56,835 nucleotides of DNA from an uncultured Syntrophales bacterium. GTDB taxonomy: Bacteria > Desulfobacterota > Syntrophia > Syntrophales > JADFWA01. This document shows positions 1 through 56,835 of the stretch, one piece after another. Made by a program: the position numbers and the translations under genes. The stretch covers positions 1 through 56,835 of the forward strand of contig CAZYTP010000005.1 of the NCBI GenBank assembly GCA_964650385.1. The letters run 5' to 3'. The number at the start of each line of letters is the position of its first letter. Position 1 is the first letter of the stretch. The notes beneath the pieces were generated by a model that searched no databases, had not been told where the DNA came from, and saw only the letters and a list, made by a program, of their open reading frames with translations.

Positions 1-1200
1 AGTGTATTCGGGTATTATATAGAGGTGACAAAGGCCAATGCTGGTCTCGTTCCCGATGATTACATCAGAAAACAGACCCTGGTGAATGCAGAGAGATATA
101 TAAATCAGGAACTCAAAGGGTATGAATACACAGTTCTCAATGCCGAGGATAAGAAGAAGGAGAGAGAATATGATCTCTTTGTGAAGATAAGGGATCGGGC
201 GGCTCAAGAGATCAAGAGGATTCAGAAGACCGCCTCATTGCTTGCCGATCTTGATGCCATTGTATCTCTCGCCGAGGTGGCTGAAAAATACAATTACTGC
301 TGTCCCCATGTGGATGATCAAGACTCCATCGAAATACATGATGGCAGGCATCCGGTGGTAGAAAGGATGTCTTCGTCTGAGGGATTTGTGCCGAATGACA
401 CCTGCCTTGATTGCGATAAGAACCGCTTTTTCATTATCACCGGTCCCAATATGGCTGGAAAATCGACCTATATCAGACAGGTAGCGCTTATAACGCTGAT
501 GGCACAGATGGGCAGCTTTGTACCGGCATCCGAGGCAAGGATCGGCGTTGTCGACAGAATATTCACCCGTGTTGGCGCCACGGATAGTCTGGCCAGGGGA
601 CAGAGTACCTTTATGGTGGAGATGAACGAAGTAGCTCATATCTTGAAGAATGCCACAAAGAAAAGTTTAATTCTCCTCGATGAAGTGGGAAGGGGAACAA
701 GTACCTTTGACGGTCTCAGCATAGCATGGGCCGTGGCGGAACACATCCACGATTCCGGTCACATTGGTGCCCGTACCCTCTTTGCCACCCACTATCACCA
801 GCTGACGGATATAGCCCTAACCGGAGAAGGGGTGAAGAATTTTCATGTTGCCGTGAAAGAGTGGGGTGAAAGGATAATATTCTTGAGGAAGATTGTGGCG
901 GGGGGTACAAGCAGGAGTTATGGTATCCAGGTTGCCCGTCTTGCGGGGGTTCCTGAAGAGGTTATCTTGAGGGCAAGGGAAGTCCTTGAGAATCTGGAAA
1001 AGGGGGAGCTGGATGAGGTAGGAATGCCTAAAATAGCCCCCGGGAAAGACAAAGAAAAAAAAGGGCAGTTAAGCCTCTTCATGGATGACGAGGATCATAT
1101 CTTAAATGAACTCAAGGGGCTTGATATTGCCAATATAACCCCTATGGAAGCATTGCATATGATAAATGAATGGCAAACTAAGATTAAAGGTAATAAGTGA
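1..1200 (+). CDS. mutS: DNA mismatch repair protein MutS, 5'-partial (runs off window start)
   Basis: Frame +1 is open from base 1 (SVFGYYIEV). MutS ATPase motifs [44 protein letters not shown]. Confidence 0.97.
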
Positions 1201-1526
1201 ATAAATACTCAGGTATAAGTATTTACAAGTCACAAATTGCCAGTGACGTAGAGAGCGTCAAATCCGTAACCACTTATCTGCTTCCGAAGAAAAAGGGAGA
1301 TTGTTGCGAAACATCTGATAATCTTGCAATAATCGCAAAAGTTAAGGCAAGGCTAATCAAAGACAAGGAAATCTGGTCGACAAACATCAAAGTAAAATCG
1401 GTTCAATGCAACGTAGTGCTTCTGGGTATTGTTGGTTCCAAGGCGGAAATTCATAAAATTATCGACCATATTAAAAGTGTAGAAGGTGTCAGGAGTGTCA
1501 AGTCTTTCCTGAAATCCATCAAGTAA
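1197..1526 (+). CDS. BON-domain protein, probably N-terminally truncated
   Basis: [14 protein letters not shown]...[16 protein letters not shown]...VEGVRSVKS is a BON pattern. It is preceded by the apparent tail of another BON repeat; no signal peptide. Confidence 0.6.
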
Positions 1527-3836
1527 TCATTTCATACACACTCTGTATACTTGTTTAAAGTCTGTTTGGCCATTAATCACTTTTGATATACCATCCTGGA
1601 GGAGGGTGGTCATCCCCTCAGAGATGGCTGTGTTACGTATTTCTTCAACCATTGCGTGTTTCTGAACTAATCTCTTGATGTTGTCTGTTGCAATCAGCAC
1701 TTCATGAAGGCCAGTCCTGCCCTTGTATCCACTATTATTGCATTCGCTGCAACCCTTAGGTTGGGATAATTTGAAGTCATCGTTGTAGGGAATATTGAGT
1801 TTTGAGAATAGCTCTTCACCGTAACTTCTTGCTATTTCATCATACTCTTCCCTTGATGGATGATACTCTTCCTTGCATTTACAGAGCGTTCTAACCAGTC
1901 TTTGTGCAAGTATGCAAAGTAGAGAATCGGCAAAATTCAGAGGATCTATCCCCATATCAAGAAGCCGGACAATCGTCTCCGGGGCACTATTTGTATGAAG
2001 GGTGGAAAAAACAAGATGTCCTGTGAGTGAGGCCTCAACACCAATTTTGGCGGTTTCAAAATCCCTCATTTCCCCTACCATGATAACATCCGGATCAGCC
2101 CTTAGAAAGCTGCGCATGGCGTGACTGAAGTCAAAGCCTATTTTGGAGTTAATCTGTACCTGACGGAGACCGTACTGTGTGATTTCAACTGGATCTTCTG
2201 CTGTCCAGATCTTTTTTTCCGGTGTGTTGATATGATGTAGTGCAGCATGAAGGGTTGTGGTCTTGCCTGACCCGGTAGGACCGACAACGAGAACCATTCC
2301 ATAGGGTTTTTGAATTATTTCCAGGAAACCTTTATAATTATATGGCGACATATTCATTTTTTCGAGCGGCATCGTGTCACCCTTGGCAAGAATGCGCATT
2401 ACCACATCCTCATGGCCACCTTGTGTGGGTATTGTTGCCACGCGCAGTTCTATTTCATCACCCTTCCCTCGTTTGAATTTTATCTTGCCATCCTGGGGAA
2501 GCCTACGTTCTGTTATATCAAGATTGGACATTATCTTGAGCCTCGAAACAACTGCTGCTCTGTAACTGTATGGAAGGGTTTGATAAATCGCACAAGCACC
2601 ATCAATCCTGATTCTTACTTCAACATTCTTTTTTTCCAAATTGGCTTCAATATGAATGTCGGATGCATCTTGCATGTGTGCGTCGTTTATAATCTTGTTG
2701 ACGAGTTGCATGATTGCACTATCTGATTCTGTAACTAAATCCCCTTCCTCATCCAGGGATTCATCTTCCTCGTCGAGCATTCCGAGAATATCGCTCATAG
2801 ATGTAACATTATTATGTGTTTGGAAGAAGTGGTTGATGAATCTCAATATATCTTCCCTTGTGGACACATTGTATTCAACCGATTTTGTTTTTAGAAGATT
2901 TTCGATCATATCCCTCTTCAGGATATTGTCAGGGTCGTCCACAATTACCATGACCTTTCCGTCTACCTTTTCTAAAGGAACCCATAACTCGCGACTGAGG
3001 TATTCTCTTCTCAAATTTCGCAGTAGATCTCCGGGTATCGGGTATTTATCGTTGAATTGTATGAACTTGCAAAAGTAAAAATCTCCCAGGGATCTGCCGA
3101 TGTCCTCTTTTGATATTTTGTATTTTGACGTCAGCAGATCTTCAATGGTTACCCTGTTTTTCCTGGCCTCAGCCCAGGCACTTTCCAGATCTCTCTCCTG
3201 TATTAATTCATGGTTTATAAGATAATTAAATTTGTTCCTTCTCCTTGTTTCTACTTTTTTCTGATTGAAGAAGGCAATCCCCAGAACGTCGGCTATCTTT
3301 TCCAGGAAGAACTGTTCCTCAGCAGAAAAAGTTCCCCCTCCTTTTCTATTGAGTATCTGAATAACGCCCATCATGGTATTGGCGTAAAAAATAGGGGCCG
3401 CCATTATCTGCACGGTTCTGTAATTTGTTTTTTTGTCCCAGCTGTCATCAAATGTCAGTTGTTCATCAATCTTTTTTAATTCTTCTGTTTCGTACGCATC
3501 GGCGATATTAACAACGTTTCCAGTGTTTGCCACATAGCCGGCAATGCTTTTATTATTGACGGGCAACCTAATTTCTTTTAGCTTGCTTCCTGTCAGGAAC
3601 ATTGAATAGATTTCATTTTTCACCTGATCCATTACATATATGGTGACTGAATATGCATTGAGAATATTTAAAATGCCGTCTTTAAGATCTACCAGTATCT
3701 GTTTTATATTTTCAGCAGAATGGATACGATTGGCAATATCCTGTAATCCCTTATGAAGAGAAAGCTTTTCCCGTAGTTCTTTTATTTCCTCATGCTTAAT
3801 ATTATTTTTCATATTCGTATCTTCGTTGACCTTCAT
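1527..3836 (-). CDS. GAF-domain-fused GspE/PilB-family secretion/pilus assembly ATPase
   Basis: N-terminal GAF (SIAGYVANTG, DKKTNYRT, GVIQILNR), Walker A GPTGSGKT, EDPVE, VGEMRD, TGHLVFSTLHTN, Cys pairs. Start placed at ATG 3836 after AAAGGG. Confidence 0.9.
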   Translation of the reverse strand: MKVNEDTNMKNNIKHEEIKELREKLSLHKGLQDIANRIHSAENIKQILVDLKDGILNILNAYSVTIYVMDQVKNEIYSMFLTGSKLKEIRLPVNNKSIAGYVANTGNVVNIADAYETEELKKIDEQLTFDDSWDKKTNYRTVQIMAAPIFYANTMMGVIQILNRKGGGTFSAEEQFFLEKIADVLGIAFFNQKKVETRRRNKFNYLINHELIQERDLESAWAEARKNRVTIEDLLTSKYKISKEDIGRSLGDFYFCKFIQFNDKYPIPGDLLRNLRREYLSRELWVPLEKVDGKVMVIVDDPDNILKRDMIENLLKTKSVEYNVSTREDILRFINHFFQTHNNVTSMSDILGMLDEEDESLDEEGDLVTESDSAIMQLVNKIINDAHMQDASDIHIEANLEKKNVEVRIRIDGACAIYQTLPYSYRAAVVSRLKIMSNLDITERRLPQDGKIKFKRGKGDEIELRVATIPTQGGHEDVVMRILAKGDTMPLEKMNMSPYNYKGFLEIIQKPYGMVLVVGPTGSGKTTTLHAALHHINTPEKKIWTAEDPVEITQYGLRQVQINSKIGFDFSHAMRSFLRADPDVIMVGEMRDFETAKIGVEASLTGHLVFSTLHTNSAPETIVRLLDMGIDPLNFADSLLCILAQRLVRTLCKCKEEYHPSREEYDEIARSYGEELFSKLNIPYNDDFKLSQPKGCSECNNSGYKGRTGLHEVLIATDNIKRLVQKHAMVEEIRNTAISEGMTTLLQDGISKVINGQTDFKQVYRVCMK

Positions 3837-4139
3837 AATACCCTTTATGTTAAAGCAGATTTTAGATATTATCAATAGAAATTTGTATAAATTCAAAACT
3901 CTTATTATGCCATTATAACCATATCACTCCTATCTTTGCAGCTTTTGTGGGTCAGGAAAAACTGTCCCCATTTTCAAAACTTTCAGAGCATCTATCTTCC
4001 AAGGTGAAGAAATATAAAAACTTGAATATGATTATCAATTTGTTAAAATGAGTTATTATGGAGGCGTTAGAATGTAAAGGAAAACACCTCACGTGAGGTA
4101 GATCCAAACACGTCTAAAATGACCCAGTGATTGATAACA

Positions 4140-4613
4140 ATGAAAATACTATTTGTCTGTACCGGTAATATCTGTCGAAGCTTCATGGCAGAGCGAATTT
4201 TGAAGAAAAAACTTGCAGAAAATAATTGCACCAATATAGATGTTTCCTCAGCGGGTGTCTATGATATTGAGGGAGTACCCGGCGATCCAAAAGCAGTGAA
4301 AATATTAACTGAAAATGGATTTAATGGTTATGGACATAAATCAAAGCTGTTAACGGATGCAATGGTTGCAGATGCAGACTATATAATTGTAATGGAAAAT
4401 GCCCACAAGAAGATGATCATTGACAAATATACCGATGCAGAAAGTAAAATCTTTCTTCTTAAATCATTTTCAGAAGATGACAACGAATCACATAATGATA
4501 TTAAGGATCCTTATGGACTTTCGGATTATTTCTACAGGCTCTGCTTCGCGGAAATTTATATAACCATAGAAGGTCTAGTGAAAAAACGTATTAAGAATAC
4601 CGGTGTAACATAA
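4140..4613 (+). CDS. Low-molecular-weight protein tyrosine/arginine phosphatase
   Basis: P-loop FVCTGNICRS and DIKDPY acid loop. Confidence 0.9.
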   Translation: MKILFVCTGNICRSFMAERILKKKLAENNCTNIDVSSAGVYDIEGVPGDPKAVKILTENGFNGYGHKSKLLTDAMVADADYIIVMENAHKKMIIDKYTDAESKIFLLKSFSEDDNESHNDIKDPYGLSDYFYRLCFAEIYITIEGLVKKRIKNTGVT

Positions 4614-4664
4614 GTTTTTTGATGGGATTCAGCGGGAAGGGAAAATTTACAAAATCCAAGATTT

Positions 4665-4713
4665 TGAAACTCTCCGCCGCAAGCAGCGGGGAATGCGCTC
4701 GCTGTTCAGTTCA
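4665..4713 (+). repeat. ~50-bp TGAA...TTCA hairpin element, copy 1
   Basis: TGAAACTCTCCGCCGCAAGCAGCGGGGAATGCGCTCGCTGTTCAGTTCA; related copies at 8419, 25954 and 32647. Confidence 0.75.
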
Positions 4714-4794
4714 CAGCAGTCACCTGCCGAAACTCAAAAATCCTGGGTTACAAGACAAGCACTTATAACAAATCATTAATTTCAGTATACTTCA

Positions 4795-4823
4795 TTGACA
4801 AGATACTATTATCACGTTATTCT
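4795..4823 (+). promoter_or_regulatory. Putative sigma70 promoter upstream of the GH3 gene
   Basis: TTGACA-17 nt-TATTCT. Confidence 0.5.
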
Positions 4824-4856
4824 GATTTTACTAAGGAATCTCTTGTAGATAATATT

Positions 4857-4892
4857 GACAAGTTCGTAAAAGTGATTTTTTACAAGTGCATC
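4857..4892. mobile_element. Cargo-less 36-bp MITE (two terminal inverted repeats only)
   Basis: GACAAGTTCGTAAAAGT-GATTTTTTACAAGTGCATC flanked by AATATT/AATATT; ends resemble those of the 131-133-bp elements. Confidence 0.65.
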
Positions 4893-4956
4893 AATATTAA
4901 CACGATATTATAATTCGCAAAATACGAAAAAGGATGCCAGTTGAAATATCTATACG

Positions 4957-6147
4957 ATGCGTAAAACCGGAATTTCTACGAAAAAAAAGGTAAAAACAAA
5001 GATCGACGTAAAGCACGGCCTTTATCTATTCTTGTTGATTTTCTGGATACTTATCCTGCCAATACCTTTCATGCCGCCTTCAGTGAGCGGGGAACTTGCA
5101 GAACCTTCAAATAAAAGTCTCGACATACAAATAGGTCAGATGTTAATGGTCGGGTTCCGGGGACTTGCAGCAGACAATCAAAGTCCAATAATTCAGGACA
5201 TCATAAAGAGAAATATCGGCGGTGTCATCCTCTTTGATTACGACGTCCCATTAAAATCACCTATCAGAAATATAAAGTCCCCAAAACAGGTCAAAGCCTT
5301 AACTGCTGCCCTGCAAAAAGCTTCTTCAATTCCTCTTTTTATTGCGATTGATCAGGAAGGCGGAAAGGTTAATAGGTTAAAAGAAAAGTCTGGATTTCCT
5401 CCCTCCGTATCGGAACAATATCTTGGATCAATTGATAACTCCAATACAACAGAAAGGTTCGCAAAAATAACAGCAAAAACTCTTGCCAACCTTGGGATTA
5501 ACATGAATTTCGCACCAGTAGTTGATCTTAATACAAATCCAGATAATCCCGTAATCGGAAAGTTAGAACGGAGTTTTTCTGCCGATCCGGATATTGTGGT
5601 TAAACATTCGCTTATATTCATCGATGCCTTACACGATTCTGGAGTGCTCTCAGCAATAAAACATTTCCCTGGACATGGCAGTTCATTGAACGATTCCCAT
5701 AAAGGCTTCGTAGATGTAACGAACAGCTGGTCTCCAAATGAACTCAAACCTTTTGAGGTTATTATAAAATCCGGGAAATGCGATATGATAATGACAGCCC
5801 ACATTTTTAATGGAAAAATCGATCCAGAGTGGCCAGCTACCCTCTCATCCAGAACTGTCAAGGGGATACTCCGTAAGGATCTTAAATATAGAGGTGTTGT
5901 CATCTCTGACGACATGCAGATGAAGGCAATCAGATCATTTTACGGCCTTGAAACTGCTATAAAAATGGCGATCTCTTCCGGTGTCGACATCCTGCTTTTT
6001 GCCAATAATTCGGTCTTTGAAGAGGATATCGCGACACGCGCCCTTGTAATAATAAAAAAAATGTTATCTCGTGGTAAAATCAGTCCGGGACGGATCAACG
6101 AATCATACATGAGAATCATGAAGCTTAAGGAGAAGTTGAAAAAGTAG
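4957..6147 (+). CDS. Glycoside hydrolase family 3 beta-N-acetylhexosaminidase (NagZ-like), N-terminal membrane anchor
   Basis: IDQEGGKVNR, NFAPVVDL, KHFPGHG, DSH, ISDDMQM; hydrophobic N-terminal segment. Confidence 0.9.
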   Translation: MRKTGISTKKKVKTKIDVKHGLYLFLLIFWILILPIPFMPPSVSGELAEPSNKSLDIQIGQMLMVGFRGLAADNQSPIIQDIIKRNIGGVILFDYDVPLKSPIRNIKSPKQVKALTAALQKASSIPLFIAIDQEGGKVNRLKEKSGFPPSVSEQYLGSIDNSNTTERFAKITAKTLANLGINMNFAPVVDLNTNPDNPVIGKLERSFSADPDIVVKHSLIFIDALHDSGVLSAIKHFPGHGSSLNDSHKGFVDVTNSWSPNELKPFEVIIKSGKCDMIMTAHIFNGKIDPEWPATLSSRTVKGILRKDLKYRGVVISDDMQMKAIRSFYGLETAIKMAISSGVDILLFANNSVFEEDIATRALVIIKKMLSRGKISPGRINESYMRIMKLKEKLKK

Positions 6148-6254
6148 ATTGCTCCAGAGTAAACACCCTCTCACCCCACAACCAAAAAACTGTAAAAGAC
6201 TTTAAACCCGGTGCGTGGCCAGTACATTACTGTAACTTGGTTAAAAAGCTTCAA

Positions 6255-6938
6255 TTACAAATCAACCCTGATAAAGTCCCGTCTCCGACGTATCTGATTC
6301 CGACCCATAACCAGACCTAAAATCCACCCCAGAAGTAAAACACCGGCTCCACTAATAAACCAGAGCCTGTTTGTCTGTTTCTTGAGCTGCCTGTTCTCTT
6401 CCAAAAGTTTCTCCACTTGACTTTCGAGGTTTTTATTTCTGCTCTCCAAATTGTCTTTCAGCTCCTTTGCCTCAACATACTCGGCTGCCCCCGACTTCAA
6501 TTCCTCATAATTTCTTTTTACCTTCGTCAATTCTTTCTCTTTGGAAAACAGGCTGGATTTCAGTTCTAAATTTGATTTTTCCAGCCGTTCATTACTTTTT
6601 CCAAGACTACTAATTTCATTTTTTGATTTTTCAACCTTCTCCTGAAGTCCAACAATTAGAGAATATTTAGGCATCTCTGAGGTCAAGAAACGCCTCAAGA
6701 CATAACCCTCTTTCCCATTTTTTAGCCGAACCTTGGTCCAATCCTCCCCTTTTTCGAGTACTTCAAGTTCCTCATTTGACTTTAGCATGGCAATAACTTT
6801 ATTTTCGTCAGACGGACCTGTACGTAAGGTAATCTTAAATGAGTCGGTAACGAACATGGTTTCAGCAAAAGCAGAAACAGCAACCAGTATACTAAAAAAT
6901 ACTACTGAAAATAAGGATTTGGAGAACACTTTCTGCAC
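6255..6938 (-). CDS. SH3-domain/coiled-coil membrane protein (YgiM/HtrG, TIGR04211-like)
   Basis: Signal peptide, LRTGPS...WTKVR...EGYV SH3b pattern, coiled coil, C-terminal WFISGAGVLLLG TM helix and Arg-rich tail. Confidence 0.85.
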   Translation of the reverse strand: MQKVFSKSLFSVVFFSILVAVSAFAETMFVTDSFKITLRTGPSDENKVIAMLKSNEELEVLEKGEDWTKVRLKNGKEGYVLRRFLTSEMPKYSLIVGLQEKVEKSKNEISSLGKSNERLEKSNLELKSSLFSKEKELTKVKRNYEELKSGAAEYVEAKELKDNLESRNKNLESQVEKLLEENRQLKKQTNRLWFISGAGVLLLGWILGLVMGRNQIRRRRDFIRVDL

Positions 6939-7185
6939 CCCCTTATATAACTTGAATTAATTTGGTAACATAAAACGTGCTACTTGTCAAAAGTTACACT
7001 AAAAAATCATCCTCCAATACAGCCATGAGTACAAGGAAAAACCTCATATTTCGCAAACTATGTGCATTTTGGCTTGACAAGATAAAGATAGTATTGTCCT
7101 ATTCAGAAAAATATATCAGAATATAGTGAAATCTTCATTTAGTAAGGCAAGGTGATTGGCCAATAAGAGAGTGGAAGGACGATTC

Positions 7186-7584
7186 ATGAAAAAGATAACG
7201 GTGAAGACCGGTTCAAAGTTTGAGATGATAGATATCACTAATCAAGTCAGCAAAATATTAAAAGAAAGAGCTTTTAAAAGCGGTATCTGTCATGTCTTTA
7301 CACCCCATACCACTGTCGCCATTACAATAAACGAAAATGCCGATCCCAACGTGCCAAGGGATATAATGATGGAACTGGACAAGGTTATACCACTCAATGA
7401 TAACTACAGACATATTGAGGGAAACTCTGCCGCCCACATCAAGTCTTCCCTGATTGGGGCCTCAGAAATGGTGCTCATAGAAGATGGTAAGCTTGTACTC
7501 GGCACATGGCAATCTATATTTTTCTGTGAGTTTGATGGTCCCAGGACAAGGAAGGTTCTGATAAAGCTGTTTTCAACAATATGA
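7186..7584 (+). CDS. YjbQ/UPF0047 family protein
   Basis: PHTT, INENADP, HIEGNSAAHIKS, LGTWQ, EFDGPR. Confidence 0.92.
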   Translation: MKKITVKTGSKFEMIDITNQVSKILKERAFKSGICHVFTPHTTVAITINENADPNVPRDIMMELDKVIPLNDNYRHIEGNSAAHIKSSLIGASEMVLIEDGKLVLGTWQSIFFCEFDGPRTRKVLIKLFSTI

Positions 7585-7591
7585 GAAAATA

Positions 7592-8377
7592 ATGGATCCC
7601 GTGAAAATAACCATACTCGGCTCAGGAACATGCGTGCCCTCTTTAAGGAGGAGTTCCTGTTCCATACTTATGGATACAAATGATACAAAGCTTTTATTTG
7701 ACTTGGGGGCTGGCACCATGAGACGATTACTTGAGGCCGGCACAATGATATCAGAGATATCATACCTGTTCTTTAGCCACCTTCATCCCGATCATACTGG
7801 TGAATTTGTCCCCTTTCTCTTTGCTACCAAATATCCCGAAACATACAGCAGACGAACATCTTTCACGGTAGCCGGTGCCGTAGGTCTTAAGAGCTTTTAT
7901 GATGGGTTGAAGAAAGTATATGGATACTGGATTGAGTTGGAAGGCAACTTGTTAAACTTAATAGAATTTGATAATTCTGCACCTGATGGCCTTTCACTCA
8001 AAGCCTTTGATGTTGAAACAATGCCGATGGAGCATATAGAGAGCAGCATCGGCTTTCGAATTACAACACCGGAAGGAACATCTGTAGTCTATACCGGGGA
8101 TACCGATCTTTGTGATAATGCCGTTACACTAGCCAGAAATGCTGACATTTTAATATGTGAAGCTTCCCTTCCTGAGGGGATGAAGGTTTCAGGACACCTG
8201 ACACCTTCGCTGGCAGGTGAAATTGCCGCTCAGGCTAACGCTAAACGGCTTGTTCTCACACATTTTTACCCTGAATGTGACATGGTTGACATCGAAGCCG
8301 AATGTCGTAAAACCTATCAAGGACATCTCACTCTGGCAGAAGATCTATTACAGATTGAAGTAGACATCTCGAACTGA
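7592..8377 (+). CDS. Metallo-beta-lactamase-fold hydrolase (RNase Z/BN-like)
   Basis: LGSG, SHLHPDH, YTGDT, GHLT, LTHFY. Confidence 0.85.
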   Translation: MDPVKITILGSGTCVPSLRRSSCSILMDTNDTKLLFDLGAGTMRRLLEAGTMISEISYLFFSHLHPDHTGEFVPFLFATKYPETYSRRTSFTVAGAVGLKSFYDGLKKVYGYWIELEGNLLNLIEFDNSAPDGLSLKAFDVETMPMEHIESSIGFRITTPEGTSVVYTGDTDLCDNAVTLARNADILICEASLPEGMKVSGHLTPSLAGEIAAQANAKRLVLTHFYPECDMVDIEAECRKTYQGHLTLAEDLLQIEVDISN

Positions 8378-8418
8378 AGTTTCTCATATAAAGGTCGGAA
8401 TGGCGGAATGCGCTTTCA

Positions 8419-8468
8419 GGAAACACCAAGCAGTAAGTCGCGGGAAACACACTCGCAATATATTTTCA
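8419..8468 (+). repeat. ~50-bp TGAA...TTCA element, degenerate copy
   Basis: GGAAACACCAAGCAGTAAGTCGCGGGAAACACACTCGCAATATATTTTCA aligns along the length of the 4665 copy. Confidence 0.45.
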
Positions 8469-8478
8469 GGGGGTTTAG

Positions 8479-9807
8479 ATGATTACATTCACCACAATTA
8501 AAAACATAGGATTTGTTCTGACAAGGTTTGAGGGCACAGATGGAGTAACTCTAGAAACTAAGAAATGGATGCATGTATTAACGACAATGGGTTATAATTG
8601 TTATTTCTTTGCGGGATCATCGGATTCTCAACCTGAAAGGACCATGATAGTACCAGAGGCTTTCTTTGACCATCCTGATATACGAAGAATTCAGGAAAAA
8701 TGCTTCGGCGAGCCCACAAGGACATCACAGATCACCGGTCAAATACACTACCTTAGGAAAAAACTAAAAAATGATTTATACAGATTCATAGAAAATTTTT
8801 CAATTGACATGCTTATTGCTGAAAATGCCCTTACCATTCCGATGAATATCCCCTTAGGACTGGCCCTCACCGAATTGATAGCCGAAATGGGCATTCCCAC
8901 GATAGCTCATCACCATGATTTTTATTGGGAAAGGGATAGGTTTATTGTCAATTGCGTTCATGACTTTCTTTCGATGGCCTTCCCTCCCAATCTTCCATCA
9001 ATACATCACGCGGTGATCAATTCACAGGCCGACAGTAACTTGAGCTACCGCACCGGAATATCTCCTTACATTATTCCTAATGTCTTTCAATACTCGGCAA
9101 GCGCACCATTTATTGATGACTTCAATAAAGACGTAAGAAAAGACTTGGGGCTCGAAGAAGACGATCTCTTTTTCTTGCAACCCACACGAATAGTCGCAAG
9201 AAAAGGGATCGAACATTCCATTGAGGTCGTCAACAGGATGAATGACCCAAAAGTCAAACTTGTAATCACCCATTCTGCAGGCGACGAAGGCGATGAATAC
9301 CACGAAAGAATAATCAGTTATGCAAAGCTTCTGAATGTACCCCTGATTATCAAACCTGAGATTATCGAAAGCAAGAGAAGGATAACTGCCGATGGCAAGA
9401 AGATATATACTATCTGGGATATGTATCCCCATGCGGATTTTGTCACCTACCCTTCACTGTACGAAGGGTTCGGGAATGCATTCCTTGAAGCGATTTTCTT
9501 TAAAAAACCGATTCTCGTTAACAGATACTCGATTTTCCATCAGGATATTGAACCGATAGGGTTTAATGTTGTCAGTATGGACGGATATGTAACCGATGGG
9601 GTTGTCAAAAAAATAAAGCATATATTAAAACACCCGGAAGAAAGGAGAAAGCTGGCAAATAATAATTATACGCTTGCATCCCGCTTTTTCTCCTATGAAG
9701 TACTGGAACAAAAACTGAGAACAATAATATCGAATATTGAAGGCATCTCAAATGAGAGGCGGAATCCCGCGAAGTGGCAGCATCTCTCCCTGCTTTCTGA
9801 TGATTAA
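8479..9807 (+). CDS. GT4 glycosyltransferase (mannosylglucosylglycerate synthase-like)
   Basis: GTDGVTLE, HHHDFYWER, PTRIVARKGIE, YPSLYEGFGNAFLEA. Confidence 0.8.
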   Translation: MITFTTIKNIGFVLTRFEGTDGVTLETKKWMHVLTTMGYNCYFFAGSSDSQPERTMIVPEAFFDHPDIRRIQEKCFGEPTRTSQITGQIHYLRKKLKNDLYRFIENFSIDMLIAENALTIPMNIPLGLALTELIAEMGIPTIAHHHDFYWERDRFIVNCVHDFLSMAFPPNLPSIHHAVINSQADSNLSYRTGISPYIIPNVFQYSASAPFIDDFNKDVRKDLGLEEDDLFFLQPTRIVARKGIEHSIEVVNRMNDPKVKLVITHSAGDEGDEYHERIISYAKLLNVPLIIKPEIIESKRRITADGKKIYTIWDMYPHADFVTYPSLYEGFGNAFLEAIFFKKPILVNRYSIFHQDIEPIGFNVVSMDGYVTDGVVKKIKHILKHPEERRKLANNNYTLASRFFSYEVLEQKLRTIISNIEGISNERRNPAKWQHLSLLSDD

Positions 9808-9833
9808 TTTCGGTAATTTCGTAAAAGATAAAT

Positions 9834-12434
9834 TTACAGGTATTTGAACAATCTTTGGCGAAGCAGCTCAAGCTGAGTTTTCTCTTGGGTGAGATAATAT
9901 GTTTCCCCATCTTTGAGCAATGTTTCTGCATCTATGAGAAATTCTATGGCATTTTGATAGTTTGATTTAGAAAGGGCTTCCGCTCTTAATACCTCCCCTT
10001 TTTTATGCATTTTTGTTCCCAATCTCTGAATCTTTTTGACTAAGTCCTTATCCGATTTTCTCCCCTTTTTTAGATAGGAACAACCTCTGATTACAATCCA
10101 GTAAGATTCAATATAATTGTGTATAATACCGGCAAAAGGCCTTAAGTTTGTTCTTCCCTTCCCTTTTACTTCGATCCATGTCTCATTACCACGTTCCTCA
10201 CCAACAATCATACCCCTGTCATGGATGTATGATAAAACTCTGTTGACCTCATCAAGATCATCTTTCCTGTAATCAAAAATAAATTCATGATGGAAAAGTC
10301 TTTTAAAAAACTTATAATCTTCCATGATTTGATAAAGAGGCATCGTATCCTCACTGCTTGACAGAATGGAGGTGGCAACAAAGGAGAGGAAAAGAAAAAA
10401 ATGGAGGATATTATTTTTGTAATACTCCAGGTTCAATCTCTTGTCATCCACAAGTGAATAGACAATTTCTCTAAATCCTTCTTCCTCATCTGCTTCTGCT
10501 CCCATCTTTGATATGAGCCCAGATGATTCGAATAAGTTGAGAGCACCCTCAACAGCCTTCTTCCTGTTGGCAAAAGAAGAAGAAAAGCTTACGTTTCTAA
10601 AGACAAGATAGTCATAAAGTTCGTTTACAATACCCATCAAGTCATCGTGGGATATGCCCCTTTTGTAATGACTGAGAAGTCCTAAGGCAATAAGAGAAAA
10701 AGGCGTTACCACAGACACTTCATTTATTTCGCTGACAATATCATATCCTATCTTTCTGTATAAACTCTGTCTCTCGTAAACAGACATGCCATCAAAAGAT
10801 TTTTCATGGGAAGCAAGATAAGACTTGAGCAATATCGGCTCAGCAATATTAATATAGACCCTGCCGTGGCGTTTTTTGAGAAACTTTCTGCTTTTGATGA
10901 TTGTCGACATTTTTTCTTTTTCTTTAGGAGCACCACCGAGCTCTGCCATATATGATTTTTCTTCCAAAACCCTGTCATATCCTATAAATACAGGGATTAT
11001 GGCCAGGTCATCACAGGCACCTTCTTTATATGCCTGGATTATCATAGAGAGCAAACCGTACTTTGGCATAACCATCTTGCCTGTCCGGCTTCTCCCACCC
11101 TCTATAAAAAACTCTATGGGAAGTCCCTCCTTCAACAGTACTTTCAAATACTTCGCAAAGATTTCTCCATAAAAAGGATTTCCCTTGAAACTCCTCCGCA
11201 CAAAAAAGGCACCGGATTTCCTGAAAATGTAACCGAAAGGCCCGAACATCATATTCGTTCCAGCGGCAATAAATGGCATCTGGATATTATGTTTGTAAAA
11301 GATATAAGACAAAAGGAGATAATCCATATGACTCCGATGGCAGGGAATTATAACAAAAGGCATTTTCCTCGAAACATCTCTTATTTTTGCAAGTTCTTTC
11401 CTGTCAACAACAATACCGTCATATATATTGTTCCACAGCCAAGTCAGTACTTTATACCAAATCTCCATGTAAGTTTCATTGTAATCAGCCGCTATTTCCC
11501 GCAGGTGCTTCTCTGCCTCCTTAACAACCCTGCTATAATCTTTCTTCTTTTCTACAGCCACATCTTTCATGAACCTGACAAGTTCACTATCCCTCAGAAC
11601 CATTCCAATAATTTCTTCCCTGGATTTCAAAATCGGTCCTACACTCGCTCTTTTTTCCTCATCAATTCTCTCAATAAGTTCGCTCCTCACGCGATAGGAA
11701 ATATTTTCCATGGAAAGACCTTTATTTTCCTCGAGAAACTCAGCCAAATTGATCGGTCTTGCAGATATTACAGATGCCTTTTTAGAGTTCCTCAGGAAAG
11801 TTATCAATCTTCTCAACGCACCAGGATTTTCTTTTTGCCCAAATAATACATTTATCAGTGTCTTATCCTTTTTCTCCCTTCTTCTACCGTATGCAACCAG
11901 TTCCGGTACCAGATAGATTGGAACATCCAGATCCTTTTGTGCACGGATCAACTGGATAATAGGATCCCTTACATATCTGCTGCCTATAAATTCCGAACCG
12001 CGAAGGTATATGATAGAGCTGTTTTTATCTGCCGTTACACGTTTCAAATATTCTGTTTTGTCTGGATTGAGGATGGTTTTTTTGAAGATGAAATGAAAAA
12101 AGTGGGAAAGAAAGACCATGGCAACCAAGGATAAGGGCTGCCAGATAATCATGTTAATTCCATGACAATAAACGGGTCTTTGAATACCTTTTCTGAATGA
12201 AAGTTCCCGGAGGATCAGGCAGTTTAGCTGGCTCCTGTTCTTAAGGGCGTGAACCGTAATTCCCTTCTTTGAAAGATCTTTAAGATCTTCAACATGCTCT
12301 TCAGCTAACTTTACACCGTATAGCCTTCTCCTGAATAATCCGAACAATGAAAACCTGTCTTGCTCGTGCAGAGACCCACAGTAATATTCCCCGATTTCGG
12401 TAGTCCATGATTTGACTTTCGATTTAATTGTCAT
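9834..12434 (-). CDS. plsB: Glycerol-3-phosphate acyltransferase (PlsB-like)
   Basis: HRSHMD catalytic motif, GAFFVRR, FIEGGRSRTGK; 866 aa. Confidence 0.85.
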   Translation of the reverse strand: MTIKSKVKSWTTEIGEYYCGSLHEQDRFSLFGLFRRRLYGVKLAEEHVEDLKDLSKKGITVHALKNRSQLNCLILRELSFRKGIQRPVYCHGINMIIWQPLSLVAMVFLSHFFHFIFKKTILNPDKTEYLKRVTADKNSSIIYLRGSEFIGSRYVRDPIIQLIRAQKDLDVPIYLVPELVAYGRRREKKDKTLINVLFGQKENPGALRRLITFLRNSKKASVISARPINLAEFLEENKGLSMENISYRVRSELIERIDEEKRASVGPILKSREEIIGMVLRDSELVRFMKDVAVEKKKDYSRVVKEAEKHLREIAADYNETYMEIWYKVLTWLWNNIYDGIVVDRKELAKIRDVSRKMPFVIIPCHRSHMDYLLLSYIFYKHNIQMPFIAAGTNMMFGPFGYIFRKSGAFFVRRSFKGNPFYGEIFAKYLKVLLKEGLPIEFFIEGGRSRTGKMVMPKYGLLSMIIQAYKEGACDDLAIIPVFIGYDRVLEEKSYMAELGGAPKEKEKMSTIIKSRKFLKKRHGRVYINIAEPILLKSYLASHEKSFDGMSVYERQSLYRKIGYDIVSEINEVSVVTPFSLIALGLLSHYKRGISHDDLMGIVNELYDYLVFRNVSFSSSFANRKKAVEGALNLFESSGLISKMGAEADEEEGFREIVYSLVDDKRLNLEYYKNNILHFFLFLSFVATSILSSSEDTMPLYQIMEDYKFFKRLFHHEFIFDYRKDDLDEVNRVLSYIHDRGMIVGEERGNETWIEVKGKGRTNLRPFAGIIHNYIESYWIVIRGCSYLKKGRKSDKDLVKKIQRLGTKMHKKGEVLRAEALSKSNYQNAIEFLIDAETLLKDGETYYLTQEKTQLELLRQRLFKYL

Positions 12435-12505
12435 TAATTTCTTCTGACAAACTGAGGAATTACTGCCCTTATCTGACCAACCTGCTCCTTATTTCCTGCT
12501 TAATG

Positions 12506-14290
12506 TCACTGCTCGTTTATTGGAAAATCTTCCGGAAATCGTTGAATCATATAGTTTCTCACAAACTCCTCAGTTTCAGCTGCCGTGGAAAAAGTCATCA
12601 CCTTCTTTAAAAGTTCTTTGGACTCCCACAAACTGGAATCGCGTATGATCTTCTTTACGCGCGGTATGGCCAGGGGGTTCATGCTCAGCTCGTCCAGTTC
12701 CAGGCCGAGGAGAATCATCGTATAAGCAGTCTCTCCTGCCATCTCCCCGCACATGGCAACCTTTATTCCGGCTTTATGCCCTGCATCAACAACATGTTTT
12801 ATCAACTTCAACACGGCGGGATGAAGAGGTTCATACAAATAAGAAACCTGCGCGTTCCCCCTGTCAATTGCCAGAACATACTGAATGAGATCGTTTGTGC
12901 CGATGCTAAAGAAATCCGCTTCTCTTGCCAATTCATCAACAACCATAACTGCAGATGGAACCTCTATCATTATACCGAGTTCAATATCTTTAGCAACCGG
13001 AACACCAGCTGCCACGAGATTGTCTTTTGCTTCGTTAAAAATTTTCTTAGCATCCCGAAACTCCCCTACACCTGAAATCATGGGGAACATGACTCTTGTC
13101 TTACCATAGATGCTTGCACGCAAAATAGCCCGCAACTGTATTTTAAACAATTCGACTTCTCTGAGACAAAACCTTATAGCCCTCAATCCCATCTGAGGGT
13201 TCGTCTCCCTGCCCACTCTATGACCGGAAAAGAATTTATCGCCTCCGAGATCGAATGTCCTGATGGTCGCCCCCTTAATGCCCTTATCCTCTATGACACT
13301 TTTGTAACTGAGAAAATGATCCTCTTCAGTGGGAAGTTGTTTTTTATCGATATAGATGTATTCTGTCCTGAATAAACCGACCCCATCCGCTCCATGAGCA
13401 ACAGCCGACGGAATCTCTTCAATAAACTCAATATTAGCACCTATATCTACCCTATAATTATCCTTCGTCACGGCGGGAAGAACCGCATACTGGAGAAGAC
13501 TTTCTTCAATAACCTGGTAATGCTTCTTTTTATCTTCGTATCGCCTCAGTATATCCGGATCCGGATTGATGATTACGAAACCGGAGATACCATCAATAAT
13601 AATCTCATCGTCGTTTTTAACCTCACGGACAACCTTTTCTAATCCAACTACCGCAGGGATTTCGATTGACTTCGCCACGATGGCAGTATGGGACGTCTTG
13701 CCCCCGACATCCGTAGCAAAACCCAAAACCCTTTCTACTTTCATCTGGGCTGTATCGGTCGGAGAAAGGTCTCTCGCAATAATCACAACATCCTCACCAA
13801 TATCAGAGATCGCCTCATGTTTTTCACCGGCAAGGTTTCTCAAAATCCTCTGTCCTACATACTCTACATCACTAATTCTCTCCCTGAGATACTCATCTTC
13901 CACCCTGTTAAATATTTTTCTATATTTATCGATGGTCATCCTGAGCGCCCACTCTGAATTGATACGCTTGTTTTTTATGGTCCGTATCGTATCATTAATC
14001 AACATCTGATCTCTGAGAATCATGCTATGTACATCAATAATATATAATGATTCTATACCCTCATAATCGCTCAGTTTTTTCTTGATTTTTAAAAGCTGTT
14101 TTTCCGATTCCTTCAAGGCTTTTTTGAATCTCTTTATCTCTTTTGCAACTAATTTGCTGTCTTCTAATTTATAAGGGGTCACCTTCTTAGCATCCAGTCG
14201 ATCAATGACATAGGCCTTTCCGATGGCGATACCTGGAGATACGCCAATGCCTTTAAGTATAGTCATTTTTTTTTCTTCGTTAACGCTCAT
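12506..14290 (-). CDS. ptsI: PTS enzyme I (PEP-protein phosphotransferase)
   Basis: GGKTSHTAI phospho-His motif, GLFRTE, RTFDLGGDK, SIGTNDL, MCGEMAG. Confidence 0.95.
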   Translation of the reverse strand: MSVNEEKKMTILKGIGVSPGIAIGKAYVIDRLDAKKVTPYKLEDSKLVAKEIKRFKKALKESEKQLLKIKKKLSDYEGIESLYIIDVHSMILRDQMLINDTIRTIKNKRINSEWALRMTIDKYRKIFNRVEDEYLRERISDVEYVGQRILRNLAGEKHEAISDIGEDVVIIARDLSPTDTAQMKVERVLGFATDVGGKTSHTAIVAKSIEIPAVVGLEKVVREVKNDDEIIIDGISGFVIINPDPDILRRYEDKKKHYQVIEESLLQYAVLPAVTKDNYRVDIGANIEFIEEIPSAVAHGADGVGLFRTEYIYIDKKQLPTEEDHFLSYKSVIEDKGIKGATIRTFDLGGDKFFSGHRVGRETNPQMGLRAIRFCLREVELFKIQLRAILRASIYGKTRVMFPMISGVGEFRDAKKIFNEAKDNLVAAGVPVAKDIELGIMIEVPSAVMVVDELAREADFFSIGTNDLIQYVLAIDRGNAQVSYLYEPLHPAVLKLIKHVVDAGHKAGIKVAMCGEMAGETAYTMILLGLELDELSMNPLAIPRVKKIIRDSSLWESKELLKKVMTFSTAAETEEFVRNYMIQRFPEDFPINEQ

Positions 14291-14568
14291 CAATTTTCTC
14301 CAAACTTATCTTCTATCAGGATTCCAAGACCCTCAACGGCACCACGTGCATCTTCCCCTTCCGCTCTGATCGTTATCTTGCTTCCCTTTGGGCAGGCAAG
14401 TGTCAGAATTTCCAAGAGGCTTTTCCCATTAACTTCCATTCCATCTCTTTCAAAAAAAATCTTTGATTTAAATCTACCCGACTCACGAGCCAGCATGGCT
14501 GCAACCCTCGCATGAAGACCTAATTCATTCTTTATTGTAAAGGTTTTTTTTTCCATAGTTTTACCCAT
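14290..14568 (-). CDS. ptsH: Phosphocarrier protein HPr
   Basis: GLHAR (His15) and NGKSLLEILTL (Ser46). Confidence 0.93.
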   Translation of the reverse strand: MGKTMEKKTFTIKNELGLHARVAAMLARESGRFKSKIFFERDGMEVNGKSLLEILTLACPKGSKITIRAEGEDARGAVEGLGILIEDKFGEN

Positions 14569-14583
14569 AATATAACAAAAGTG

Positions 14584-15357
14584 CTATGATATCATAAAAA
14601 ATAGGATTGTTGCCCCATAAAGTATATTCATGGAAGATATCCCCTTTTTTATCATAAAAAAAACAAGGCCGACAACAATCAATATCAAGCCCTTTTCCAT
14701 TACTTCAAAATAAAAGACACTGGAATATGAGTGAGCTGTAGAGGCAAGATGTGTAAGGATTCCAAGTAAAATTACCGATAACCATCGTATTTTTCTATAC
14801 ATTCGAGGAAGATCTGTCATTCTGACAAAATCAACGCCTTCTCTTCCTCTCCTATACCCCTCAACAAATCCCTTCAATCTGACCCATATATGAAAAGGAT
14901 TATAAATCAGAAGAAAAATCAGAGGAGCCAGAAGGAATCCTTTGATCGCCAAGGCAACCCCTACAACGGCTGAAAAGGGTTTCAGAGAACCCCAGAAAAA
15001 AGAGTCCCCCACCGCCGCATAAGGTCCCATGAGAGCATTCTTTAACTTATCCGCTTCCGGGCAATTACCATCTTCAAAAAAATCTTCCTCTAATCTCAAC
15101 ACAGACCCAATAACCGGCCCAGACATATAGGGATGCGTATTAAAAAACTGTAGATATCTGGTCAGCATGTTGGAAACCTGATGTTTGTCTTTCCCCAATT
15201 TTTTGATAAGAGGAATTACGGAAAATACAAATCCAAGATTTTGCATTCTCCAGAAATTTAACGAACATTGAATAAAAAGGGATCTCAAAAAAACTCTCAT
15301 CATAACTTTATTGAGTTTTTTGTGCCTATGCCTAACCTGTTCATCAGCCTGTGACAT
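14584..15357 (-). CDS. PTS mannose/fructose/sorbose family IID component
   Basis: MQNLGF, FFNTHPY, LMGPYAAVGDSFFW; start placed at ATG 15357 after GGAG. Confidence 0.88.
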   Translation of the reverse strand: MSQADEQVRHRHKKLNKVMMRVFLRSLFIQCSLNFWRMQNLGFVFSVIPLIKKLGKDKHQVSNMLTRYLQFFNTHPYMSGPVIGSVLRLEEDFFEDGNCPEADKLKNALMGPYAAVGDSFFWGSLKPFSAVVGVALAIKGFLLAPLIFLLIYNPFHIWVRLKGFVEGYRRGREGVDFVRMTDLPRMYRKIRWLSVILLGILTHLASTAHSYSSVFYFEVMEKGLILIVVGLVFFMIKKGISSMNILYGATILFFMIS

Positions 15358-15582
15358 ATCGTTCTCCATTTTTGAAGCCCCTGCTCCCAATACACCTTCC
15401 AATTGAGCCGCATTGACCTAACACGATTAATATATCAAGTCAATCCCCCACTGTGCAATATCTATCGAATTTTTTTCTTGACATAAAACATTTTTTTCTG
15501 TTAAGAAGCCGCACCGGTTTATAAAATGATCTGTCAGCCGGTTTTTTTTACGTCGAAACATCCAAGAAAGGGGGTGGTTAAA

Positions 15583-15861
15583 ATGGTTTGTCAAAGTATA
15601 AAGGTCGGTTTTGAGTGTGCTTTTATGAGTAAGAAGGGGTGTGGATTTAATGGAGGTAGTTGTCATCCAATCATTGATAAGTGTGAAGGTTGTTCAAAGA
15701 TTATAGAGTGTCCTACTGGAAAATACTGCATGATTTATCCTGATCCTGTAAGCAAATGGGCTATCGGCGGATGTCCTATGGCATCACACCTTAATAAAGC
15801 TACAACAGTAGTTACACAAAAAATTAATCCGTTAAAAGCCTCAAAGAGATCAAAAAGGTAA
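15583..15861 (+). CDS. PxxKW-family small cysteine-rich protein
   Basis: Ten Cys, YPDPVSKW, CPMASH, KINPLKASKR tail; G-rich RBS before ATG 15583. Confidence 0.85.
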   Translation: MVCQSIKVGFECAFMSKKGCGFNGGSCHPIIDKCEGCSKIIECPTGKYCMIYPDPVSKWAIGGCPMASHLNKATTVVTQKINPLKASKRSKR

Positions 15862-15887
15862 TTACAAACATTCAGCAATCAGCGAAA

Positions 15888-15924
15888 TAAAAAAGTGGGG
15901 GTAACCATGTGGTCACCCCTTTTT
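15888..15924 (+). terminator. Intrinsic terminator after the PxxKW gene
   Basis: A-run, GGGGTAACC-ATGT-GGTCACCCC imperfect stem, then TTTTT. Confidence 0.6.
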
Positions 15925-15952
15925 GCTGAAAGCCTGCAGTTGACAGCTGAAT

Positions 15953-16121
15953 TAGGGCCTGTAATAACTGCTACATTTCTGCAGGCCATCTTCAGCCGAT
16001 TCTCAATCGCAAAATCCTCGAAAGAACCCTGCTATTCCTGCGGTTTTACTCAATCGTATCGACTAAACCTAACCTAAATCTGAGCGCCTAATTGCACCAC
16101 TTATTTCGTGACAGGCCATTA
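15953..16121. mobile_element. ~165-bp MITE-like element with GGCCTGT/ACAGGCC ends
   Basis: TAGGGCCTGTAA at the left, TGACAGGCCATTA at the right; non-coding interior between convergent genes. Confidence 0.5.
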
Positions 16122-16457
16122 GCTTACCATCTCTCTTATTTTCAACAATTCTTTCTTGATACGTACCAAACGATCTCTGTAGCTGTCCTCGGATACACTG
16201 CTATCTTCCCTCTTCAGCCCGGATAACTTCTTCTTTGCACCAGCAATAGTAAACTGTTCAGAGTATAAGAGATTCCTGATCGTCACTAATTTCTCTACAT
16301 CCTTTTTCCTGTACAGCCGCTGGTCGGACGTTGTCCGAACAGGCTTTATCGTCTTAAATTCAGACTCCCAGTACCTTACAACATAAGGCTCCACACCGAG
16401 TATTTTGCTGACCTCACCAATACGGAAATACGATTTGTCGGGAATCTCCACGTCCAT
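16119..16457 (-). CDS. MerR-family transcriptional regulator (ihfA-associated)
   Basis: IPDKSYFRIGEVS...VRYWESEF...QRLY; usual position after ihfA. Confidence 0.9.
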   Translation of the reverse strand: MDVEIPDKSYFRIGEVSKILGVEPYVVRYWESEFKTIKPVRTTSDQRLYRKKDVEKLVTIRNLLYSEQFTIAGAKKKLSGLKREDSSVSEDSYRDRLVRIKKELLKIREMVS

Positions 16458-16654
16458 TATTGTCTCCCTAGGGGAGAATAAGATAACCTCGCCTTCAGGT
16501 AAAGATTTTAGTTTGATCTTGGATGAACGATATAGGCACAATTCATATCAAATTTACAAATTTAAAACTAACACGGTATTTTACTTTTTCATTTTTGTAT
16601 TTTGATATTTTAATTTTTTTGTGCCTCAGACTATCAGCTTCAGCCGATAGCAGA

Positions 16655-16930
16655 TTATTCATTCAGAGCTCCCTTAAGTACCTGACTCGACTTAAATGCT
16701 AAAACTTTTCTGGCGGAAATCTCAATTTCATCCCCTGTTTGGGGATTTCTCCCTTTACGTGCCTTCTTTTCTTTAACAATAAAACTGCCAAATCCAGAAA
16801 TCTTTATTTTTTCACCAAGCGCGAGATTTTCTTTCATTATATCAAATACCGCTTCCACTATTCTCGACGAATCTTTTTTTGAGAAACCCAATTTGCTACA
16901 CACATCCTGAACTATATCTATCTTAGTCAC
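16655..16930 (-). CDS. ihfA: Integration host factor subunit alpha
   Basis: KISGFGSF, RKGRNPQTG; follows pheT. Confidence 0.92.
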   Translation of the reverse strand: MTKIDIVQDVCSKLGFSKKDSSRIVEAVFDIMKENLALGEKIKISGFGSFIVKEKKARKGRNPQTGDEIEISARKVLAFKSSQVLKGALNE

Positions 16931-16954
16931 ATCTCCCTCCTAAATCGGTTTTTT

Positions 16955-19381
16955 TCAGTCTTCCTTCCCTCTGATCTTAGCCTTGGTTAAATTAACAATT
17001 CTTTCTGCTATCCTGTTATGCACCTTATCTACTTCATCATCCGTCAGTGTTTTATCAGGAGAACGATATGTAAACCTCAGTGCAAGACTTTTCATGCCAT
17101 CAGGGATGTTCTTCCCATAATATACATCGAAAACTACCACCTTTTCAAGCAAATCTTCGTTTTCCTCAACAACCAGGTCATGTATTCTTCCGCCCTCGAC
17201 ATCCTTGCCAACTAAAAAAGCAACATCCCTTGTGATTGATGGAAACTTGGGAATTTCCTTATAGACAGCGCTCTCAGTATTATTATAAAGGCTTGCAAGA
17301 ACGTCGAAGTCAAGCTCAAAAACGACAGCATTTCGCTTCAAATTCATCTTTTCAAGAATTTCCGGATGAACCTCCCCTACAAACCCAATTTCTTTATTAT
17401 CTACGAAAACTGCACTGGATTTCCCCGGATGGAGGAACGATACGTTAGCATTCGTTTTAAATTTTACATTTTTTATCATAAGCCCATCAAAAAGATTCTC
17501 CACACATCCTTTCAGGTCGTAAAAATCAGAAAGCAATCCTTTGAAGTACCAGAGATTGTCATACCTTGAACCTGTAATAAGTCCTGCAATCCTCTCATTT
17601 TCGAGAGGAAGCTCTCCTTTCTTTTGTAATATAAATACATTCCCTTTCTCAAATATCTTGAGATCAAAACAGCCAACATTTATATTTTTTCTCATCGTAT
17701 CAAGAAGGCCATATATTAGACCTGTTCTCATGACCGATTGATCTTCTGTGAGTGGATTTTTAATAATGATAAATTTTCTTCCTTCGTCACTTTTTTCCAG
17801 GCCAAGTATATTTGCCGACTCGGGGGTAATAAAACTATAATTTATTACCTCGGAATATCCCTGTCCGTTGAAGATATCTCTTATCTTATCTTCAAGAATC
17901 CTCTCTTTGCTCCTTATGTCAGGTCTCATAGAAACTGCCGGAAGAGATGTGGGAATACTGTCATATCCGTATATTCTAACAATTTCTTCAATTAGGTCAA
18001 TTTCCCTTGAAATATCTACCCTAAAGGTAGGTGGAGTTACATGATAATTCCCACTTTCTGCTTTATTTACAGTCATCTCCAGGTTTTTAAGGATTTTTTT
18101 TATTTCACTGGCTTTTACCTTAATTCCAAGTATTTCATTTACTTTCTTTACTCTGAGAGGAATATTCTTTACGGGTTTTATTCTCTTGGGATATTTGTCA
18201 ATATAATTCTTGTAAATCTTTCCACCCGAAAGGGCAGCAATCAACTGGGCCGCCCTGGCTGACGCCCTAACCACACCCTCGGGATCTACCCCGCGCTCGA
18301 ATCTAAAAGATGCATCCGTGCTCATCCCCAACCACTTGGAGGTCTTTCGAATCGAGGTTGGATCGAAATAAGCGCTTTCCAGAAGTATCGTTTCTGTATC
18401 GTCTATAACCTCTGAATTCAATCCCCCCATTATACCGGCAACCGCAACCGGTTTTACACCATCACATATCATCAAAGTATCGGCCCTCAGTATCCTTTCT
18501 TTTCCGTCCAGAGAAACAAATTCCTCTCCTTCTCGTGCACCACGGACACTAATCCTCCCCTCCTCGAGAAAACGAAAATCAAAAGCATGTAAGGGCTGAC
18601 CAAATTCCATCATCACAAAATTTGTTATGTCAACAATATTATTTATTGCACGCAGGCCAACGGCTTCAAGCCTCAATCGCATCCAGCGTGGAGAAGGTTT
18701 GACATTGACGTTTTTGATTAATCTGGCGGTATACCTTGGACAGAGGTCTGGATTAAGTATTTCTACAGAGGTAATGTCCGTAATATCCTCTTCCGATTCC
18801 GAAATTACTATTCCCGGATACCTGAGTTTTTTACCTGTTATGACAGCAACTTCTCTTGCAATCCCGATAATACCAAGGCAATCAGAACGGTTCGGTGTGA
18901 TTCCAATATCAAAAACAGTGTCTTTCAAGTCCAGTGCATCTGTTAAATCTTCACCCGGAGAAAGCCCTTCAGAAAGTATCATTATACCAGAAGCATCTTC
19001 CCCGAGCCCAAGTTCATCTTCAGAACAGAGCATCCCGTAAGATTTTTCTCCCCTTATTTTAGAGCTTTTAATTGTATAACCGCCCGGTATTGTAGCACCC
19101 ACCAAAGCCAGGGGAACGATATCCCCGATATTCATGTTCTTTGCACCACACACAACGGAATAAGTTTTATCTCCCGTCGTAACTTCACACAAAGAAAGTT
19201 TATCGGCACCTGGATGAGGCCTTATGGAAAGAATTTTTGCCACAACAACATTGGTAAATTCAGGACATACCTCTTTCACAGAATCCACCTCAAGCCCCGC
19301 CATGGTCAACCTGTCGGCAAGTTCTCCCGGCCTTAACTCAACATCAACATAATCTTTAAGCCATCTAAGACTGACTAACAT
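16955..19381 (-). CDS. pheT: Phenylalanine-tRNA ligase beta subunit
   Basis: HPGADKL, ITPNRSDCL, GQPLHAFD, RFERGVDP, C-terminal FDX-ACB. Confidence 0.97.
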   Translation of the reverse strand: MLVSLRWLKDYVDVELRPGELADRLTMAGLEVDSVKEVCPEFTNVVVAKILSIRPHPGADKLSLCEVTTGDKTYSVVCGAKNMNIGDIVPLALVGATIPGGYTIKSSKIRGEKSYGMLCSEDELGLGEDASGIMILSEGLSPGEDLTDALDLKDTVFDIGITPNRSDCLGIIGIAREVAVITGKKLRYPGIVISESEEDITDITSVEILNPDLCPRYTARLIKNVNVKPSPRWMRLRLEAVGLRAINNIVDITNFVMMEFGQPLHAFDFRFLEEGRISVRGAREGEEFVSLDGKERILRADTLMICDGVKPVAVAGIMGGLNSEVIDDTETILLESAYFDPTSIRKTSKWLGMSTDASFRFERGVDPEGVVRASARAAQLIAALSGGKIYKNYIDKYPKRIKPVKNIPLRVKKVNEILGIKVKASEIKKILKNLEMTVNKAESGNYHVTPPTFRVDISREIDLIEEIVRIYGYDSIPTSLPAVSMRPDIRSKERILEDKIRDIFNGQGYSEVINYSFITPESANILGLEKSDEGRKFIIIKNPLTEDQSVMRTGLIYGLLDTMRKNINVGCFDLKIFEKGNVFILQKKGELPLENERIAGLITGSRYDNLWYFKGLLSDFYDLKGCVENLFDGLMIKNVKFKTNANVSFLHPGKSSAVFVDNKEIGFVGEVHPEILEKMNLKRNAVVFELDFDVLASLYNNTESAVYKEIPKFPSITRDVAFLVGKDVEGGRIHDLVVEENEDLLEKVVVFDVYYGKNIPDGMKSLALRFTYRSPDKTLTDDEVDKVHNRIAERIVNLTKAKIRGKED

Positions 19382-19493
19382 GTTTTATTCCCTTTGATTG
19401 AAAGATAAAAATCTGACTTGAAAACCAGCATTAATTTTGAGAAGTGTTCCGTTTAAATATTGTTTTTACTGAAAGTTGACAGCCGGTTGCTTA

Positions 19494-20510
19494 CTAAAAC
19501 TGTTCCAAAAATCTCTGATCATTTTCATAAAATAATCTGATATCCGATATGCTGTATTTGAGCATGGCAATCCTCTCGACACCGAGACCAAAGGCAAATC
19601 CTGTTATTTCTTCCAGATCATAGTCAACTGACTTGAAAACTTCGGGATCAACCATGCCCGCCCCAAGGATCTCAAGCCATCCGCTCTGACCACATACACG
19701 GCATCCGGCACCACCGCAAATTATACATTGAATATCAACCTCTGCACTCGGTTCCGTGAATGGGAAGAAACTGGGACGAAATCTAAGGAGAGTCTTTCCA
19801 CCAAAGATTTTCTGGAGAAAGTACGTCAAAACACCCTTAAGGTCACTGAAGGTAATCCCTTTATCAACCCAAAGGCCCTCAATCTGGTGAAACATCGGGG
19901 TATGGGAGATGTCTGAATCGTGCCGGTAAACCTTACCTGGCGACACAATCCTGACAGGTGGCCGTTGCTTTTCCATAATCCTGATTTGAACGGGAGATGT
20001 ATGTGTACGAAGAACGATATTGTCCTCTACATAAAATGTGTCCTGCATGTCTTTGGCGGGATGATCTTGGGGAATGTTGAGGGCTTCAAAATTATAGTAG
20101 TCCAGCTCGACCTCCGGACCTTTTGCCACAGAAAAACCGAGCCCAAAAAAAATTTCACATATTTCGTCAGATACCTTAGTTATAGGATGGATTCTTCCAT
20201 ATTTCACCCCTCTGCCTGGAAGAGTTATATCGATTTTCTCATGCAGAAGTGCTTCGTATTTTCCCTGTAAAGAAATTTTTTCCAGGGTATTTTCTATCTT
20301 TACGGAAAGAGCTTCTTTTATCTCGTTTGCGAGTTTTCCCAGAAGCGGCCTTTGTTGCGGTGAGACACTCCCTATTTTACGAAGAAGTGCAGTAAGATAA
20401 CCATTTCTCCCAAGGTATTGTGTGCGTATTTCAAGGATTTCTTCTTTGCTTTTCGCAGAATTGAGTTGAGCTTCTGCTTCCTTCTGAAGCCCCACAAGAT
20501 CTTCTCTCAT
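19494..20510 (-). CDS. pheS: Phenylalanine-tRNA ligase alpha subunit
   Basis: [30 protein letters not shown]. Confidence 0.97.
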
Positions 20511-20866
20511 GTCGCCCGTTCACCCGTTGCAATACTGACAATTTCTGAAAATCCCATGGGATCGTTAACCGCAAGTTCTGCAAGAATTTTTCTGTCTATC
20601 TCCACTCCGACCTTGTTCATGCCATCAATCAATCTGCTGTATGAAACATTGTTCATACGGGCGGCTGCGTTTATTCTGGCTATCCATAGTTTCCTAAAGT
20701 CTCTTTTCCTCGCCTTTCTATCCCTATAGGCATACTTCATAGCCCGATCAACAGCTTCCGTAGCAGTCTTGTATAATCTGCTCCTCGCACCAAAATATCC
20801 TTTTGCCTGTTTAATGATCTTTTTTCTTCTCTTCCTGCTACTCACACTTTTTTTTACTCTCGGCAT
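20507..20866 (-). CDS. rplT: 50S ribosomal protein L20
   Basis: MPRVK...AKGYFGAR...[11 protein letters not shown]. Confidence 0.97.
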
Positions 20867-20957
20867 CTTTATCTCCTAATCCGGATCTACTTAAAGCAGA
20901 GAATCCAGCACGGTATTTTTAAACAACAATTCCCAAATGAATCTCCAAGTAACTGGA

Positions 20958-21035
20958 GTGAACTAACGTGACTAAAGTTGAAAATTCTTATCCATAACCT
21001 TAGCTCACTTTAGGCACTTCAAACTTTAGGCACTT
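20958..21035. repeat. Inverted (T/G)CACTTTAG tandem-array element, rpmI-rplT gap
   Basis: 20990-21035 is 45/46 identical to the reverse complement of 29992-30037. Confidence 0.8.
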
Positions 21036-21038
21036 ATG

Positions 21039-21236
21039 TCACGCATAAGGAATCAACTTCTTAATACTCTTTACATTTGTCTTGTCCATAATGGTAGACT
21101 TTCTCAAACCCCTTTTCTTTTTAGACGTTTTCTTCGTAAGGATATGACTGGCAAAAGCCTTTTTTCTTTTTATCTTTCCTGTTCCAGTCAGGCTAAATCT
21201 TTTGGCCGCTCCTCTGTGTGTCTTAATCTTTGGCAT
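21039..21236 (-). CDS. rpmI: 50S ribosomal protein L35
   Basis: [14 protein letters not shown]...HILTKK. Confidence 0.97.
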
Positions 21237-21316
21237 CAAATCACCCCTGTCTCATTATATGAATATTTAGCACTCAAATATCAGTCATTAAAAATATTAA
21301 TTGTCTTTATAATTTT

Positions 21317-21826
21317 TTATTTTTTGGGAGATATTATCATTATCATATTTCTTCCCTCAAGCTTCGGATACTTATCAATGACACACGTATCTACCAGCTC
21401 ATCCTTTATCTCCTCCATGATCTTCCTGCCCAGATCAGTATATACTATCTCTCTTCCCCTGAACATCATGGTTATCTTTACTTTATTGTTTTGATCGAGA
21501 AATTTTTTTATATGACGAAGTTTAAACTGTAAATCATGCTCCTCAATCTTTGGTCTCACCCTGACCTCTTTTATTTGAATCGTGGCCGCACCTTTTTTAG
21601 CTACCTGATTTTTCTTACTCTGCTGATACCTGAATTTTCCATAGTCCATGATCCGGCACACAGTAGGCGAAGAACTTGGGGCAACCTCCACCAGATCCAG
21701 ACCCACCTTATCAGCCTCTACCAAGGCATCCTCCAAAGGTAATATTCCCAACTGTTTCCCTTCAGAATCAATAACTCTAACACTGTCAGCCTTGATCCCA
21801 CGATTTATTCTTAAATTCTTAGCTAT
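21317..21826 (-). CDS. infC: Translation initiation factor IF-3 with non-canonical ATA start
   Basis: Frame extends 25 codons upstream of the listed TTG to an ATA after GGAGGTG, adding RINRGIKADSVRVID; MDYGKFRY, KITMMFRGRE. Confidence 0.93.
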   Translation of the reverse strand: MAKNLRINRGIKADSVRVIDSEGKQLGILPLEDALVEADKVGLDLVEVAPSSSPTVCRIMDYGKFRYQQSKKNQVAKKGAATIQIKEVRVRPKIEEHDLQFKLRHIKKFLDQNNKVKITMMFRGREIVYTDLGRKIMEEIKDELVDTCVIDKYPKLEGRNMIMIISPKK

Positions 21827-21845
21827 AAGTCACCTCCTGCTTTTT

Positions 21846-21899
21846 AGTAAACTAAAGTTATAGATAAGCATTTTCAACTTTGGACACTTTAGTTCACTC
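21846..21899. repeat. Short copy of the CACTTTAG array element, thrS-infC gap
   Basis: Core AAAGTTATAGATAAGCATTTTCAACTTT is 25/28 identical (reverse complement) to the core at ~20974-21001. Confidence 0.65.
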
Positions 21900-21900
21900 T

Positions 21901-23817
21901 CTATTCATACTTACTACACTTTTCTCTAACCAGGGAAACAAAATCAGCCACACTGGTTGATCCAAGATTTTTTCCATCCCTCTGCCTGGGAGAAACACTC
22001 TCAGAATCGATCTCTTTGTCACCGATTACCAACATATAAGGGATTTTTTGCATTTGTGCTTCCCTTATCTTGTATCCCAATTTTTCGTTTCTGAAATCCC
22101 TCTCCACCCGGATACCGGCATCGACAAGTTGCCTGTAAACTTTTTCACCGTAAGGTATATGTTTCTCGGTAACTGTAAGCAAAACCGCCTGTACCGGTGA
22201 CAACCATACAGGAAAGGCACCAACATAATGCTCAATTAACACCCCCATAAACCTTTCTATAGCACCCAGAATAACCCTGTGCAGCATAACCGGTCTATGC
22301 TTCTCACCATCAGACCCGATATAGTTGAGATCAAACCTGTCAGGCAGGGTAAAATCGCATTGTATTGTCGCACATTGCCAGCTTCTTTTCAAGGCATCCT
22401 TCAGCTTAAAGTCTATCTTGGGACCATAAAAAGCCCCGTCTCCTTCATTAATATCATAAGACATATTTTTGTCTTTAAGCGCATGTTCCAACGCTGAAGT
22501 AGCAAGCTCCCAATCCTCATCGGAACCTATCGAGTCCCCCGGTCTTGTGCTGAGTTCAACTTCATATTCAAAATTGAAAACAGCCATCGCAAAATCGACA
22601 AAATCGACAACGTCTTTGATCTCAGAATTCAACTGCTCGGGTGTACATAATATATGTGCATCATCCTGCGTAAATTGACGAGCCCTCATCAAACCGTGGA
22701 GAACCCCTGTTTTTTCATGGCGGTGAACGGTACCAAGTTCAAAATATCTGACCGGTAAGTCCCTGTAACTCCTTATCTTGGACTTGTATATCAACATGTG
22801 AGAAAGGCAGTTCATAGGCTTTATACCATAAACTTGACCCTCAATCTCGGTAAAATACATGTTTTCCTGGTAATGGTCAAAATGTCCCGATTTCTTCCAG
22901 AGTTCTTCCTTTAACATTTGAGGCCCTACAACAATTTCATACCCCCGCTTCAGGTGTTCCTTTCTTTCCCAATCCTCAATAATTGTCCTTAACATAGCCC
23001 CCTTCGGATGAAATATAATCATACCCGGTCCAACTTCTTCATTCATCTGAAAAAGGTCTAACTCTCTTCCCAATTTCCTGTGATCTCTCCTTTTTGCCTC
23101 TTCAAGTAGTAAAAGATACTCCTCAAGTTCCTCCTCAGTCGCAAAACCGGTACCATAGATGCGTTGCAACATTTTGTTTTTCTCATCCCCGCGCCAGTAA
23201 GCACCTGCAACGCCTGTCAGCTTGAATGCCTTAATCATACCTGTGGATGGTATATGTGGTCCACGACACAAATCCGTAAATCCGTCCTGTCTGTAAAGAC
23301 TCACTTCTACCACATCCTCCGGCATATCATTCAACAGCTCAACTTTGTATGATTCCCCTTTTTCCTTAAATAGCGAGATAGCCTCTTCTTTCGAGACCTC
23401 TTCACGCGTAAAGGGATAATCGGCAGATATAATTTCTCTCATTCTTTTTTCAATCTTCACCAGATCCTCAGGAGTAAAGGATTCGGAGTACTCAAAATCA
23501 TAGTAAAAACCATCAGCAATAGCAGGACCTATGCTAACTTTAACACCTTCGAAGATATCCTGTACAGCCTGAGCCATCACATGGGATATGCTGTGTCTGA
23601 GTACGGTTAAACCCTCTCCCGAGTTAACATCAACAACTATTATCGAAGAATCTTCCTTCACAGAATAACTTAAATCCACCATTTCATCATTAACTTTTGC
23701 CGCTACTGCAGAAGGCAACAACTCTTCCTTCCATGACGCAATTATCTCTTTAACGGTCAACTCTTCAGCGTGAGATACTACCGAACCATCAGGTAAGCTA
23801 AATTTGATTTTCTTCAT
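21901..23817 (-). CDS. thrS: Threonine-tRNA ligase
   Basis: TGS domain, [28 protein letters not shown]. Confidence 0.98.
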
Positions 23818-24030
23818 GAAAAATGTCCCAATTCAGAAAAATGTACACACATTTTAAACCTGATACGGATCTGCCTGAGGCAGACAACCAAAAAAGTTCA
23901 AAAAGTGTATAAAGTAAGCTAAAGTTTACTGATTGTTTGAGGCGATACCCGCACATACACAAAAAACGCAAATATCACAGACAAAAACCCTTCTTCATCA
24001 GACAGGCACCTGATAATACCTGTATTTAAA

Positions 24031-24070
24031 TAAAGGGCATCGCTGGTTTGAAACTTGCTGATGCCCCTTT
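24031..24070 (-). terminator. Hairpin between tRNA-Val and thrS (possible terminator/processing stem)
   Basis: AAAGGGCATC...GATGCCCCTTT inverted repeat, followed by a T-rich stretch on the minus strand. Confidence 0.45.
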
Positions 24071-24227
24071 CAATTCACCACGTGTCGAGACTTCTGAAAA
24101 AGGTCTCACCTTGAGGAGATATCCCTCTGAACACTTAGTTAATTCAATAGTTTACGAGATTCATCGCCGATGAATTCTGAGACGCCTAAAAGTTCCTCAA
24201 ACATTTCCTACAACTGTTAACTATAAA

Positions 24228-24302
24228 TGGTAGGCACGCAGGGATTTGAACCCTGGACCCCCACCGTGTCAAGGTGATGCTCTCCCCCTGAGCTACGTGC
24301 CT
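24228..24302 (-). tRNA. tRNA-Val (GAC)
   Basis: AGGCACGTAGCTCAGGGGGAGAGCATCACCTT-GAC-ACGGTGGGGGTCCAGGGTTCAAATCCCTGCGTGCCTACCA; cloverleaf with encoded CCA. Confidence 0.96.
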
Positions 24303-24544
24303 ACAGACTTTCAAAAAAGATTCCACCTTGAGTGGATATCCCTCAAATTCTAATGGGTTTCAAGACATTTGCAGATCCTGTAAATATCTTACATTAAATC
24401 CGCCACTGATTAACAATAAAGCATTTTTATGTCAAGATAAATATTGGGCAAGCAAAGCAGTCAGGCATCAGTAAAAAAGCTGGGGCGAAGACCGTTTTTC
24501 TCTGTCGTGCCGATCCCTGAATGCTAACTGCTGATTGTTCACAA

Positions 24545-25087
24545 TTACCCAGTACTATTATTTATGAATTTCACCCCTTTGGTCACATAATGCAGGCCGG
24601 AAACAATTGTAAAAAACGCTGTAGCCCAATAAACTACTTCAATCAACTGCCAATAAGAACTTCCCGGTAAATACCTTAACACAAGGACAGAAAAAACAGA
24701 TAAAAGTTGAAACACTGTTGTTACCTTACCTACAAAAGCAGGACGAACATCAAAAGGAATAGACATAGAAGACAGCACTGAAACACCAATTAATATAATA
24801 AAATCCCTGCTTACGACAATCACGGCAAGCCAGGAAGGAATCATTCCAAGGATTGCTAAAGTCACATAAGAACTGGTAATCAGAGCCTTATCGGCCAGTG
24901 GATCCATATATGAACCCAAAACTGTTTTTTGTTTCAATATCCTTGCAAGAAAACCATCAACGGCATCAGTAATGCCCGCAACGATAAAAACAATAAGTGC
25001 ATTAAAAAACAAACCCTGAATCAAGAATATAACAAGAACAGGAACAAGGAATATTCTTATCAGGGTTAAAAAATTTGGTATATTCAT
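24545..25087 (-). CDS. CDP-alcohol phosphatidyltransferase (PgsA-like)
   Basis: MNIPNFLTLIR and DAVDGFLAR...GSYMDPLADK signature. Confidence 0.92.
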   Translation of the reverse strand: MNIPNFLTLIRIFLVPVLVIFLIQGLFFNALIVFIVAGITDAVDGFLARILKQKTVLGSYMDPLADKALITSSYVTLAILGMIPSWLAVIVVSRDFIILIGVSVLSSMSIPFDVRPAFVGKVTTVFQLLSVFSVLVLRYLPGSSYWQLIEVVYWATAFFTIVSGLHYVTKGVKFINNSTG

Positions 25088-25097
25088 CTTTTAGCTA

Positions 25098-25865
25098 CTA
25101 CAAGTCATCTCTTGACCTGTTCCAATCAACCCATTCATTCTTATCTTCTTCCCGAGTAAAATCCCGCGGTCTCTCGGCCGTACCATCTCCCTTTATGCTG
25201 ACCTGCTGCATCGATTTAAGGAGGTATGTCCACTCTTCTAATGTTACTTTTTCAGGCCCGGGAACTACTACCGGTCCCGGTATCTTTTTAGGAGCTTCGA
25301 TTCTTTTTGGTGGTTTAATAATCTTCCCACCTCCCGCAACGTACACTATACCATCGTAAACCCTTACCAGAACTGACTTATCATCTTTTACATTCATTCT
25401 ATATACAGTTCCTCTAACCCCTGCAACAGCATTTTCACAGGACACCTCAAAATTAGTTTTTACACCCAAGGTCCTGTTTACATTTGCCCAGGTCCTGCCC
25501 AGAAGTAAACGCACTTTAATATTTTCAGCCCTCAATTTTTCATTCCAGCCAATTTGAGAAATTTTAAAACAAGTATTGTCCGCAAAGCGGAGACCAGTAT
25601 TATTTTTCAAAACAATTTCCAGTCTTGATTTAGGCCCGGTATTTACCCGGTCACCACCCTTCAGGATATCTCCAACTTTTAAAGAGTGTCTTTCATTTCC
25701 ATCCCCTGGAATAACAAAGGCCGTACCCTCGAGAAGAGTTACCTTTGCCTCTTCTTTGCCGATTTTAACCACCATAAGCCTTCTGGCACAAACATCATTC
25801 GATAAGATGACAAAAATGAAAAAAACCGCACAGCACAAAAAAGTGGTTTTCTGAAAGCTTTGCAT
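25098..25865 (-). CDS. Exported FecR-domain protein
   Basis: Signal peptide, LKVGDIL.GGDRVNTG, AVAGVRGT, VRVYDGIV; Pro-rich insert. Confidence 0.8.
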   Translation of the reverse strand: MQSFQKTTFLCCAVFFIFVILSNDVCARRLMVVKIGKEEAKVTLLEGTAFVIPGDGNERHSLKVGDILKGGDRVNTGPKSRLEIVLKNNTGLRFADNTCFKISQIGWNEKLRAENIKVRLLLGRTWANVNRTLGVKTNFEVSCENAVAGVRGTVYRMNVKDDKSVLVRVYDGIVYVAGGGKIIKPPKRIEAPKKIPGPVVVPGPEKVTLEEWTYLLKSMQQVSIKGDGTAERPRDFTREEDKNEWVDWNRSRDDL

Positions 25866-25953
25866 AATCAACTCCCTGTTATACTGAGCTTTGGAAATAC
25901 GATTCTATCTTATCGCTGAACGTTGACTGCTGACAGCTAAACGCTTCCATTAT

Positions 25954-26023
25954 TGAAGCTCCCCTGCAGCAAGCTACGGGGAACAAAGTAATTCGAAGAA
26001 TAATGCGCTCGCTGTTCAGTTCA
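25954..26023 (+). repeat. TGAA...TTCA element, copy with ~20-nt insert
   Basis: TGAAGCTCCCCTGCAGCAAGCTACGGGGAA...AATGCGCTCGCTGTTCAGTTCA; the last 22 nt are identical to the 4665 copy. Confidence 0.75.
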
Positions 26024-26626
26024 TACAGCATCAGGGCCATCAGGCAGTGTTTCTATTGCCTTTTTTACCACTTCCTCAAGAGCCTTTTCATAAACCTGAC
26101 ATGATTTCATTTCAAGTTCTTTCTGAGAAAATCCATAGCACTTCTTCACTACTCTATAATGTGAACCCCAAAGTGTCTCACCTGTCTTCGCACTTCTTAA
26201 TTCAAAAGAAACGGAAACCGCCGTGGGGGCATAAAAATAAACGAAAGAGGTTTTCCACTCAGTCAGGGTACAATACATCACAGCACCAACACCAAGCAAT
26301 TCCCCCATTGCTTTAGGCGGTATCTTTCCTGCCACATATTCCGCATTTTTTTTATAAACTTTAGAGAGCTTTTCGTCAACAAATTCTAACGGTATTTTTG
26401 GATAACCTTTAAAATATAGTTCTTCAAATATCTTTTTTCGCAGAATTTGGGCTGCTTGGGTATCAGACGTCTTATTATCTACGGGCATCACTGCAACAAG
26501 CCTTGGGCTCTTCTCCTTGGAAGGAGGAACAACCGGAGAGGAAAATCTTGACCAGCAACCGGAAATAAAACAGACAATTACTAATAGACAAAAAGCACTT
26601 TTTATCCTTTTAAGAAACATTTGCAC
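26021..26626 (-). CDS. Lipoprotein, DUF799/GNA1162-like
   Basis: Lipobox ISGC, VAVMPVDNKT, GELLGVGAVMY, SAKTGETLW, LPDGP. Confidence 0.7.
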   Translation of the reverse strand: MQMFLKRIKSAFCLLVIVCFISGCWSRFSSPVVPPSKEKSPRLVAVMPVDNKTSDTQAAQILRKKIFEELYFKGYPKIPLEFVDEKLSKVYKKNAEYVAGKIPPKAMGELLGVGAVMYCTLTEWKTSFVYFYAPTAVSVSFELRSAKTGETLWGSHYRVVKKCYGFSQKELEMKSCQVYEKALEEVVKKAIETLPDGPDAV

Positions 26627-26634
26627 ACCTCAAC

Positions 26635-27528
26635 TCATCTATATAATCTCAGCTCAATGTTTTCTGGGCTGATGTTAGTTATATCAAGTGAAAAGCCACT
26701 AAATTTTTGGGCAGAAAGCTGATCAGCAAGAGATTGGGCACTTCCACGTATATTTAAATCCAATTTAACTGCATCCGATTCTATCCTCCGCGGGCAAACA
26801 TCTGTTATTCCGCTTACTTCTGTCTTTAATACTTCTATAAATTGAACGAAATCGGAGCAACTTTTCATTCCTCGAACAGTCATGGCAACCACTGCGGTTG
26901 AACTAATTTCTTCTTGCCACTTTGCTATAATCTGTGATTCCAAAAGATTTGCCAGTTTCGTGGCGGCTTTTTCAATGGCTTCAGACCCTCCGGTCAGATC
27001 ATCCATATGAATAGTTATCTCCTGTACACTTGCCGAAGCTACGACAACACCGTCATTCACCTTTATAGCTTTGGCGGTAAGGGTGGACTGAAAAGATTTC
27101 ATGGTAGTACCGGCCACGTTCCCCGTACATTTCACCAAGGCTTTCCCCGTAATGATAAGTTCGGCACCTCCCTGGTTTCCTAAAGATACAGCACCCTCGT
27201 CACTCAAATCTCCAAACTGATAAAACTTCTCAAAATCAAATGCACCCGCCGGAATTGAATAATCAACAAAGGTAAACCCCTTCTCTGAAAACCTGGCTCT
27301 GATAACACCATCACAAATCGTACCCCAACGGTAGCCGGAATAATCCTGCCCTACGTTCTGTTCTGCAATAAGAACCATGGTTCTCGGCATCTCCTTATTG
27401 ACCAGAAAACTCCCGTCTTCCGCATAGACCATCCGGATTTCAACTCCATTTCCGGCAACATAGGCATATGAATACCAAAGGCCACAAACAATAAAAAAAA
27501 TAATTGCGAGAAAAGATGCTTTTCTCAA
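26635..27528 (-). CDS. Exported protein with putative CsgG/FlgT-middle-like domain
   Basis: Signal peptide; AELIITGKA...TAKAIKVNDGVVVASAS pattern; C-terminal alpha/beta domain. Confidence 0.5.
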   Translation of the reverse strand: MRKASFLAIIFFIVCGLWYSYAYVAGNGVEIRMVYAEDGSFLVNKEMPRTMVLIAEQNVGQDYSGYRWGTICDGVIRARFSEKGFTFVDYSIPAGAFDFEKFYQFGDLSDEGAVSLGNQGGAELIITGKALVKCTGNVAGTTMKSFQSTLTAKAIKVNDGVVVASASVQEITIHMDDLTGGSEAIEKAATKLANLLESQIIAKWQEEISSTAVVAMTVRGMKSCSDFVQFIEVLKTEVSGITDVCPRRIESDAVKLDLNIRGSAQSLADQLSAQKFSGFSLDITNISPENIELRLYR

Positions 27529-27549
27529 ACGAACCCTCCCTGACCGTTA

Positions 27550-27945
27550 TTAATCGTTCTTCAATTTCTCAATTTCTTCCCTGATAACCCTTTCGGCAAT
27601 TTCGGGCACTATCTGTCTGGCAATTTTTTCAGTAATCTCTGATACCTTTTTTGCGATTTTATCATCAAACTCACGATCCCCCAAAACCTCTTCAGGATCT
27701 TCTTCAATAACATCAATCAAATCATAGATCTCTTCATCATCTCTTAATATCCACCCATCTTTGTCCTTAACGGCTTCAAGTTTTTCCTTATCATCACGAA
27801 TTTCATCAATTAAATCAATTATTTCTTCCTCAGGATTTTCTTCATACGATAAATCTTTATCCACTTCCTCTAACTGGTCATAAACAAACGGCGACCCTTC
27901 AACAACGGGTTCTATCCTTTCTTCCGGTTCCTCATCTTTGCCCAT
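27550..27945 (-). CDS. Highly acidic protein with RomR/PopZ-like C-terminal helix
   Basis: Asp/Glu-rich, two EEI(I/Y)DLID repeats, C-terminal EKIARQIVPEIAERVIREEIEKL; GGGAG RBS. Confidence 0.6.
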   Translation of the reverse strand: MGKDEEPEERIEPVVEGSPFVYDQLEEVDKDLSYEENPEEEIIDLIDEIRDDKEKLEAVKDKDGWILRDDEEIYDLIDVIEEDPEEVLGDREFDDKIAKKVSEITEKIARQIVPEIAERVIREEIEKLKND

Positions 27946-28050
27946 GATGTTCTCCCTTATCCAATTGAGCTCATTACTTACAATATGGTTTTGACAAGTC
28001 CAACCTTCTTGTTGAAGCTTTCAACGCATCTTGAGGAGAATACGCACGTA

Positions 28051-28893
28051 CTATACATCTTCAACCAGTTTCAAAACTTGTTCGTAAACCCTCCTCTTTG
28101 AAAGGCCTGTTTCCCGGGAAATTACATCTACTATATCTCTTGTCGTAAGTTCGAGATCTTCACGCAATTTTTCAACCCTGCTTCGTATCTCTTCATCCGA
28201 AAACTGACGAGGTGTTTTTTCTTTTCCTGCAACTACAAGAGTAATTTCTCCTTTTACCACCCTTTCTTGCAGAGAGTCCATAATTTTCCTGACATCTCCC
28301 CTTAATATTTCTTCAAAAACCTTTGTCAACTCTCTGGAAACAACTACTTCCCTGTTCCCCATAATTTTTTCTATATCTCGAAGTGTAGAAACCAGCCTGT
28401 TAGGAGACTCATAAAAAACCATCGTTCTGCTCTCATCCTTCAGTAATTCTAAATACTGTCTTCTCTTATTTGCTCTGGAAGGCAAAAATCCATTAAAAAC
28501 AAAATGGTCCATTGGCAGACCGGAAACACTCAGTGCCGTTATCACGGCAGATATGCCGGGAACAGGAACAACCTTGATATGGTTTTCAATTGCTTTATTC
28601 AACAAGATATATCCAGGATCTGATATGCCGGGAGTTCCGGCATCAGACACATAAGCCACATTCATCCCGTCACTAATCCTGGAAATCAAAAAATTGCTTT
28701 TTTCTAACTCATTATGATCATAAAGGCTGGTAAGTTGAGTACGAATTTGATACGCGTTTAACAGTTTCTTTGTCCTGCGGGTATCTTCTGCCGCAATAAG
28801 CTGGACTTCCCTTAGTATCCTCAGCGCCCTGAGGGTTATATCCTCCAGATTACCTATAGGAGTTGAAACAATATATAATGTTCCTTTTTCCAT
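28051..28893 (-). CDS. rsmI: 16S rRNA C1402 2'-O-methyltransferase
   Basis: LYIVSTPIGNLED, AEDTR, SDAGTPGISDPG, RELTKVFEE. Confidence 0.96.
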   Translation of the reverse strand: MEKGTLYIVSTPIGNLEDITLRALRILREVQLIAAEDTRRTKKLLNAYQIRTQLTSLYDHNELEKSNFLISRISDGMNVAYVSDAGTPGISDPGYILLNKAIENHIKVVPVPGISAVITALSVSGLPMDHFVFNGFLPSRANKRRQYLELLKDESRTMVFYESPNRLVSTLRDIEKIMGNREVVVSRELTKVFEEILRGDVRKIMDSLQERVVKGEITLVVAGKEKTPRQFSDEEIRSRVEKLREDLELTTRDIVDVISRETGLSKRRVYEQVLKLVEDV

Positions 28894-28917
28894 GGTTTCA
28901 AGTTTCGCGTTTAAAGT

Positions 28918-29286
28918 TTAATACATCAGATCAAAAGCATTTTTAATAAGTTTTACCTCGCTGCCTTCAGGTAAAATTTTAACCGCCGCAACATCAAATC
29001 TTGCGCGGCAGTCCTGAAACTGTTTTTCCTTCAAATAATTCAATGCTATTTTTGAAATTTTCATTTTCTTGCTATGCCCAACTGACTCCTCCGGATAACC
29101 GTATTTAGCCGATCTCCTGCTTCTGACTTCTACAAATACTATGACATTTCTATCTATTGCAACAATATCAATCTCTCCAAAAACGCACCTGTAATTCCTT
29201 TGAACAATTCTGTACCCTTCTTTTTCCAGGTAATCAGCCGCAATATTTTCACCCAGTTTACCTGTCTGAATTTTAGTATTAGCCAT
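28918..29286 (-). CDS. YraN/UPF0102 family protein
   Basis: GKLGENIAADYL, RNYR, GEIDIV, VFVEVR, RFDV, IKNAF. Confidence 0.93.
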   Translation of the reverse strand: MANTKIQTGKLGENIAADYLEKEGYRIVQRNYRCVFGEIDIVAIDRNVIVFVEVRSRRSAKYGYPEESVGHSKKMKISKIALNYLKEKQFQDCRARFDVAAVKILPEGSEVKLIKNAFDLMY

Positions 29287-29347
29287 TCTTTTCACCGGGA
29301 GCGCATCCCGCAAGGGGGCGCAATATAAAACAAACATATTCCTTGCC

Positions 29348-29383
29348 GGGAAGCCGCCCCGCTCTGTGGGCGGGGAGCTTCAC
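29348..29383 (+). mobile_element. Orphan IS200/IS605-type right end (GAAG guide, hairpin, TCAC)
   Basis: GGGAAGCCG-CCCCGCTC-TGT-GGGCGGGG-AGCTTCAC; no tnpA/tnpB in the window. Confidence 0.6.
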
Positions 29384-29988
29384 AAATAGAGGTATTCCTT
29401 TACCCCCTTGAAAGATCTTCTGTGAATTTTACAGCACCCATATTTCTTTATGGCCTCGCGATGTTCAAGAGTGCCATACCCCTTATTTTTAAGAAAATTA
29501 TACTGCGGGAATTGACGATGATATATCTCCATTATTTTATCTCTGGATACCTTGGCAATAATAGAAGCTGAAGCTATTGAAATACTCAGGGAATCTCCTT
29601 TGCGAATGGCCTGCTGCGGGATGGATACGTTAATATTATTGATACCATCAATTAGAAAATAATCGACGGCAAGGGAAAGATTTGTAACCGCCTCTTCCAT
29701 TGCCATTAATGTTGCCTGAAGAATATTTATGGAATCAATGACAGAGGATTCTACAACACCTAACCCAACTGAAAGGGCATCATTATTTATTGTTTCGTAT
29801 AGTCTTTCTCTCTTTTTGGGAGAAAGTTGTTTTGAATCACGAATTTCATCATTCTTATAGCTTGGGGGAAGAACTACGGCCGCTGCAACAACAGGACCTG
29901 ACAGAGGACCCCTCCCCGCCTCATCAACACCAGCCACAACCTGAAAGCCGCTACGATGAGCACTCAGTTCAAAACTGTACATAGTCAT
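29380..29988 (-). CDS. rnhB: Ribonuclease HII
   Basis: GVDEAGRGPL, DSKQL, KGD...ASIIAKVSRD, NKGYGT, HRRSF. Confidence 0.96.
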   Translation of the reverse strand: MTMYSFELSAHRSGFQVVAGVDEAGRGPLSGPVVAAAVVLPPSYKNDEIRDSKQLSPKKRERLYETINNDALSVGLGVVESSVIDSINILQATLMAMEEAVTNLSLAVDYFLIDGINNINVSIPQQAIRKGDSLSISIASASIIAKVSRDKIMEIYHRQFPQYNFLKNKGYGTLEHREAIKKYGCCKIHRRSFKGVKEYLYL

Positions 29989-29990
29989 TA

Positions 29991-30090
29991 AAAGTGCCTA
30001 AAGTTTGAAGTGCCTAAAGTGAGCTAAAGTTATGGATCACATTATTAACTTTAGGCACTTTAGTTCACTTTAGACATTTTAGCTCACTTT
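29991..30090. repeat. Largest inverted CACTTTAG tandem-array element, rplS-rnhB gap
   Basis: AAAGTGCCT/AAAGTGAGCT units, core, then AGGCACTTT/AGCTCACTTT units on the opposite strand; fills the whole gap. Confidence 0.85.
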
Positions 30091-30091
30091 C

Positions 30092-30439
30092 TTACCTTCT
30101 ATCGGCTTCTTTAATCCTTGCCTTTTTGCCTCTAAGTCCTCTCAGATAGTACAGTCTGGAACGCCTAACTTTTCCTTTTCTCACAACCTCGACCCTGTCT
30201 ATTATAGGCGAATGAAGGGGGAAAGTTCTTTCAACACCTACACCATATGACATTTTCCTCACAGTAAAACTTGCCCGGTTACTTCCTCCTCTTTTCCTTA
30301 TTACAACTCCTTCAAAAACCTGTATTCTCTCTTTCTGACCTTCGACAATTTTCGCATACACCTTAACGGTATCACCTGATTTAAAATAGGGGATATCTAA
30401 TCTAATCTGTTCTTTTTCAAGCATTTCAAGTCTATTCAT
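30092..30439 (-). CDS. rplS: 50S ribosomal protein L19
   Basis: [35 protein letters not shown]. Confidence 0.97.
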
Positions 30440-30445
30440 TTCTTT

Positions 30446-31009
30446 CTAACTCCTCTCTCCTAACAATCTATCCAATACAACGGCCACTGCAGATCGAACA
30501 GACATGTGGTTATAATTCGACGGTCCTTTGATCGGTTCAAGAAAAAAATCGGCATCCCCAATTACACCACTGGCAATACCCCAACCTGTCCCAAAAACCA
30601 GAAGGCAGGGATTCTGACTTTTCGCTATACTTCTTTTCAATTCTGCGAATTTTGTCAACTTTCCCCGAAGCTCTGCACCCGTTACCACAAGCCTGACCTT
30701 ATTTTTTGATTCTGCCGAGATATCTTCCAATACCTCTTCGAGGGTACCTTTTAAGTCGACAATATCCATCGCTTCTTTCCTCAATGGATTATAAGAAGCG
30801 CCATACCCCCTTTGCCAGTGACGTATTATCCGTCTAACCAGCTCTCTCTGTTCTTCAACCGGCGTAACTATATAAAATCGTTTTATGCCGTAAGTCTTCG
30901 CGGATCTGGATATATCATGTATATCCATATTGGTAACCGCGGTTGTAATAACATCTCCTTTTTTATTATAAACAGGATAATGTAAAAGAGCGATATAAAT
31001 ATTTCCCAT
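30446..31009 (-). CDS. SPOUT-type SAM-dependent RNA methyltransferase (trmD-associated)
   Basis: IALLHYPV, TNMDIHDISR, FGTGWG, YNHMSVRSAVAVVLDRL. Confidence 0.85.
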   Translation of the reverse strand: MGNIYIALLHYPVYNKKGDVITTAVTNMDIHDISRSAKTYGIKRFYIVTPVEEQRELVRRIIRHWQRGYGASYNPLRKEAMDIVDLKGTLEEVLEDISAESKNKVRLVVTGAELRGKLTKFAELKRSIAKSQNPCLLVFGTGWGIASGVIGDADFFLEPIKGPSNYNHMSVRSAVAVVLDRLLGERS

Positions 31010-31074
31010 TATACTATACAGAAGACAGTAGTAAGAATCCGGAACGGAAGTGAAATGTTTTTCCCTCTATCTTC

Positions 31075-31821
31075 TCACTCCTTGCTCCTGTCTGCCGCTT
31101 TAAGTTCTTCAAGGATTTTTCTATCCTCCTCCGATAACTCCACATTTGTCAACAAATCAGGTCTTCTCGTAAGCGTCCTCTTAAGGGATTCCCTACGCCT
31201 CCATTTATTAATCTCATTATGATTTCCCGAGAGAAGCACATCGGGAACCCCCCACCCCCTATATTCTCTTGGACGCGTATAATGGGGATATTCCAGGAGG
31301 CCTGTTGAAAAAGAATCAAGCAAAGCAGATTCTCTATTACTCAAAACGCCTGGAATCAAACGGGAAACTGCATCAACCACAATCATGGCCGGCAACTCCC
31401 CTCCGGTCAGGACATAATCACCCGTCGAAATCTCCCTGTCTACAAGATTCGCTCTTATCCTTTCATCCACGCCTTCATAATGACCACAGATAAGAACAAC
31501 GTGAGAAAACCGGGATAGTTCTTCTGCAACCCCCTGATTGAAGGTCTCGCCCTGAGGTGTCAGTAAAACAACGGATGCATCTGACCTCACCGGGACAACA
31601 GACTCTACTGCCCTTACAACCGGTTCCACCTTCATAACCATTCCACCACCGCCGCCATAGGGATAATCATCGCACATCTTGTGCTTCCCTTCAGCATAGC
31701 TGCGGATGTCATGAAGATTTATTTCTATCAATCCTTTTTCGAGGGCTTTTTTTAAGAGGCTGTCATTGAAAGGGGATTCAAACATTCCGGGAAAAAGAGA
31801 AAAAATATCAAACCTGATCAT
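31075..31821 (-). CDS. trmD: tRNA (guanine-N1)-methyltransferase
   Basis: [41 protein letters not shown]. Confidence 0.97.
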
Positions 31822-31827
31822 AGTCTG

Positions 31828-32328
31828 TTACAAACCTTCAAGCAGTCTGACAACCATCCTGCCATTTTTTATATCTATTTTCCGGACTACGTCAGCTATC
31901 GCAGGCAAAAGAATTTCTTTTTCTGCGCCGGTGCACACATAAACATCGTTACTACCCGTGGGTAAAATACTCTCGACCCTACCGATAATCTCACCATCTT
32001 CAGTAACAACCTCAAGTCCAATAATATCCCGCCAGTAATATTCATCTCCTGATAACTTTTCCAGTTTTTCAGAAGATACTGAAACCTGACATCCTACCAG
32101 TGCGCGCGCAGCAACAATATTTTCCACACCTTCAAGTTCAAGTAAAAAGTGTTTTTTGTTGATTTTGATATTTTTTATCTTTTTGAGGTTAGTCTCTTGT
32201 TTTTCAAGCCCTACATAAACCTCCTTCAGTGATTCAAGTATCGTGTTCGATTCCAGATACAAAATCACCTTCATACAGCCGCCAAGCCCATGAGGTTTAA
32301 CAATTTTGCCTATCTCAAAAAAATCCAT
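31828..32328 (-). CDS. rimM: Ribosome maturation factor RimM
   Basis: IGKIVKPHGL.G, EYYWRDIIG, TGSNDVY, LLPAI. Confidence 0.95.
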   Translation of the reverse strand: MDFFEIGKIVKPHGLGGCMKVILYLESNTILESLKEVYVGLEKQETNLKKIKNIKINKKHFLLELEGVENIVAARALVGCQVSVSSEKLEKLSGDEYYWRDIIGLEVVTEDGEIIGRVESILPTGSNDVYVCTGAEKEILLPAIADVVRKIDIKNGRMVVRLLEGL

Positions 32329-32349
32329 AAATCAAGAGGCTTGTACTTT

Positions 32350-32580
32350 TTATTCAAGAATCTCCAATACTGTCCTTTTGCGAAGCTTAGCTGATGCCGC
32401 ACTCAAAATTGTCCTCATAGCCTTTGCGGTTTTTCCCTGTTTGCCAATAACCTTGCCTAGGTCTTCCTTTGCGACTCTCAGTTCAAGCACGGAAGTCTTT
32501 TCACCTTCTATTTCGGAAACCTCTACCACTTCCGGGCTATCTACCAATGCTTGAGCAATGTACTTTACCAAATCTTTCAT
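32350..32580 (-). CDS. khpA: KH-domain RNA-binding protein KhpA (UPF0109)
   Basis: [10 protein letters not shown]; lies between rpsP and rimM. Confidence 0.93.
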
Positions 32581-32646
32581 AATAACACCCTCCACCGGTT
32601 ATTTGTAATATGAACTGTTTGATAGACGATAACTCGAGCAATCATT

Positions 32647-32697
32647 TGAAAATCCCCACACCAAACCTGCGGGAGATCCACTCGCGATTCATTTTCA
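32647..32697 (+). repeat. TGAA...TTCA element, degenerate copy
   Basis: TGAAAATCCCCACACCAAACCTGCGGGAGATCCACTCGCGATTCATTTTCA. Confidence 0.55.
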
Positions 32698-32735
32698 GCA
32701 ACTATTCAATTCAGACTGCCTCAATTCTTTTCAGC

Positions 32736-32978
32736 TTACAATAATCCCCTTTTTTTAAGTAACTGGGAGACGGTCAATGTTGGCTTGGCACCCTTTGATA
32801 GCCAATCGACAATACGATCCTCTTTAAAGTTGACCTCTGCCGGATCCTTCTTAGGATCATAATTCCCAACAATTTCAATAAATCTTCCATCTCTGGGAGA
32901 TTCGACATCAGCAACAACAATTCTGTAAAAAGGTTTCTTTTTTGCACCCATTCGTGCCAATCTTATTTTTACTGCCAT
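32736..32978 (-). CDS. rpsP: 30S ribosomal protein S16
   Basis: [25 protein letters not shown]. Confidence 0.97.
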
Positions 32979-33139
32979 TTATTAACTATATCACCTCCTG
33001 AAAAATATTCTAAAACAATTATAAATACCCATTCATCAGCAAGACCAAGAAAAGCAAATTATTCCTAAGTCTTTGTTTTTATTAAAAAAAGCCAACAACA
33101 ACCAATTCCCTTCGTCCTTCTAACATATATTGCATATTA

Positions 33140-34471
33140 TTAAAAGGGGAATTTACCCCCTCTCAGAGATTTCATGCCACCCTTTGTTATTTTCTTCATC
33201 ATTTTCCTCATTTCAACATAATTTTTCAACAACCGGTTGACATCCTGAACTGCTGTACCACTTCCTCTGGCAATTCTCTTTCTTCTCTGTCCATTTATGA
33301 TCCGGTAATCGAGGCGCTCCTTTTTCGTCATTGAGTCTATGATAGCCGTCACCCTGACCAATTCACCTTCATCTACGTTCACATTTTTCAATGACTTCAT
33401 CTTGCCAAATCCGGGAATCATACCCAGAAGATCCTGCATGGAACCCATCTTTCTTATCTGTACAAGCTGGCTTCTGAAGTCCTCGAGGGTGAAGGAATCT
33501 TTCCTGATTTTCTTTTCCAGTTCCTTGGCTGCCTTTTCATCAAATGCAGTCTGCGCCTTCTCAACCAGAGTCAAGACATCCCCCATACCGAGGATTCTCG
33601 ATGCCATGCGTTCCGGATGAAATACTTCAAGGGCATCAAGCTTCTCACCCACACCGATAAACTTTATAGGTTTTCCCGTCACCGCCCTGATGGACAATGC
33701 CGCCCCACCCCGGGCATCGCCATCCATCTTTGTCAGGATTATTCCGTCAATACCCAGCAATTCGTCAAACTTCCCTGCTGCAGATACCGCATCCTGGCCA
33801 GTCATGGCATCAGCAACAAACAGTATTTCCGATGGATTTATCACATTCTTTATTTTTTCCAACTCATCCATCATCTCACTGTCAATATGCAACCTTCCTG
33901 CTGTATCAATAATTATTGCATCATAATTACCTTCACTAGCTTGTTTGACAGCCTCAACACAAATCCTGACAGGGTCTTCCACTCCTTTCGAATCGTAGAC
34001 ATCAACTCCAACTTTTTTTCCAAGAATCTTCAACTGGTGGACAGCTGCGGGCCGGTAAACATCCGCCGGAACGAGACAAACATGCTTTCCTTTATTTAAC
34101 AAGACACTGGCAAGCTTGGCCGTCGTAGTAGTTTTGCCACACCCCTGAAGACCAACCATCATAATCGGTGCAGGAATTCTGTTGGTAACTTTTAACTGGC
34201 TGCTCTTCCCCCCCATCAGTTCAACAAGCCGGTCATTAACAATTTTTACAACCTGCTGACCGGGTGTAATGCTGGCAAGAACTTCCTGCCCCACTGTCCT
34301 CACCCTGATATCCTCGATGAATTTCTTGACTACTCTGAAATTCACATCAGCTTCAAGGAGCACTATCCGGATTTCCTTTAACGCATCCTTGATATTCTCT
34401 TCATCAAGCCTGCCTCTTCCTTTCAGCTTTTTAAAGATCCCTTCCAGTTTTTCAGTCAGACTTTCAAACAT
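33140..34471 (-). CDS. ffh: Signal recognition particle protein Ffh
   Basis: GLQGCGKTT, DTAGR, TKMDGDARGGAA, Met-rich M domain. Confidence 0.98.
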   Translation of the reverse strand: MFESLTEKLEGIFKKLKGRGRLDEENIKDALKEIRIVLLEADVNFRVVKKFIEDIRVRTVGQEVLASITPGQQVVKIVNDRLVELMGGKSSQLKVTNRIPAPIMMVGLQGCGKTTTTAKLASVLLNKGKHVCLVPADVYRPAAVHQLKILGKKVGVDVYDSKGVEDPVRICVEAVKQASEGNYDAIIIDTAGRLHIDSEMMDELEKIKNVINPSEILFVADAMTGQDAVSAAGKFDELLGIDGIILTKMDGDARGGAALSIRAVTGKPIKFIGVGEKLDALEVFHPERMASRILGMGDVLTLVEKAQTAFDEKAAKELEKKIRKDSFTLEDFRSQLVQIRKMGSMQDLLGMIPGFGKMKSLKNVNVDEGELVRVTAIIDSMTKKERLDYRIINGQRRKRIARGSGTAVQDVNRLLKNYVEMRKMMKKITKGGMKSLRGGKFPF

Positions 34472-34520
34472 GATGAATACCTGTTTAAAGTTTCGAGTTT
34501 AAAGTTCAAAGTTTAAAGTT
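34472..34520 (+). repeat. AAAGTTT-type heptamer array
   Basis: 34472-34513 is 41/42 identical to the reverse complement of 40352-40393; an inverted arm lies at 34673-34697. Confidence 0.8.
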
Positions 34521-34652
34521 GATGGCTTCGTAAAAAGTCAGCTTTTGTCACCCTGAATTTATTTCAGGGTCTCTAACTTGCTGAAATAATTAGATGCTGA
34601 AACAAGTTCAGCATGACAAATAACACATTTTGAGACTTTTTACGAGACTGTC
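34521..34652. mobile_element. 132-bp MITE carrying a type-B GTCA palindrome doublet
   Basis: GATGGCTTCGTAAAAAGTC...GACTTTTTACGAGACTGTC; flanks AAAGTT/ACAGTT; close copies at 51802 and 52483. Confidence 0.85.
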
Positions 34653-34696
34653 ACAGTTAATTTCATTCCCCCAAACTTGAAACTCCGAACTTTGAA

Positions 34697-35251
34697 CTAT
34701 TTTTTGACAATCATGCACTTCAAGCCTTTAATCTTCTTCTCTAAGATTACTTTAACTTTTTCCGCATCTTTATAATTTACAAATCCCTTCAACCGAACAC
34801 GAAACCACATTCCTTTTAATTTTAACTTAATTTCATCAACCGCGGAGTCATAACCCATATCAGACAATCTTTTATTGAGCGTCTCCGCCTTCTTTCTATC
34901 TTTAAAAGAGGCTACCTGTATTATGTGTTTATTTTCAAGAAGAGCTTTTCTGCCTCCACCTTTCCCCAATTCATCACTTTTACGGGCCAGGGTATCATAG
35001 AAGGTAAGTTTAAAATCTTTTTTCTCTTCCTTTGCTATCTCCTCAGCAGCTAACGGTTTCCTGATAATCCTTTGCTTTGTTATGCGGGGAATACCTTTTA
35101 CAATCTTCTCCGGGTAGCTTTCAATATTTTTCCCAACTATGACTCCAAAAATAAAAGCAAATAAGAGAGAGAGAGAAGTCCCGAAGACAAACAAACCCAG
35201 GCCCAGCTTACCCAGTCTGAATTCGAAATCTTTTACCTTTCGGGAAGACAT
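34697..35251 (-). CDS. SPOR-domain membrane protein (FtsN-like)
   Basis: N-terminal TM helix, LTFYDTL, IQVASFK...WFRVRL; follows argS. Confidence 0.85.
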   Translation of the reverse strand: MSSRKVKDFEFRLGKLGLGLFVFGTSLSLLFAFIFGVIVGKNIESYPEKIVKGIPRITKQRIIRKPLAAEEIAKEEKKDFKLTFYDTLARKSDELGKGGGRKALLENKHIIQVASFKDRKKAETLNKRLSDMGYDSAVDEIKLKLKGMWFRVRLKGFVNYKDAEKVKVILEKKIKGLKCMIVKK

Positions 35252-35307
35252 TAATGCACTTAGCTCCTCCGTTTATTTTTAAATAGTTAAATAGCGTTGT
35301 TAAAATA

Positions 35308-36972
35308 CTACATTTTTTCCGGGGCCGAGACACCCAAGAGCATTAAAGCGTTTCTCAAAACTATCCGAACAGATTTAACAAGAAAAAGTCTCGCCATGCT
35401 TAAATCCAAGTCATCGGAAATCACCCTGTTTTTGTTATAATAACTATGAAAAACAGAAGCAAGGTCGTTCAGATAAAATGTAAGACGATGGGGCTCAAGC
35501 CCCTTTGCACTTCCTTCAACTACTTCCGGAAATCTGACAATCTCTTTAATAAGAGTAATTTCCTCCGGAAGGGTTAAACACCGCCAATCCACATCACCGA
35601 AGCCGGGAATTTTATAACCTTGTTCATGTGCTAACCTCATGATACTGGATATCCTGGCATGTGCATATTGAACATAATAAACAGGATTTTCATTCGACTG
35701 TTTTTTGGCAAGCTCCAGATCAAAATCAAGATGGCTGTCTGATCGTCTCATGAGAAAGTTATATCTTGCCGCATCTCTTCCCACCTCATCGACAACTTCC
35801 CTCAAGGTCACGAATTCTCCGCCTCGTGTAGACATAGCTACAGGTTTTCCGCTCCTTAAAAGATTTACCAGTTGCACCAGGATAATCTTAAGGGCTTCTT
35901 TTTCATTACCAAGAGACTGGATGCCGGCATACAGTCTGGGAATATAACCATGGTGATCAGCACCCCAGACATCTATAATCATATCGAAGCCTCTTAAATA
36001 CTTGTCGCGGTGATAGGCAATATCTGCAGCAAAATAGGTCGGTTCACCGTTCTCCCTGACCACTACCCTGTCCTTTTCATCACCAAAATCGGTTGTTTTG
36101 AACCAGAGAGCTCCTCCCTCCTCATAGACAAACTCCTTTTCTTGAAGTTCTGAGAGCAGTTTTGCAACTCCATCATCTTTATAAAGTTCTTTCTCACTGA
36201 AATAACTATCAAAAACTACACCAAAGGCATTCAAATCCTCCTTTATTCCAGTCAAAATAGAATCGACGGCATAATCTTTAAAAACAGGAATGGCTTCTTT
36301 CTCTTCTTTTTCAAGATACTTGTCACCATACTCTTCAAATATTTCTACGGCCAGCTCTTTAATATAATCTCCCTGGTAACACTCAGGTGGAAACTCAGTC
36401 TCTTTTCCCAGCAGCTCCAGATAACGGAGAAAAACAGATTTTCCCAGAACTTCCATCTGGCTGCCTGCATCATTAATATAATACTCTCTGACAAGGGAAA
36501 ATCCCGAAGATTTCAGGATATTGGCAACGACATCACCAATAACGGCACCCCTTGCATGTCCTATATGAAGAGGCCCAGTGGGGTTGGCACTGACAAATTC
36601 TATCTGCACCTTCTTGCCTTTTCCGAAATCGGATTCTCCATAACGATCATCCTGTTCATCCACGTCTTTCAAAAGGGGAACCCACGCATCTTTTTCAATA
36701 AAAAAATTGATAAAGCCAGGGCCGGCAATTTCTATCTTAGCCAGCAGGTTATCGTTATCGTCGATATTTTCAATGATCTGTTCTGCTATTTTACGCGGGT
36801 TCACCCCCTGGCTTGAGGCAAGGACCATGGATGTAGTACACGAATAGTCGCCGTGGGATTCCTCCCTTGGAGTTTCCACTTCTATAAAGGGGAGACCTCC
36901 TATCTCAAACATCCGTTTATCGGAACAGGTTCTAATAGAATTTTCCAGTAATTCAATTAACTTCTTCTTCAT
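35308..36972 (-). CDS. argS: Arginine-tRNA ligase
   Basis: [34 protein letters not shown]. Confidence 0.98.
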
Positions 36973-37029
36973 CTAAAAGCCCTTCCCTTTGCTGAATGCT
37001 GATAGCTGACAGCTTGCCTTTCTTATACT

Positions 37030-37053
37030 AAAAAAGTTGGCCAAAAGGCCAAC
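37030..37053 (-). terminator. Intrinsic terminator-like hairpin ~60 nt upstream of argS
   Basis: Minus strand GTTGGCC-TTTT-GGCCAAC-TTTTTT. Confidence 0.6.
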
Positions 37054-37189
37054 CCGTTTCTCTGAAACTAAATATAACCACCCGACCTCAGGGAGGCCGG
37101 ATTTAAGTGCAGGTTCCGATTTACGATTTTATCAAACCAATGGCGAAAGTTTTCCCATTCACAGAAAGGGAAAACCACGAACGGTTACT

Positions 37190-37357
37190 TTAATTTTCTT
37201 TCTTTTCTACCTCATCAATATCTTTGTCCTTTATGGAAAGATCCCTGGTAAAATCGGGACAGTGAACATTACCTACAGAATCCGTTGTAACACTAAATCT
37301 CTTCCGGCAGTTTCCCCTCCATGCACATATTGAACAGTATCTCTTCTCCGTTTCCAT
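37190..37357 (-). CDS. Small Cys-rich protein, 55 aa (absent from the ORF track)
   Basis: METEKRYCSICAWRGNCRKRFSVTTDSVGNVHCPDFTRDLSIKDKDIDEVEKKEN; GAGG RBS; TTGACT-17-TAGCGT upstream. Confidence 0.75.
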   Translation of the reverse strand: METEKRYCSICAWRGNCRKRFSVTTDSVGNVHCPDFTRDLSIKDKDIDEVEKKEN

Positions 37358-37465
37358 AATACCAACCTCAGCTTTTCAATAACTTTGAGTGCCACGCTAT
37401 AATTTTACGGCCATTAAGTCAAGAAATTTTGGTGACTATAAAGAAAAGATTGAAACCGTATAAAC

Positions 37466-38701
37466 TCAGTTTCTATCATCTTTCCAGGATGTCAGTGTCA
37501 GATCATCTGATGTGTATTTGTCTTTCAGTGCCGCGTCATAATAGAGCGTTCCTGAATTTTTTATATCTACACTAGCAGCCCATATGGCGCCATAAACACT
37601 TGAACTGTTTTTCATATCAACATCCGCAAATGGGGCATAAACCAGCCCTTTGAATGCACTGCTGTGCTTGAAATCAATCTTGGCGGTAGAATTGGAAAAA
37701 ATGGCAAAATCCGTAGGGTTTCCTGTAACATTGATAGTCGAACCATTCTTGGCGTCAAGCCCGCCTTCCAAAAATATGTTAACTGATCCCGCTGATGCGT
37801 CGATAGTAAGATTCGCACCGCTTTTTAGTATAACGCTTGTGAAGTAATAATCTCCTGCAGTCAAGGTAATCGACCCGTTAGTGTTTATTGTGGTGCCGAC
37901 TCCGGCGGAAGCATTGTCGTTGCTGGCAACGTAGATAGAAGGATCATACACGCCGCCGGAATTTATACCCAGAGGGTCGGGATCGATCCTTCCCGCATCG
38001 ACAGGAGTCGTTCCATAGAAGGTTGTACCGCCATGGATATTATTTACTGTATCAGAGCCATCCGATTGTTCGCCCAATACTCCGCTCCCATCAATTGATG
38101 CCCCATTATGGGTCACCAGCCAGTCATTAGATCCGACATCAGCCTCATGCGTGGTTTGGAATGATGAATCGGAAGGATCGTTTTTTGTGGGATCGGAGCT
38201 GCTGCTGTCATAGCTCAGAGTGGTTCCGCCATTTTTCGCGTCTACTTTATGATCGCCAAATGCCGCGTAATTGATCGCAGAGTCTCTTTCAAATGTGACT
38301 TCTATGACAGCTTGTGCGCTATTCGGGCCATTTCCGGTACTGGTTAAGGTATAAGTACTTGAACCTGAATTCTTCGATATGGTTGAAATAGTAAAAGAAA
38401 AACCGGTTGGCGTCGTGTATGTAAGTGTAGCAGGACTCCCTGCGGAAGGAAGCGTGAATGTCTGCGGACTGGCCTTAAGCCCTGCCTCTATCATTGCAAG
38501 GGCGTACTGAACACCGGCATCGGCATCATAAAAGGCCTGTCTGCTCGTTTTATAATTACTGCTGATTTTAAGATCCGTCGATGTCTGCATGACGGCCGTC
38601 GTTCCAAGGGCTGCCAAAACGGCAAGCATCAAAACAGATATAACGAGAACTATTCCCTTCTCGTTGTTCAATATTGTGCCAATCTGTTTTTTTATTTTCA
38701 T
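37466..38701 (-). CDS. PilX-like minor pilin with large C-terminal beta-rich domain
   Basis: EKG|IVLVISVLML (no Glu5), QAFYDADAG; Gly/Ser/Thr/Asn-rich C-terminus with FKGLVYAP. Confidence 0.8.
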   Translation of the reverse strand: MKIKKQIGTILNNEKGIVLVISVLMLAVLAALGTTAVMQTSTDLKISSNYKTSRQAFYDADAGVQYALAMIEAGLKASPQTFTLPSAGSPATLTYTTPTGFSFTISTISKNSGSSTYTLTSTGNGPNSAQAVIEVTFERDSAINYAAFGDHKVDAKNGGTTLSYDSSSSDPTKNDPSDSSFQTTHEADVGSNDWLVTHNGASIDGSGVLGEQSDGSDTVNNIHGGTTFYGTTPVDAGRIDPDPLGINSGGVYDPSIYVASNDNASAGVGTTINTNGSITLTAGDYYFTSVILKSGANLTIDASAGSVNIFLEGGLDAKNGSTINVTGNPTDFAIFSNSTAKIDFKHSSAFKGLVYAPFADVDMKNSSSVYGAIWAASVDIKNSGTLYYDAALKDKYTSDDLTLTSWKDDRN

Positions 38702-38715
38702 AATATATCATCCCT

Positions 38716-39300
38716 TTATAAACCAAGATTTCTTGGGGTTATAACAGACGTCAGGGAATATGTTCTGTACCCACCATTGGATGTATAAACCGGATCAGGG
38801 TTGGCGGTCCGCATTGTAATGGTAATCCTTACCTGACGTATATTCGCCGTAGTAGTGGTCGCGGTACCATCACCATCCAAATATTCGAAAGTAAAAGCCT
38901 GAACATTTTCTATTAAAGGCTGAGCACCCCCCCCTGTGTCCCTGTCGATCTGGAGATTTGCAGTGTCGTGTGAATATATGATATTTTCATTTGCGTCATC
39001 TGGAGTCCCATCGCCGTCCAGATCGGCACGTATCTGAAGCTGTGAGGTGCTGTAAGTCACACCATCGAAAGCTGCACCTGCTGGATTGTAACCCGCCATC
39101 CTTATCTCTCTGGTCATCATGTCCATAGCAGCCCTTGCGTTTTGCTGCATCTCGGCAATCTGTTCCTGAACCTTATAGGTCTTATTTTGTATAATAAAGA
39201 CACTATATACGGCACCAAGAACAATAAGGCCCACTGCCATAGCAATCAACAGTTCGATGAGTGTAAAACCGCGATTGTTATTTTCAGGAAAACAACTCAC
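38716..39300 (-). CDS. PilW-like minor pilin
   Basis: RG|FTLIELLIAM, MQQNARAAMDMMTREIRMAGY, C-terminal PRN. Confidence 0.88.
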   Translation of the reverse strand: MSCFPENNNRGFTLIELLIAMAVGLIVLGAVYSVFIIQNKTYKVQEQIAEMQQNARAAMDMMTREIRMAGYNPAGAAFDGVTYSTSQLQIRADLDGDGTPDDANENIIYSHDTANLQIDRDTGGGAQPLIENVQAFTFEYLDGDGTATTTTANIRQVRITITMRTANPDPVYTSNGGYRTYSLTSVITPRNLGL

Positions 39301-39328
39301 TTCTCTCCCCTTCTTGCATAAGGGTTAG

Positions 39329-39691
39329 CTACTGTGCCACTATTGTTCGCAGTGTAACATTGTGTGTATTGCCGCCCCGGTTCCAACTTACCGTAACGAC
39401 AATAGTTGTCGTGCCGGCAATTGGCGAATCAGAGGTAACCGCCCATGTTCTTGCATAAATGGAATCTGTATCACCACCAGAAGCAATGCTGCCATAAGCT
39501 GTATTTTTCAGTTCTTCCATCTTATCCTGGGCCAACGTTGTTGCACTCGTAACCTCTTTGCCGAAAGCATTCCCCTTTATAACGCTTACCGTCACGCCTG
39601 CTACACCAAAAAGAGCTATAACGAGGATCAATATGGCAATCATAATTTCTATCAGTGTAAAGCCATTATTATTACTGCAAATTTTATCCAT
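39329..39691 (-). CDS. PilV-like minor pilin
   Basis: NG|FTLIEIMIAI, ATTLAQDKMEEL, VTVSW. Confidence 0.85.
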   Translation of the reverse strand: MDKICSNNNGFTLIEIMIAILILVIALFGVAGVTVSVIKGNAFGKEVTSATTLAQDKMEELKNTAYGSIASGGDTDSIYARTWAVTSDSPIAGTTTIVVTVSWNRGGNTHNVTLRTIVAQ

Positions 39692-39765
39692 TGGTATAAC
39701 CAAAAAAGTTCCTGAAGATTGTTGTTTGAACTGGCGCCAACATCTACACACAAAAAACGCAGATG

Positions 39766-40218
39766 TTATGGCGAATCATCTATCTTTACACGCCCGGTAA
39801 TAGCAACTTTAACATATTTCGACCCACTGGAATTTGTTAAGGTAACAGTAGTACCGTATGCTGTTCCGCTCGGATAGAAAATAGGATTAGTAGATGCACT
39901 CAGAGTTACATCGTAATACTCGGCCTGAATATCTTTTGTCTGGGATGACTCCCCGGCATCTTCAGCGTTATTATTATTATCGTCATCCAATATTTTATAC
40001 TGATGACTATCTAAAAATAACATCCTAAAGCGGTTATTCTGGCTGGCTGCCTTCATTCTTGCTTCCATTAAATCCGACATGACCTGCCTTGCAGCTCCGT
40101 TTAGACGGTTCTTCACCATCCAGCTTCGATATGCCGGCAAGGCAAGGGTGGCCATAATCGCTATAAGGGCGACCACTATCATCAATTCGATAAGCGTAAA
40201 GCCTTTTTGTGATCTCAC
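39766..40218 (-). CDS. FimT/FimU (GspH-like) minor pilin
   Basis: KG|FTLIELMIVV, DLMEARMKA, TGRVK. Confidence 0.88.
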   Translation of the reverse strand: MRSQKGFTLIELMIVVALIAIMATLALPAYRSWMVKNRLNGAARQVMSDLMEARMKAASQNNRFRMLFLDSHQYKILDDDNNNNAEDAGESSQTKDIQAEYYDVTLSASTNPIFYPSGTAYGTTVTLTNSSGSKYVKVAITGRVKIDDSP

Positions 40219-40236
40219 TTTTTCCCACTCACGTTT

Positions 40237-40351
40237 GATGGACTCGTAAAAAGTCCAAATCTTGTCACTCCCGCGCAGGCGGGAGTCTATAACACCTTAC
40301 AATAACTGGATTCCCGCCTACGCGGGAATGACAGAGAGGAACGAAACCGTC
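40237..40351. mobile_element. 115-bp MITE carrying a type-A GTCA palindrome doublet, right end partly deleted
   Basis: GATGGACTCGTAAAAAGTC, GTCACTCCCGCGCAGGCGGGAGTCTA...TGGATTCCCGCCTACGCGGGAATGAC, then ACGAAACCGTC. Confidence 0.75.
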
Positions 40352-40417
40352 AACTTTGAACTTTAAACTCGAAACTTTAAACAGGCATTCATCTATATAC
40401 CGGTGCCTCTCAGACAA

Positions 40418-41206
40418 TCATCTCAAAAACAAAATCCCCTTCAGATACTTCCCCAAAAACATATAAGCCACAGCAGCAATAGACAGGAACGGCCCAAAGG
40501 GAACCGCATATTTCAAATCCTTCCCGTGCATAATCATCATGGAAATACCGATAATTGATCCAAGCAGGGAACTTACAAGAAGTATAAACAGAAGGGATTT
40601 CCAGCCCAAAAAGGCCCCGAGCATGGCCATAAGCTTTATATCACCTCCGCCAATCCCCTCTTTTTTCGTTACAAACTGATATACAATGGCAATCAGATAA
40701 AAACCTCCTCCACCAATTAAAATTCCCAAAATGGAGTCAAGAAAAGAGATATCCATAAAAAAGAACGTTAACAGGAAAAAGAGTGGAATCCCCGGCAGTG
40801 TAATTACATCCGGAATAATCTGATGTTCCAGGTCTATAAATGTTATAATGATAAGGGTACAGACGAATAAAAATGCAAAGAAATACTGAAAAGACAAACC
40901 ATACTTCCAGAACAGAAGCAACGACAACAGGGCAGTTGTCAGCTCAACTACCGGATAGCGATGTGAAATTCTTTTATGACAATCCCTGCACTCCCCCCTC
41001 AAAACAAGATAGCTTATTATCGGTATATTATCATAAAACCTGATGGGATGCGAACAGTTTGGACAGAAGGATTTAGGAAATATAATAGATTTTCCTTCAG
41101 AAATTCGATATATACATACATTCAAAAAACTCCCAACACAGGCACCAAAAACTATAAAAAAGATACTTACAAGATGTCCTCTCAAAAATACTACCTTCCT
41201 GATCAC
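40418..41206 (-). CDS. pilD: Prepilin peptidase
   Basis: GSFLNVCIYR, two CxxC, FIDLEHQIIPD, GGGDIKL, PFGPFL. Confidence 0.95.
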   Translation of the reverse strand: MIRKVVFLRGHLVSIFFIVFGACVGSFLNVCIYRISEGKSIIFPKSFCPNCSHPIRFYDNIPIISYLVLRGECRDCHKRISHRYPVVELTTALLSLLLFWKYGLSFQYFFAFLFVCTLIIITFIDLEHQIIPDVITLPGIPLFFLLTFFFMDISFLDSILGILIGGGGFYLIAIVYQFVTKKEGIGGGDIKLMAMLGAFLGWKSLLFILLVSSLLGSIIGISMMIMHGKDLKYAVPFGPFLSIAAVAYMFLGKYLKGILFLR

Positions 41207-41482
41207 TCATTTTCGGATTTTTCGGCAGTCGATCCCGAGTTTGTCAATTTTCTTGTGGAGAGTATTCCTGTTTATCCCGAGAAAATCTGCAGTAGTGATC
41301 TTCACGTTACTGGAACGTTTCAAGGCAATTTTAATCATGCCCCTTTCTACCATAGACAATATATCCTCGTACAATCTGCTCTTCTCTGTGCCGGTCGAAC
41401 AGAGCAGGGTGACGATATATTCGAGTTCCTCCCCAATAATATCTTCTAATGGTAATAAAGACGCCTGATTTTTTTTATCCAT
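41207..41482 (-). CDS. Fis-like helix-turn-helix protein
   Basis: LYEDILSMVERGMIKIAL...ADFLGINRNTLHKKI. Confidence 0.85.
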   Translation of the reverse strand: MDKKNQASLLPLEDIIGEELEYIVTLLCSTGTEKSRLYEDILSMVERGMIKIALKRSSNVKITTADFLGINRNTLHKKIDKLGIDCRKIRK

Positions 41483-41595
41483 GATTATTCTCTATATTGT
41501 TTCAATTAAAATTGGACAGAATTTAAAGCAAAATGAGATTGATTTATATTACAAAAGGTCAGGAACGAATACAATGAAGTGTTTCATGCTTTTGA

Positions 41596-41611
41596 TGTGA
41601 AATATTTCACA
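41596..41611. promoter_or_regulatory. Perfect CRP-type operator upstream of the fis-pilD-minor pilin genes
   Basis: TGTGA-AATATT-TCACA; candidate minus-strand promoter TTGTAT-17-TAATAT at 41574-41546. Confidence 0.75.
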
Positions 41612-41651
41612 CCAAACCAAATACCATATTTGATGATCCGGTAAAGTTTCA

Positions 41652-42335
41652 TTACAGTTTGGCACGTCTTTCGAGACGCGCCAGGTCAAGTATACGGAGG
41701 GTGCCCTTTTCAGTACTGACCAGCCCCTTTTCACGCAACACCCTCAGTTCCTTGTTAACACTTTCTCTGGTAGCACCTATCATGCTGGCAAGATCTTTCT
41801 GGCTGAGACGCAAGTCAATCTGTATAATATCCCCATCCCGTTTACCATGCGTTTTGGCTAATTCAACGAGCTTTTTCGCAAATCTGGCGGAGATATTGAG
41901 AAAATAAGCATCTTCTAAAGAATCATCAGTCTTGCGCAAACGCATTGAAAGATTGGAAAGGATCGCCTGCATAGCTTCTTCATTATTCCCCAGGAATGTG
42001 ATAAAATCATTTCTATTCAGAGCAAGTAATTCAGATGGCTCGAGTGCTACAGCATCAGCCGAACGCGGCATTCCGTCCAAAAGAGCCATTTCCCCGAAGA
42101 AATCCCCGGCGGAGAAGACCGCCAGGACAGCCTCATCCCCCATCTTGGAAGGGAGTACAATCTTGATGCTGCCCTTTCTGACGATATAGAGTACATTCCC
42201 TTCATCACCCTTACGAAAAAGCACTTCCCCCTTTTTCAAAGATCGCCGTCTCAGCACGCTGCTCAAACGTTTACGATAATCCTGGCCAATAGATTTAAAC
42301 AAGGTGATTTCTTTTAAAATTTTCTCAGGGGCCAT
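41652..42335 (-). CDS. Crp/Fnr-family regulator (cAMP-binding, CRP/GlxR-like)
   Basis: FGEMALLDGMPRSA nucleotide pocket; HTH SQKDLASMIGATRESVNK. Confidence 0.92.
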   Translation of the reverse strand: MAPEKILKEITLFKSIGQDYRKRLSSVLRRRSLKKGEVLFRKGDEGNVLYIVRKGSIKIVLPSKMGDEAVLAVFSAGDFFGEMALLDGMPRSADAVALEPSELLALNRNDFITFLGNNEEAMQAILSNLSMRLRKTDDSLEDAYFLNISARFAKKLVELAKTHGKRDGDIIQIDLRLSQKDLASMIGATRESVNKELRVLREKGLVSTEKGTLRILDLARLERRAKL

Positions 42336-42351
42336 GATTTCCCCTCTCTTT

Positions 42352-42807
42352 TTATCCGTCTTTTCTGCTCCAGTCGTATGGAATATCATTGTTGTGTGGG
42401 TCTACCCTGAATTCATCCGGTTCTTCATAATTGTAAACTTCTGTCGGAGTATTAACCGCAATGGCTTCCTCGATAGAAACACACTTAAAGCCGTGATATA
42501 CATATGGCGGGATATGAACAAGTAAAGGATTGTGCTCTCCGACAAAAAACTCATTGACCTTACCACAAGTGCTGGAATTCTCACGGCTATCGTAGAGGAC
42601 AATCTTCATCATACCCTTGACAACCGTCATGTTGTCGCATTGTTTTTTATGATAATGCCACCCCTTCACTACACCAGGATTAGCAGTTGTCATATACACC
42701 TGACCAAATCCAGCGAACATCTCGTCGTCCCGGCGGAGTATTTCCATCAACCTCCCTCGTTCATCCGGTATCACCTTCAATTTCTTAATCATCACACCTT
42801 CAATCAT
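42352..42807 (-). CDS. dTDP-4-dehydrorhamnose 3,5-epimerase family (cupin)
   Basis: DERGRLME, KGWHYH, IPPYVYHGFK. Confidence 0.88.
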   Translation of the reverse strand: MIEGVMIKKLKVIPDERGRLMEILRRDDEMFAGFGQVYMTTANPGVVKGWHYHKKQCDNMTVVKGMMKIVLYDSRENSSTCGKVNEFFVGEHNPLLVHIPPYVYHGFKCVSIEEAIAVNTPTEVYNYEEPDEFRVDPHNNDIPYDWSRKDG

Positions 42808-43532
42808 GTCTTGTTTGCTCCCGTCTTTGCCACCATATTCCCTGCATATTGAAGAGATTCGAATGTCCCGGCATCACTCCACCAACCATCAAGGATATCC
42901 CACTTCATTTTTCCTTCCACGATATAGAAGTTGTTAACATCCGTAATTTCCAGCTCTCCCCTCTCCGATGGCTTCAGCGTCTTTATAAAATCGAAAACCC
43001 TGCTGTCATACATATAAATACCAATAACGGCATAAGAAGATTTCGGAGCTGACGGTTTCTCCTCAATGCCAATAATCCTGTCTCCTTCAAAAACAGGCAC
43101 TCCGAACCGCTGTGGATCAGAAACCTCTTTCAGCATTATCCTGGCCCCTTCCTGCTGTTTTTCAAAGGCCTCAACCGCTTTTTTGATATTATTCTCAATA
43201 ATATTATCACCAAGAATAACTATGATTTTCCCGTTATCCGCAAAAAACTCCGCGAGACTGAGAGCCGCCGCTATTCCGCCCTCCCCTTCCTGATATGTGT
43301 AATTTATGTGTTTCAGGCCAAACTCCTTGCCATTCCCCAGGAGTTTAAGAAAATCACCAGCATTATTTCCACCGGTCACTATCAATATCTCATCTATACC
43401 GGCATTAACCAGAGTCCTGATCGGATAATAGATCATCGGTTTTCTGTATACCGGGAGAAGATGTTTGTTGGTAACTTTTGTCAGTGGATGCATTCTGCTC
43501 CCCAAACCACCAGCCAAAACAACACCTTTCAT
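42804..43532 (-). CDS. Glucose-1-phosphate thymidylyltransferase-like nucleotidyltransferase (RmlA/SpsI-like)
   Basis: LAGGLGSRMHPLT, KHLLPV, LGDN, EEKP, RGELEITD, DAGT. Confidence 0.9.
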   Translation of the reverse strand: MKGVVLAGGLGSRMHPLTKVTNKHLLPVYRKPMIYYPIRTLVNAGIDEILIVTGGNNAGDFLKLLGNGKEFGLKHINYTYQEGEGGIAAALSLAEFFADNGKIIVILGDNIIENNIKKAVEAFEKQQEGARIMLKEVSDPQRFGVPVFEGDRIIGIEEKPSAPKSSYAVIGIYMYDSRVFDFIKTLKPSERGELEITDVNNFYIVEGKMKWDILDGWWSDAGTFESLQYAGNMVAKTGANKT

Positions 43533-43669
43533 TACGTTCTCCTTTCATTGCAAGCAAGCTCCGTTTTTATATCATACTTTCTCATCCCTTAACAACAATT
43601 GTCTGATATTTGCCATTGATTCAAAAGTTAGTCTCTGATATTTAAAAAGGCAAAGAAAGGGATTGAATA

Positions 43670-44752
43670 TTGACGGACGAATTCTACATGAAAAGAGCCC
43701 TGAAACTTGCCAGAAAGGGAGAAGGCCGTGTAAGCCCCAATCCGATGGTGGGTTCGGTCATAGTGAAAGATGGCAGGATTATTGGCGAAGGATACCATAA
43801 GAAATTCGGGGGAAACCACGCCGAAATTAATGCCATAAACAGCGCTTCAGAAGCTATTAAAGGCACAACCTTCTACGTGACACTGGAACCATGCATCCAT
43901 TACGGCAAGACGCCTCCATGCACGGACAGGATCATCGAGGTCAAGCCCTCAAGGGTCGTTATCGGAACCGCCGACCCCAACCCGCTGGTCTCCGGCAGAG
44001 GAATAGACATACTCAAGAGTCACGGGATAGAAACAGAAGTAGGAATACTTGAAGACGAATGCAGGGTTCTAAATGAAACATTTTTAAAATTTATACAGAC
44101 GAGAACCCCGTTCATCACATTGAAATTTGCCCAGACCATCGACGGGAGAATCGCTACATCAACCGGACATTCAAGGTGGATTAGCTCAGAACCTTCCCTT
44201 ACGTTTGCTCACAGGCTGCGGAGTATTCACGACTGTATCATGGTCGGCGCAGGAACAATTCTCACGGATGACCCGGAACTTACCGTACGCCACGCGCGGG
44301 GCAAAAACCCGCTTCGGATTGTGGTCGACTCGACGCTTCGTATACAGGCAAACGCACGTGTACTGAAGAACCAGGAGAGCGCAAAGACAATTATCGTAAC
44401 CACCCAACGCTGCAACAAAGAAAATTTGAGACATTTAACAGATTCGGGAATAGAAACTCTTATCATCAATAGCGAGAATCAGAAGCAGGTCGACCTGAAA
44501 AAACTCTTAATAGAGCTCGGTAAGAAAGAAATCTCTTCTGTTCTGGTAGAAGGGGGTTCCGAAATTATTACCTCCTTTTTGAAAGAAAAAATCGCCGACA
44601 GGATTGTAATAATCACGGCTCCAAAGATAATCGGAACAGGAACTCCCGCTGTGGGCGACTTAGGAATAAAAAGAATGGACGATGCAATCAAGCTATCCTC
44701 AAGAAAAGTTTTCAAAAAAGGGGATGATATCGTAATTGATGTGAGGTTATAG
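43670..44752 (+). CDS. ribD: Bifunctional riboflavin deaminase/reductase
   Basis: SPNPMVG, HAE, TLEPC...TPPC, DDPELTVR, VEGG. Confidence 0.96.
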   Translation: MTDEFYMKRALKLARKGEGRVSPNPMVGSVIVKDGRIIGEGYHKKFGGNHAEINAINSASEAIKGTTFYVTLEPCIHYGKTPPCTDRIIEVKPSRVVIGTADPNPLVSGRGIDILKSHGIETEVGILEDECRVLNETFLKFIQTRTPFITLKFAQTIDGRIATSTGHSRWISSEPSLTFAHRLRSIHDCIMVGAGTILTDDPELTVRHARGKNPLRIVVDSTLRIQANARVLKNQESAKTIIVTTQRCNKENLRHLTDSGIETLIINSENQKQVDLKKLLIELGKKEISSVLVEGGSEIITSFLKEKIADRIVIITAPKIIGTGTPAVGDLGIKRMDDAIKLSSRKVFKKGDDIVIDVRL

Positions 44753-45256
44753 ATGCCCTGGTATGCAGTACATACAAGAAGTCGTCATGAAGACAAAGTA
44801 CATTTAGGTCTTCTTCAAAAATCCTTCAATGTTTTTTTACCCAAGATCGAGGTATGGAGTAAAAGAAAGGATCGAAAAAAGAAGATCATGATACCGATGT
44901 TTCCGGGATATCTCTTTGCAGAATTACATGCCATGGACAATCAGACGAAAGTAGAAGTTCTCAAGACCTTCGGCGTGGTCAGAATGCTGGGGAAACCGAA
45001 CAGCCATGAACCGATACCCGTCCCGGACGAAAAGATAGGTTCCATCCAAAGGCTCGTTGAATCAAAGGTAGAGATTCAGCACTTCCAGTATCCAAAGGCA
45101 GGTGAACCCGCCCTGATAATAGACGGCCCATTCAAAGGTATTGAAGGAATTGTAGTTAAGACTGACTATACAAAGGAACTCTTCGTCGTATCTATTGACC
45201 TTCTTCAACGGGCGGTAGCCATCCAGCTAAAAGGATTCCAGATTACAAAAGTTTAA
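44753..45256 (+). CDS. NusG paralogue, UpxY/RfaH/LoaP-type antiterminator
   Basis: WYAVHTRSRHEDKV, PMFPGYLF, KOW DGPFKGIEG; starts directly after the ribD stop. Confidence 0.9.
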   Translation: MPWYAVHTRSRHEDKVHLGLLQKSFNVFLPKIEVWSKRKDRKKKIMIPMFPGYLFAELHAMDNQTKVEVLKTFGVVRMLGKPNSHEPIPVPDEKIGSIQRLVESKVEIQHFQYPKAGEPALIIDGPFKGIEGIVVKTDYTKELFVVSIDLLQRAVAIQLKGFQITKV

Positions 45257-45260
45257 ATTT

Positions 45261-45393
45261 AATGCATCCGTAAAAAGTCTGTCATTCCCGTGAAAACGGG
45301 AGTCCATAGAGGGCTAAGTGCTTGAAAAGACTGGATTCCCGTTTTCACGGGAATGACAAAATTGTGCATATTTCGACTTTTTACGAGACCATC
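45261..45393. mobile_element. 133-bp MITE carrying a type-A GTCA palindrome doublet
   Basis: CCGTAAAAAGTC, GTCATTCCCGTGAAAACGGGAGTCCA...TGGATTCCCGTTTTCACGGGAATGAC, GACTTTTTACGAGACCATC; flanks AAATTT/AAATTT. Confidence 0.85.
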
Positions 45394-45419
45394 AAATTTG
45401 TTATTCGTATTCCGATTGA

Positions 45420-45473
45420 CACGGACAAACAATACCGGATCAATGTCCGGCACATGGTTTGTCCATGCCACCC
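45420..45473 (-). repeat. 54-bp nested palindrome, copy 1
   Basis: 47/54 identical to 54433-54486 in opposite orientation. Confidence 0.75.
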
Positions 45474-45515
45474 ACCACAAAATTTCTAATCCCCCTTTGT
45501 ACTTCTTGGGATCAT

Positions 45516-45584
45516 AGTTAAAGCAATTTTATCCTTAATTTTAGATCACTTTAGTCACTTCAAACTTTAGCTCACTTCTACATT
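45516..45584. repeat. CACTTTAG array element, one-armed copy
   Basis: TTTAGATCACTTTAGTCACTTCAAACTTTAGCTCACTTC preceded by a degenerate core. Confidence 0.65.
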
Positions 45585-45633
45585 AGTTGTCCCTTGTCCT
45601 GTAAATCATCTCAAATTGTTTGCTTGGAATGGC

Positions 45634-46638
45634 TTATCTGTTGCCGCTGAAGGCTTTCATAGCTTCTTCCATCAGAAGGTTTCCATACCCTTTATACTTC
45701 GGGGAATAGTGAAATATTGCTATCTTCTTCGCCCCTGCCATTCGTGCCAAACTGCCTGCCTGCATGGCGGTAAGATGATATTTACGCGCTGCCATACCCG
45801 CATCCTCCTGCAGAAAACATGCCTCAATAAAAATAAAATCGGACATACGGGCCAGCTCAACTATCCTGTGTATGTTCTCCTCGCTGTAGACAGCATCCGC
45901 TATATACGATATCCTCTGGCCAGGTGTGATTTTTACGATGGTCTCCTTCAATTCACCGAGAGGCACTATCTTTTCCAGAACCTCCCTGCCGTTATCCCTT
46001 CGCCATACCCTGATCGGGGCATCATCAGGGTCACCCTTCAGGATACTGTCCTTCAAATCGACAAGCCACGCCCCCACGGGAAGTCCCATCTCCTCCAACT
46101 TGTTTCTCTTGATATTTATACGCTTCTTCTCCTTAAGGGAATACGCAAGACAAGGTATCTTATGATCAAGAAAAACTCCCGTAACGGTAAAGAAACTCTC
46201 TTTTACAACTGTACCATCAAAGCTCTCACTGTCACTGACCGTTTCGGGTTTAAAGGCATTCTGACAGTGATAGCGTCTCGTTATTTTACGACCGGGATGT
46301 ATTTCCGTCACCAGAAGCACAAAATCGTTCGTGTAATTTTCAACAAGATTCCAGGTATAGCCGGCTATCTTGCTTTCCACATTCTCAATAAACCCCGGTG
46401 GGCCGAAAAGTGAAAGATGCTTGTCACGCCCCAATAAAACCCTCAATATATGATCAAATCCTATAAAGTGATCCACGTGTGTGTGGGAAACAAAAATATG
46501 ATTTATCTTGAGGAGCTTCCGGGGGGGGAGGGAGTGAATGTCGCCAAGGTCGAAAAGGATTGCCCTGTTTCTGTATCTGAACTCTACATATACACCGGGG
46601 TCACCGAAGGGATCATTGATCAGGAAGGCGTTAAACAT
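45634..46638 (-). CDS. Ribonuclease Z-like MBL-fold hydrolase
   Basis: SHTHVDHFIG, LDHKIPCLAY, exosite-like insertion, YHLTA, FHYSPKY. Confidence 0.82.
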   Translation of the reverse strand: MFNAFLINDPFGDPGVYVEFRYRNRAILFDLGDIHSLPPRKLLKINHIFVSHTHVDHFIGFDHILRVLLGRDKHLSLFGPPGFIENVESKIAGYTWNLVENYTNDFVLLVTEIHPGRKITRRYHCQNAFKPETVSDSESFDGTVVKESFFTVTGVFLDHKIPCLAYSLKEKKRINIKRNKLEEMGLPVGAWLVDLKDSILKGDPDDAPIRVWRRDNGREVLEKIVPLGELKETIVKITPGQRISYIADAVYSEENIHRIVELARMSDFIFIEACFLQEDAGMAARKYHLTAMQAGSLARMAGAKKIAIFHYSPKYKGYGNLLMEEAMKAFSGNR

Positions 46639-46653
46639 GATATGTTTTTAACG

Positions 46654-46697
46654 AAAAAAAGAGGGGAAGTCCAGTATTATCGCCTCCCCTCTTTTTT
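46654..46697. terminator. Bidirectional terminator-like hairpin
   Basis: A7-GAGGGGA...TCCCCTC-T6. Confidence 0.55.
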
Positions 46698-46718
46698 CAC
46701 ATGAGGCCGTAAATCTAA

Positions 46719-46976
46719 TTAACCGCCAATTAGCTTCAACAGTGGATTGGCGTAAAACAATATCAGGGGAATATCCAGTGCATAGATACAGAGAGACTCT
46801 ATCATGACCAGACCTACCATTAAGATGATCAATATCTTGTCCTGGGCTTCAGGATTTCTACCAACAGCATTGGTAGCACCCTGGATTCCGGATCCCATCC
46901 CTATGCCGGTACCGACAGCGCCAAAACCAGCAGCAAGGATAGTGCAACCCAAAACAATTGCTTTTGTATAATCCAC
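46719..46976 (-). pseudogene. atpE: Orphan F0 ATP synthase c-subunit homologue, probably decayed
   Basis: GTGIGMG glycine zipper, GRNPEA loop, IESL.IY; no RBS, Asp/Pro in helix 2, no other atp genes nearby. Confidence 0.65.
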
Positions 46977-47130
46977 AGCAGCCGCCGGACGGGCATTCTT
47001 TTTAAGTGCCCCCTTATCAGCAAAGCACCTGCCCGTCTTTTAATTGTTATACGCATGAAAAAAATTGTCAGGAAATATTTGTTGTGGTACATAGGGGTAA
47101 ATTTAAACTCAGGATTTCTATCAACATACG

Positions 47131-47592
47131 ATGCTTTCAAAAACAGAAATAAAAATAGCACAACACATTCAAGGAGATATTCCCCTTACCAAAAGACCAT
47201 TTGCGCGTATTGGAGAAAAGACAGGAATACGTGAAGAGGATGTCGTTGACGGGATAAAAGGGTTAATGAAACGGGGGATTATCCGAAAATTCGGCGCCAC
47301 TGTCCGCCACCACAGGGCAGGTTTCACACACAACATCATGGTCATCTGGGCGGTTCCTGAACAGCGATGCGAAGAGGTGGGCAGGATTTTTGCCTCTTTT
47401 AGAGAGATCTCCCACTGCTATGAAAGAACTCCCCCCTTTGAAGAAAAGTACAACATCTATACGATGATACATCTCAGGGGAAACGACCAGGAAGGATTTA
47501 TCGAAAAACTCATCTCAGCAACAGGCATAACGGATTTCAAGGTCTTACTAACTGAAGAAGAATTCAAAAAAAGCAGTATGGAGTATTTTTGA
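47131..47592 (+). CDS. Siroheme decarboxylase subunit, AhbB/NirH-like (Lrp/AsnC fold)
   Basis: QGDIPL..RPF, IRKFGA.VRH..AG, ISHCYER, YNIYTMIH, EFKKSSM; coupled to hemL. Confidence 0.88.
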   Translation: MLSKTEIKIAQHIQGDIPLTKRPFARIGEKTGIREEDVVDGIKGLMKRGIIRKFGATVRHHRAGFTHNIMVIWAVPEQRCEEVGRIFASFREISHCYERTPPFEEKYNIYTMIHLRGNDQEGFIEKLISATGITDFKVLLTEEEFKKSSMEYF

Positions 47593-48887
47593 TGAAAGAT
47601 TCCACATCTCTTTTCGATAAGGCAAAAACCCTCATACCGGGCGGCGTGAACAGCCCGGTTCGGGCCTTCAGGGCCGTTGACTCAACCCCAATATTTATCA
47701 GCCACGCTTCCGGTTCCAGGATTTTCGACGTAGAAGGAAGGGAATACATAGACTATGTTTCATCATGGGGGCCGATGATACTTGGTCACAACCATCCTGA
47801 AGTCACCCGCGCAATAAAAGAAGCTGCCGACAAGGGGACAAGCTACGGTGCCCCAACAAATGCTGAAGTCGAAATGGCTGAACTGATCTCGAATGCCTTC
47901 CCATCGATCGAAATGGTCAGAATGGTCAACTCCGGGACAGAGGCAACGATGAGCACCATAAGGCTCGCCCGCGGCTTCACCAACAGGGAAAAGATCATAA
48001 AATTCGAGGGGTGTTATCACGGCCATGTAGATTCTCTTCTGGTCAAGGCCGGCTCCGGTGTTGCCACACTGGGTATTCCGGGAAGTCCCGGCATACCGAA
48101 AAAGCTGGCGGAGCTAACCATAACGCTCCCCTACAACAACATTGAAACTGTTAAATCCGCTGTTAGCATGCATGGAGAAGATATTGCCTGCGTAATACTC
48201 GAACCCGTTGCCGGAAACATGGGTGTTGTCCCGTCACACAGAGGATTTCTCGAAGGGCTGAGAGAGATAACCGAAAGCCACGGCATTCTCCTCATATTTG
48301 ATGAGGTAATTACGGGATTCAGACTAACCTATGGAGGCTTCCAGAATATCGCCGGTATCGAACCCGATCTTACCTGTCTCGGAAAGATAATCGGGGGCGG
48401 TCTTCCTGTCGGCGCCTTCGGGGGGAGAAAAGACGTTATGGAAACCCTCGCCCCGACAGGGCCCGTCTATCAGGCGGGAACCCTTTCCGGAAATCCCCTG
48501 GCTATGGCAGCCGGCATCACAACACTCAAGATCCTTAAGGAAAAAGTTGATTATGACGAAATCGACCGGAAAACGGACTTTCTATGCCGTGAAATGAAAA
48601 AACTCTTTAATCAAAATGAGATCCCCGTCAGCATAAACCGCGTCGGCTCAATGTTTACGATATTTTTTACGGATGACGAGGTCTTCGACTTTGAAACTGC
48701 CGGCAAAAGCGATACTGCACTTTTTGCACGATATTTCAGAGAAATGCTTGCAAACATGATAAACATTGCCCCCTCCCAGTTTGAGGCGTCCTTTCTCTCA
48801 TTCGCCCACACAGATGAAGACATCGAAACAACTCTTGGTGCCTGCGCCGCTGCACTGGAAAAAGTGAGTCTTGCCCATGAAAAATGA
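47592..48887 (+). CDS. hemL: Glutamate-1-semialdehyde 2,1-aminomutase
   Basis: PGGVNSPVRA, NSGTEA, YHGH, FDEVITGFR, GKIIGGGLP, YQAGTLSGNP. Confidence 0.97.
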   Translation: MKDSTSLFDKAKTLIPGGVNSPVRAFRAVDSTPIFISHASGSRIFDVEGREYIDYVSSWGPMILGHNHPEVTRAIKEAADKGTSYGAPTNAEVEMAELISNAFPSIEMVRMVNSGTEATMSTIRLARGFTNREKIIKFEGCYHGHVDSLLVKAGSGVATLGIPGSPGIPKKLAELTITLPYNNIETVKSAVSMHGEDIACVILEPVAGNMGVVPSHRGFLEGLREITESHGILLIFDEVITGFRLTYGGFQNIAGIEPDLTCLGKIIGGGLPVGAFGGRKDVMETLAPTGPVYQAGTLSGNPLAMAAGITTLKILKEKVDYDEIDRKTDFLCREMKKLFNQNEIPVSINRVGSMFTIFFTDDEVFDFETAGKSDTALFARYFREMLANMINIAPSQFEASFLSFAHTDEDIETTLGACAAALEKVSLAHEK

Positions 48888-50196
48888 ACTATCGTTCGAG
48901 TCTTTTTTGAACAAGACAGAAAAGATTGCAGTGGTAGGTCTCGGCTATGTTGGTCTGCCGCTTGCCGTCCATCTGTCCAGGCATTTTTCTGTTACAGGAT
49001 ATGACGTCAATTCCGACCGCATAGCTGAACTTAAGGCTGGCCATGATAGTACCAGAGAGGTAACCGATTCAGATTTACAATCATCAACTGTGGATTTCAC
49101 GTCCAGCCCCGAAGCGCTCTCTTCCTGCAGACTCATCATCGTGGCTGTTCCAACACCCATCGATGAAGCTAAATCACCGGATCTTACATATATCAGAAGC
49201 ACTTCAACCACTGTGGGCAAATATCTCTCACAAGGCTCCTGTGTGATCTTTGAATCGACGGTCTATCCGGGAGTAACGGAAGATATCTGTGTTCCTATCA
49301 TGGAAAAGGAATCCGGCTTAAAATTCGGTAAAGATTTCTCCGTCGGATACTCACCCGAAAGGATTAATCCGGGTGACAAGGTCCATACGTTAGAGACGAC
49401 TATCAAAATTGTCTCCGCATCCGATATAAAAACCCTCGACTTGCTCACACAGATTTACGGCAGGGTCGTTAATGCCGGGATTCATCGGGTTTCTTCTATC
49501 AAAGTAGCTGAGGCGGCCAAGGTCATTGAAAATACGCAAAGAGACATCAATATTGCCCTCATAAATGAGCTTTCCATCATCTTCAACAAGATGGGAATCG
49601 ACACTCTTGAAGTCCTGGAAGCGGCAGGCACCAAGTGGAATTTTCTGCCATTTCGGCCAGGCCTTGTAGGCGGTCACTGTATCGGGGTGGATCCCTACTA
49701 TTTAACCTTCAAGGCGGAGTCATTAGGCTACCATCCGCAGGTAATTCTGGCCGGACGCCGTATCAACGACGGGATGGGGAAATACATAGCCGGGCAAACC
49801 ATCAAGATGCTCATCGCCGCAGATAAGCATGTCAGAAATGCAAAGGTGGCAGTACTCGGGCTGACCTTCAAGGAGAATGTCCCCGATTTACGCAATACAA
49901 AGGTGGCAGACATCATCAATGAATTGAAAGATTACGGGAGCAGCGTTATTATCCATGATCCCCACGCCAGTGCTGAAGAAGCCTATCACCAATACGGCCT
50001 GAAACTACAGCCGCTCAATCAAATTAGAGGGGTTGATGCGGTGATTCTGGCGGTTGCACACCGGGAGTATCAGGAACTCGGCCTCCGAAAGATCGCTGCG
50101 TTATGCTCCGACGGAGATTCACCTGTTGTGGATGTTAAGGGTATGTTCAGCCACGAAGAAGCAAAGAAACTCAATATAAATTACTGGAGATTGTGA
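48877..50196 (+). CDS. Nucleotide-sugar dehydrogenase (TviB/WbpO-like)
   Basis: GLGYVGLP, ESTVYPG, SPERINPG, GGHCIGVDPYYL, FKENVPDLRN. Confidence 0.92.
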   Translation: MKNELSFESFLNKTEKIAVVGLGYVGLPLAVHLSRHFSVTGYDVNSDRIAELKAGHDSTREVTDSDLQSSTVDFTSSPEALSSCRLIIVAVPTPIDEAKSPDLTYIRSTSTTVGKYLSQGSCVIFESTVYPGVTEDICVPIMEKESGLKFGKDFSVGYSPERINPGDKVHTLETTIKIVSASDIKTLDLLTQIYGRVVNAGIHRVSSIKVAEAAKVIENTQRDINIALINELSIIFNKMGIDTLEVLEAAGTKWNFLPFRPGLVGGHCIGVDPYYLTFKAESLGYHPQVILAGRRINDGMGKYIAGQTIKMLIAADKHVRNAKVAVLGLTFKENVPDLRNTKVADIINELKDYGSSVIIHDPHASAEEAYHQYGLKLQPLNQIRGVDAVILAVAHREYQELGLRKIAALCSDGDSPVVDVKGMFSHEEAKKLNINYWRL

Positions 50197-50233
50197 AAAA
50201 TGTGCCCTTTCTGTCATTCCCGCGTTTCCTTCT

Positions 50234-50642
50234 GTCATTCCCGCGAAGGCGGGAATCCAGACACCATCCCCACGCAAGCGGGGAAACATGAAGTGAAATA
50301 ATGTAGCGTGACGTGCGTTAATGAAACAATATTACATTTATATTCTTGCAAGCAGAAAAAACGGGACGTTGTATGTCGGTGTGACGAGTGATTTACTCAA
50401 AAGGATTTATGCGCACAAACAAAATCTCATAGATGGATTCACAAAAAAATATAATGTCCATACTCTTGTGTATTGTGAGGTATATAACGACATACGAAAG
50501 CGATTCTAAGAGAAAAGCAGATAAAGAAATGGAATAGGAGATGGAAGCTAAGGCTTATTGAAGAAATGAATTCTGAATGGAGGGATTTATATGACGAAAT
50601 AGTTTAAACATATTTCTGGATTCCCGCCTTCGCGGGAATGAC
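50234..50642. mobile_element. GIY-YIG cassette bounded by perfect 26-nt inverted GTCA palindromes
   Basis: GTCATTCCCGCGAAGGCGGGAATCCA (50234-50259) and its exact reverse complement (50617-50642). Confidence 0.8.
50321..50607 (+). pseudogene. Stand-alone GIY-YIG nuclease with a 1-nt frameshift near 50497
   Basis: YYIYILASRKNGTLYVGVT...R...H...GFTKKY in the first frame; AILREKQIKKWNRRWKLRLIEEMNSEWRDLYDEIV continues in another frame to TAA 50607. Confidence 0.88.
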
Positions 50643-50677
50643 CATTTAGAATATTTATGGAAACTTGTAAGGATTCT

Positions 50678-51703
50678 ATGAGAAAAATCTTAGTCACAGG
50701 TGCAGCCGGCTTTATCGGGTTCCATTTAGCTAAAAGGCTATTAAATAGTGGCAATACCGTCGTCGGCATAGACAACCTGAACAATTACTATGATGTCAAC
50801 CTGAAAAAAGCACGTCTTGCCATTCTCGAAAACTACAAGACCTTTAATTTCACCCAAATGGATATCGCCAACCGGGAAGACATGGAAAGACTTTTCCATA
50901 CAGATTCACCAGACTATATTGTCCACTTAGCCGCCCAAGTAGGAGTACGTTATTCTCTTGAGAATCCCCACGCATATATCAACAGCAATCTCGTCGGTTT
51001 CACAAATATCCTTGAAGGCTGCAGGCACAATAAAGTTAAACATCTCGTTTTTGCCTCGTCAAGTTCCGTCTACGGTGCAAACACCAGGGTGCCCTTCTCG
51101 ATTCATCATAATGTTGATCACCCAATCAGCCTCTATGCCGCAACGAAAAAGGCAAATGAACTGATGGCACATGTTTACGCGCATCTTTACAATATCCCCT
51201 GCACGGGACTCCGATTCTTTACCGTATACGGCCCTTGGGGTAGACCCGACATGGCCTATTTCCTCTTTACGGATGCCATCCTGCGGGGAAAGCCGATCGA
51301 CGTATTCAACCATGGTAAGATGAAAAGGGACTTTACATACATAGACGATATTATAGAAGGTGTTGTCAGAATAATTGACAATATCCCGCAGGCGGATCCC
51401 AGCTGGAGCAGAGATGATCCTGACCCCGGTACAAGCTTTGCCCCTTATAAAATCTATAACATAGGCAACAACAACCCCATACAATTGATGAAATTTATCA
51501 ACCTGCTGGAAGAGTGCCTCGGTGAAACGGCAAAAAAAAACTTTCTTCCCCTGCAACCCGGAGATGTGCCGGCAACTTATGCCGACGTGGACGATTTAAT
51601 GAAAGACGTGGGCTTTAAACCGAAGACCCCGCTAAGAGAAGGCATCAGAAAATTTGTGGAGTGGTATAAGAAATATTATTTTACTCCCCAAAACAGACAT
51701 TGA
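50678..51703 (+). CDS. NAD-dependent epimerase (UDP-glucuronate 4-epimerase-like)
   Basis: [38 protein letters not shown]. Confidence 0.93.
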
Positions 51704-51716
51704 CCCTTCGAACACA

Positions 51717-51781
51717 GTAGGATAGGCGTCCCGCCTGTCCATAATGGTGAATCGCTTAGACAGCCGAGACGGCTGTCCTAC
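51717..51781. repeat. GTAG-type REP doublet (REPIN-like)
   Basis: GTAGGATAGGCGTCCCGCCTGTC...GACAGCCGAGACGGCTGTCCTAC. Confidence 0.7.
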
Positions 51782-51801
51782 GGGATGGGGAGGACAGTCT
51801 T

Positions 51802-51932
51802 GACAGTCTCGTAAAAAGTCTTTTTTTGTCACCCTGAATTTATTTCAGGGTCTCTAACTTGCTGAAATAATAGATGCTGAAACAAGTTCAGCATGACAAA
51901 TGACACATTTTGAGACTTTTTACGAGTGCATC
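51802..51932. mobile_element. 131-bp MITE carrying a type-B GTCA palindrome doublet
   Basis: Close copy of 34521-34652; flanks AGTCTT/AATCTT. Confidence 0.85.
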
Positions 51933-51974
51933 AATCTTTATTTTCAATGTCTATTTTTGGGATCATCTTCGAGC

Positions 51975-52003
51975 TTGACTTGAAGTCGAAAAGTCATCAT
52001 AAT
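51975..52003 (+). promoter_or_regulatory. Putative ssrA promoter
   Basis: TTGACT-17 nt-CATAAT, 27 nt before the mature 5' end. Confidence 0.65.
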
Positions 52004-52030
52004 ATATGTAAATTTGTTCTTGAAAAATAT

Positions 52031-52386
52031 GGGGGCGTCACGGTTTCGACGGGGATAACTGAAGCTGTAGTGGCATACCGAGGTTCCTATCGGCCTCGTT
52101 AAACAGGTAGGAAAAACGTAAACGCAGATAATTACGATTACGCTTTAGCCGCTTAAGACGGCTAACGTTCTCCTGATTTCTCCTATCGGATCAGATGAGG
52201 GCGTCATTTAGGTAGGATAACCGATCTCATCTTCCTGGGGTGAGAAAGGCGAAAACTAAACAGGATAGTACCTGAGAAATCCTGCCTCTGGGAGATTTCA
52301 GGTGCGAATTTAAAGCAGAGGCTATGTATGTAGAAGCTGCAGTGGAATATTTTCGGACGCGGGTTCGACTCCCGCCGCCTCCACCA
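52031..52386 (+). ncRNA. ssrA: Transfer-messenger RNA
   Basis: 5' GGGGGCG..GGTTTCGAC; tag ORF ADNYDYALAA-stop at 52124-52156; 3' GGGTTCGACTCCCGCCGCCTCCACCA. Confidence 0.97.
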
Positions 52387-52398
52387 GACTTTCGCTCC

Positions 52399-52426
52399 AA
52401 AAATAGGGACAGCTGTCCCTATTTTT
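52399..52426. terminator. Perfect 28-bp palindrome after ssrA (terminator-like, also a repeat-family member)
   Basis: AAAAATAGGGACAG|CTGTCCCTATTTTT. Confidence 0.65.
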
Positions 52427-52482
52427 TATTTTTGTTGTCCCTGTTTTCTATACAGATGCTGAAGCTGGCTGAGGTCATATTT

Positions 52483-52614
52483 GAGGCACTCGTAAAAAGT
52501 CAGCTTTTGTCACCCTGAATTTATTTCAGGGTCTCTAACTTATTGAACTGTTTAGATGCTGAAACAAGTTCAGCATGACAAATGTTGCAGTTTATGACTT
52601 TTTACGAGACTGTC
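52483..52614. mobile_element. 132-bp MITE carrying a type-B GTCA palindrome doublet
   Basis: GAGGCACTCGTAAAAAGTC...GACTTTTTACGAGACTGTC; flanks ATATTT/ATATTT. Confidence 0.85.
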
Positions 52615-52690
52615 ATATTTTACTTTGACTTTTTCGCTTGTTCGTGTAATGTTATTTTATCATCGCATGAATACATGAAAGGAAAGGCAG

Positions 52691-52975
52691 GTGATTAATG
52701 TGGCCGTGGTAAAAAAGATTGGAAGTAGTGGACAAATTTCCTTAGGGAAAGAATATGCAGGCCGGGACGTCGTTATAGAACAGATAAGTGACGGAGTTTG
52801 GATCATAAAAACAGGTCAGTTTATGCCCCATGATGAAAGATGGCTGCACCATCCTGAGGTTTCCAGCGCTCTTGATAAGGCTATCGACTGGGCTGAACAA
52901 AACCCACCCGGGGAAACCAACCTAAATGATCTTGAGAAACAACTTGAAAATGCCCAAAACAGATCCGACTCTTAA
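52691..52975 (+). CDS. Putative antitoxin with AbrB/MazE-like N-terminus
   Basis: KKIGSSGQISLGKEY...VVIE...WIIK swapped-hairpin-like pattern; acidic C-terminus; overlaps the next ORF. Confidence 0.6.
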   Translation: MINVAVVKKIGSSGQISLGKEYAGRDVVIEQISDGVWIIKTGQFMPHDERWLHHPEVSSALDKAIDWAEQNPPGETNLNDLEKQLENAQNRSDS

Positions 52976-53267
52976 ATTAGATTTAAATAATCCAGTCTTT
53001 CAAAAACAGTTATTTAATCTACCACAAAAAGATCAGCGAAGCGTCTTTAACACCTTGCGCAGGGTGTTAAAGATGGATTGGAACCAGATTTACCAGGATC
53101 GTGGTCTTAAATGGGAGATAATACATTCACGTTCAGGTCCCCATGGCAAGCGGCTCTACAGCTTGCGAACAGGCAAGGGTTTTAGGGCAGTAGCTTGCCG
53201 GGATGGACAATGGATGAGATTGTTGTCTTTACATCCAGATCATGATTCTGCCTACCTTTCATCTTGA
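52950..53267 (+). CDS. Putative RelE/ParE-like toxin
   Basis: Basic 105 aa; FQKQLFNL helix, LYSLR.GKGFRAV strands, C-terminal HPDHDSAY. Confidence 0.55.
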   Translation: MPKTDPTLKLDLNNPVFQKQLFNLPQKDQRSVFNTLRRVLKMDWNQIYQDRGLKWEIIHSRSGPHGKRLYSLRTGKGFRAVACRDGQWMRLLSLHPDHDSAYLSS

Positions 53268-53306
53268 TTTTTCCGGTAAAAATTCCGGTCGAAATGGATG
53301 CGATAT

Positions 53307-54425
53307 ATGACCCATGACCAATTCGACATAACCATCATCGGCGCCGGTGTGATCGGCCTCGCCATCGCGGAAGAGCTCTCCACAAAATACAGCAACATAT
53401 TGCTGGTTGAAAAGAACACCTCGTGCGGACAGGAAACGAGCAGCCGGAACAGTGAGATTATCCATGCGGGCATCTATTATCCAGCCGGTTTTTTAAAAGC
53501 AACATCATGCAGGGAGGGGAACCATCGTCTCTATGAAATCTGCAGGAACCGTAACATCCCCCACAAAATGCTGGGAAAACTGATTGTTGCTACAAACAGT
53601 GAAGAAATCAATGCATTATGGAAGATAAAAGAACGGGCGGAACAGAACGGCGTTAATAATCTCTCGTTTCTCTCCCAAAATCAAATCCGCAAACTTGAGC
53701 CGGAAGTGAGGGCAACGGCCGCCCTCTTCTCCCCTTCTACCGGTATCATTGACTCTCACTCTCTGATGCGGTCTTTTTATATAAATGCCGAGTCAAACGA
53801 TGTCACCATCGCGTTACGTTCAGAAGTAACGGCCATTCACGTTGACAGCAACAGCTATGAGCTGGAAATCAACAATGGAGAGTACAGGTTCCAGACAAGG
53901 ATACTGATCAACAGCGCGGGCCTCCATTCAGACAGGATTGCCGCCCTTGCCGGAATCGATACCGAAAAAGAGGGGTATCGTTTAAAATACTGTAAGGGGA
54001 ATTACTTCTCGGCATCCCCTGCCCCGAAATTGAATCACCTGGTTTACCCTGCCCCCACAGACAATTACGAAGGCCTCGGAATTCACGTCACCCTCGATCT
54101 CAACAACCGGGTCAAGTTCGGCCCCGATACCGAATATGTCGACAACCTGGAATATACGGTCGATGAAGACAAAAAAAAGCCATTTTACCAGTCTATCAGA
54201 AGGTACTTGCCTGGAATAAAAATGGAATCACTCAATCCTGAAATGAGCGGTATAAGGCCAAAACTCCAGGGACCGGGTGAACCGTACAGGGACTTTATAA
54301 TCAAGGAAGAACGTGATCTGGGATATCCCGGCCTGATTAATTTGATCGGGATCGAATCCCCCGGCCTCACATCGTGCATTCCAATAGCACAGCACGTCTC
54401 TTCACTGGTGGAGGAGTGCTTGTAG
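53307..54425 (+). CDS. FAD-dependent oxidoreductase, L-2-hydroxyglutarate oxidase (LhgO)-like
   Basis: IIGAGVIG, TSSRNSEIIHAGIYY, GLGIHVT, SGIRPK, GIESPGLT. Confidence 0.88.
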   Translation: MTHDQFDITIIGAGVIGLAIAEELSTKYSNILLVEKNTSCGQETSSRNSEIIHAGIYYPAGFLKATSCREGNHRLYEICRNRNIPHKMLGKLIVATNSEEINALWKIKERAEQNGVNNLSFLSQNQIRKLEPEVRATAALFSPSTGIIDSHSLMRSFYINAESNDVTIALRSEVTAIHVDSNSYELEINNGEYRFQTRILINSAGLHSDRIAALAGIDTEKEGYRLKYCKGNYFSASPAPKLNHLVYPAPTDNYEGLGIHVTLDLNNRVKFGPDTEYVDNLEYTVDEDKKKPFYQSIRRYLPGIKMESLNPEMSGIRPKLQGPGEPYRDFIIKEERDLGYPGLINLIGIESPGLTSCIPIAQHVSSLVEECL

Positions 54426-54432
54426 TTATAAA

Positions 54433-54486
54433 GGGCGGAATGGACAAACCATGTAACGGACTTTGATCCGGTATCGTTTGACCGTG
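54433..54486 (+). repeat. 54-bp nested palindrome, copy 2
   Basis: GGGCGGAATGGACAAACCATGTAACGGACTTTGATCCGGTATCGTTTGACCGTG. Confidence 0.7.
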
Positions 54487-54548
54487 CGTGAAAAAATGAG
54501 AAAAATAGAAACATCCCCATTTTTACACATTAAAAAAGGGCGCTGTCC

Positions 54549-56009
54549 CTATTTAATGGATTTTTGTGCCTTTCTTATGTACTCGATGAAGAAGGCAAGA
54601 AAAACAGCCATAAATAATGCAACCACTCCGGCAAGGAGAACGATCTTTTTCATATCTTTTGACCTGACTGAGTTGGTTTCGGGGTCCCTGACCACCTGCA
54701 CAGCATTATTTACTGACTTGCCAAGATATTCCACATTCAACTCATTTGCCCTTTTTGACAGGGCAACAATTTTATCCTCTATGTCCCTTAGCCCTGTCTT
54801 TATATAGGCAATATTCTCCTTCTCCTTCTCCTTCTTCTTCTCTTTCTCTTCCCTATTTTTCTCCTTCTCCTTCTCCCTTAAAAAAGCAATCTCTTCTTCC
54901 AGAAATTCTTTGTCAACTTCCAGATTTTTTGCTCTTACTTCTGCCTCCAGGGCAGTTTTTAAAAGAAGCGTAGAAGAATCCTCCTTTATCATGTCCTTGA
55001 TAAAAGAAGTATCAAGAAGAAGGCCTGTCTCTGTCTTTTTATTAACAGCGCCCATTGATGGTTCGTATCTTCCCGGCCGTCTCATATCCTCCAACAGTTT
55101 CCTGGCAATTAATGCCTCCTTTTCTTTCTTTTTTCTTTCGACATCAATTGTTCTTATTTTATGTCTGTATACATTAATGAGATTCTCTTTATTTTTGGTA
55201 AGCTTCAGTGATTTAATGGTTGCTTCTATTCCGGAAATCTCAATACCATTAAGCAATTCAAGATCATTCTTCACCTCTACAAATGAATCGGCTGTTTTCT
55301 GCGACCTGAAAAACCCGGCCTTTGCTATCTTGGAATCTAAAAATTTGATAAAGCTATTTGCTCTTACTTTAAAGGCATTAATCGTATCAAGATAGTCAGA
55401 ACTTGCAAGAAAACCGGCAGGAAAGTCAATAACCACCAACGGTTCTTCTCCGTATTTCTTCTCAAAGTCTTTTCTGTATTCACCTATTACTGAAAGTAAA
55501 ATTTGACTCCTTTCTTCTGTCGAAAAAATACTTTTCTCTTCCGTAGTAAGGGTTAATCTGAATTGATTGGAATAAAACGTATATGTTTCCTTTGCCTTTT
55601 CAGCCTCTTTCCTTTTTCCTTCAATCTCAGGCGGTATAATAGTTTTTATGTCTATCATTCCCCTTATATTTTCCAAAGGAGGGATTTTATTTTTCTTTTG
55701 AAGGAAAACAGATGTCCTGGATAAAATCGCTGGAGTAATAATTTGATTTTTATTAAATAGAGTACCATCGGGATTCCGGTGCTCTTCTATACCGGGAAAA
55801 TTCAGTTGAATAATGCATTGGGTTATATATTTCGTGGGATATTTTAACATTACGTACCCCATGGCCACTCCAATACACAAAAACACCCCTAAAGCTATAA
55901 AAACCTTCCACTTCCAGATAACCCGGAGATAATCGATAAGGTTGATTTCATCTTCCTGATACGGATAATTTTCCGGATATTGCTTTTGTCGGGATTCTTC
56001 CTGATTCAT
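54549..56009 (-). CDS. Wzz-like polysaccharide chain-length determinant
   Basis: EDEINLIDYLRVIWKWK plus TM1, long coiled-coil periplasmic region, C-terminal TM ending FFIEY; no kinase domain. Confidence 0.8.
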   Translation of the reverse strand: MNQEESRQKQYPENYPYQEDEINLIDYLRVIWKWKVFIALGVFLCIGVAMGYVMLKYPTKYITQCIIQLNFPGIEEHRNPDGTLFNKNQIITPAILSRTSVFLQKKNKIPPLENIRGMIDIKTIIPPEIEGKRKEAEKAKETYTFYSNQFRLTLTTEEKSIFSTEERSQILLSVIGEYRKDFEKKYGEEPLVVIDFPAGFLASSDYLDTINAFKVRANSFIKFLDSKIAKAGFFRSQKTADSFVEVKNDLELLNGIEISGIEATIKSLKLTKNKENLINVYRHKIRTIDVERKKKEKEALIARKLLEDMRRPGRYEPSMGAVNKKTETGLLLDTSFIKDMIKEDSSTLLLKTALEAEVRAKNLEVDKEFLEEEIAFLREKEKEKNREEKEKKKEKEKENIAYIKTGLRDIEDKIVALSKRANELNVEYLGKSVNNAVQVVRDPETNSVRSKDMKKIVLLAGVVALFMAVFLAFFIEYIRKAQKSIK

Positions 56010-56114
56010 CTTCCCTTCCCTTACTATATGATTTTCAAGCCAGAACTAAGAACATTTAACATACAATCCTAAAAGTATCAACTTGTTTTCCTTAAATTTT
56101 ATCTCAAATTTTTC

Positions 56115-56168
56115 TTGACTTTCCAATATCATTTCATTAAATTCACCTTTGTGTTCACGAAATGAACA
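56115..56168 (+). promoter_or_regulatory. Promoter and palindromic operator of the MarR-EPS gene
   Basis: TTGACT-17-TAAATT (56115-56143), then TGTTCA-CGAAA-TGAACA (56152-56168). Confidence 0.6.
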
Positions 56169-56180
56169 GAGGGACAAAAC

Positions 56181-56549
56181 ATGCCTGATCCGCAAACAAA
56201 CAACCTCAAAAGTGAAGAAGTCATCAAACTACTCCGTGAAATAAAAGAAACACCCGAGATGACTCAGCGTGAACTATCCGCGAGGCTCGGCATCAGCCTC
56301 GGCAAGGTCAACTTTTTGATCAAGGCCTTGACAGAAAAGGGCCTCATCAAAGCAAGTAATTTCAAAAATTCCAATAACAAATATGCTTATATATACCTTC
56401 TAACTCCACATGGCCTTGAAGAAAAAGCAAGAATCACCTATCACTTCCTGAAAAGAAAGTTGAAAGAATACGAACAACTGGAAGAAGAAATTAACAGGCT
56501 GAAGAAAGAGGTTTCGGAAACCGGGTTTTCATCCGATATGAAAGATTAA
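56181..56549 (+). CDS. EPS-associated MarR-family regulator (TIGR04176-like)
   Basis: [48 protein letters not shown]. Confidence 0.9.
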
Positions 56550-56556
56550 AAGCAAA

Positions 56557-56627
56557 AATCCCCCTTAATAAAGGGAGAACCCCACTTCCTCCTTCCCCCC
56601 TTTTGTAAAGGGGGGTTAGGGGAGATT
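56557..56627. repeat. C/G-run palindromic repeat pair
   Basis: AATCCCCCTTAATAAAGGGAG...CCCCCCTTTTGTAAAGGGGGGTTAGGGGAGATT. Confidence 0.5.
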
Positions 56628-56690
56628 ATCCTACGAGGGGATTTCCATATAAACACTTAACTATTGCAATTTATTAGTAAAGTTATTTTC

Positions 56691-56715
56691 CTGGATGTAA
56701 TCCAGAGGGCGGAGC
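56691..56715 (+). promoter_or_regulatory. JUMPstart/ops-like element
   Basis: Hairpin CTGGA-TGTAA-TCCAG directly followed by AGGGCGGAGC (ops consensus GGCGGTAG), downstream of the MarR-EPS gene. Confidence 0.5.
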
Positions 56716-56835
56716 TGTCTCCACAGACCGAGATGTTTGCATAATACACATATTTAGAGCTTTGCACAACCCCCATTACAAAATGAATCAGAAAAATAAA
56801 TTTGCAGATATCTTCAAAAATTATCCTGATATTCA

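Follow-up and report, generated by a model that had tools for sequence, protein, structure and literature searches.

Features of the locus

The window, a stretch of 56,835 nucleotides from an uncultured Syntrophales bacterium, contains six sites of a short shell with inverted ends, most of them filled with a doublet of hairpins, as well as a cassette around a GIY-YIG gene. The genome of the window (G000) is represented by an assembly of 173 contigs that is 97% complete. Sites in the window were compared with those in G002, a genome of the same genus, and in G001, G003 and G004. The features are listed below, with the state of the orthologous site.

4857..4892: collapsed shell of 36 bp, two ends without interior, AATATT repeats outside; only one AATATT in each of G003 and G004; in G002 the site is occupied by a filled copy of 154 bp with identical tips
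34521..34652: MITE of 132 bp with a type B doublet (hairpins 34547-34572 and 34592-34617) and a predicted IHF-like site (34574-34586); one AAAGTT, i.e., an empty site, in G002, filled in G003
40237..40351: truncated MITE of 115 bp with a type A doublet (40263-40290 and 40306-40333); the same truncated copy in G002
45261..45393: MITE of 133 bp with a type A doublet (45280-45307 and 45331-45358) and a predicted IHF-like site (45315-45327); single 6-mer in G002
50234..50642, + strand: hairpin-ssn-hairpin cassette with type A hairpins (50234-50261 and 50615-50642), outside any shell; site without cassette in G001
50321..50607, + strand: Ssn-like single-domain GIY-YIG gene (PF01541, E 3.5e-11)
51686..51961: distinct, older MITE with ends CCCCAAAA.AGACATTGA and a GTAG-tagged hairpin pair inside; uninterrupted copies of about 137-139 bp in G002
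51802..51932: MITE of 131 bp with a type B doublet (51828-51853 and 51872-51897); single 6-mer in G002
52483..52614: MITE of 132 bp with a type B doublet (52509-52534 and 52554-52579); the compared genomes gave no clean orthologous site

All six shell sites of the original prediction are present at these coordinates, and its scores for the flanking repeats are reproduced: the 6-bp flanks match 6/6 at 4857, 45261 and 52483, 5/6 at 34521 and 51802, and 4/6 at 40237. Small corrections concern the ends: the left core has a 1-nt gap in the 36-bp copy and one or two changes at 34521 and 45261, and in the copy at 40237-40351 the right-end core is deleted. The G002 counterpart of this truncated copy contains an additional IS605-type miniature. 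The copy at 51802 is inserted within the older MITE. An Rfam scan of the window returned tmRNA and tRNA only, and the copy at 52483 lies downstream of the tmRNA gene (52031-52386), at a distance of 96 bp.

Two earlier statements on these copies need revision. The site at 4857 had been regarded as an empty shell. Because the corresponding copy in the congener contains a third hairpin type between identical tips, the 36-bp copy is probably a deletion remnant of a filled one; a precursor shell is disfavoured, the direction of the change being one that we infer from this copy. The length of 131-133 bp proposed for all intact copies holds in the window, but genome-wide it applies to 27/66 copies only, with a range of 75-273 bp.

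A MITE family with a 6-bp footprint

The G000 genome contains 66 paired shell copies (about 70), which are non-coding, carry terminal inverted repeats and have a modal length of 132-133 bp. The 13-nt end core has 62 exact matches in the genome versus none in a shuffled genome, and the strict 19-nt end pattern has 99 matches versus none for the reversed pattern. Identical 6-bp flanks border 28 of the 66 copies (permuted flanks: mean 2.0, maximum 8) and exact 6-bp duplications 55/96 copies of a second set; direct repeats of 8-9 bp occur in none of the paired copies (0/66 and 0/96). The target duplication is 6 bp, sometimes 7 bp, at AANNTT, and its sequence varies. Among neighbouring end pairs at most 150 bp apart, 12/18 are spaced by exactly 6-7 bp.

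That these repeats are true target duplications, as originally proposed, is confirmed by empty sites in relatives. Of the G002 sites, 23 could be mapped, and nine of these are empty in G000, each with exactly one 6-mer, and an empty ortholog is known for four of the six window sites; no empty site lacking a single 6-bp target was encountered. The shell is a MITE: it is short and non-coding, has terminal inverted repeats and a target duplication, and shares its ends with an autonomous IS. The shell end was found in 134/401 genomes sampled from the phylum, with up to 585 ends in a single genome. Two end pairs 1-2 kb apart in public contigs, considered as IS candidates, turned out to be adjacent MITEs.

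A likely IS1182-like parent

The autonomous IS that the original prediction called for was located in related bacteria, in the form of elements of 1924 and 1900 bp that hold ORFs of 591 and 594 aa between shell ends. Their ends, their footprint and their DDE domains (Pfam DUF772, DDE_Tnp_1 and DDE_Tnp_1_6) bear out the DDE-type nature of the shell. Among homologues with at least 48% identity the shell end adjoins the ORF in 20/21 loci, and a perfect 6-bp duplication surrounds five of the 13 parent-type elements that have both ends. An IS1182-like DDE element of about 1.9 kb is thus the likely parent of the shell.

The best NCBIfam match of the transposase is IS1182 (NF033551), with which it shares the DUF772 plus DDE_Tnp_1_6 architecture, a single long ORF and ends starting with GA. 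It differs by its score, 162.5 and 149.4 bits being below the curated cut-off of 270, by its length of about 590 aa and by its 20% identity to a true IS1182 transposase from G002. The NF033593 model gives 59-69 bits (cut-off 325) and may not cover ISDol1. Repeats of 6-7 bp are characteristic of the ISNCY/ISDol1 group. A Y-x2-R-x3-E motif is present, a putative D/D/E catalytic triad can be assigned from the alignment, and the predicted structure is poor (pLDDT 56.5). As far as tested, in comparisons with Pfam and NCBIfam models, the parent appears to represent an unnamed IS1182-like clade.

The same-genus genomes hold one decayed parent copy and two fragments. Searches of the 97% complete G000 assembly with PF01609, PF13751 or the parent protein found no parent transposase. 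In the order as a whole, none of the 30 best DUF772 loci had a shell end. The parent was traced among weak DUF772 matches, with two intact elements in 20 loci examined; plasmid records gave distant relatives only (best 38.7%).

Hairpin cargo and the ssn gene

As predicted, type A hairpins bound the GIY-YIG gene of the window. This gene is broken by a 1-nt frameshift near 50497, and its ortholog in G002 is intact (about 95 aa). Four of the six PF01541 matches in G000 are single-domain GIY-YIG genes of less than 150 aa between inverted hairpins, the Ssn-like genes being flanked by types A, B and D; NCBIfam assigned these proteins to no specific family. The published SRM pattern fits 5/6 full type A hairpins in the window and 0/6 type B hairpins, yet type B flanks an Ssn-like gene on contig C75 and seems to work like an SRM outside the printed pattern. 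Both types are mostly found within 300 bp inside a shell end in G000 (38/48 type A and 89/101 type B hairpins). Judged by these sequence features, the doublets that the shell carries are CGTC-REP/SRM repeats belonging to the Ssn (GIY-YIG) system.

The parent IS has no hairpins of its own, which supports the proposal that the doublets are foreign. When 219 interiors were compared with the IS body, a single family matched, and this solely within a module that one IS copy had captured, besides one 22-nt match. With no homology to the IS body, an origin of the interiors as deletion derivatives of the parent is ruled out, and shell and interior do not co-segregate as derivatives of one IS. On visual inspection, neither shell ends nor hairpins of type A or B were seen at the two Y1 transposase loci of G000.

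Combinations of shell and interior

Doublets also occupy five further IS-type end types in G000 (17 elements). The ends of three or four of these shell types match IS5 and IS1182 elements at the examined loci, and 9/14 elements in the IS5/IS1182-type shells measure 130-132 bp. Conversely, the interiors of the main shell form 56 clusters among 221 copies, many of them unrelated, and include types without a GTCA hairpin (H, E and G as well as AT-rich ones of about 100 bp). Because doublets occupy other shells and the main shell holds many unrelated interiors, the proposed hitch-hiking of REP doublets in a DDE MITE is supported. The companion idea, homing of doublets into an empty shell, is not: no shell pair encloses an ssn gene in 34 loci examined, and the supposed empty shell at 4857 is probably a remnant.

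Exchange of interiors between shells, also part of the original prediction, finds support in the independence of tip type and cargo type (permutation p 0.34, 109 elements) and in the orthologous sites. The 29 type B copies show 24 tip pairs, and 49 haplotypes occur among 53. Four orthologous sites are occupied in both G000 and G002 with different interiors; at site 15 both tips and the left half are kept and the right half differs, and at site 4 the tips differ as well as the cargo. These differences probably arise via tandem self-insertion followed by recombination. Mosaic breakpoints are scattered along the entire element without concentration at the tags, and, after correction for 21 tests, no pairwise association pointing to a recombination focus at tags or cores is left (smallest p 0.005). 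Since no linker common to cargo types A and B rises above background, there is no clean junction of the type "same shell, swapped cassette".

Length, phasing and possible looping

An IHF-like site lies at most 12 bp from the centre in 28/44 interior clusters (shuffled mean 13.1, maximum 22), scored against an IHF consensus at a loose threshold of 7 of 9. Five proteins of the HU/IHF family are encoded in G000. The frequency of A/T tracts, counted from the tip, has maxima at 12-14, 20-23, 31-33 and 41 bp. Phasing of length at 10.5 bp reaches p 1.6e-3 on 44 clusters as the best of 14 periods, but p is 0.16 when distinct lengths are used; in a held-out set the phasing is present (u 2.37, n=22) but gone without the 131-133-bp copies (u 0.79, n=15), and frequent type B variants of 149 and 171 bp are out of phase. 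The central site and the partial, weak phasing suggest a DNA-looping constraint.

Proposed mechanism and alternatives

These repeats are non-coding MITEs with the 19-bp ends and 6-bp footprint of the 1.9-kb IS1182-like DDE element; they are likely mobilised in trans, with foreign REP doublets as likely passengers, an explanation that we regard as probable. The parent transposase is predicted to move the MITEs by synapsing two ends only about 130 bp apart. The DNA loop this requires would be eased by the central IHF-like site, the phased A/T tracts and the favoured length, so that doublets already carrying such a spacer would make good cores and be captured repeatedly. Because every insertion would recreate the good target TC-AANNTT-GA at its own ends, new copies would land there in tandem, and recombination between repeated cores or hairpins would, at a fixed site, exchange both tips and interiors. 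The model does not require the Ssn nuclease to act.

A direct role of this nuclease is the basis of an unlikely alternative, in which the DDE transposase moves the shell and Ssn places or swaps doublets by nicking single strands immediately 5′ of each GTCA tag, a position within the two linkers of a MITE. SsnA indeed cleaves a few nucleotides upstream of its own hairpin (Chenal et al., 2025; PMC11893778), Ssn-like genes of G000 are flanked by types A, B and D, shell-cargo combinations are numerous, and in 3/34 loci a single shell end is joined to an ssn-flanking hairpin, one being a cross-type junction at the shared tag. Such single-end fusions are, however, accounted for by deletion between short common sequences, and the 0/34 shell pairs around ssn genes, the breakpoints spread over the whole element and the interiors without GTCA hairpins all argue against it; the accessible text of PMC11893778 describes no joining activity of Ssn. 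A broader version, which would make REP doublets a general-purpose MITE core on which at least five DDE end types independently converged as an IHF-bent loop of about 132 bp, with Ssn itself driving core swapping, is speculative and rather doubtful. If true, it would amount to a two-enzyme mobile system and a route by which CGTC REPs multiply.

It is also quite improbable that one or a few ancient captures suffice, with interiors diversifying in place and same-site differences reflecting independent hot-spot insertions instead of exchange. One GTCA tag lies 35-36 bp from the tip in 63/65 copies of 129-136 bp, an offset that many interiors may just as well owe to common descent, and an A-tract/T-tract linker pattern is common to types and genomes; the target is of low complexity and reused, in line with site 4. 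Against this, the unrelated interiors and unrelated shells need several captures, tips are shuffled across types, and site 15 differs in the right half only. A tyrosine recombinase integrating a circular form via a 6-bp overlap between inverted arms would account for the 6-bp core, the palindromic target and a length that, plus 6, is near whole helical turns in one sample. This minicircle model was dropped after the parent was found and has become extremely improbable, as the full-length elements that have these ends carry a gene for a DDE protein and the duplications are 6 or 7 bp with variable sequence.

Relation to known systems

Every part of the system belongs, on the evidence of its sequence, to a known kind. 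Bacterial MITEs that share only their ends with an IS (PMC10969869; PMC3184786) are likewise shorter than 300 bp, non-coding and intergenic, with terminal inverted repeats, target duplications and IS ends. Here, in contrast, the interior is a complete doublet of another repeat system, one shell has many unrelated interiors and one doublet family occurs in several shells. Chunjie of Geobacter uraniireducens (via the same sources) is another deltaproteobacterial MITE family of variable size and stable fold, but by description it has 21-bp ends, 9-bp repeats and 178-235 bp, whereas the present family has ends of 19 bp, repeats of 6-7 bp and a modal length of 132-133 bp.

The Ssn system (Chenal et al., 2025; PMC11893778) likewise comprises GIY-YIG genes with a single domain (95-113 aa) that are enclosed by inverted, GTCA-tagged NTS/SRM hairpins, whose pattern type A fits, whereas most hairpins here lie inside transposon shells and are not free-standing. 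Its main text uses neither "MITE" nor "transposable", and mobility is raised, in the accessible text, as a hypothesis only. The CGTC-tagged REPs (Di Nocera et al., 2013; PMC3733652) share the head-to-head dimers of tagged hairpins, and REP dimers within longer palindromes were already mentioned there; the outer ones, called "target palindromes", are tied here to DDE elements and target duplications. The same account describes these REPs as lacking a dedicated transposase and leaves their manner of spread open. In REPINs (PMC3116915) inverted REP doublets also move as a unit, and their cognate enzyme, the RAYT, acts on single strands and is encoded elsewhere in the genome. The REPs form the ends there, while here they lie inside an element whose ends and footprint are of the DDE type.

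The original interpretation is supported in part. The components are of known kinds (MITE; CGTC-REP/SRM with Ssn). No account of this pairing of MITE and IS, or of MITEs with SRM doublets as cargo, was found in the literature covered, which left most subscription papers and ISfinder outside its scope; the supplements of PMC11602168, a large catalogue of MITEs, and of PMC3733652 and PMC11893778 may contain these sequences. For a MITE family present in a third of the sampled phylum genomes, a transposase and the mini-element that matches it are now both in hand. As most CGTC-type hairpins of G000 lie inside DDE shells with fresh duplications, such REPs may spread by riding other transposases, which is a testable route. 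Finally, the convergence of unrelated shells on about 132 bp forms a natural "helical-twist" experiment, comparable to the size periodicity of about 10 bp described for Paramecium IESs (PMC3464196).

Shell, Target, and Distribution

The layered element, in which a shell of MITE ends and a 6-bp duplication encloses a hairpin doublet as cargo, is real. The six shell sites named in the original prediction (window starts 4857, a short copy, 34521, 40237, 45261, 51802, and 52483) were all confirmed by a sequence check, including their flank matches; copy 40237 lacks the right core. The elements work like a MITE, and the shell copies show every MITE feature that could be tested. Single-stranded folding of the five longer window copies is strong (z -5.8 to -10.5), as expected from their repeats.

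The shell end consensus is GA-Y-R-N-N-Y-T-CGYAAAAAGTC. In the genome under study (2.77 Mb, 44% G+C, 173 contigs, of which the window is C5), a first search yielded 66 paired copies, to which a profile scan added seven pairs, two of them overlapping other copies, and 51 unpaired ends, often at contig edges. The strict end pattern occurs in 20 of 31 relatives and in 134 of 401 phylum genomes, with controls near zero. Public records with a shell end are mainly labeled Desulfobacterales, Desulfobulbaceae, Syntrophaceae, Smithellaceae, and Deltaproteobacteria, besides one Nitrospirae genome.

Of the 66 copies, 28 have an exact 6-bp flank duplication and 2 an exact 7-bp one. Among the public matches listed, which come from at least 127 loci, the 96 distinct copies include 55 with 6-bp and 14 with 7-bp exact duplications; permuted flanks gave means of 2.0 for the first set and 1.6 for the second. 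The target consensus is TY-AANNTT-RA. Tandem AAAGTTT-type 7-mer repeats (window 34483-34520, 40352-40393, and 28895-28921) host two shell copies, probably owing to the abundance of AANNTT targets in them. Empty sites with a single 6-bp target, the check asked for in the original prediction, were recovered by mapping copies of the same-genus genome G002 onto the genome under study: 40 fetched G002 stretches contained 59 copies, 23 of which could be mapped by both flanks. Of these 23, 9 correspond in the genome under study to an empty site with exactly one 6-mer, 4 to a site that is filled there too, and 10 to rearranged or ambiguous sequence. Window copies 4857, 34521, 45261, and 51802 have empty orthologs.

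The Probable Parent Element

No matching transposase was found in the genome under study, and the 30 strongest DUF772 loci among 151 genomes of the order all lack shell ends. A second search covered 20 further loci, picked from weaker DUF772 matches and shell-rich genomes, and two of these have an intact ORF between shell ends. The autonomous IS with the same ends that the original prediction suggested looking for exists in other genomes as two intact elements of about 1.9 kb:

First intact element: 1924 bp, 591-aa ORF, ATTGTT duplication
Second intact element: 1900 bp, 594-aa ORF

Their proteins carry DUF772, DDE_Tnp_1, and DDE_Tnp_1_6 domains. Judged by sequence, the parent is IS1182-like: IS1182 is the best-scoring family, yet the score stays under the family cut-off. 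Of 401 genomes, 16 encode close homologues, and 15 of these 16 also have the strict end pattern (the IS's own ends counted). Among 25 homologue loci examined, a shell end is present at 20 of the 21 with at least 48% identity, and the four loci of lower identity lack a shell end of their own. A perfect 6-bp duplication flanks 5 of 13 parent-type elements having both ends. Within the genus, G001 holds a decayed copy and G002 two fragments, each with a right end.

The MITEs might instead be deletion derivatives of an IS that already contained the palindromes, the case named as refuting a layered origin. SRM-pattern hairpins were absent from the parent-type elements examined, and only 19 of 219 MITE interiors match the IS body: in 18 cases the match is to a module that a single IS copy has captured, and in the remaining case it spans 22 nt. 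Simple deletion derivation is therefore ruled out.

One autonomous copy (L266, G373:C122), with a perfect 6-bp duplication, is 2101 bp long because its right end absorbed a whole MITE-type hairpin module. At another locus (L247, G010:C20), an IS5-family element inside a shell copy creates a false 1.6-kb 'autonomous' appearance.

Cargo and Its Exchange

The cargo is CGTC-REP/SRM, type B being assigned by context only: in the window, the SRM pattern published by Chenal et al. (PMC11893778) is matched by 5 of 6 type A and 0 of 6 type B hairpins. Across the genome, the main shell contains 38 of 48 hairpins of type A, 89 of 101 of type B, 10 of 26 of type C, and 3 of 7 of type D. Four of six GIY-YIG matches are Ssn-like genes, flanked by hairpins of type A (two genes), B, or D. 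The window GIY-YIG gene (50321-50607) is frameshifted, while its G002 ortholog is intact.

Two routes had been proposed for the doublets, hitch-hiking in the shell or homing into it. Hitch-hiking is supported. Some copies at separate sites have the same sequence over their full length, both tips included (numbers 5 and 32; 6 and 15), which indicates that shell and cargo travel as one unit. Homing found no support: at none of 34 ssn loci does a shell pair enclose the GIY-YIG gene, and at three a single shell end is fused to an ssn-flanking hairpin.

Tip haplotype and cargo type are independent (p 0.34), with 49 haplotypes among 53 type-B copies. Interiors differ at four orthologous sites:

First pattern: left tip retained, interior and right tip different
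Second pattern: both tips and left half retained, right half different
Third pattern: nothing retained
Site 4857: 36 bp in the genome under study, 154 bp in G002

Right-end/left-end neighbors at most 150 bp apart are spaced by 6-7 bp in 12 of 18 cases, as expected if an inserted element's own end recreates the target. Tandem copies would result, and deletion between their repeated cores would keep the left tip while changing interior and right tip, exactly as in the first pattern.

Regarding known systems, Di Nocera et al. (PMC3733652) already noted REP dimers within longer palindromes, though they did not tie these to an IS, and they left CGTC REP mobility open. No published account of this MITE/IS/REP pairing was found in the literature searched, ISfinder and several supplements lying outside it.

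Architecture and Length

Copy lengths converge on about 132 bp. One GTCA tag keeps a distance of 35-36 bp to the tip in 63 of the 65 copies that measure 129-136 bp, and, moving inward from the tip, A/T tracts return roughly every 10 bp. An IHF-like 13-mer, called at 7 of 9 positions of the IHF consensus, is found near the center of 28 of 44 cluster representatives versus 13.1 in shuffles. Similar sites recur in the parent's left end, where 15 of 16 have one near position 107 and 10 of 16 have one near 29, counts without a shuffle control. General helical phasing of lengths is suggestive: a 10.5-bp period is favored on 44 clusters (p 1.6e-3), finds no support on distinct lengths (p 0.16), and is supported in a held-out set only via the 131-133-bp class. 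For IS1 and IS50, length periodicity of short transposons via DNA looping is established, as cited in PMC3464196.

Other Shells and Interiors

Main-shell interiors form 56 clusters among 221 copies, some with hairpin types without the GTCA tag and some AT-rich, of about 100 bp, without a hairpin pair. The commonest foreign interior (150-154 bp; loci L012, L016, L021, L078, and others) is itself nested: inside it lies a 124-125-bp unit bounded by shell-like ends of its own, so that one shell sits inside another.

Many 'free' C and D doublets of the genome occupy shells with other ends, 17 paired copies of five types in all. Two types are IS5-like, with a 5-bp duplication in 3 of 7 copies, and two are IS1182-like. 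For three or four of the types, the ends agree with those of full-length elements, in fetched loci, that exceed the IS5 or IS1182 cut-offs, and no partner element was found for the fifth. Nine of 14 IS5/IS1182-type copies measure 130-132 bp. Members of one IS1182 shell type, as well as the parent of that type, have inserted into loops of other hairpins and made 3-bp duplications there (positions C2:19681, C8:19181, and C83:5644 in the genome under study; loci L229 and L230).

Further window features are:

16655-16930: HU/IHF-family gene
20956-21035, 21846-21899, 29992-30088, 45525-45570: AT-rich short-period repeats of the CACTTTAG type, a second family, intergenic
24228-24302: tRNA-Val
29296-29383: miniature element with a TCAC terminus
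45420-45473, 54433-54486: 54-bp palindromic repeat family, 6 matches in the genome
51686-51961: separate MITE hosting copy 51802; its ends begin with CC, and its paired hairpins carry a GTAG tag
52031-52386: tmRNA, tag ADNYDYALAA

The MITE at 51686-51961 is single-copy in the genome under study and multi-copy in G002, where a different MITE is inserted in the orthologous copy. The miniature, presumably IS605-type by its end features, has 44 such ends in the genome, and several insertions follow a TGAC that belongs to a shell end or a hairpin tag. Directly past the tmRNA, G001 likewise has a shell copy, but a different one.

Follow-up and report, generated by a model that had tools for sequence, protein, structure and literature searches.

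The Ssn family was defined by Chenal et al. (2025, PMC11893778) as those members of cd10448 that consist of a single GIY-YIG domain and are encoded between NTS/SRM hairpins. According to the available text of that paper, SsnA binds and cuts single-stranded DNA (ssDNA) only, a few bases 5′ of the hairpin, and requires Y6, Y17 and E64 (E64A abolishes cutting) in the protein and, in the DNA, the GTC tag together with the C that follows the stem. Hairpin-specific ssDNA nicking in vitro is described there for four homologues (SsnA and three others), deletion of ssnA in Neisseria meningitidis gave 5-fold more transformation for NTS-bearing DNA, and the NTS-ssnA-NTS arrangement was likened, as a hypothesis, to a mobile element and to REP-associated transposases. 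In the literature on cd10448 and Ssn within our scope, outside which most subscription papers lie, we found no report of movement driven by Ssn, of NTS doublets borne on MITEs or of hairpin classes specific to clades.

CGTC-1 REPs, identical with dRS3, were described with a CGTC or TGTC tag, an 8-bp stem, a 4-nt loop and a CCA tail, and they form head-to-head dimers, some of which were reported within larger palindromes; the accessible portion of that study reported no dedicated enzyme for them (Di Nocera et al. 2013, PMC3733652). RAYT REPtrons and REPINs likewise combine a small gene between tagged hairpins with gene-less doublets and an enzyme clade matched to the repeat class. IS-derived MITEs, such as Chunjie of Geobacter uraniireducens, are characterized in the accessible part of the source by a length of 130-270 bp, terminal inverted repeats, a target duplication, no coding capacity and a partner IS in relatives (PMC10969869).

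Here, we have analyzed a stretch of 56,835 nucleotides (the window) from the genome of an uncultured Syntrophales bacterium (assembly GCA_964650385.1, contig CAZYTP010000005.1; 2.77 Mb in 173 contigs, hereafter G000), in which an earlier sequence-only reading had noticed a GIY-YIG gene between inverted palindromes. We are fairly confident that this is a frameshifted SsnA-like gene between inward-facing NTS hairpins in a sugar-synthesis operon, and that the gene-less hairpin pairs of this genome lie in MITEs, with a DDE transposase, and not the nuclease, as the likely agent of their spread.

The cassette and its frameshifted gene

The cassette and its neighbors (48,871-51,703 of the window) contain the following features:

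48871..50196, + strand: nucleotide-sugar dehydrogenase, the upstream host gene (TIGR03026 over cut-off)
50197..50212, + strand: left spacer resembling the inner linker of this genome's MITEs, without terminal repeat; putative remnant
50213..50224, + strand: partial head-to-tail copy GTCATTCCCGCG, the first 12 bases of the hairpin
50233..50261, + strand: left hairpin of the NTS/SRM type, with GTC tag, stem of 8 bp, loop of 4 nt and CCA tail; NTS consensus with 1 mismatch
50265..50286, + strand: degenerate untagged hairpin, with better pairing in the relative G002
50321..50607, + strand: small GIY-YIG gene of the Ssn family, frameshifted (intact ortholog 95 codons)
50495..50499, + strand: one base absent relative to the intact G002 ortholog, leaving the E65 codon (50512-50514) and the C-terminal third out of frame
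50615..50643, - strand: right NTS hairpin, inverted; NTS consensus with 1 mismatch, first base G
50643..50660, - strand: right spacer, similar to the linker of a different MITE shell (GAGACCTTTG-type ends); putative remnant
50657..51703, + strand: NAD-dependent epimerase, the downstream host gene (PF01370; likely start ATG 50678)

The inverted arms (50234-50261 and 50615-50642, spaced by 353 nt) are perfect, as had been noticed earlier, with complementarity at 28 of 28 rather than 26 of 26 positions. The partial copy at 50213 and the degenerate one placed near 50263 by the sequence-only reading were both found, and the matches to TIGR03026 and PF01370 bear out its placement of the cassette between a nucleotide-sugar dehydrogenase and an epimerase. 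The hairpin pattern has six matches in the window (40264, 40309, 45281, 45334, 50234 and 50619) and none in 100 shuffles. The hairpins retain the GTC tag and also the C that follows the stem, and the strict SRM pattern matches the left arm only, because the first base of the right hairpin is G. The window hairpin also displays the tag, stem, loop, CCA tail and ATTCCC-N8-GGGAAT core of CGTC-1/dRS3. A search of 50150-50720 for promoters and terminators returned none above chance, and the cassette has neither terminal repeats of its own nor a target duplication relative to the empty sites of two relatives (G001 and G005). The linker motif seen at the left spacer comes after a terminal repeat in 15 of its 16 matches, and 33 nt at the left edge of the G002 cassette are identical to the end of a G000 MITE that belongs to the TTTCG class.

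The open reading frame at 50321-50509 ends after 62 aa, and the C-terminal 35 aa (AILREKQIK...) lie in another frame at 50500-50607; PF01541 matches the first half of the gene (E 3.7e-11). The missing base that the sequence-only reading had suspected near 50497 is indeed absent relative to the G002 ortholog, and the helix with the catalytic Glu (REKQIK) is lost as it had described; the catalytic residues of the window copy do not all stand in one reading frame. Given the intact ortholog at 93% nucleotide identity, one might suppose an assembly error in an intact gene, which we consider extremely improbable since the same gap-free allele is found in contigs of five runs. The cassette is covered from end to end, with neither a difference nor a gap, by contigs of two runs not flagged as source (X6 and X7) and of two possible source runs (X1 and X2), and one 163-nt contig of the RNA run X15 bridges the frameshift, although these runs may belong to one campaign and contigs lose rare variants, which would leave room for an intact minority allele. 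The contigs of X8 do not bridge the site, and the few RNA contigs are silent on transcription level and strand. Joints that skip the gene in some run contigs were considered as an excised form of the cassette and rejected, as they derive from other doublets.

Apart from the lost base, the window gene and the G002 ortholog (93% identical, compared with 90% for the dehydrogenase) differ by 11 synonymous and 6 non-synonymous codons, and the base loss therefore looks recent. Considering that E65 is out of frame and that E64A abolishes cutting by SsnA, the window copy is very likely an inactive pseudogene of the Ssn family.

Kinship with Ssn and the pairing of nucleases with hairpins

The N. gonorrhoeae SsnA (94 aa), whose gene contains an exact match to the published ssnA_F primer, was used in place of the N. 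meningitidis protein. It is the best match of the G002 ortholog in the plasmid collection (60.2% identity over 98%, E 1e-31), and the two halves of the window gene are 58% and 69% identical to it. Residues Y6, Y17 and E64 of SsnA align with Y7, Y18 and E65 of the ortholog, which has PF01541 as its sole domain and, with 95 aa, is below the Ssn size limit of 150 aa. Ssn membership is defined by E<1e-10 over >75% of SsnA (in the strict form with at least 60% identity) and by an NTS (up to 1 mismatch) or SRM on both sides; the similarity found lies within these bounds, including the strict one, and such hairpins stand on both sides. In a quick tree without other GIY-YIG families as outgroup, the ortholog and Neisseria SsnA fall into one 120-row group (SH-aLRT 94). 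The PDB search gave only a weak match to the UPF0213 structure 1zg2, and phage records contained no Ssn at E 1e-10. A 2.17-Mb N. gonorrhoeae record filed as a plasmid (NZ_CP119140.1, L134) is chromosome-like and carries an unannotated ssnA.

Judged by its sequence, the cassette is a broken copy of the published Ssn/NTS system, with which it shares a single-domain GIY-YIG protein of about 95 aa, the NTS-gene-NTS layout, the catalytic Y/Y/E residues, repeat copies throughout the genome and, save for its first base, the NTS hairpin itself (as far as the available text of PMC11893778 allows comparison). By analogy with SsnA, the product of an intact gene would nick ssDNA just 5′ of the GTC tag. 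The locus differs from the described cases in that its own copy is frameshifted, its host is environmental with about 50 repeat copies, and most doublets lie in IS-derived MITE shells. The sequence-only reading had proposed a nuclease-driven cassette whose mechanism it did not know to be established; the pairing of gene and hairpins and the hairpin nicking in vitro turn out to be published, whereas Ssn-driven movement was not found. Its parallel with RAYT REPtrons, but with another nuclease fold, is also apt: the window gene is a GIY-YIG hydrolase, for which no strand transfer is known, and not an HUH tyrosine transposase; only the GIY-YIG fold was detected, without HUH or Y1, and the tag is T/G-GTC instead of GTAG. 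The same parallel had already been drawn in the available text of Chenal et al. (PMC11893778).

Among the candidate proteins of the homologue search, 5967 of 5985 had E<=1e-10. We examined 113 loci (80 + 30 + 3 own or ortholog), and the 250-nt flanks were complete at 105 of them. Two GTC hairpins facing inward were present at 68 of these 105 loci and at none of 89 control windows placed 1 kb away; the corresponding numbers were 96/105 and 9/89 for any hairpin, 31/105 and 0/89 for SRM on both sides, and 73/105 and 1/89 for SRM anywhere. Flanking palindromes are thus common among the homologues, contrary to the refuting condition set by the sequence-only reading, and together with the match between clades and classes described below, these counts confirm its pairing of nuclease and hairpins. 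Partial tandem copies precede 38 of the 159 NTS-class hairpins that flank homologous Ssn loci, and are also visible in the oligos of Chenal et al. 2025, as given in the accessible text (PMC11893778).

G000 has three intact Ssn paralogs (L001:1430-1729, L002:1558-1845 and L003:1449-1790), which go with NTS-type hairpins on C73, GTCATTGCGAG-type hairpins on C17 and GTCATCCTGAA-type hairpins on C75; two of the three are therefore associated with classes outside the SRM pattern, in contrast to the described Ssn. The cassettes on C73 and C17 each abut one MITE end on the right side, and the intact NTS-type paralog on C73 may render the window copy redundant. For the covariation of protein and repeat, 160 rows were used, with duplicates merged and L034, L385 and L398 left out as broken or cut: 114 were of the NTS class, 23 TTGC, 8 CTGA, 6 TTTCG, 7 without hairpin and 2 mixed. 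On a quick tree, the class labels required 12 changes compared with a mean of 44.3 after shuffling (0 of 200 as low), a difference to be read with the facts that the alignment has 95 columns, labels were assigned post hoc, queries were picked by class and kin share labels. The supports of the clade groups were 94, 93, 91 and 96, and the residues after REKQxK vary by class (KWNR, xGSR, GWLR and KWRRE). The C75 protein of G000 lies outside the CTGA group, and no nuclease of the clade matching the TTTCG class was found in G000, which has 30 TTTCG-class hairpins. Because one genome holds several classes, the pattern does not reflect host kinship; it is a correlation and falls short of showing specificity. 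These alignments indicate that four hairpin classes track four nuclease clades across the 160 loci, a modest addition to what is known, and the protein-repeat covariation that the sequence-only reading had proposed to look for is accordingly present.

Three of the four classes fall outside the published search pattern, and several nuclease-hairpin pairs coexist in one genome. The match of class and clade points to natural Ssn enzymes with differing predicted ssDNA specificities and to a candidate specificity segment, which could be useful for ssDNA tools. A bolder and tentative reading is that Ssn proteins are the missing dedicated enzymes of the whole CGTC-REP superfamily (NTS; TTGCGAG..GCAATC; CTGA..GAATCT; TTTCGA..GAAATC, each with its own clade), which in this bacterial order would work in two tiers: Ssn places hairpin doublets in IS shells, and DDE transposases amplify them afterwards. 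Under that reading, the hairpin class would be recognized by the residues that directly follow REKQxK.

The same site in related genomes

Among the 40 relatives searched, the junction was readable in four (G001, G002, G005 and G017); contigs of G003, G004 and G006 stop short of it, and G015 and G036 lay outside the comparison. The cassette occupies the same site, with an intact 95-aa gene at L005:1808-2095, in G002 of the same genus, and the site is empty in G001 (same genus) and G005 (same family), where the host genes are 5-7 nt apart; in G017 they are about 105 nt apart and no hairpin was seen. This site is shared with the G002 ortholog alone among 160 distinct Ssn loci, and in the order the family has a patchy occurrence, in 55 of 151 genomes, so that the distribution and the near-unique sites are consistent with a mobile cassette. 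Compared with the window gene, the G002 epimerase (L005:598-1758) is longer by an in-frame insertion of some 38 codons, possibly an intragenic repeat.

A benefit to the host has also been weighed, in which Ssn trims incoming or recombining hairpin-bearing ssDNA and thereby guards or diversifies surface-sugar genes, mobility being incidental. The location of the cassette in a polysaccharide operon agrees with this, as do the 11 synonymous versus 6 non-synonymous codons, which suggest that the gene was conserved until recently, and the 5-fold effect in N. meningitidis (accessible text of PMC11893778). Such ssDNA restriction nevertheless seems improbable to us, considering that only about 50 NTS copies occur in 2.77 Mb and that close relatives have lost the gene or carry a broken copy.

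Gene-less doublets in MITE shells

The gene-less doublets reported by the sequence-only reading at 40264 and 45281 are present; it had missed a second, outer inverted repeat (GAY-N4-TCGTAAAAAGTC) around them. The window contains the following MITEs and doublets (unstranded):

45261..45393: MITE bounded by terminal inverted repeats of the IS type and by the 6-bp duplication AAATTT, holding the NTS doublet 45280-45358
40237..40333: NTS doublet at 40263-40333, preceded by a single terminal repeat of the IS type at 40237-40256
34521..34652: same MITE shell, CCTGAA-type GTCA doublet, duplication 5/6
51802..51932: same MITE shell, CCTGAA-type doublet, duplication 5/6
52483..52614: same MITE shell, CCTGAA-type doublet, exact duplication ATATTT

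For the doublet at 40264, the partner end of the terminal repeat was not found. G000 has 62 elements of this kind, short (<500 bp) and non-coding, with terminal inverted repeats; 25 have an exact 6-bp target duplication (shuffle mean 1.8, maximum 7 in 2000) and 42 a duplication of at least 5/6 (shuffle mean 10.5, maximum 21). NTS doublets lie within 14 of the 62, and 7 of these 14 have exact duplications. By description, the elements resemble IS-derived MITEs such as Chunjie (accessible part of PMC10969869), the difference being that their cargo consists of Ssn-type hairpin doublets of several classes. The target duplications of the family are AANNTT-like, and its copies insert beside each other's ends (C8, C70, C96 and C130).

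The shell carries NTS, CTGAA, TTTCG, TTGCG or no GTCA hairpin in G000, and with four classes or none as cargo, it appears to be independent of the hairpin: one shell, many cargoes. In G020, shells with clear 6-bp duplications hold mostly other cargo, and in metagenomes, where some loci overlap, 66 of 95 short shell elements were without GTCA cargo and 37 of 95 had exact duplications. The published SRM pattern has 50 matches in G000 versus 6-11 in 5 shuffles, and NTS at up to 3 mismatches has 39 versus 0. With exact patterns, there are 26 junctions of end and hairpin for 47 NTS copies, about half; with a loose motif (background 4.8%), which also scored the left arm of the window cassette, at most 38 of 53 copies are joined to this end. 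Other NTS copies of G000 sit behind other IS-like ends, and GTCA hairpins in general occur behind at least three of these (GAGGCTGTCCGAAAA, GAGACTGTGTCGCAAT and GAGAGCTTTGCATAAT/GAGACCTTTG; C2, C8, C40, C74, C83, C105 and others). Repeats are also present in genomes in which no Ssn was found, possibly through assembly loss in MAGs, namely G003 (94% complete; 35 NTS, 31 joined to the IS end of the shell), G034 (96%) and G009.

A partner of the shell is seen in one metagenome contig, where a shell end lies 130 nt before a 574-aa DDE transposase (PF05598, PF01609, PF13751) with IS1182 as best NCBIfam match, below cut-off (166 vs 270 bits). Among 25 homologue loci of this protein, the end was found on both sides at 8, on one side at 10 and on neither at 7, six of which are distant (at most 35% identical); at two loci, L344 and L345, the 6-bp duplication is exact. 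Within the genus of the window bacterium, a broken copy flanked by both ends is present in G001 and a fragment in G002. Searches with PF01609, PF05598, NF033593 and the L218 protein revealed no assembled partner transposase in G000, and viral contigs held no complete IS among 40 loci. Ends of the ISNCY/ISDol1 type were rejected, with 0 of 25 NF033593 loci showing convincing ends, leaving an IS1182-like partner.

An HUH transposase of the IS200/RAYT type acting in trans on the GTCA repeats could be imagined from the two Y1_Tnp genes of the genome. We know of no HUH transposase that makes a target duplication, and no GTCA hairpin head lies within 1.5 kb of either gene, which renders this very improbable, even though CGTC repeats may use other transposases according to the accessible portion of Di Nocera et al. 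(2013, PMC3733652).

Since IS-type ends and 6-bp duplications enclose them, the doublets of the 45281/40264 type most likely last moved as MITE cargo, and gene-less hairpin pairs would spread in this way by means of the DDE transposase. NTS-type repeats could hence multiply without a dedicated transposase. The proposal of the sequence-only reading that the gene mobilises these doublets finds no support here: the copy is broken, and the doublets carry DDE-type IS ends and target duplications. More generally, Ssn may be a REP-like mobiliser that nicks hairpin ssDNA and leaves completion to host repair, making both cassettes and doublets, with the IS shells as landing places or late hitch-hikers. 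We regard this as rather unlikely, because target duplications lie outside the IS ends and not at the hairpins, this copy is broken and no demonstration of Ssn-driven movement appeared in the literature search; to our knowledge, GIY-YIG enzymes hydrolyse, with no known strand-transfer step. It would nonetheless agree with the paired inward hairpins of 68 among the 105 homologues, with a patchy cassette at many sites whose hairpin class follows the protein clade, and with shell-free repeats in other families. Junctions with the shell number 0 of 31 NTS copies in G022, 1 of 50 in G024 and 0 of 26 in G035, and in 20 sampled regions of other families, a sample biased to look-alikes of cassette flanks, the hairpins stood singly, in clusters or as doublets without a clear shell. 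The IS end of the shell touches only 8 of 160 Ssn cassettes. Ssn was found in 6 of 7 shell-free repeat-rich genomes versus 4 of 10 shell-rich ones, a difference that is not significant (Fisher p 0.13) in incomplete genomes, and the same hypothesis was raised in the available text of PMC11893778.

For the doublets named above, mobilisation by Ssn is less likely than DDE transposition, and a role of Ssn in creating or moving hairpins is possible. Carriage in MITEs accounts for the spread of the doublets and not for their first entry, and one shell with several hairpin classes may need a hairpin-specific enzyme. Nicking by Ssn followed by host repair would be the likeliest candidate both for entry into shells and for cassette movement, and it fits the partial tandem copies described above. 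Arrival of the window cassette was probably either by such nicking and repair or within a MITE shell that has since decayed.

Several other repeats were noticed in the window. Small hairpins of yet another type (GTAGGATAGGCGTCCCGCCTGTC ... GACGGCTGTCCTAC) form a doublet at 51721-51785, just past the epimerase and beside a MITE. Two inverted 54-nt repeats (45420-45473 and 54433-54486), 9 kb apart and 87% complementary, are related to sequence next to a MITE in G003 (L427). Dispersed repeats of short tandem units (CTAAAGT and TTTAAAG types), direct and inverted, occur at 20956-21035, 21846-21899, 28895-28921 and 29972-30088, with more at 34472-34520, 40345-40393 and 45525-45570. At 52691-53267, two small overlapping open reading frames encode 94 and 113 aa, the first with a weak match to DUF2080, and their layout suggests a toxin-antitoxin pair.
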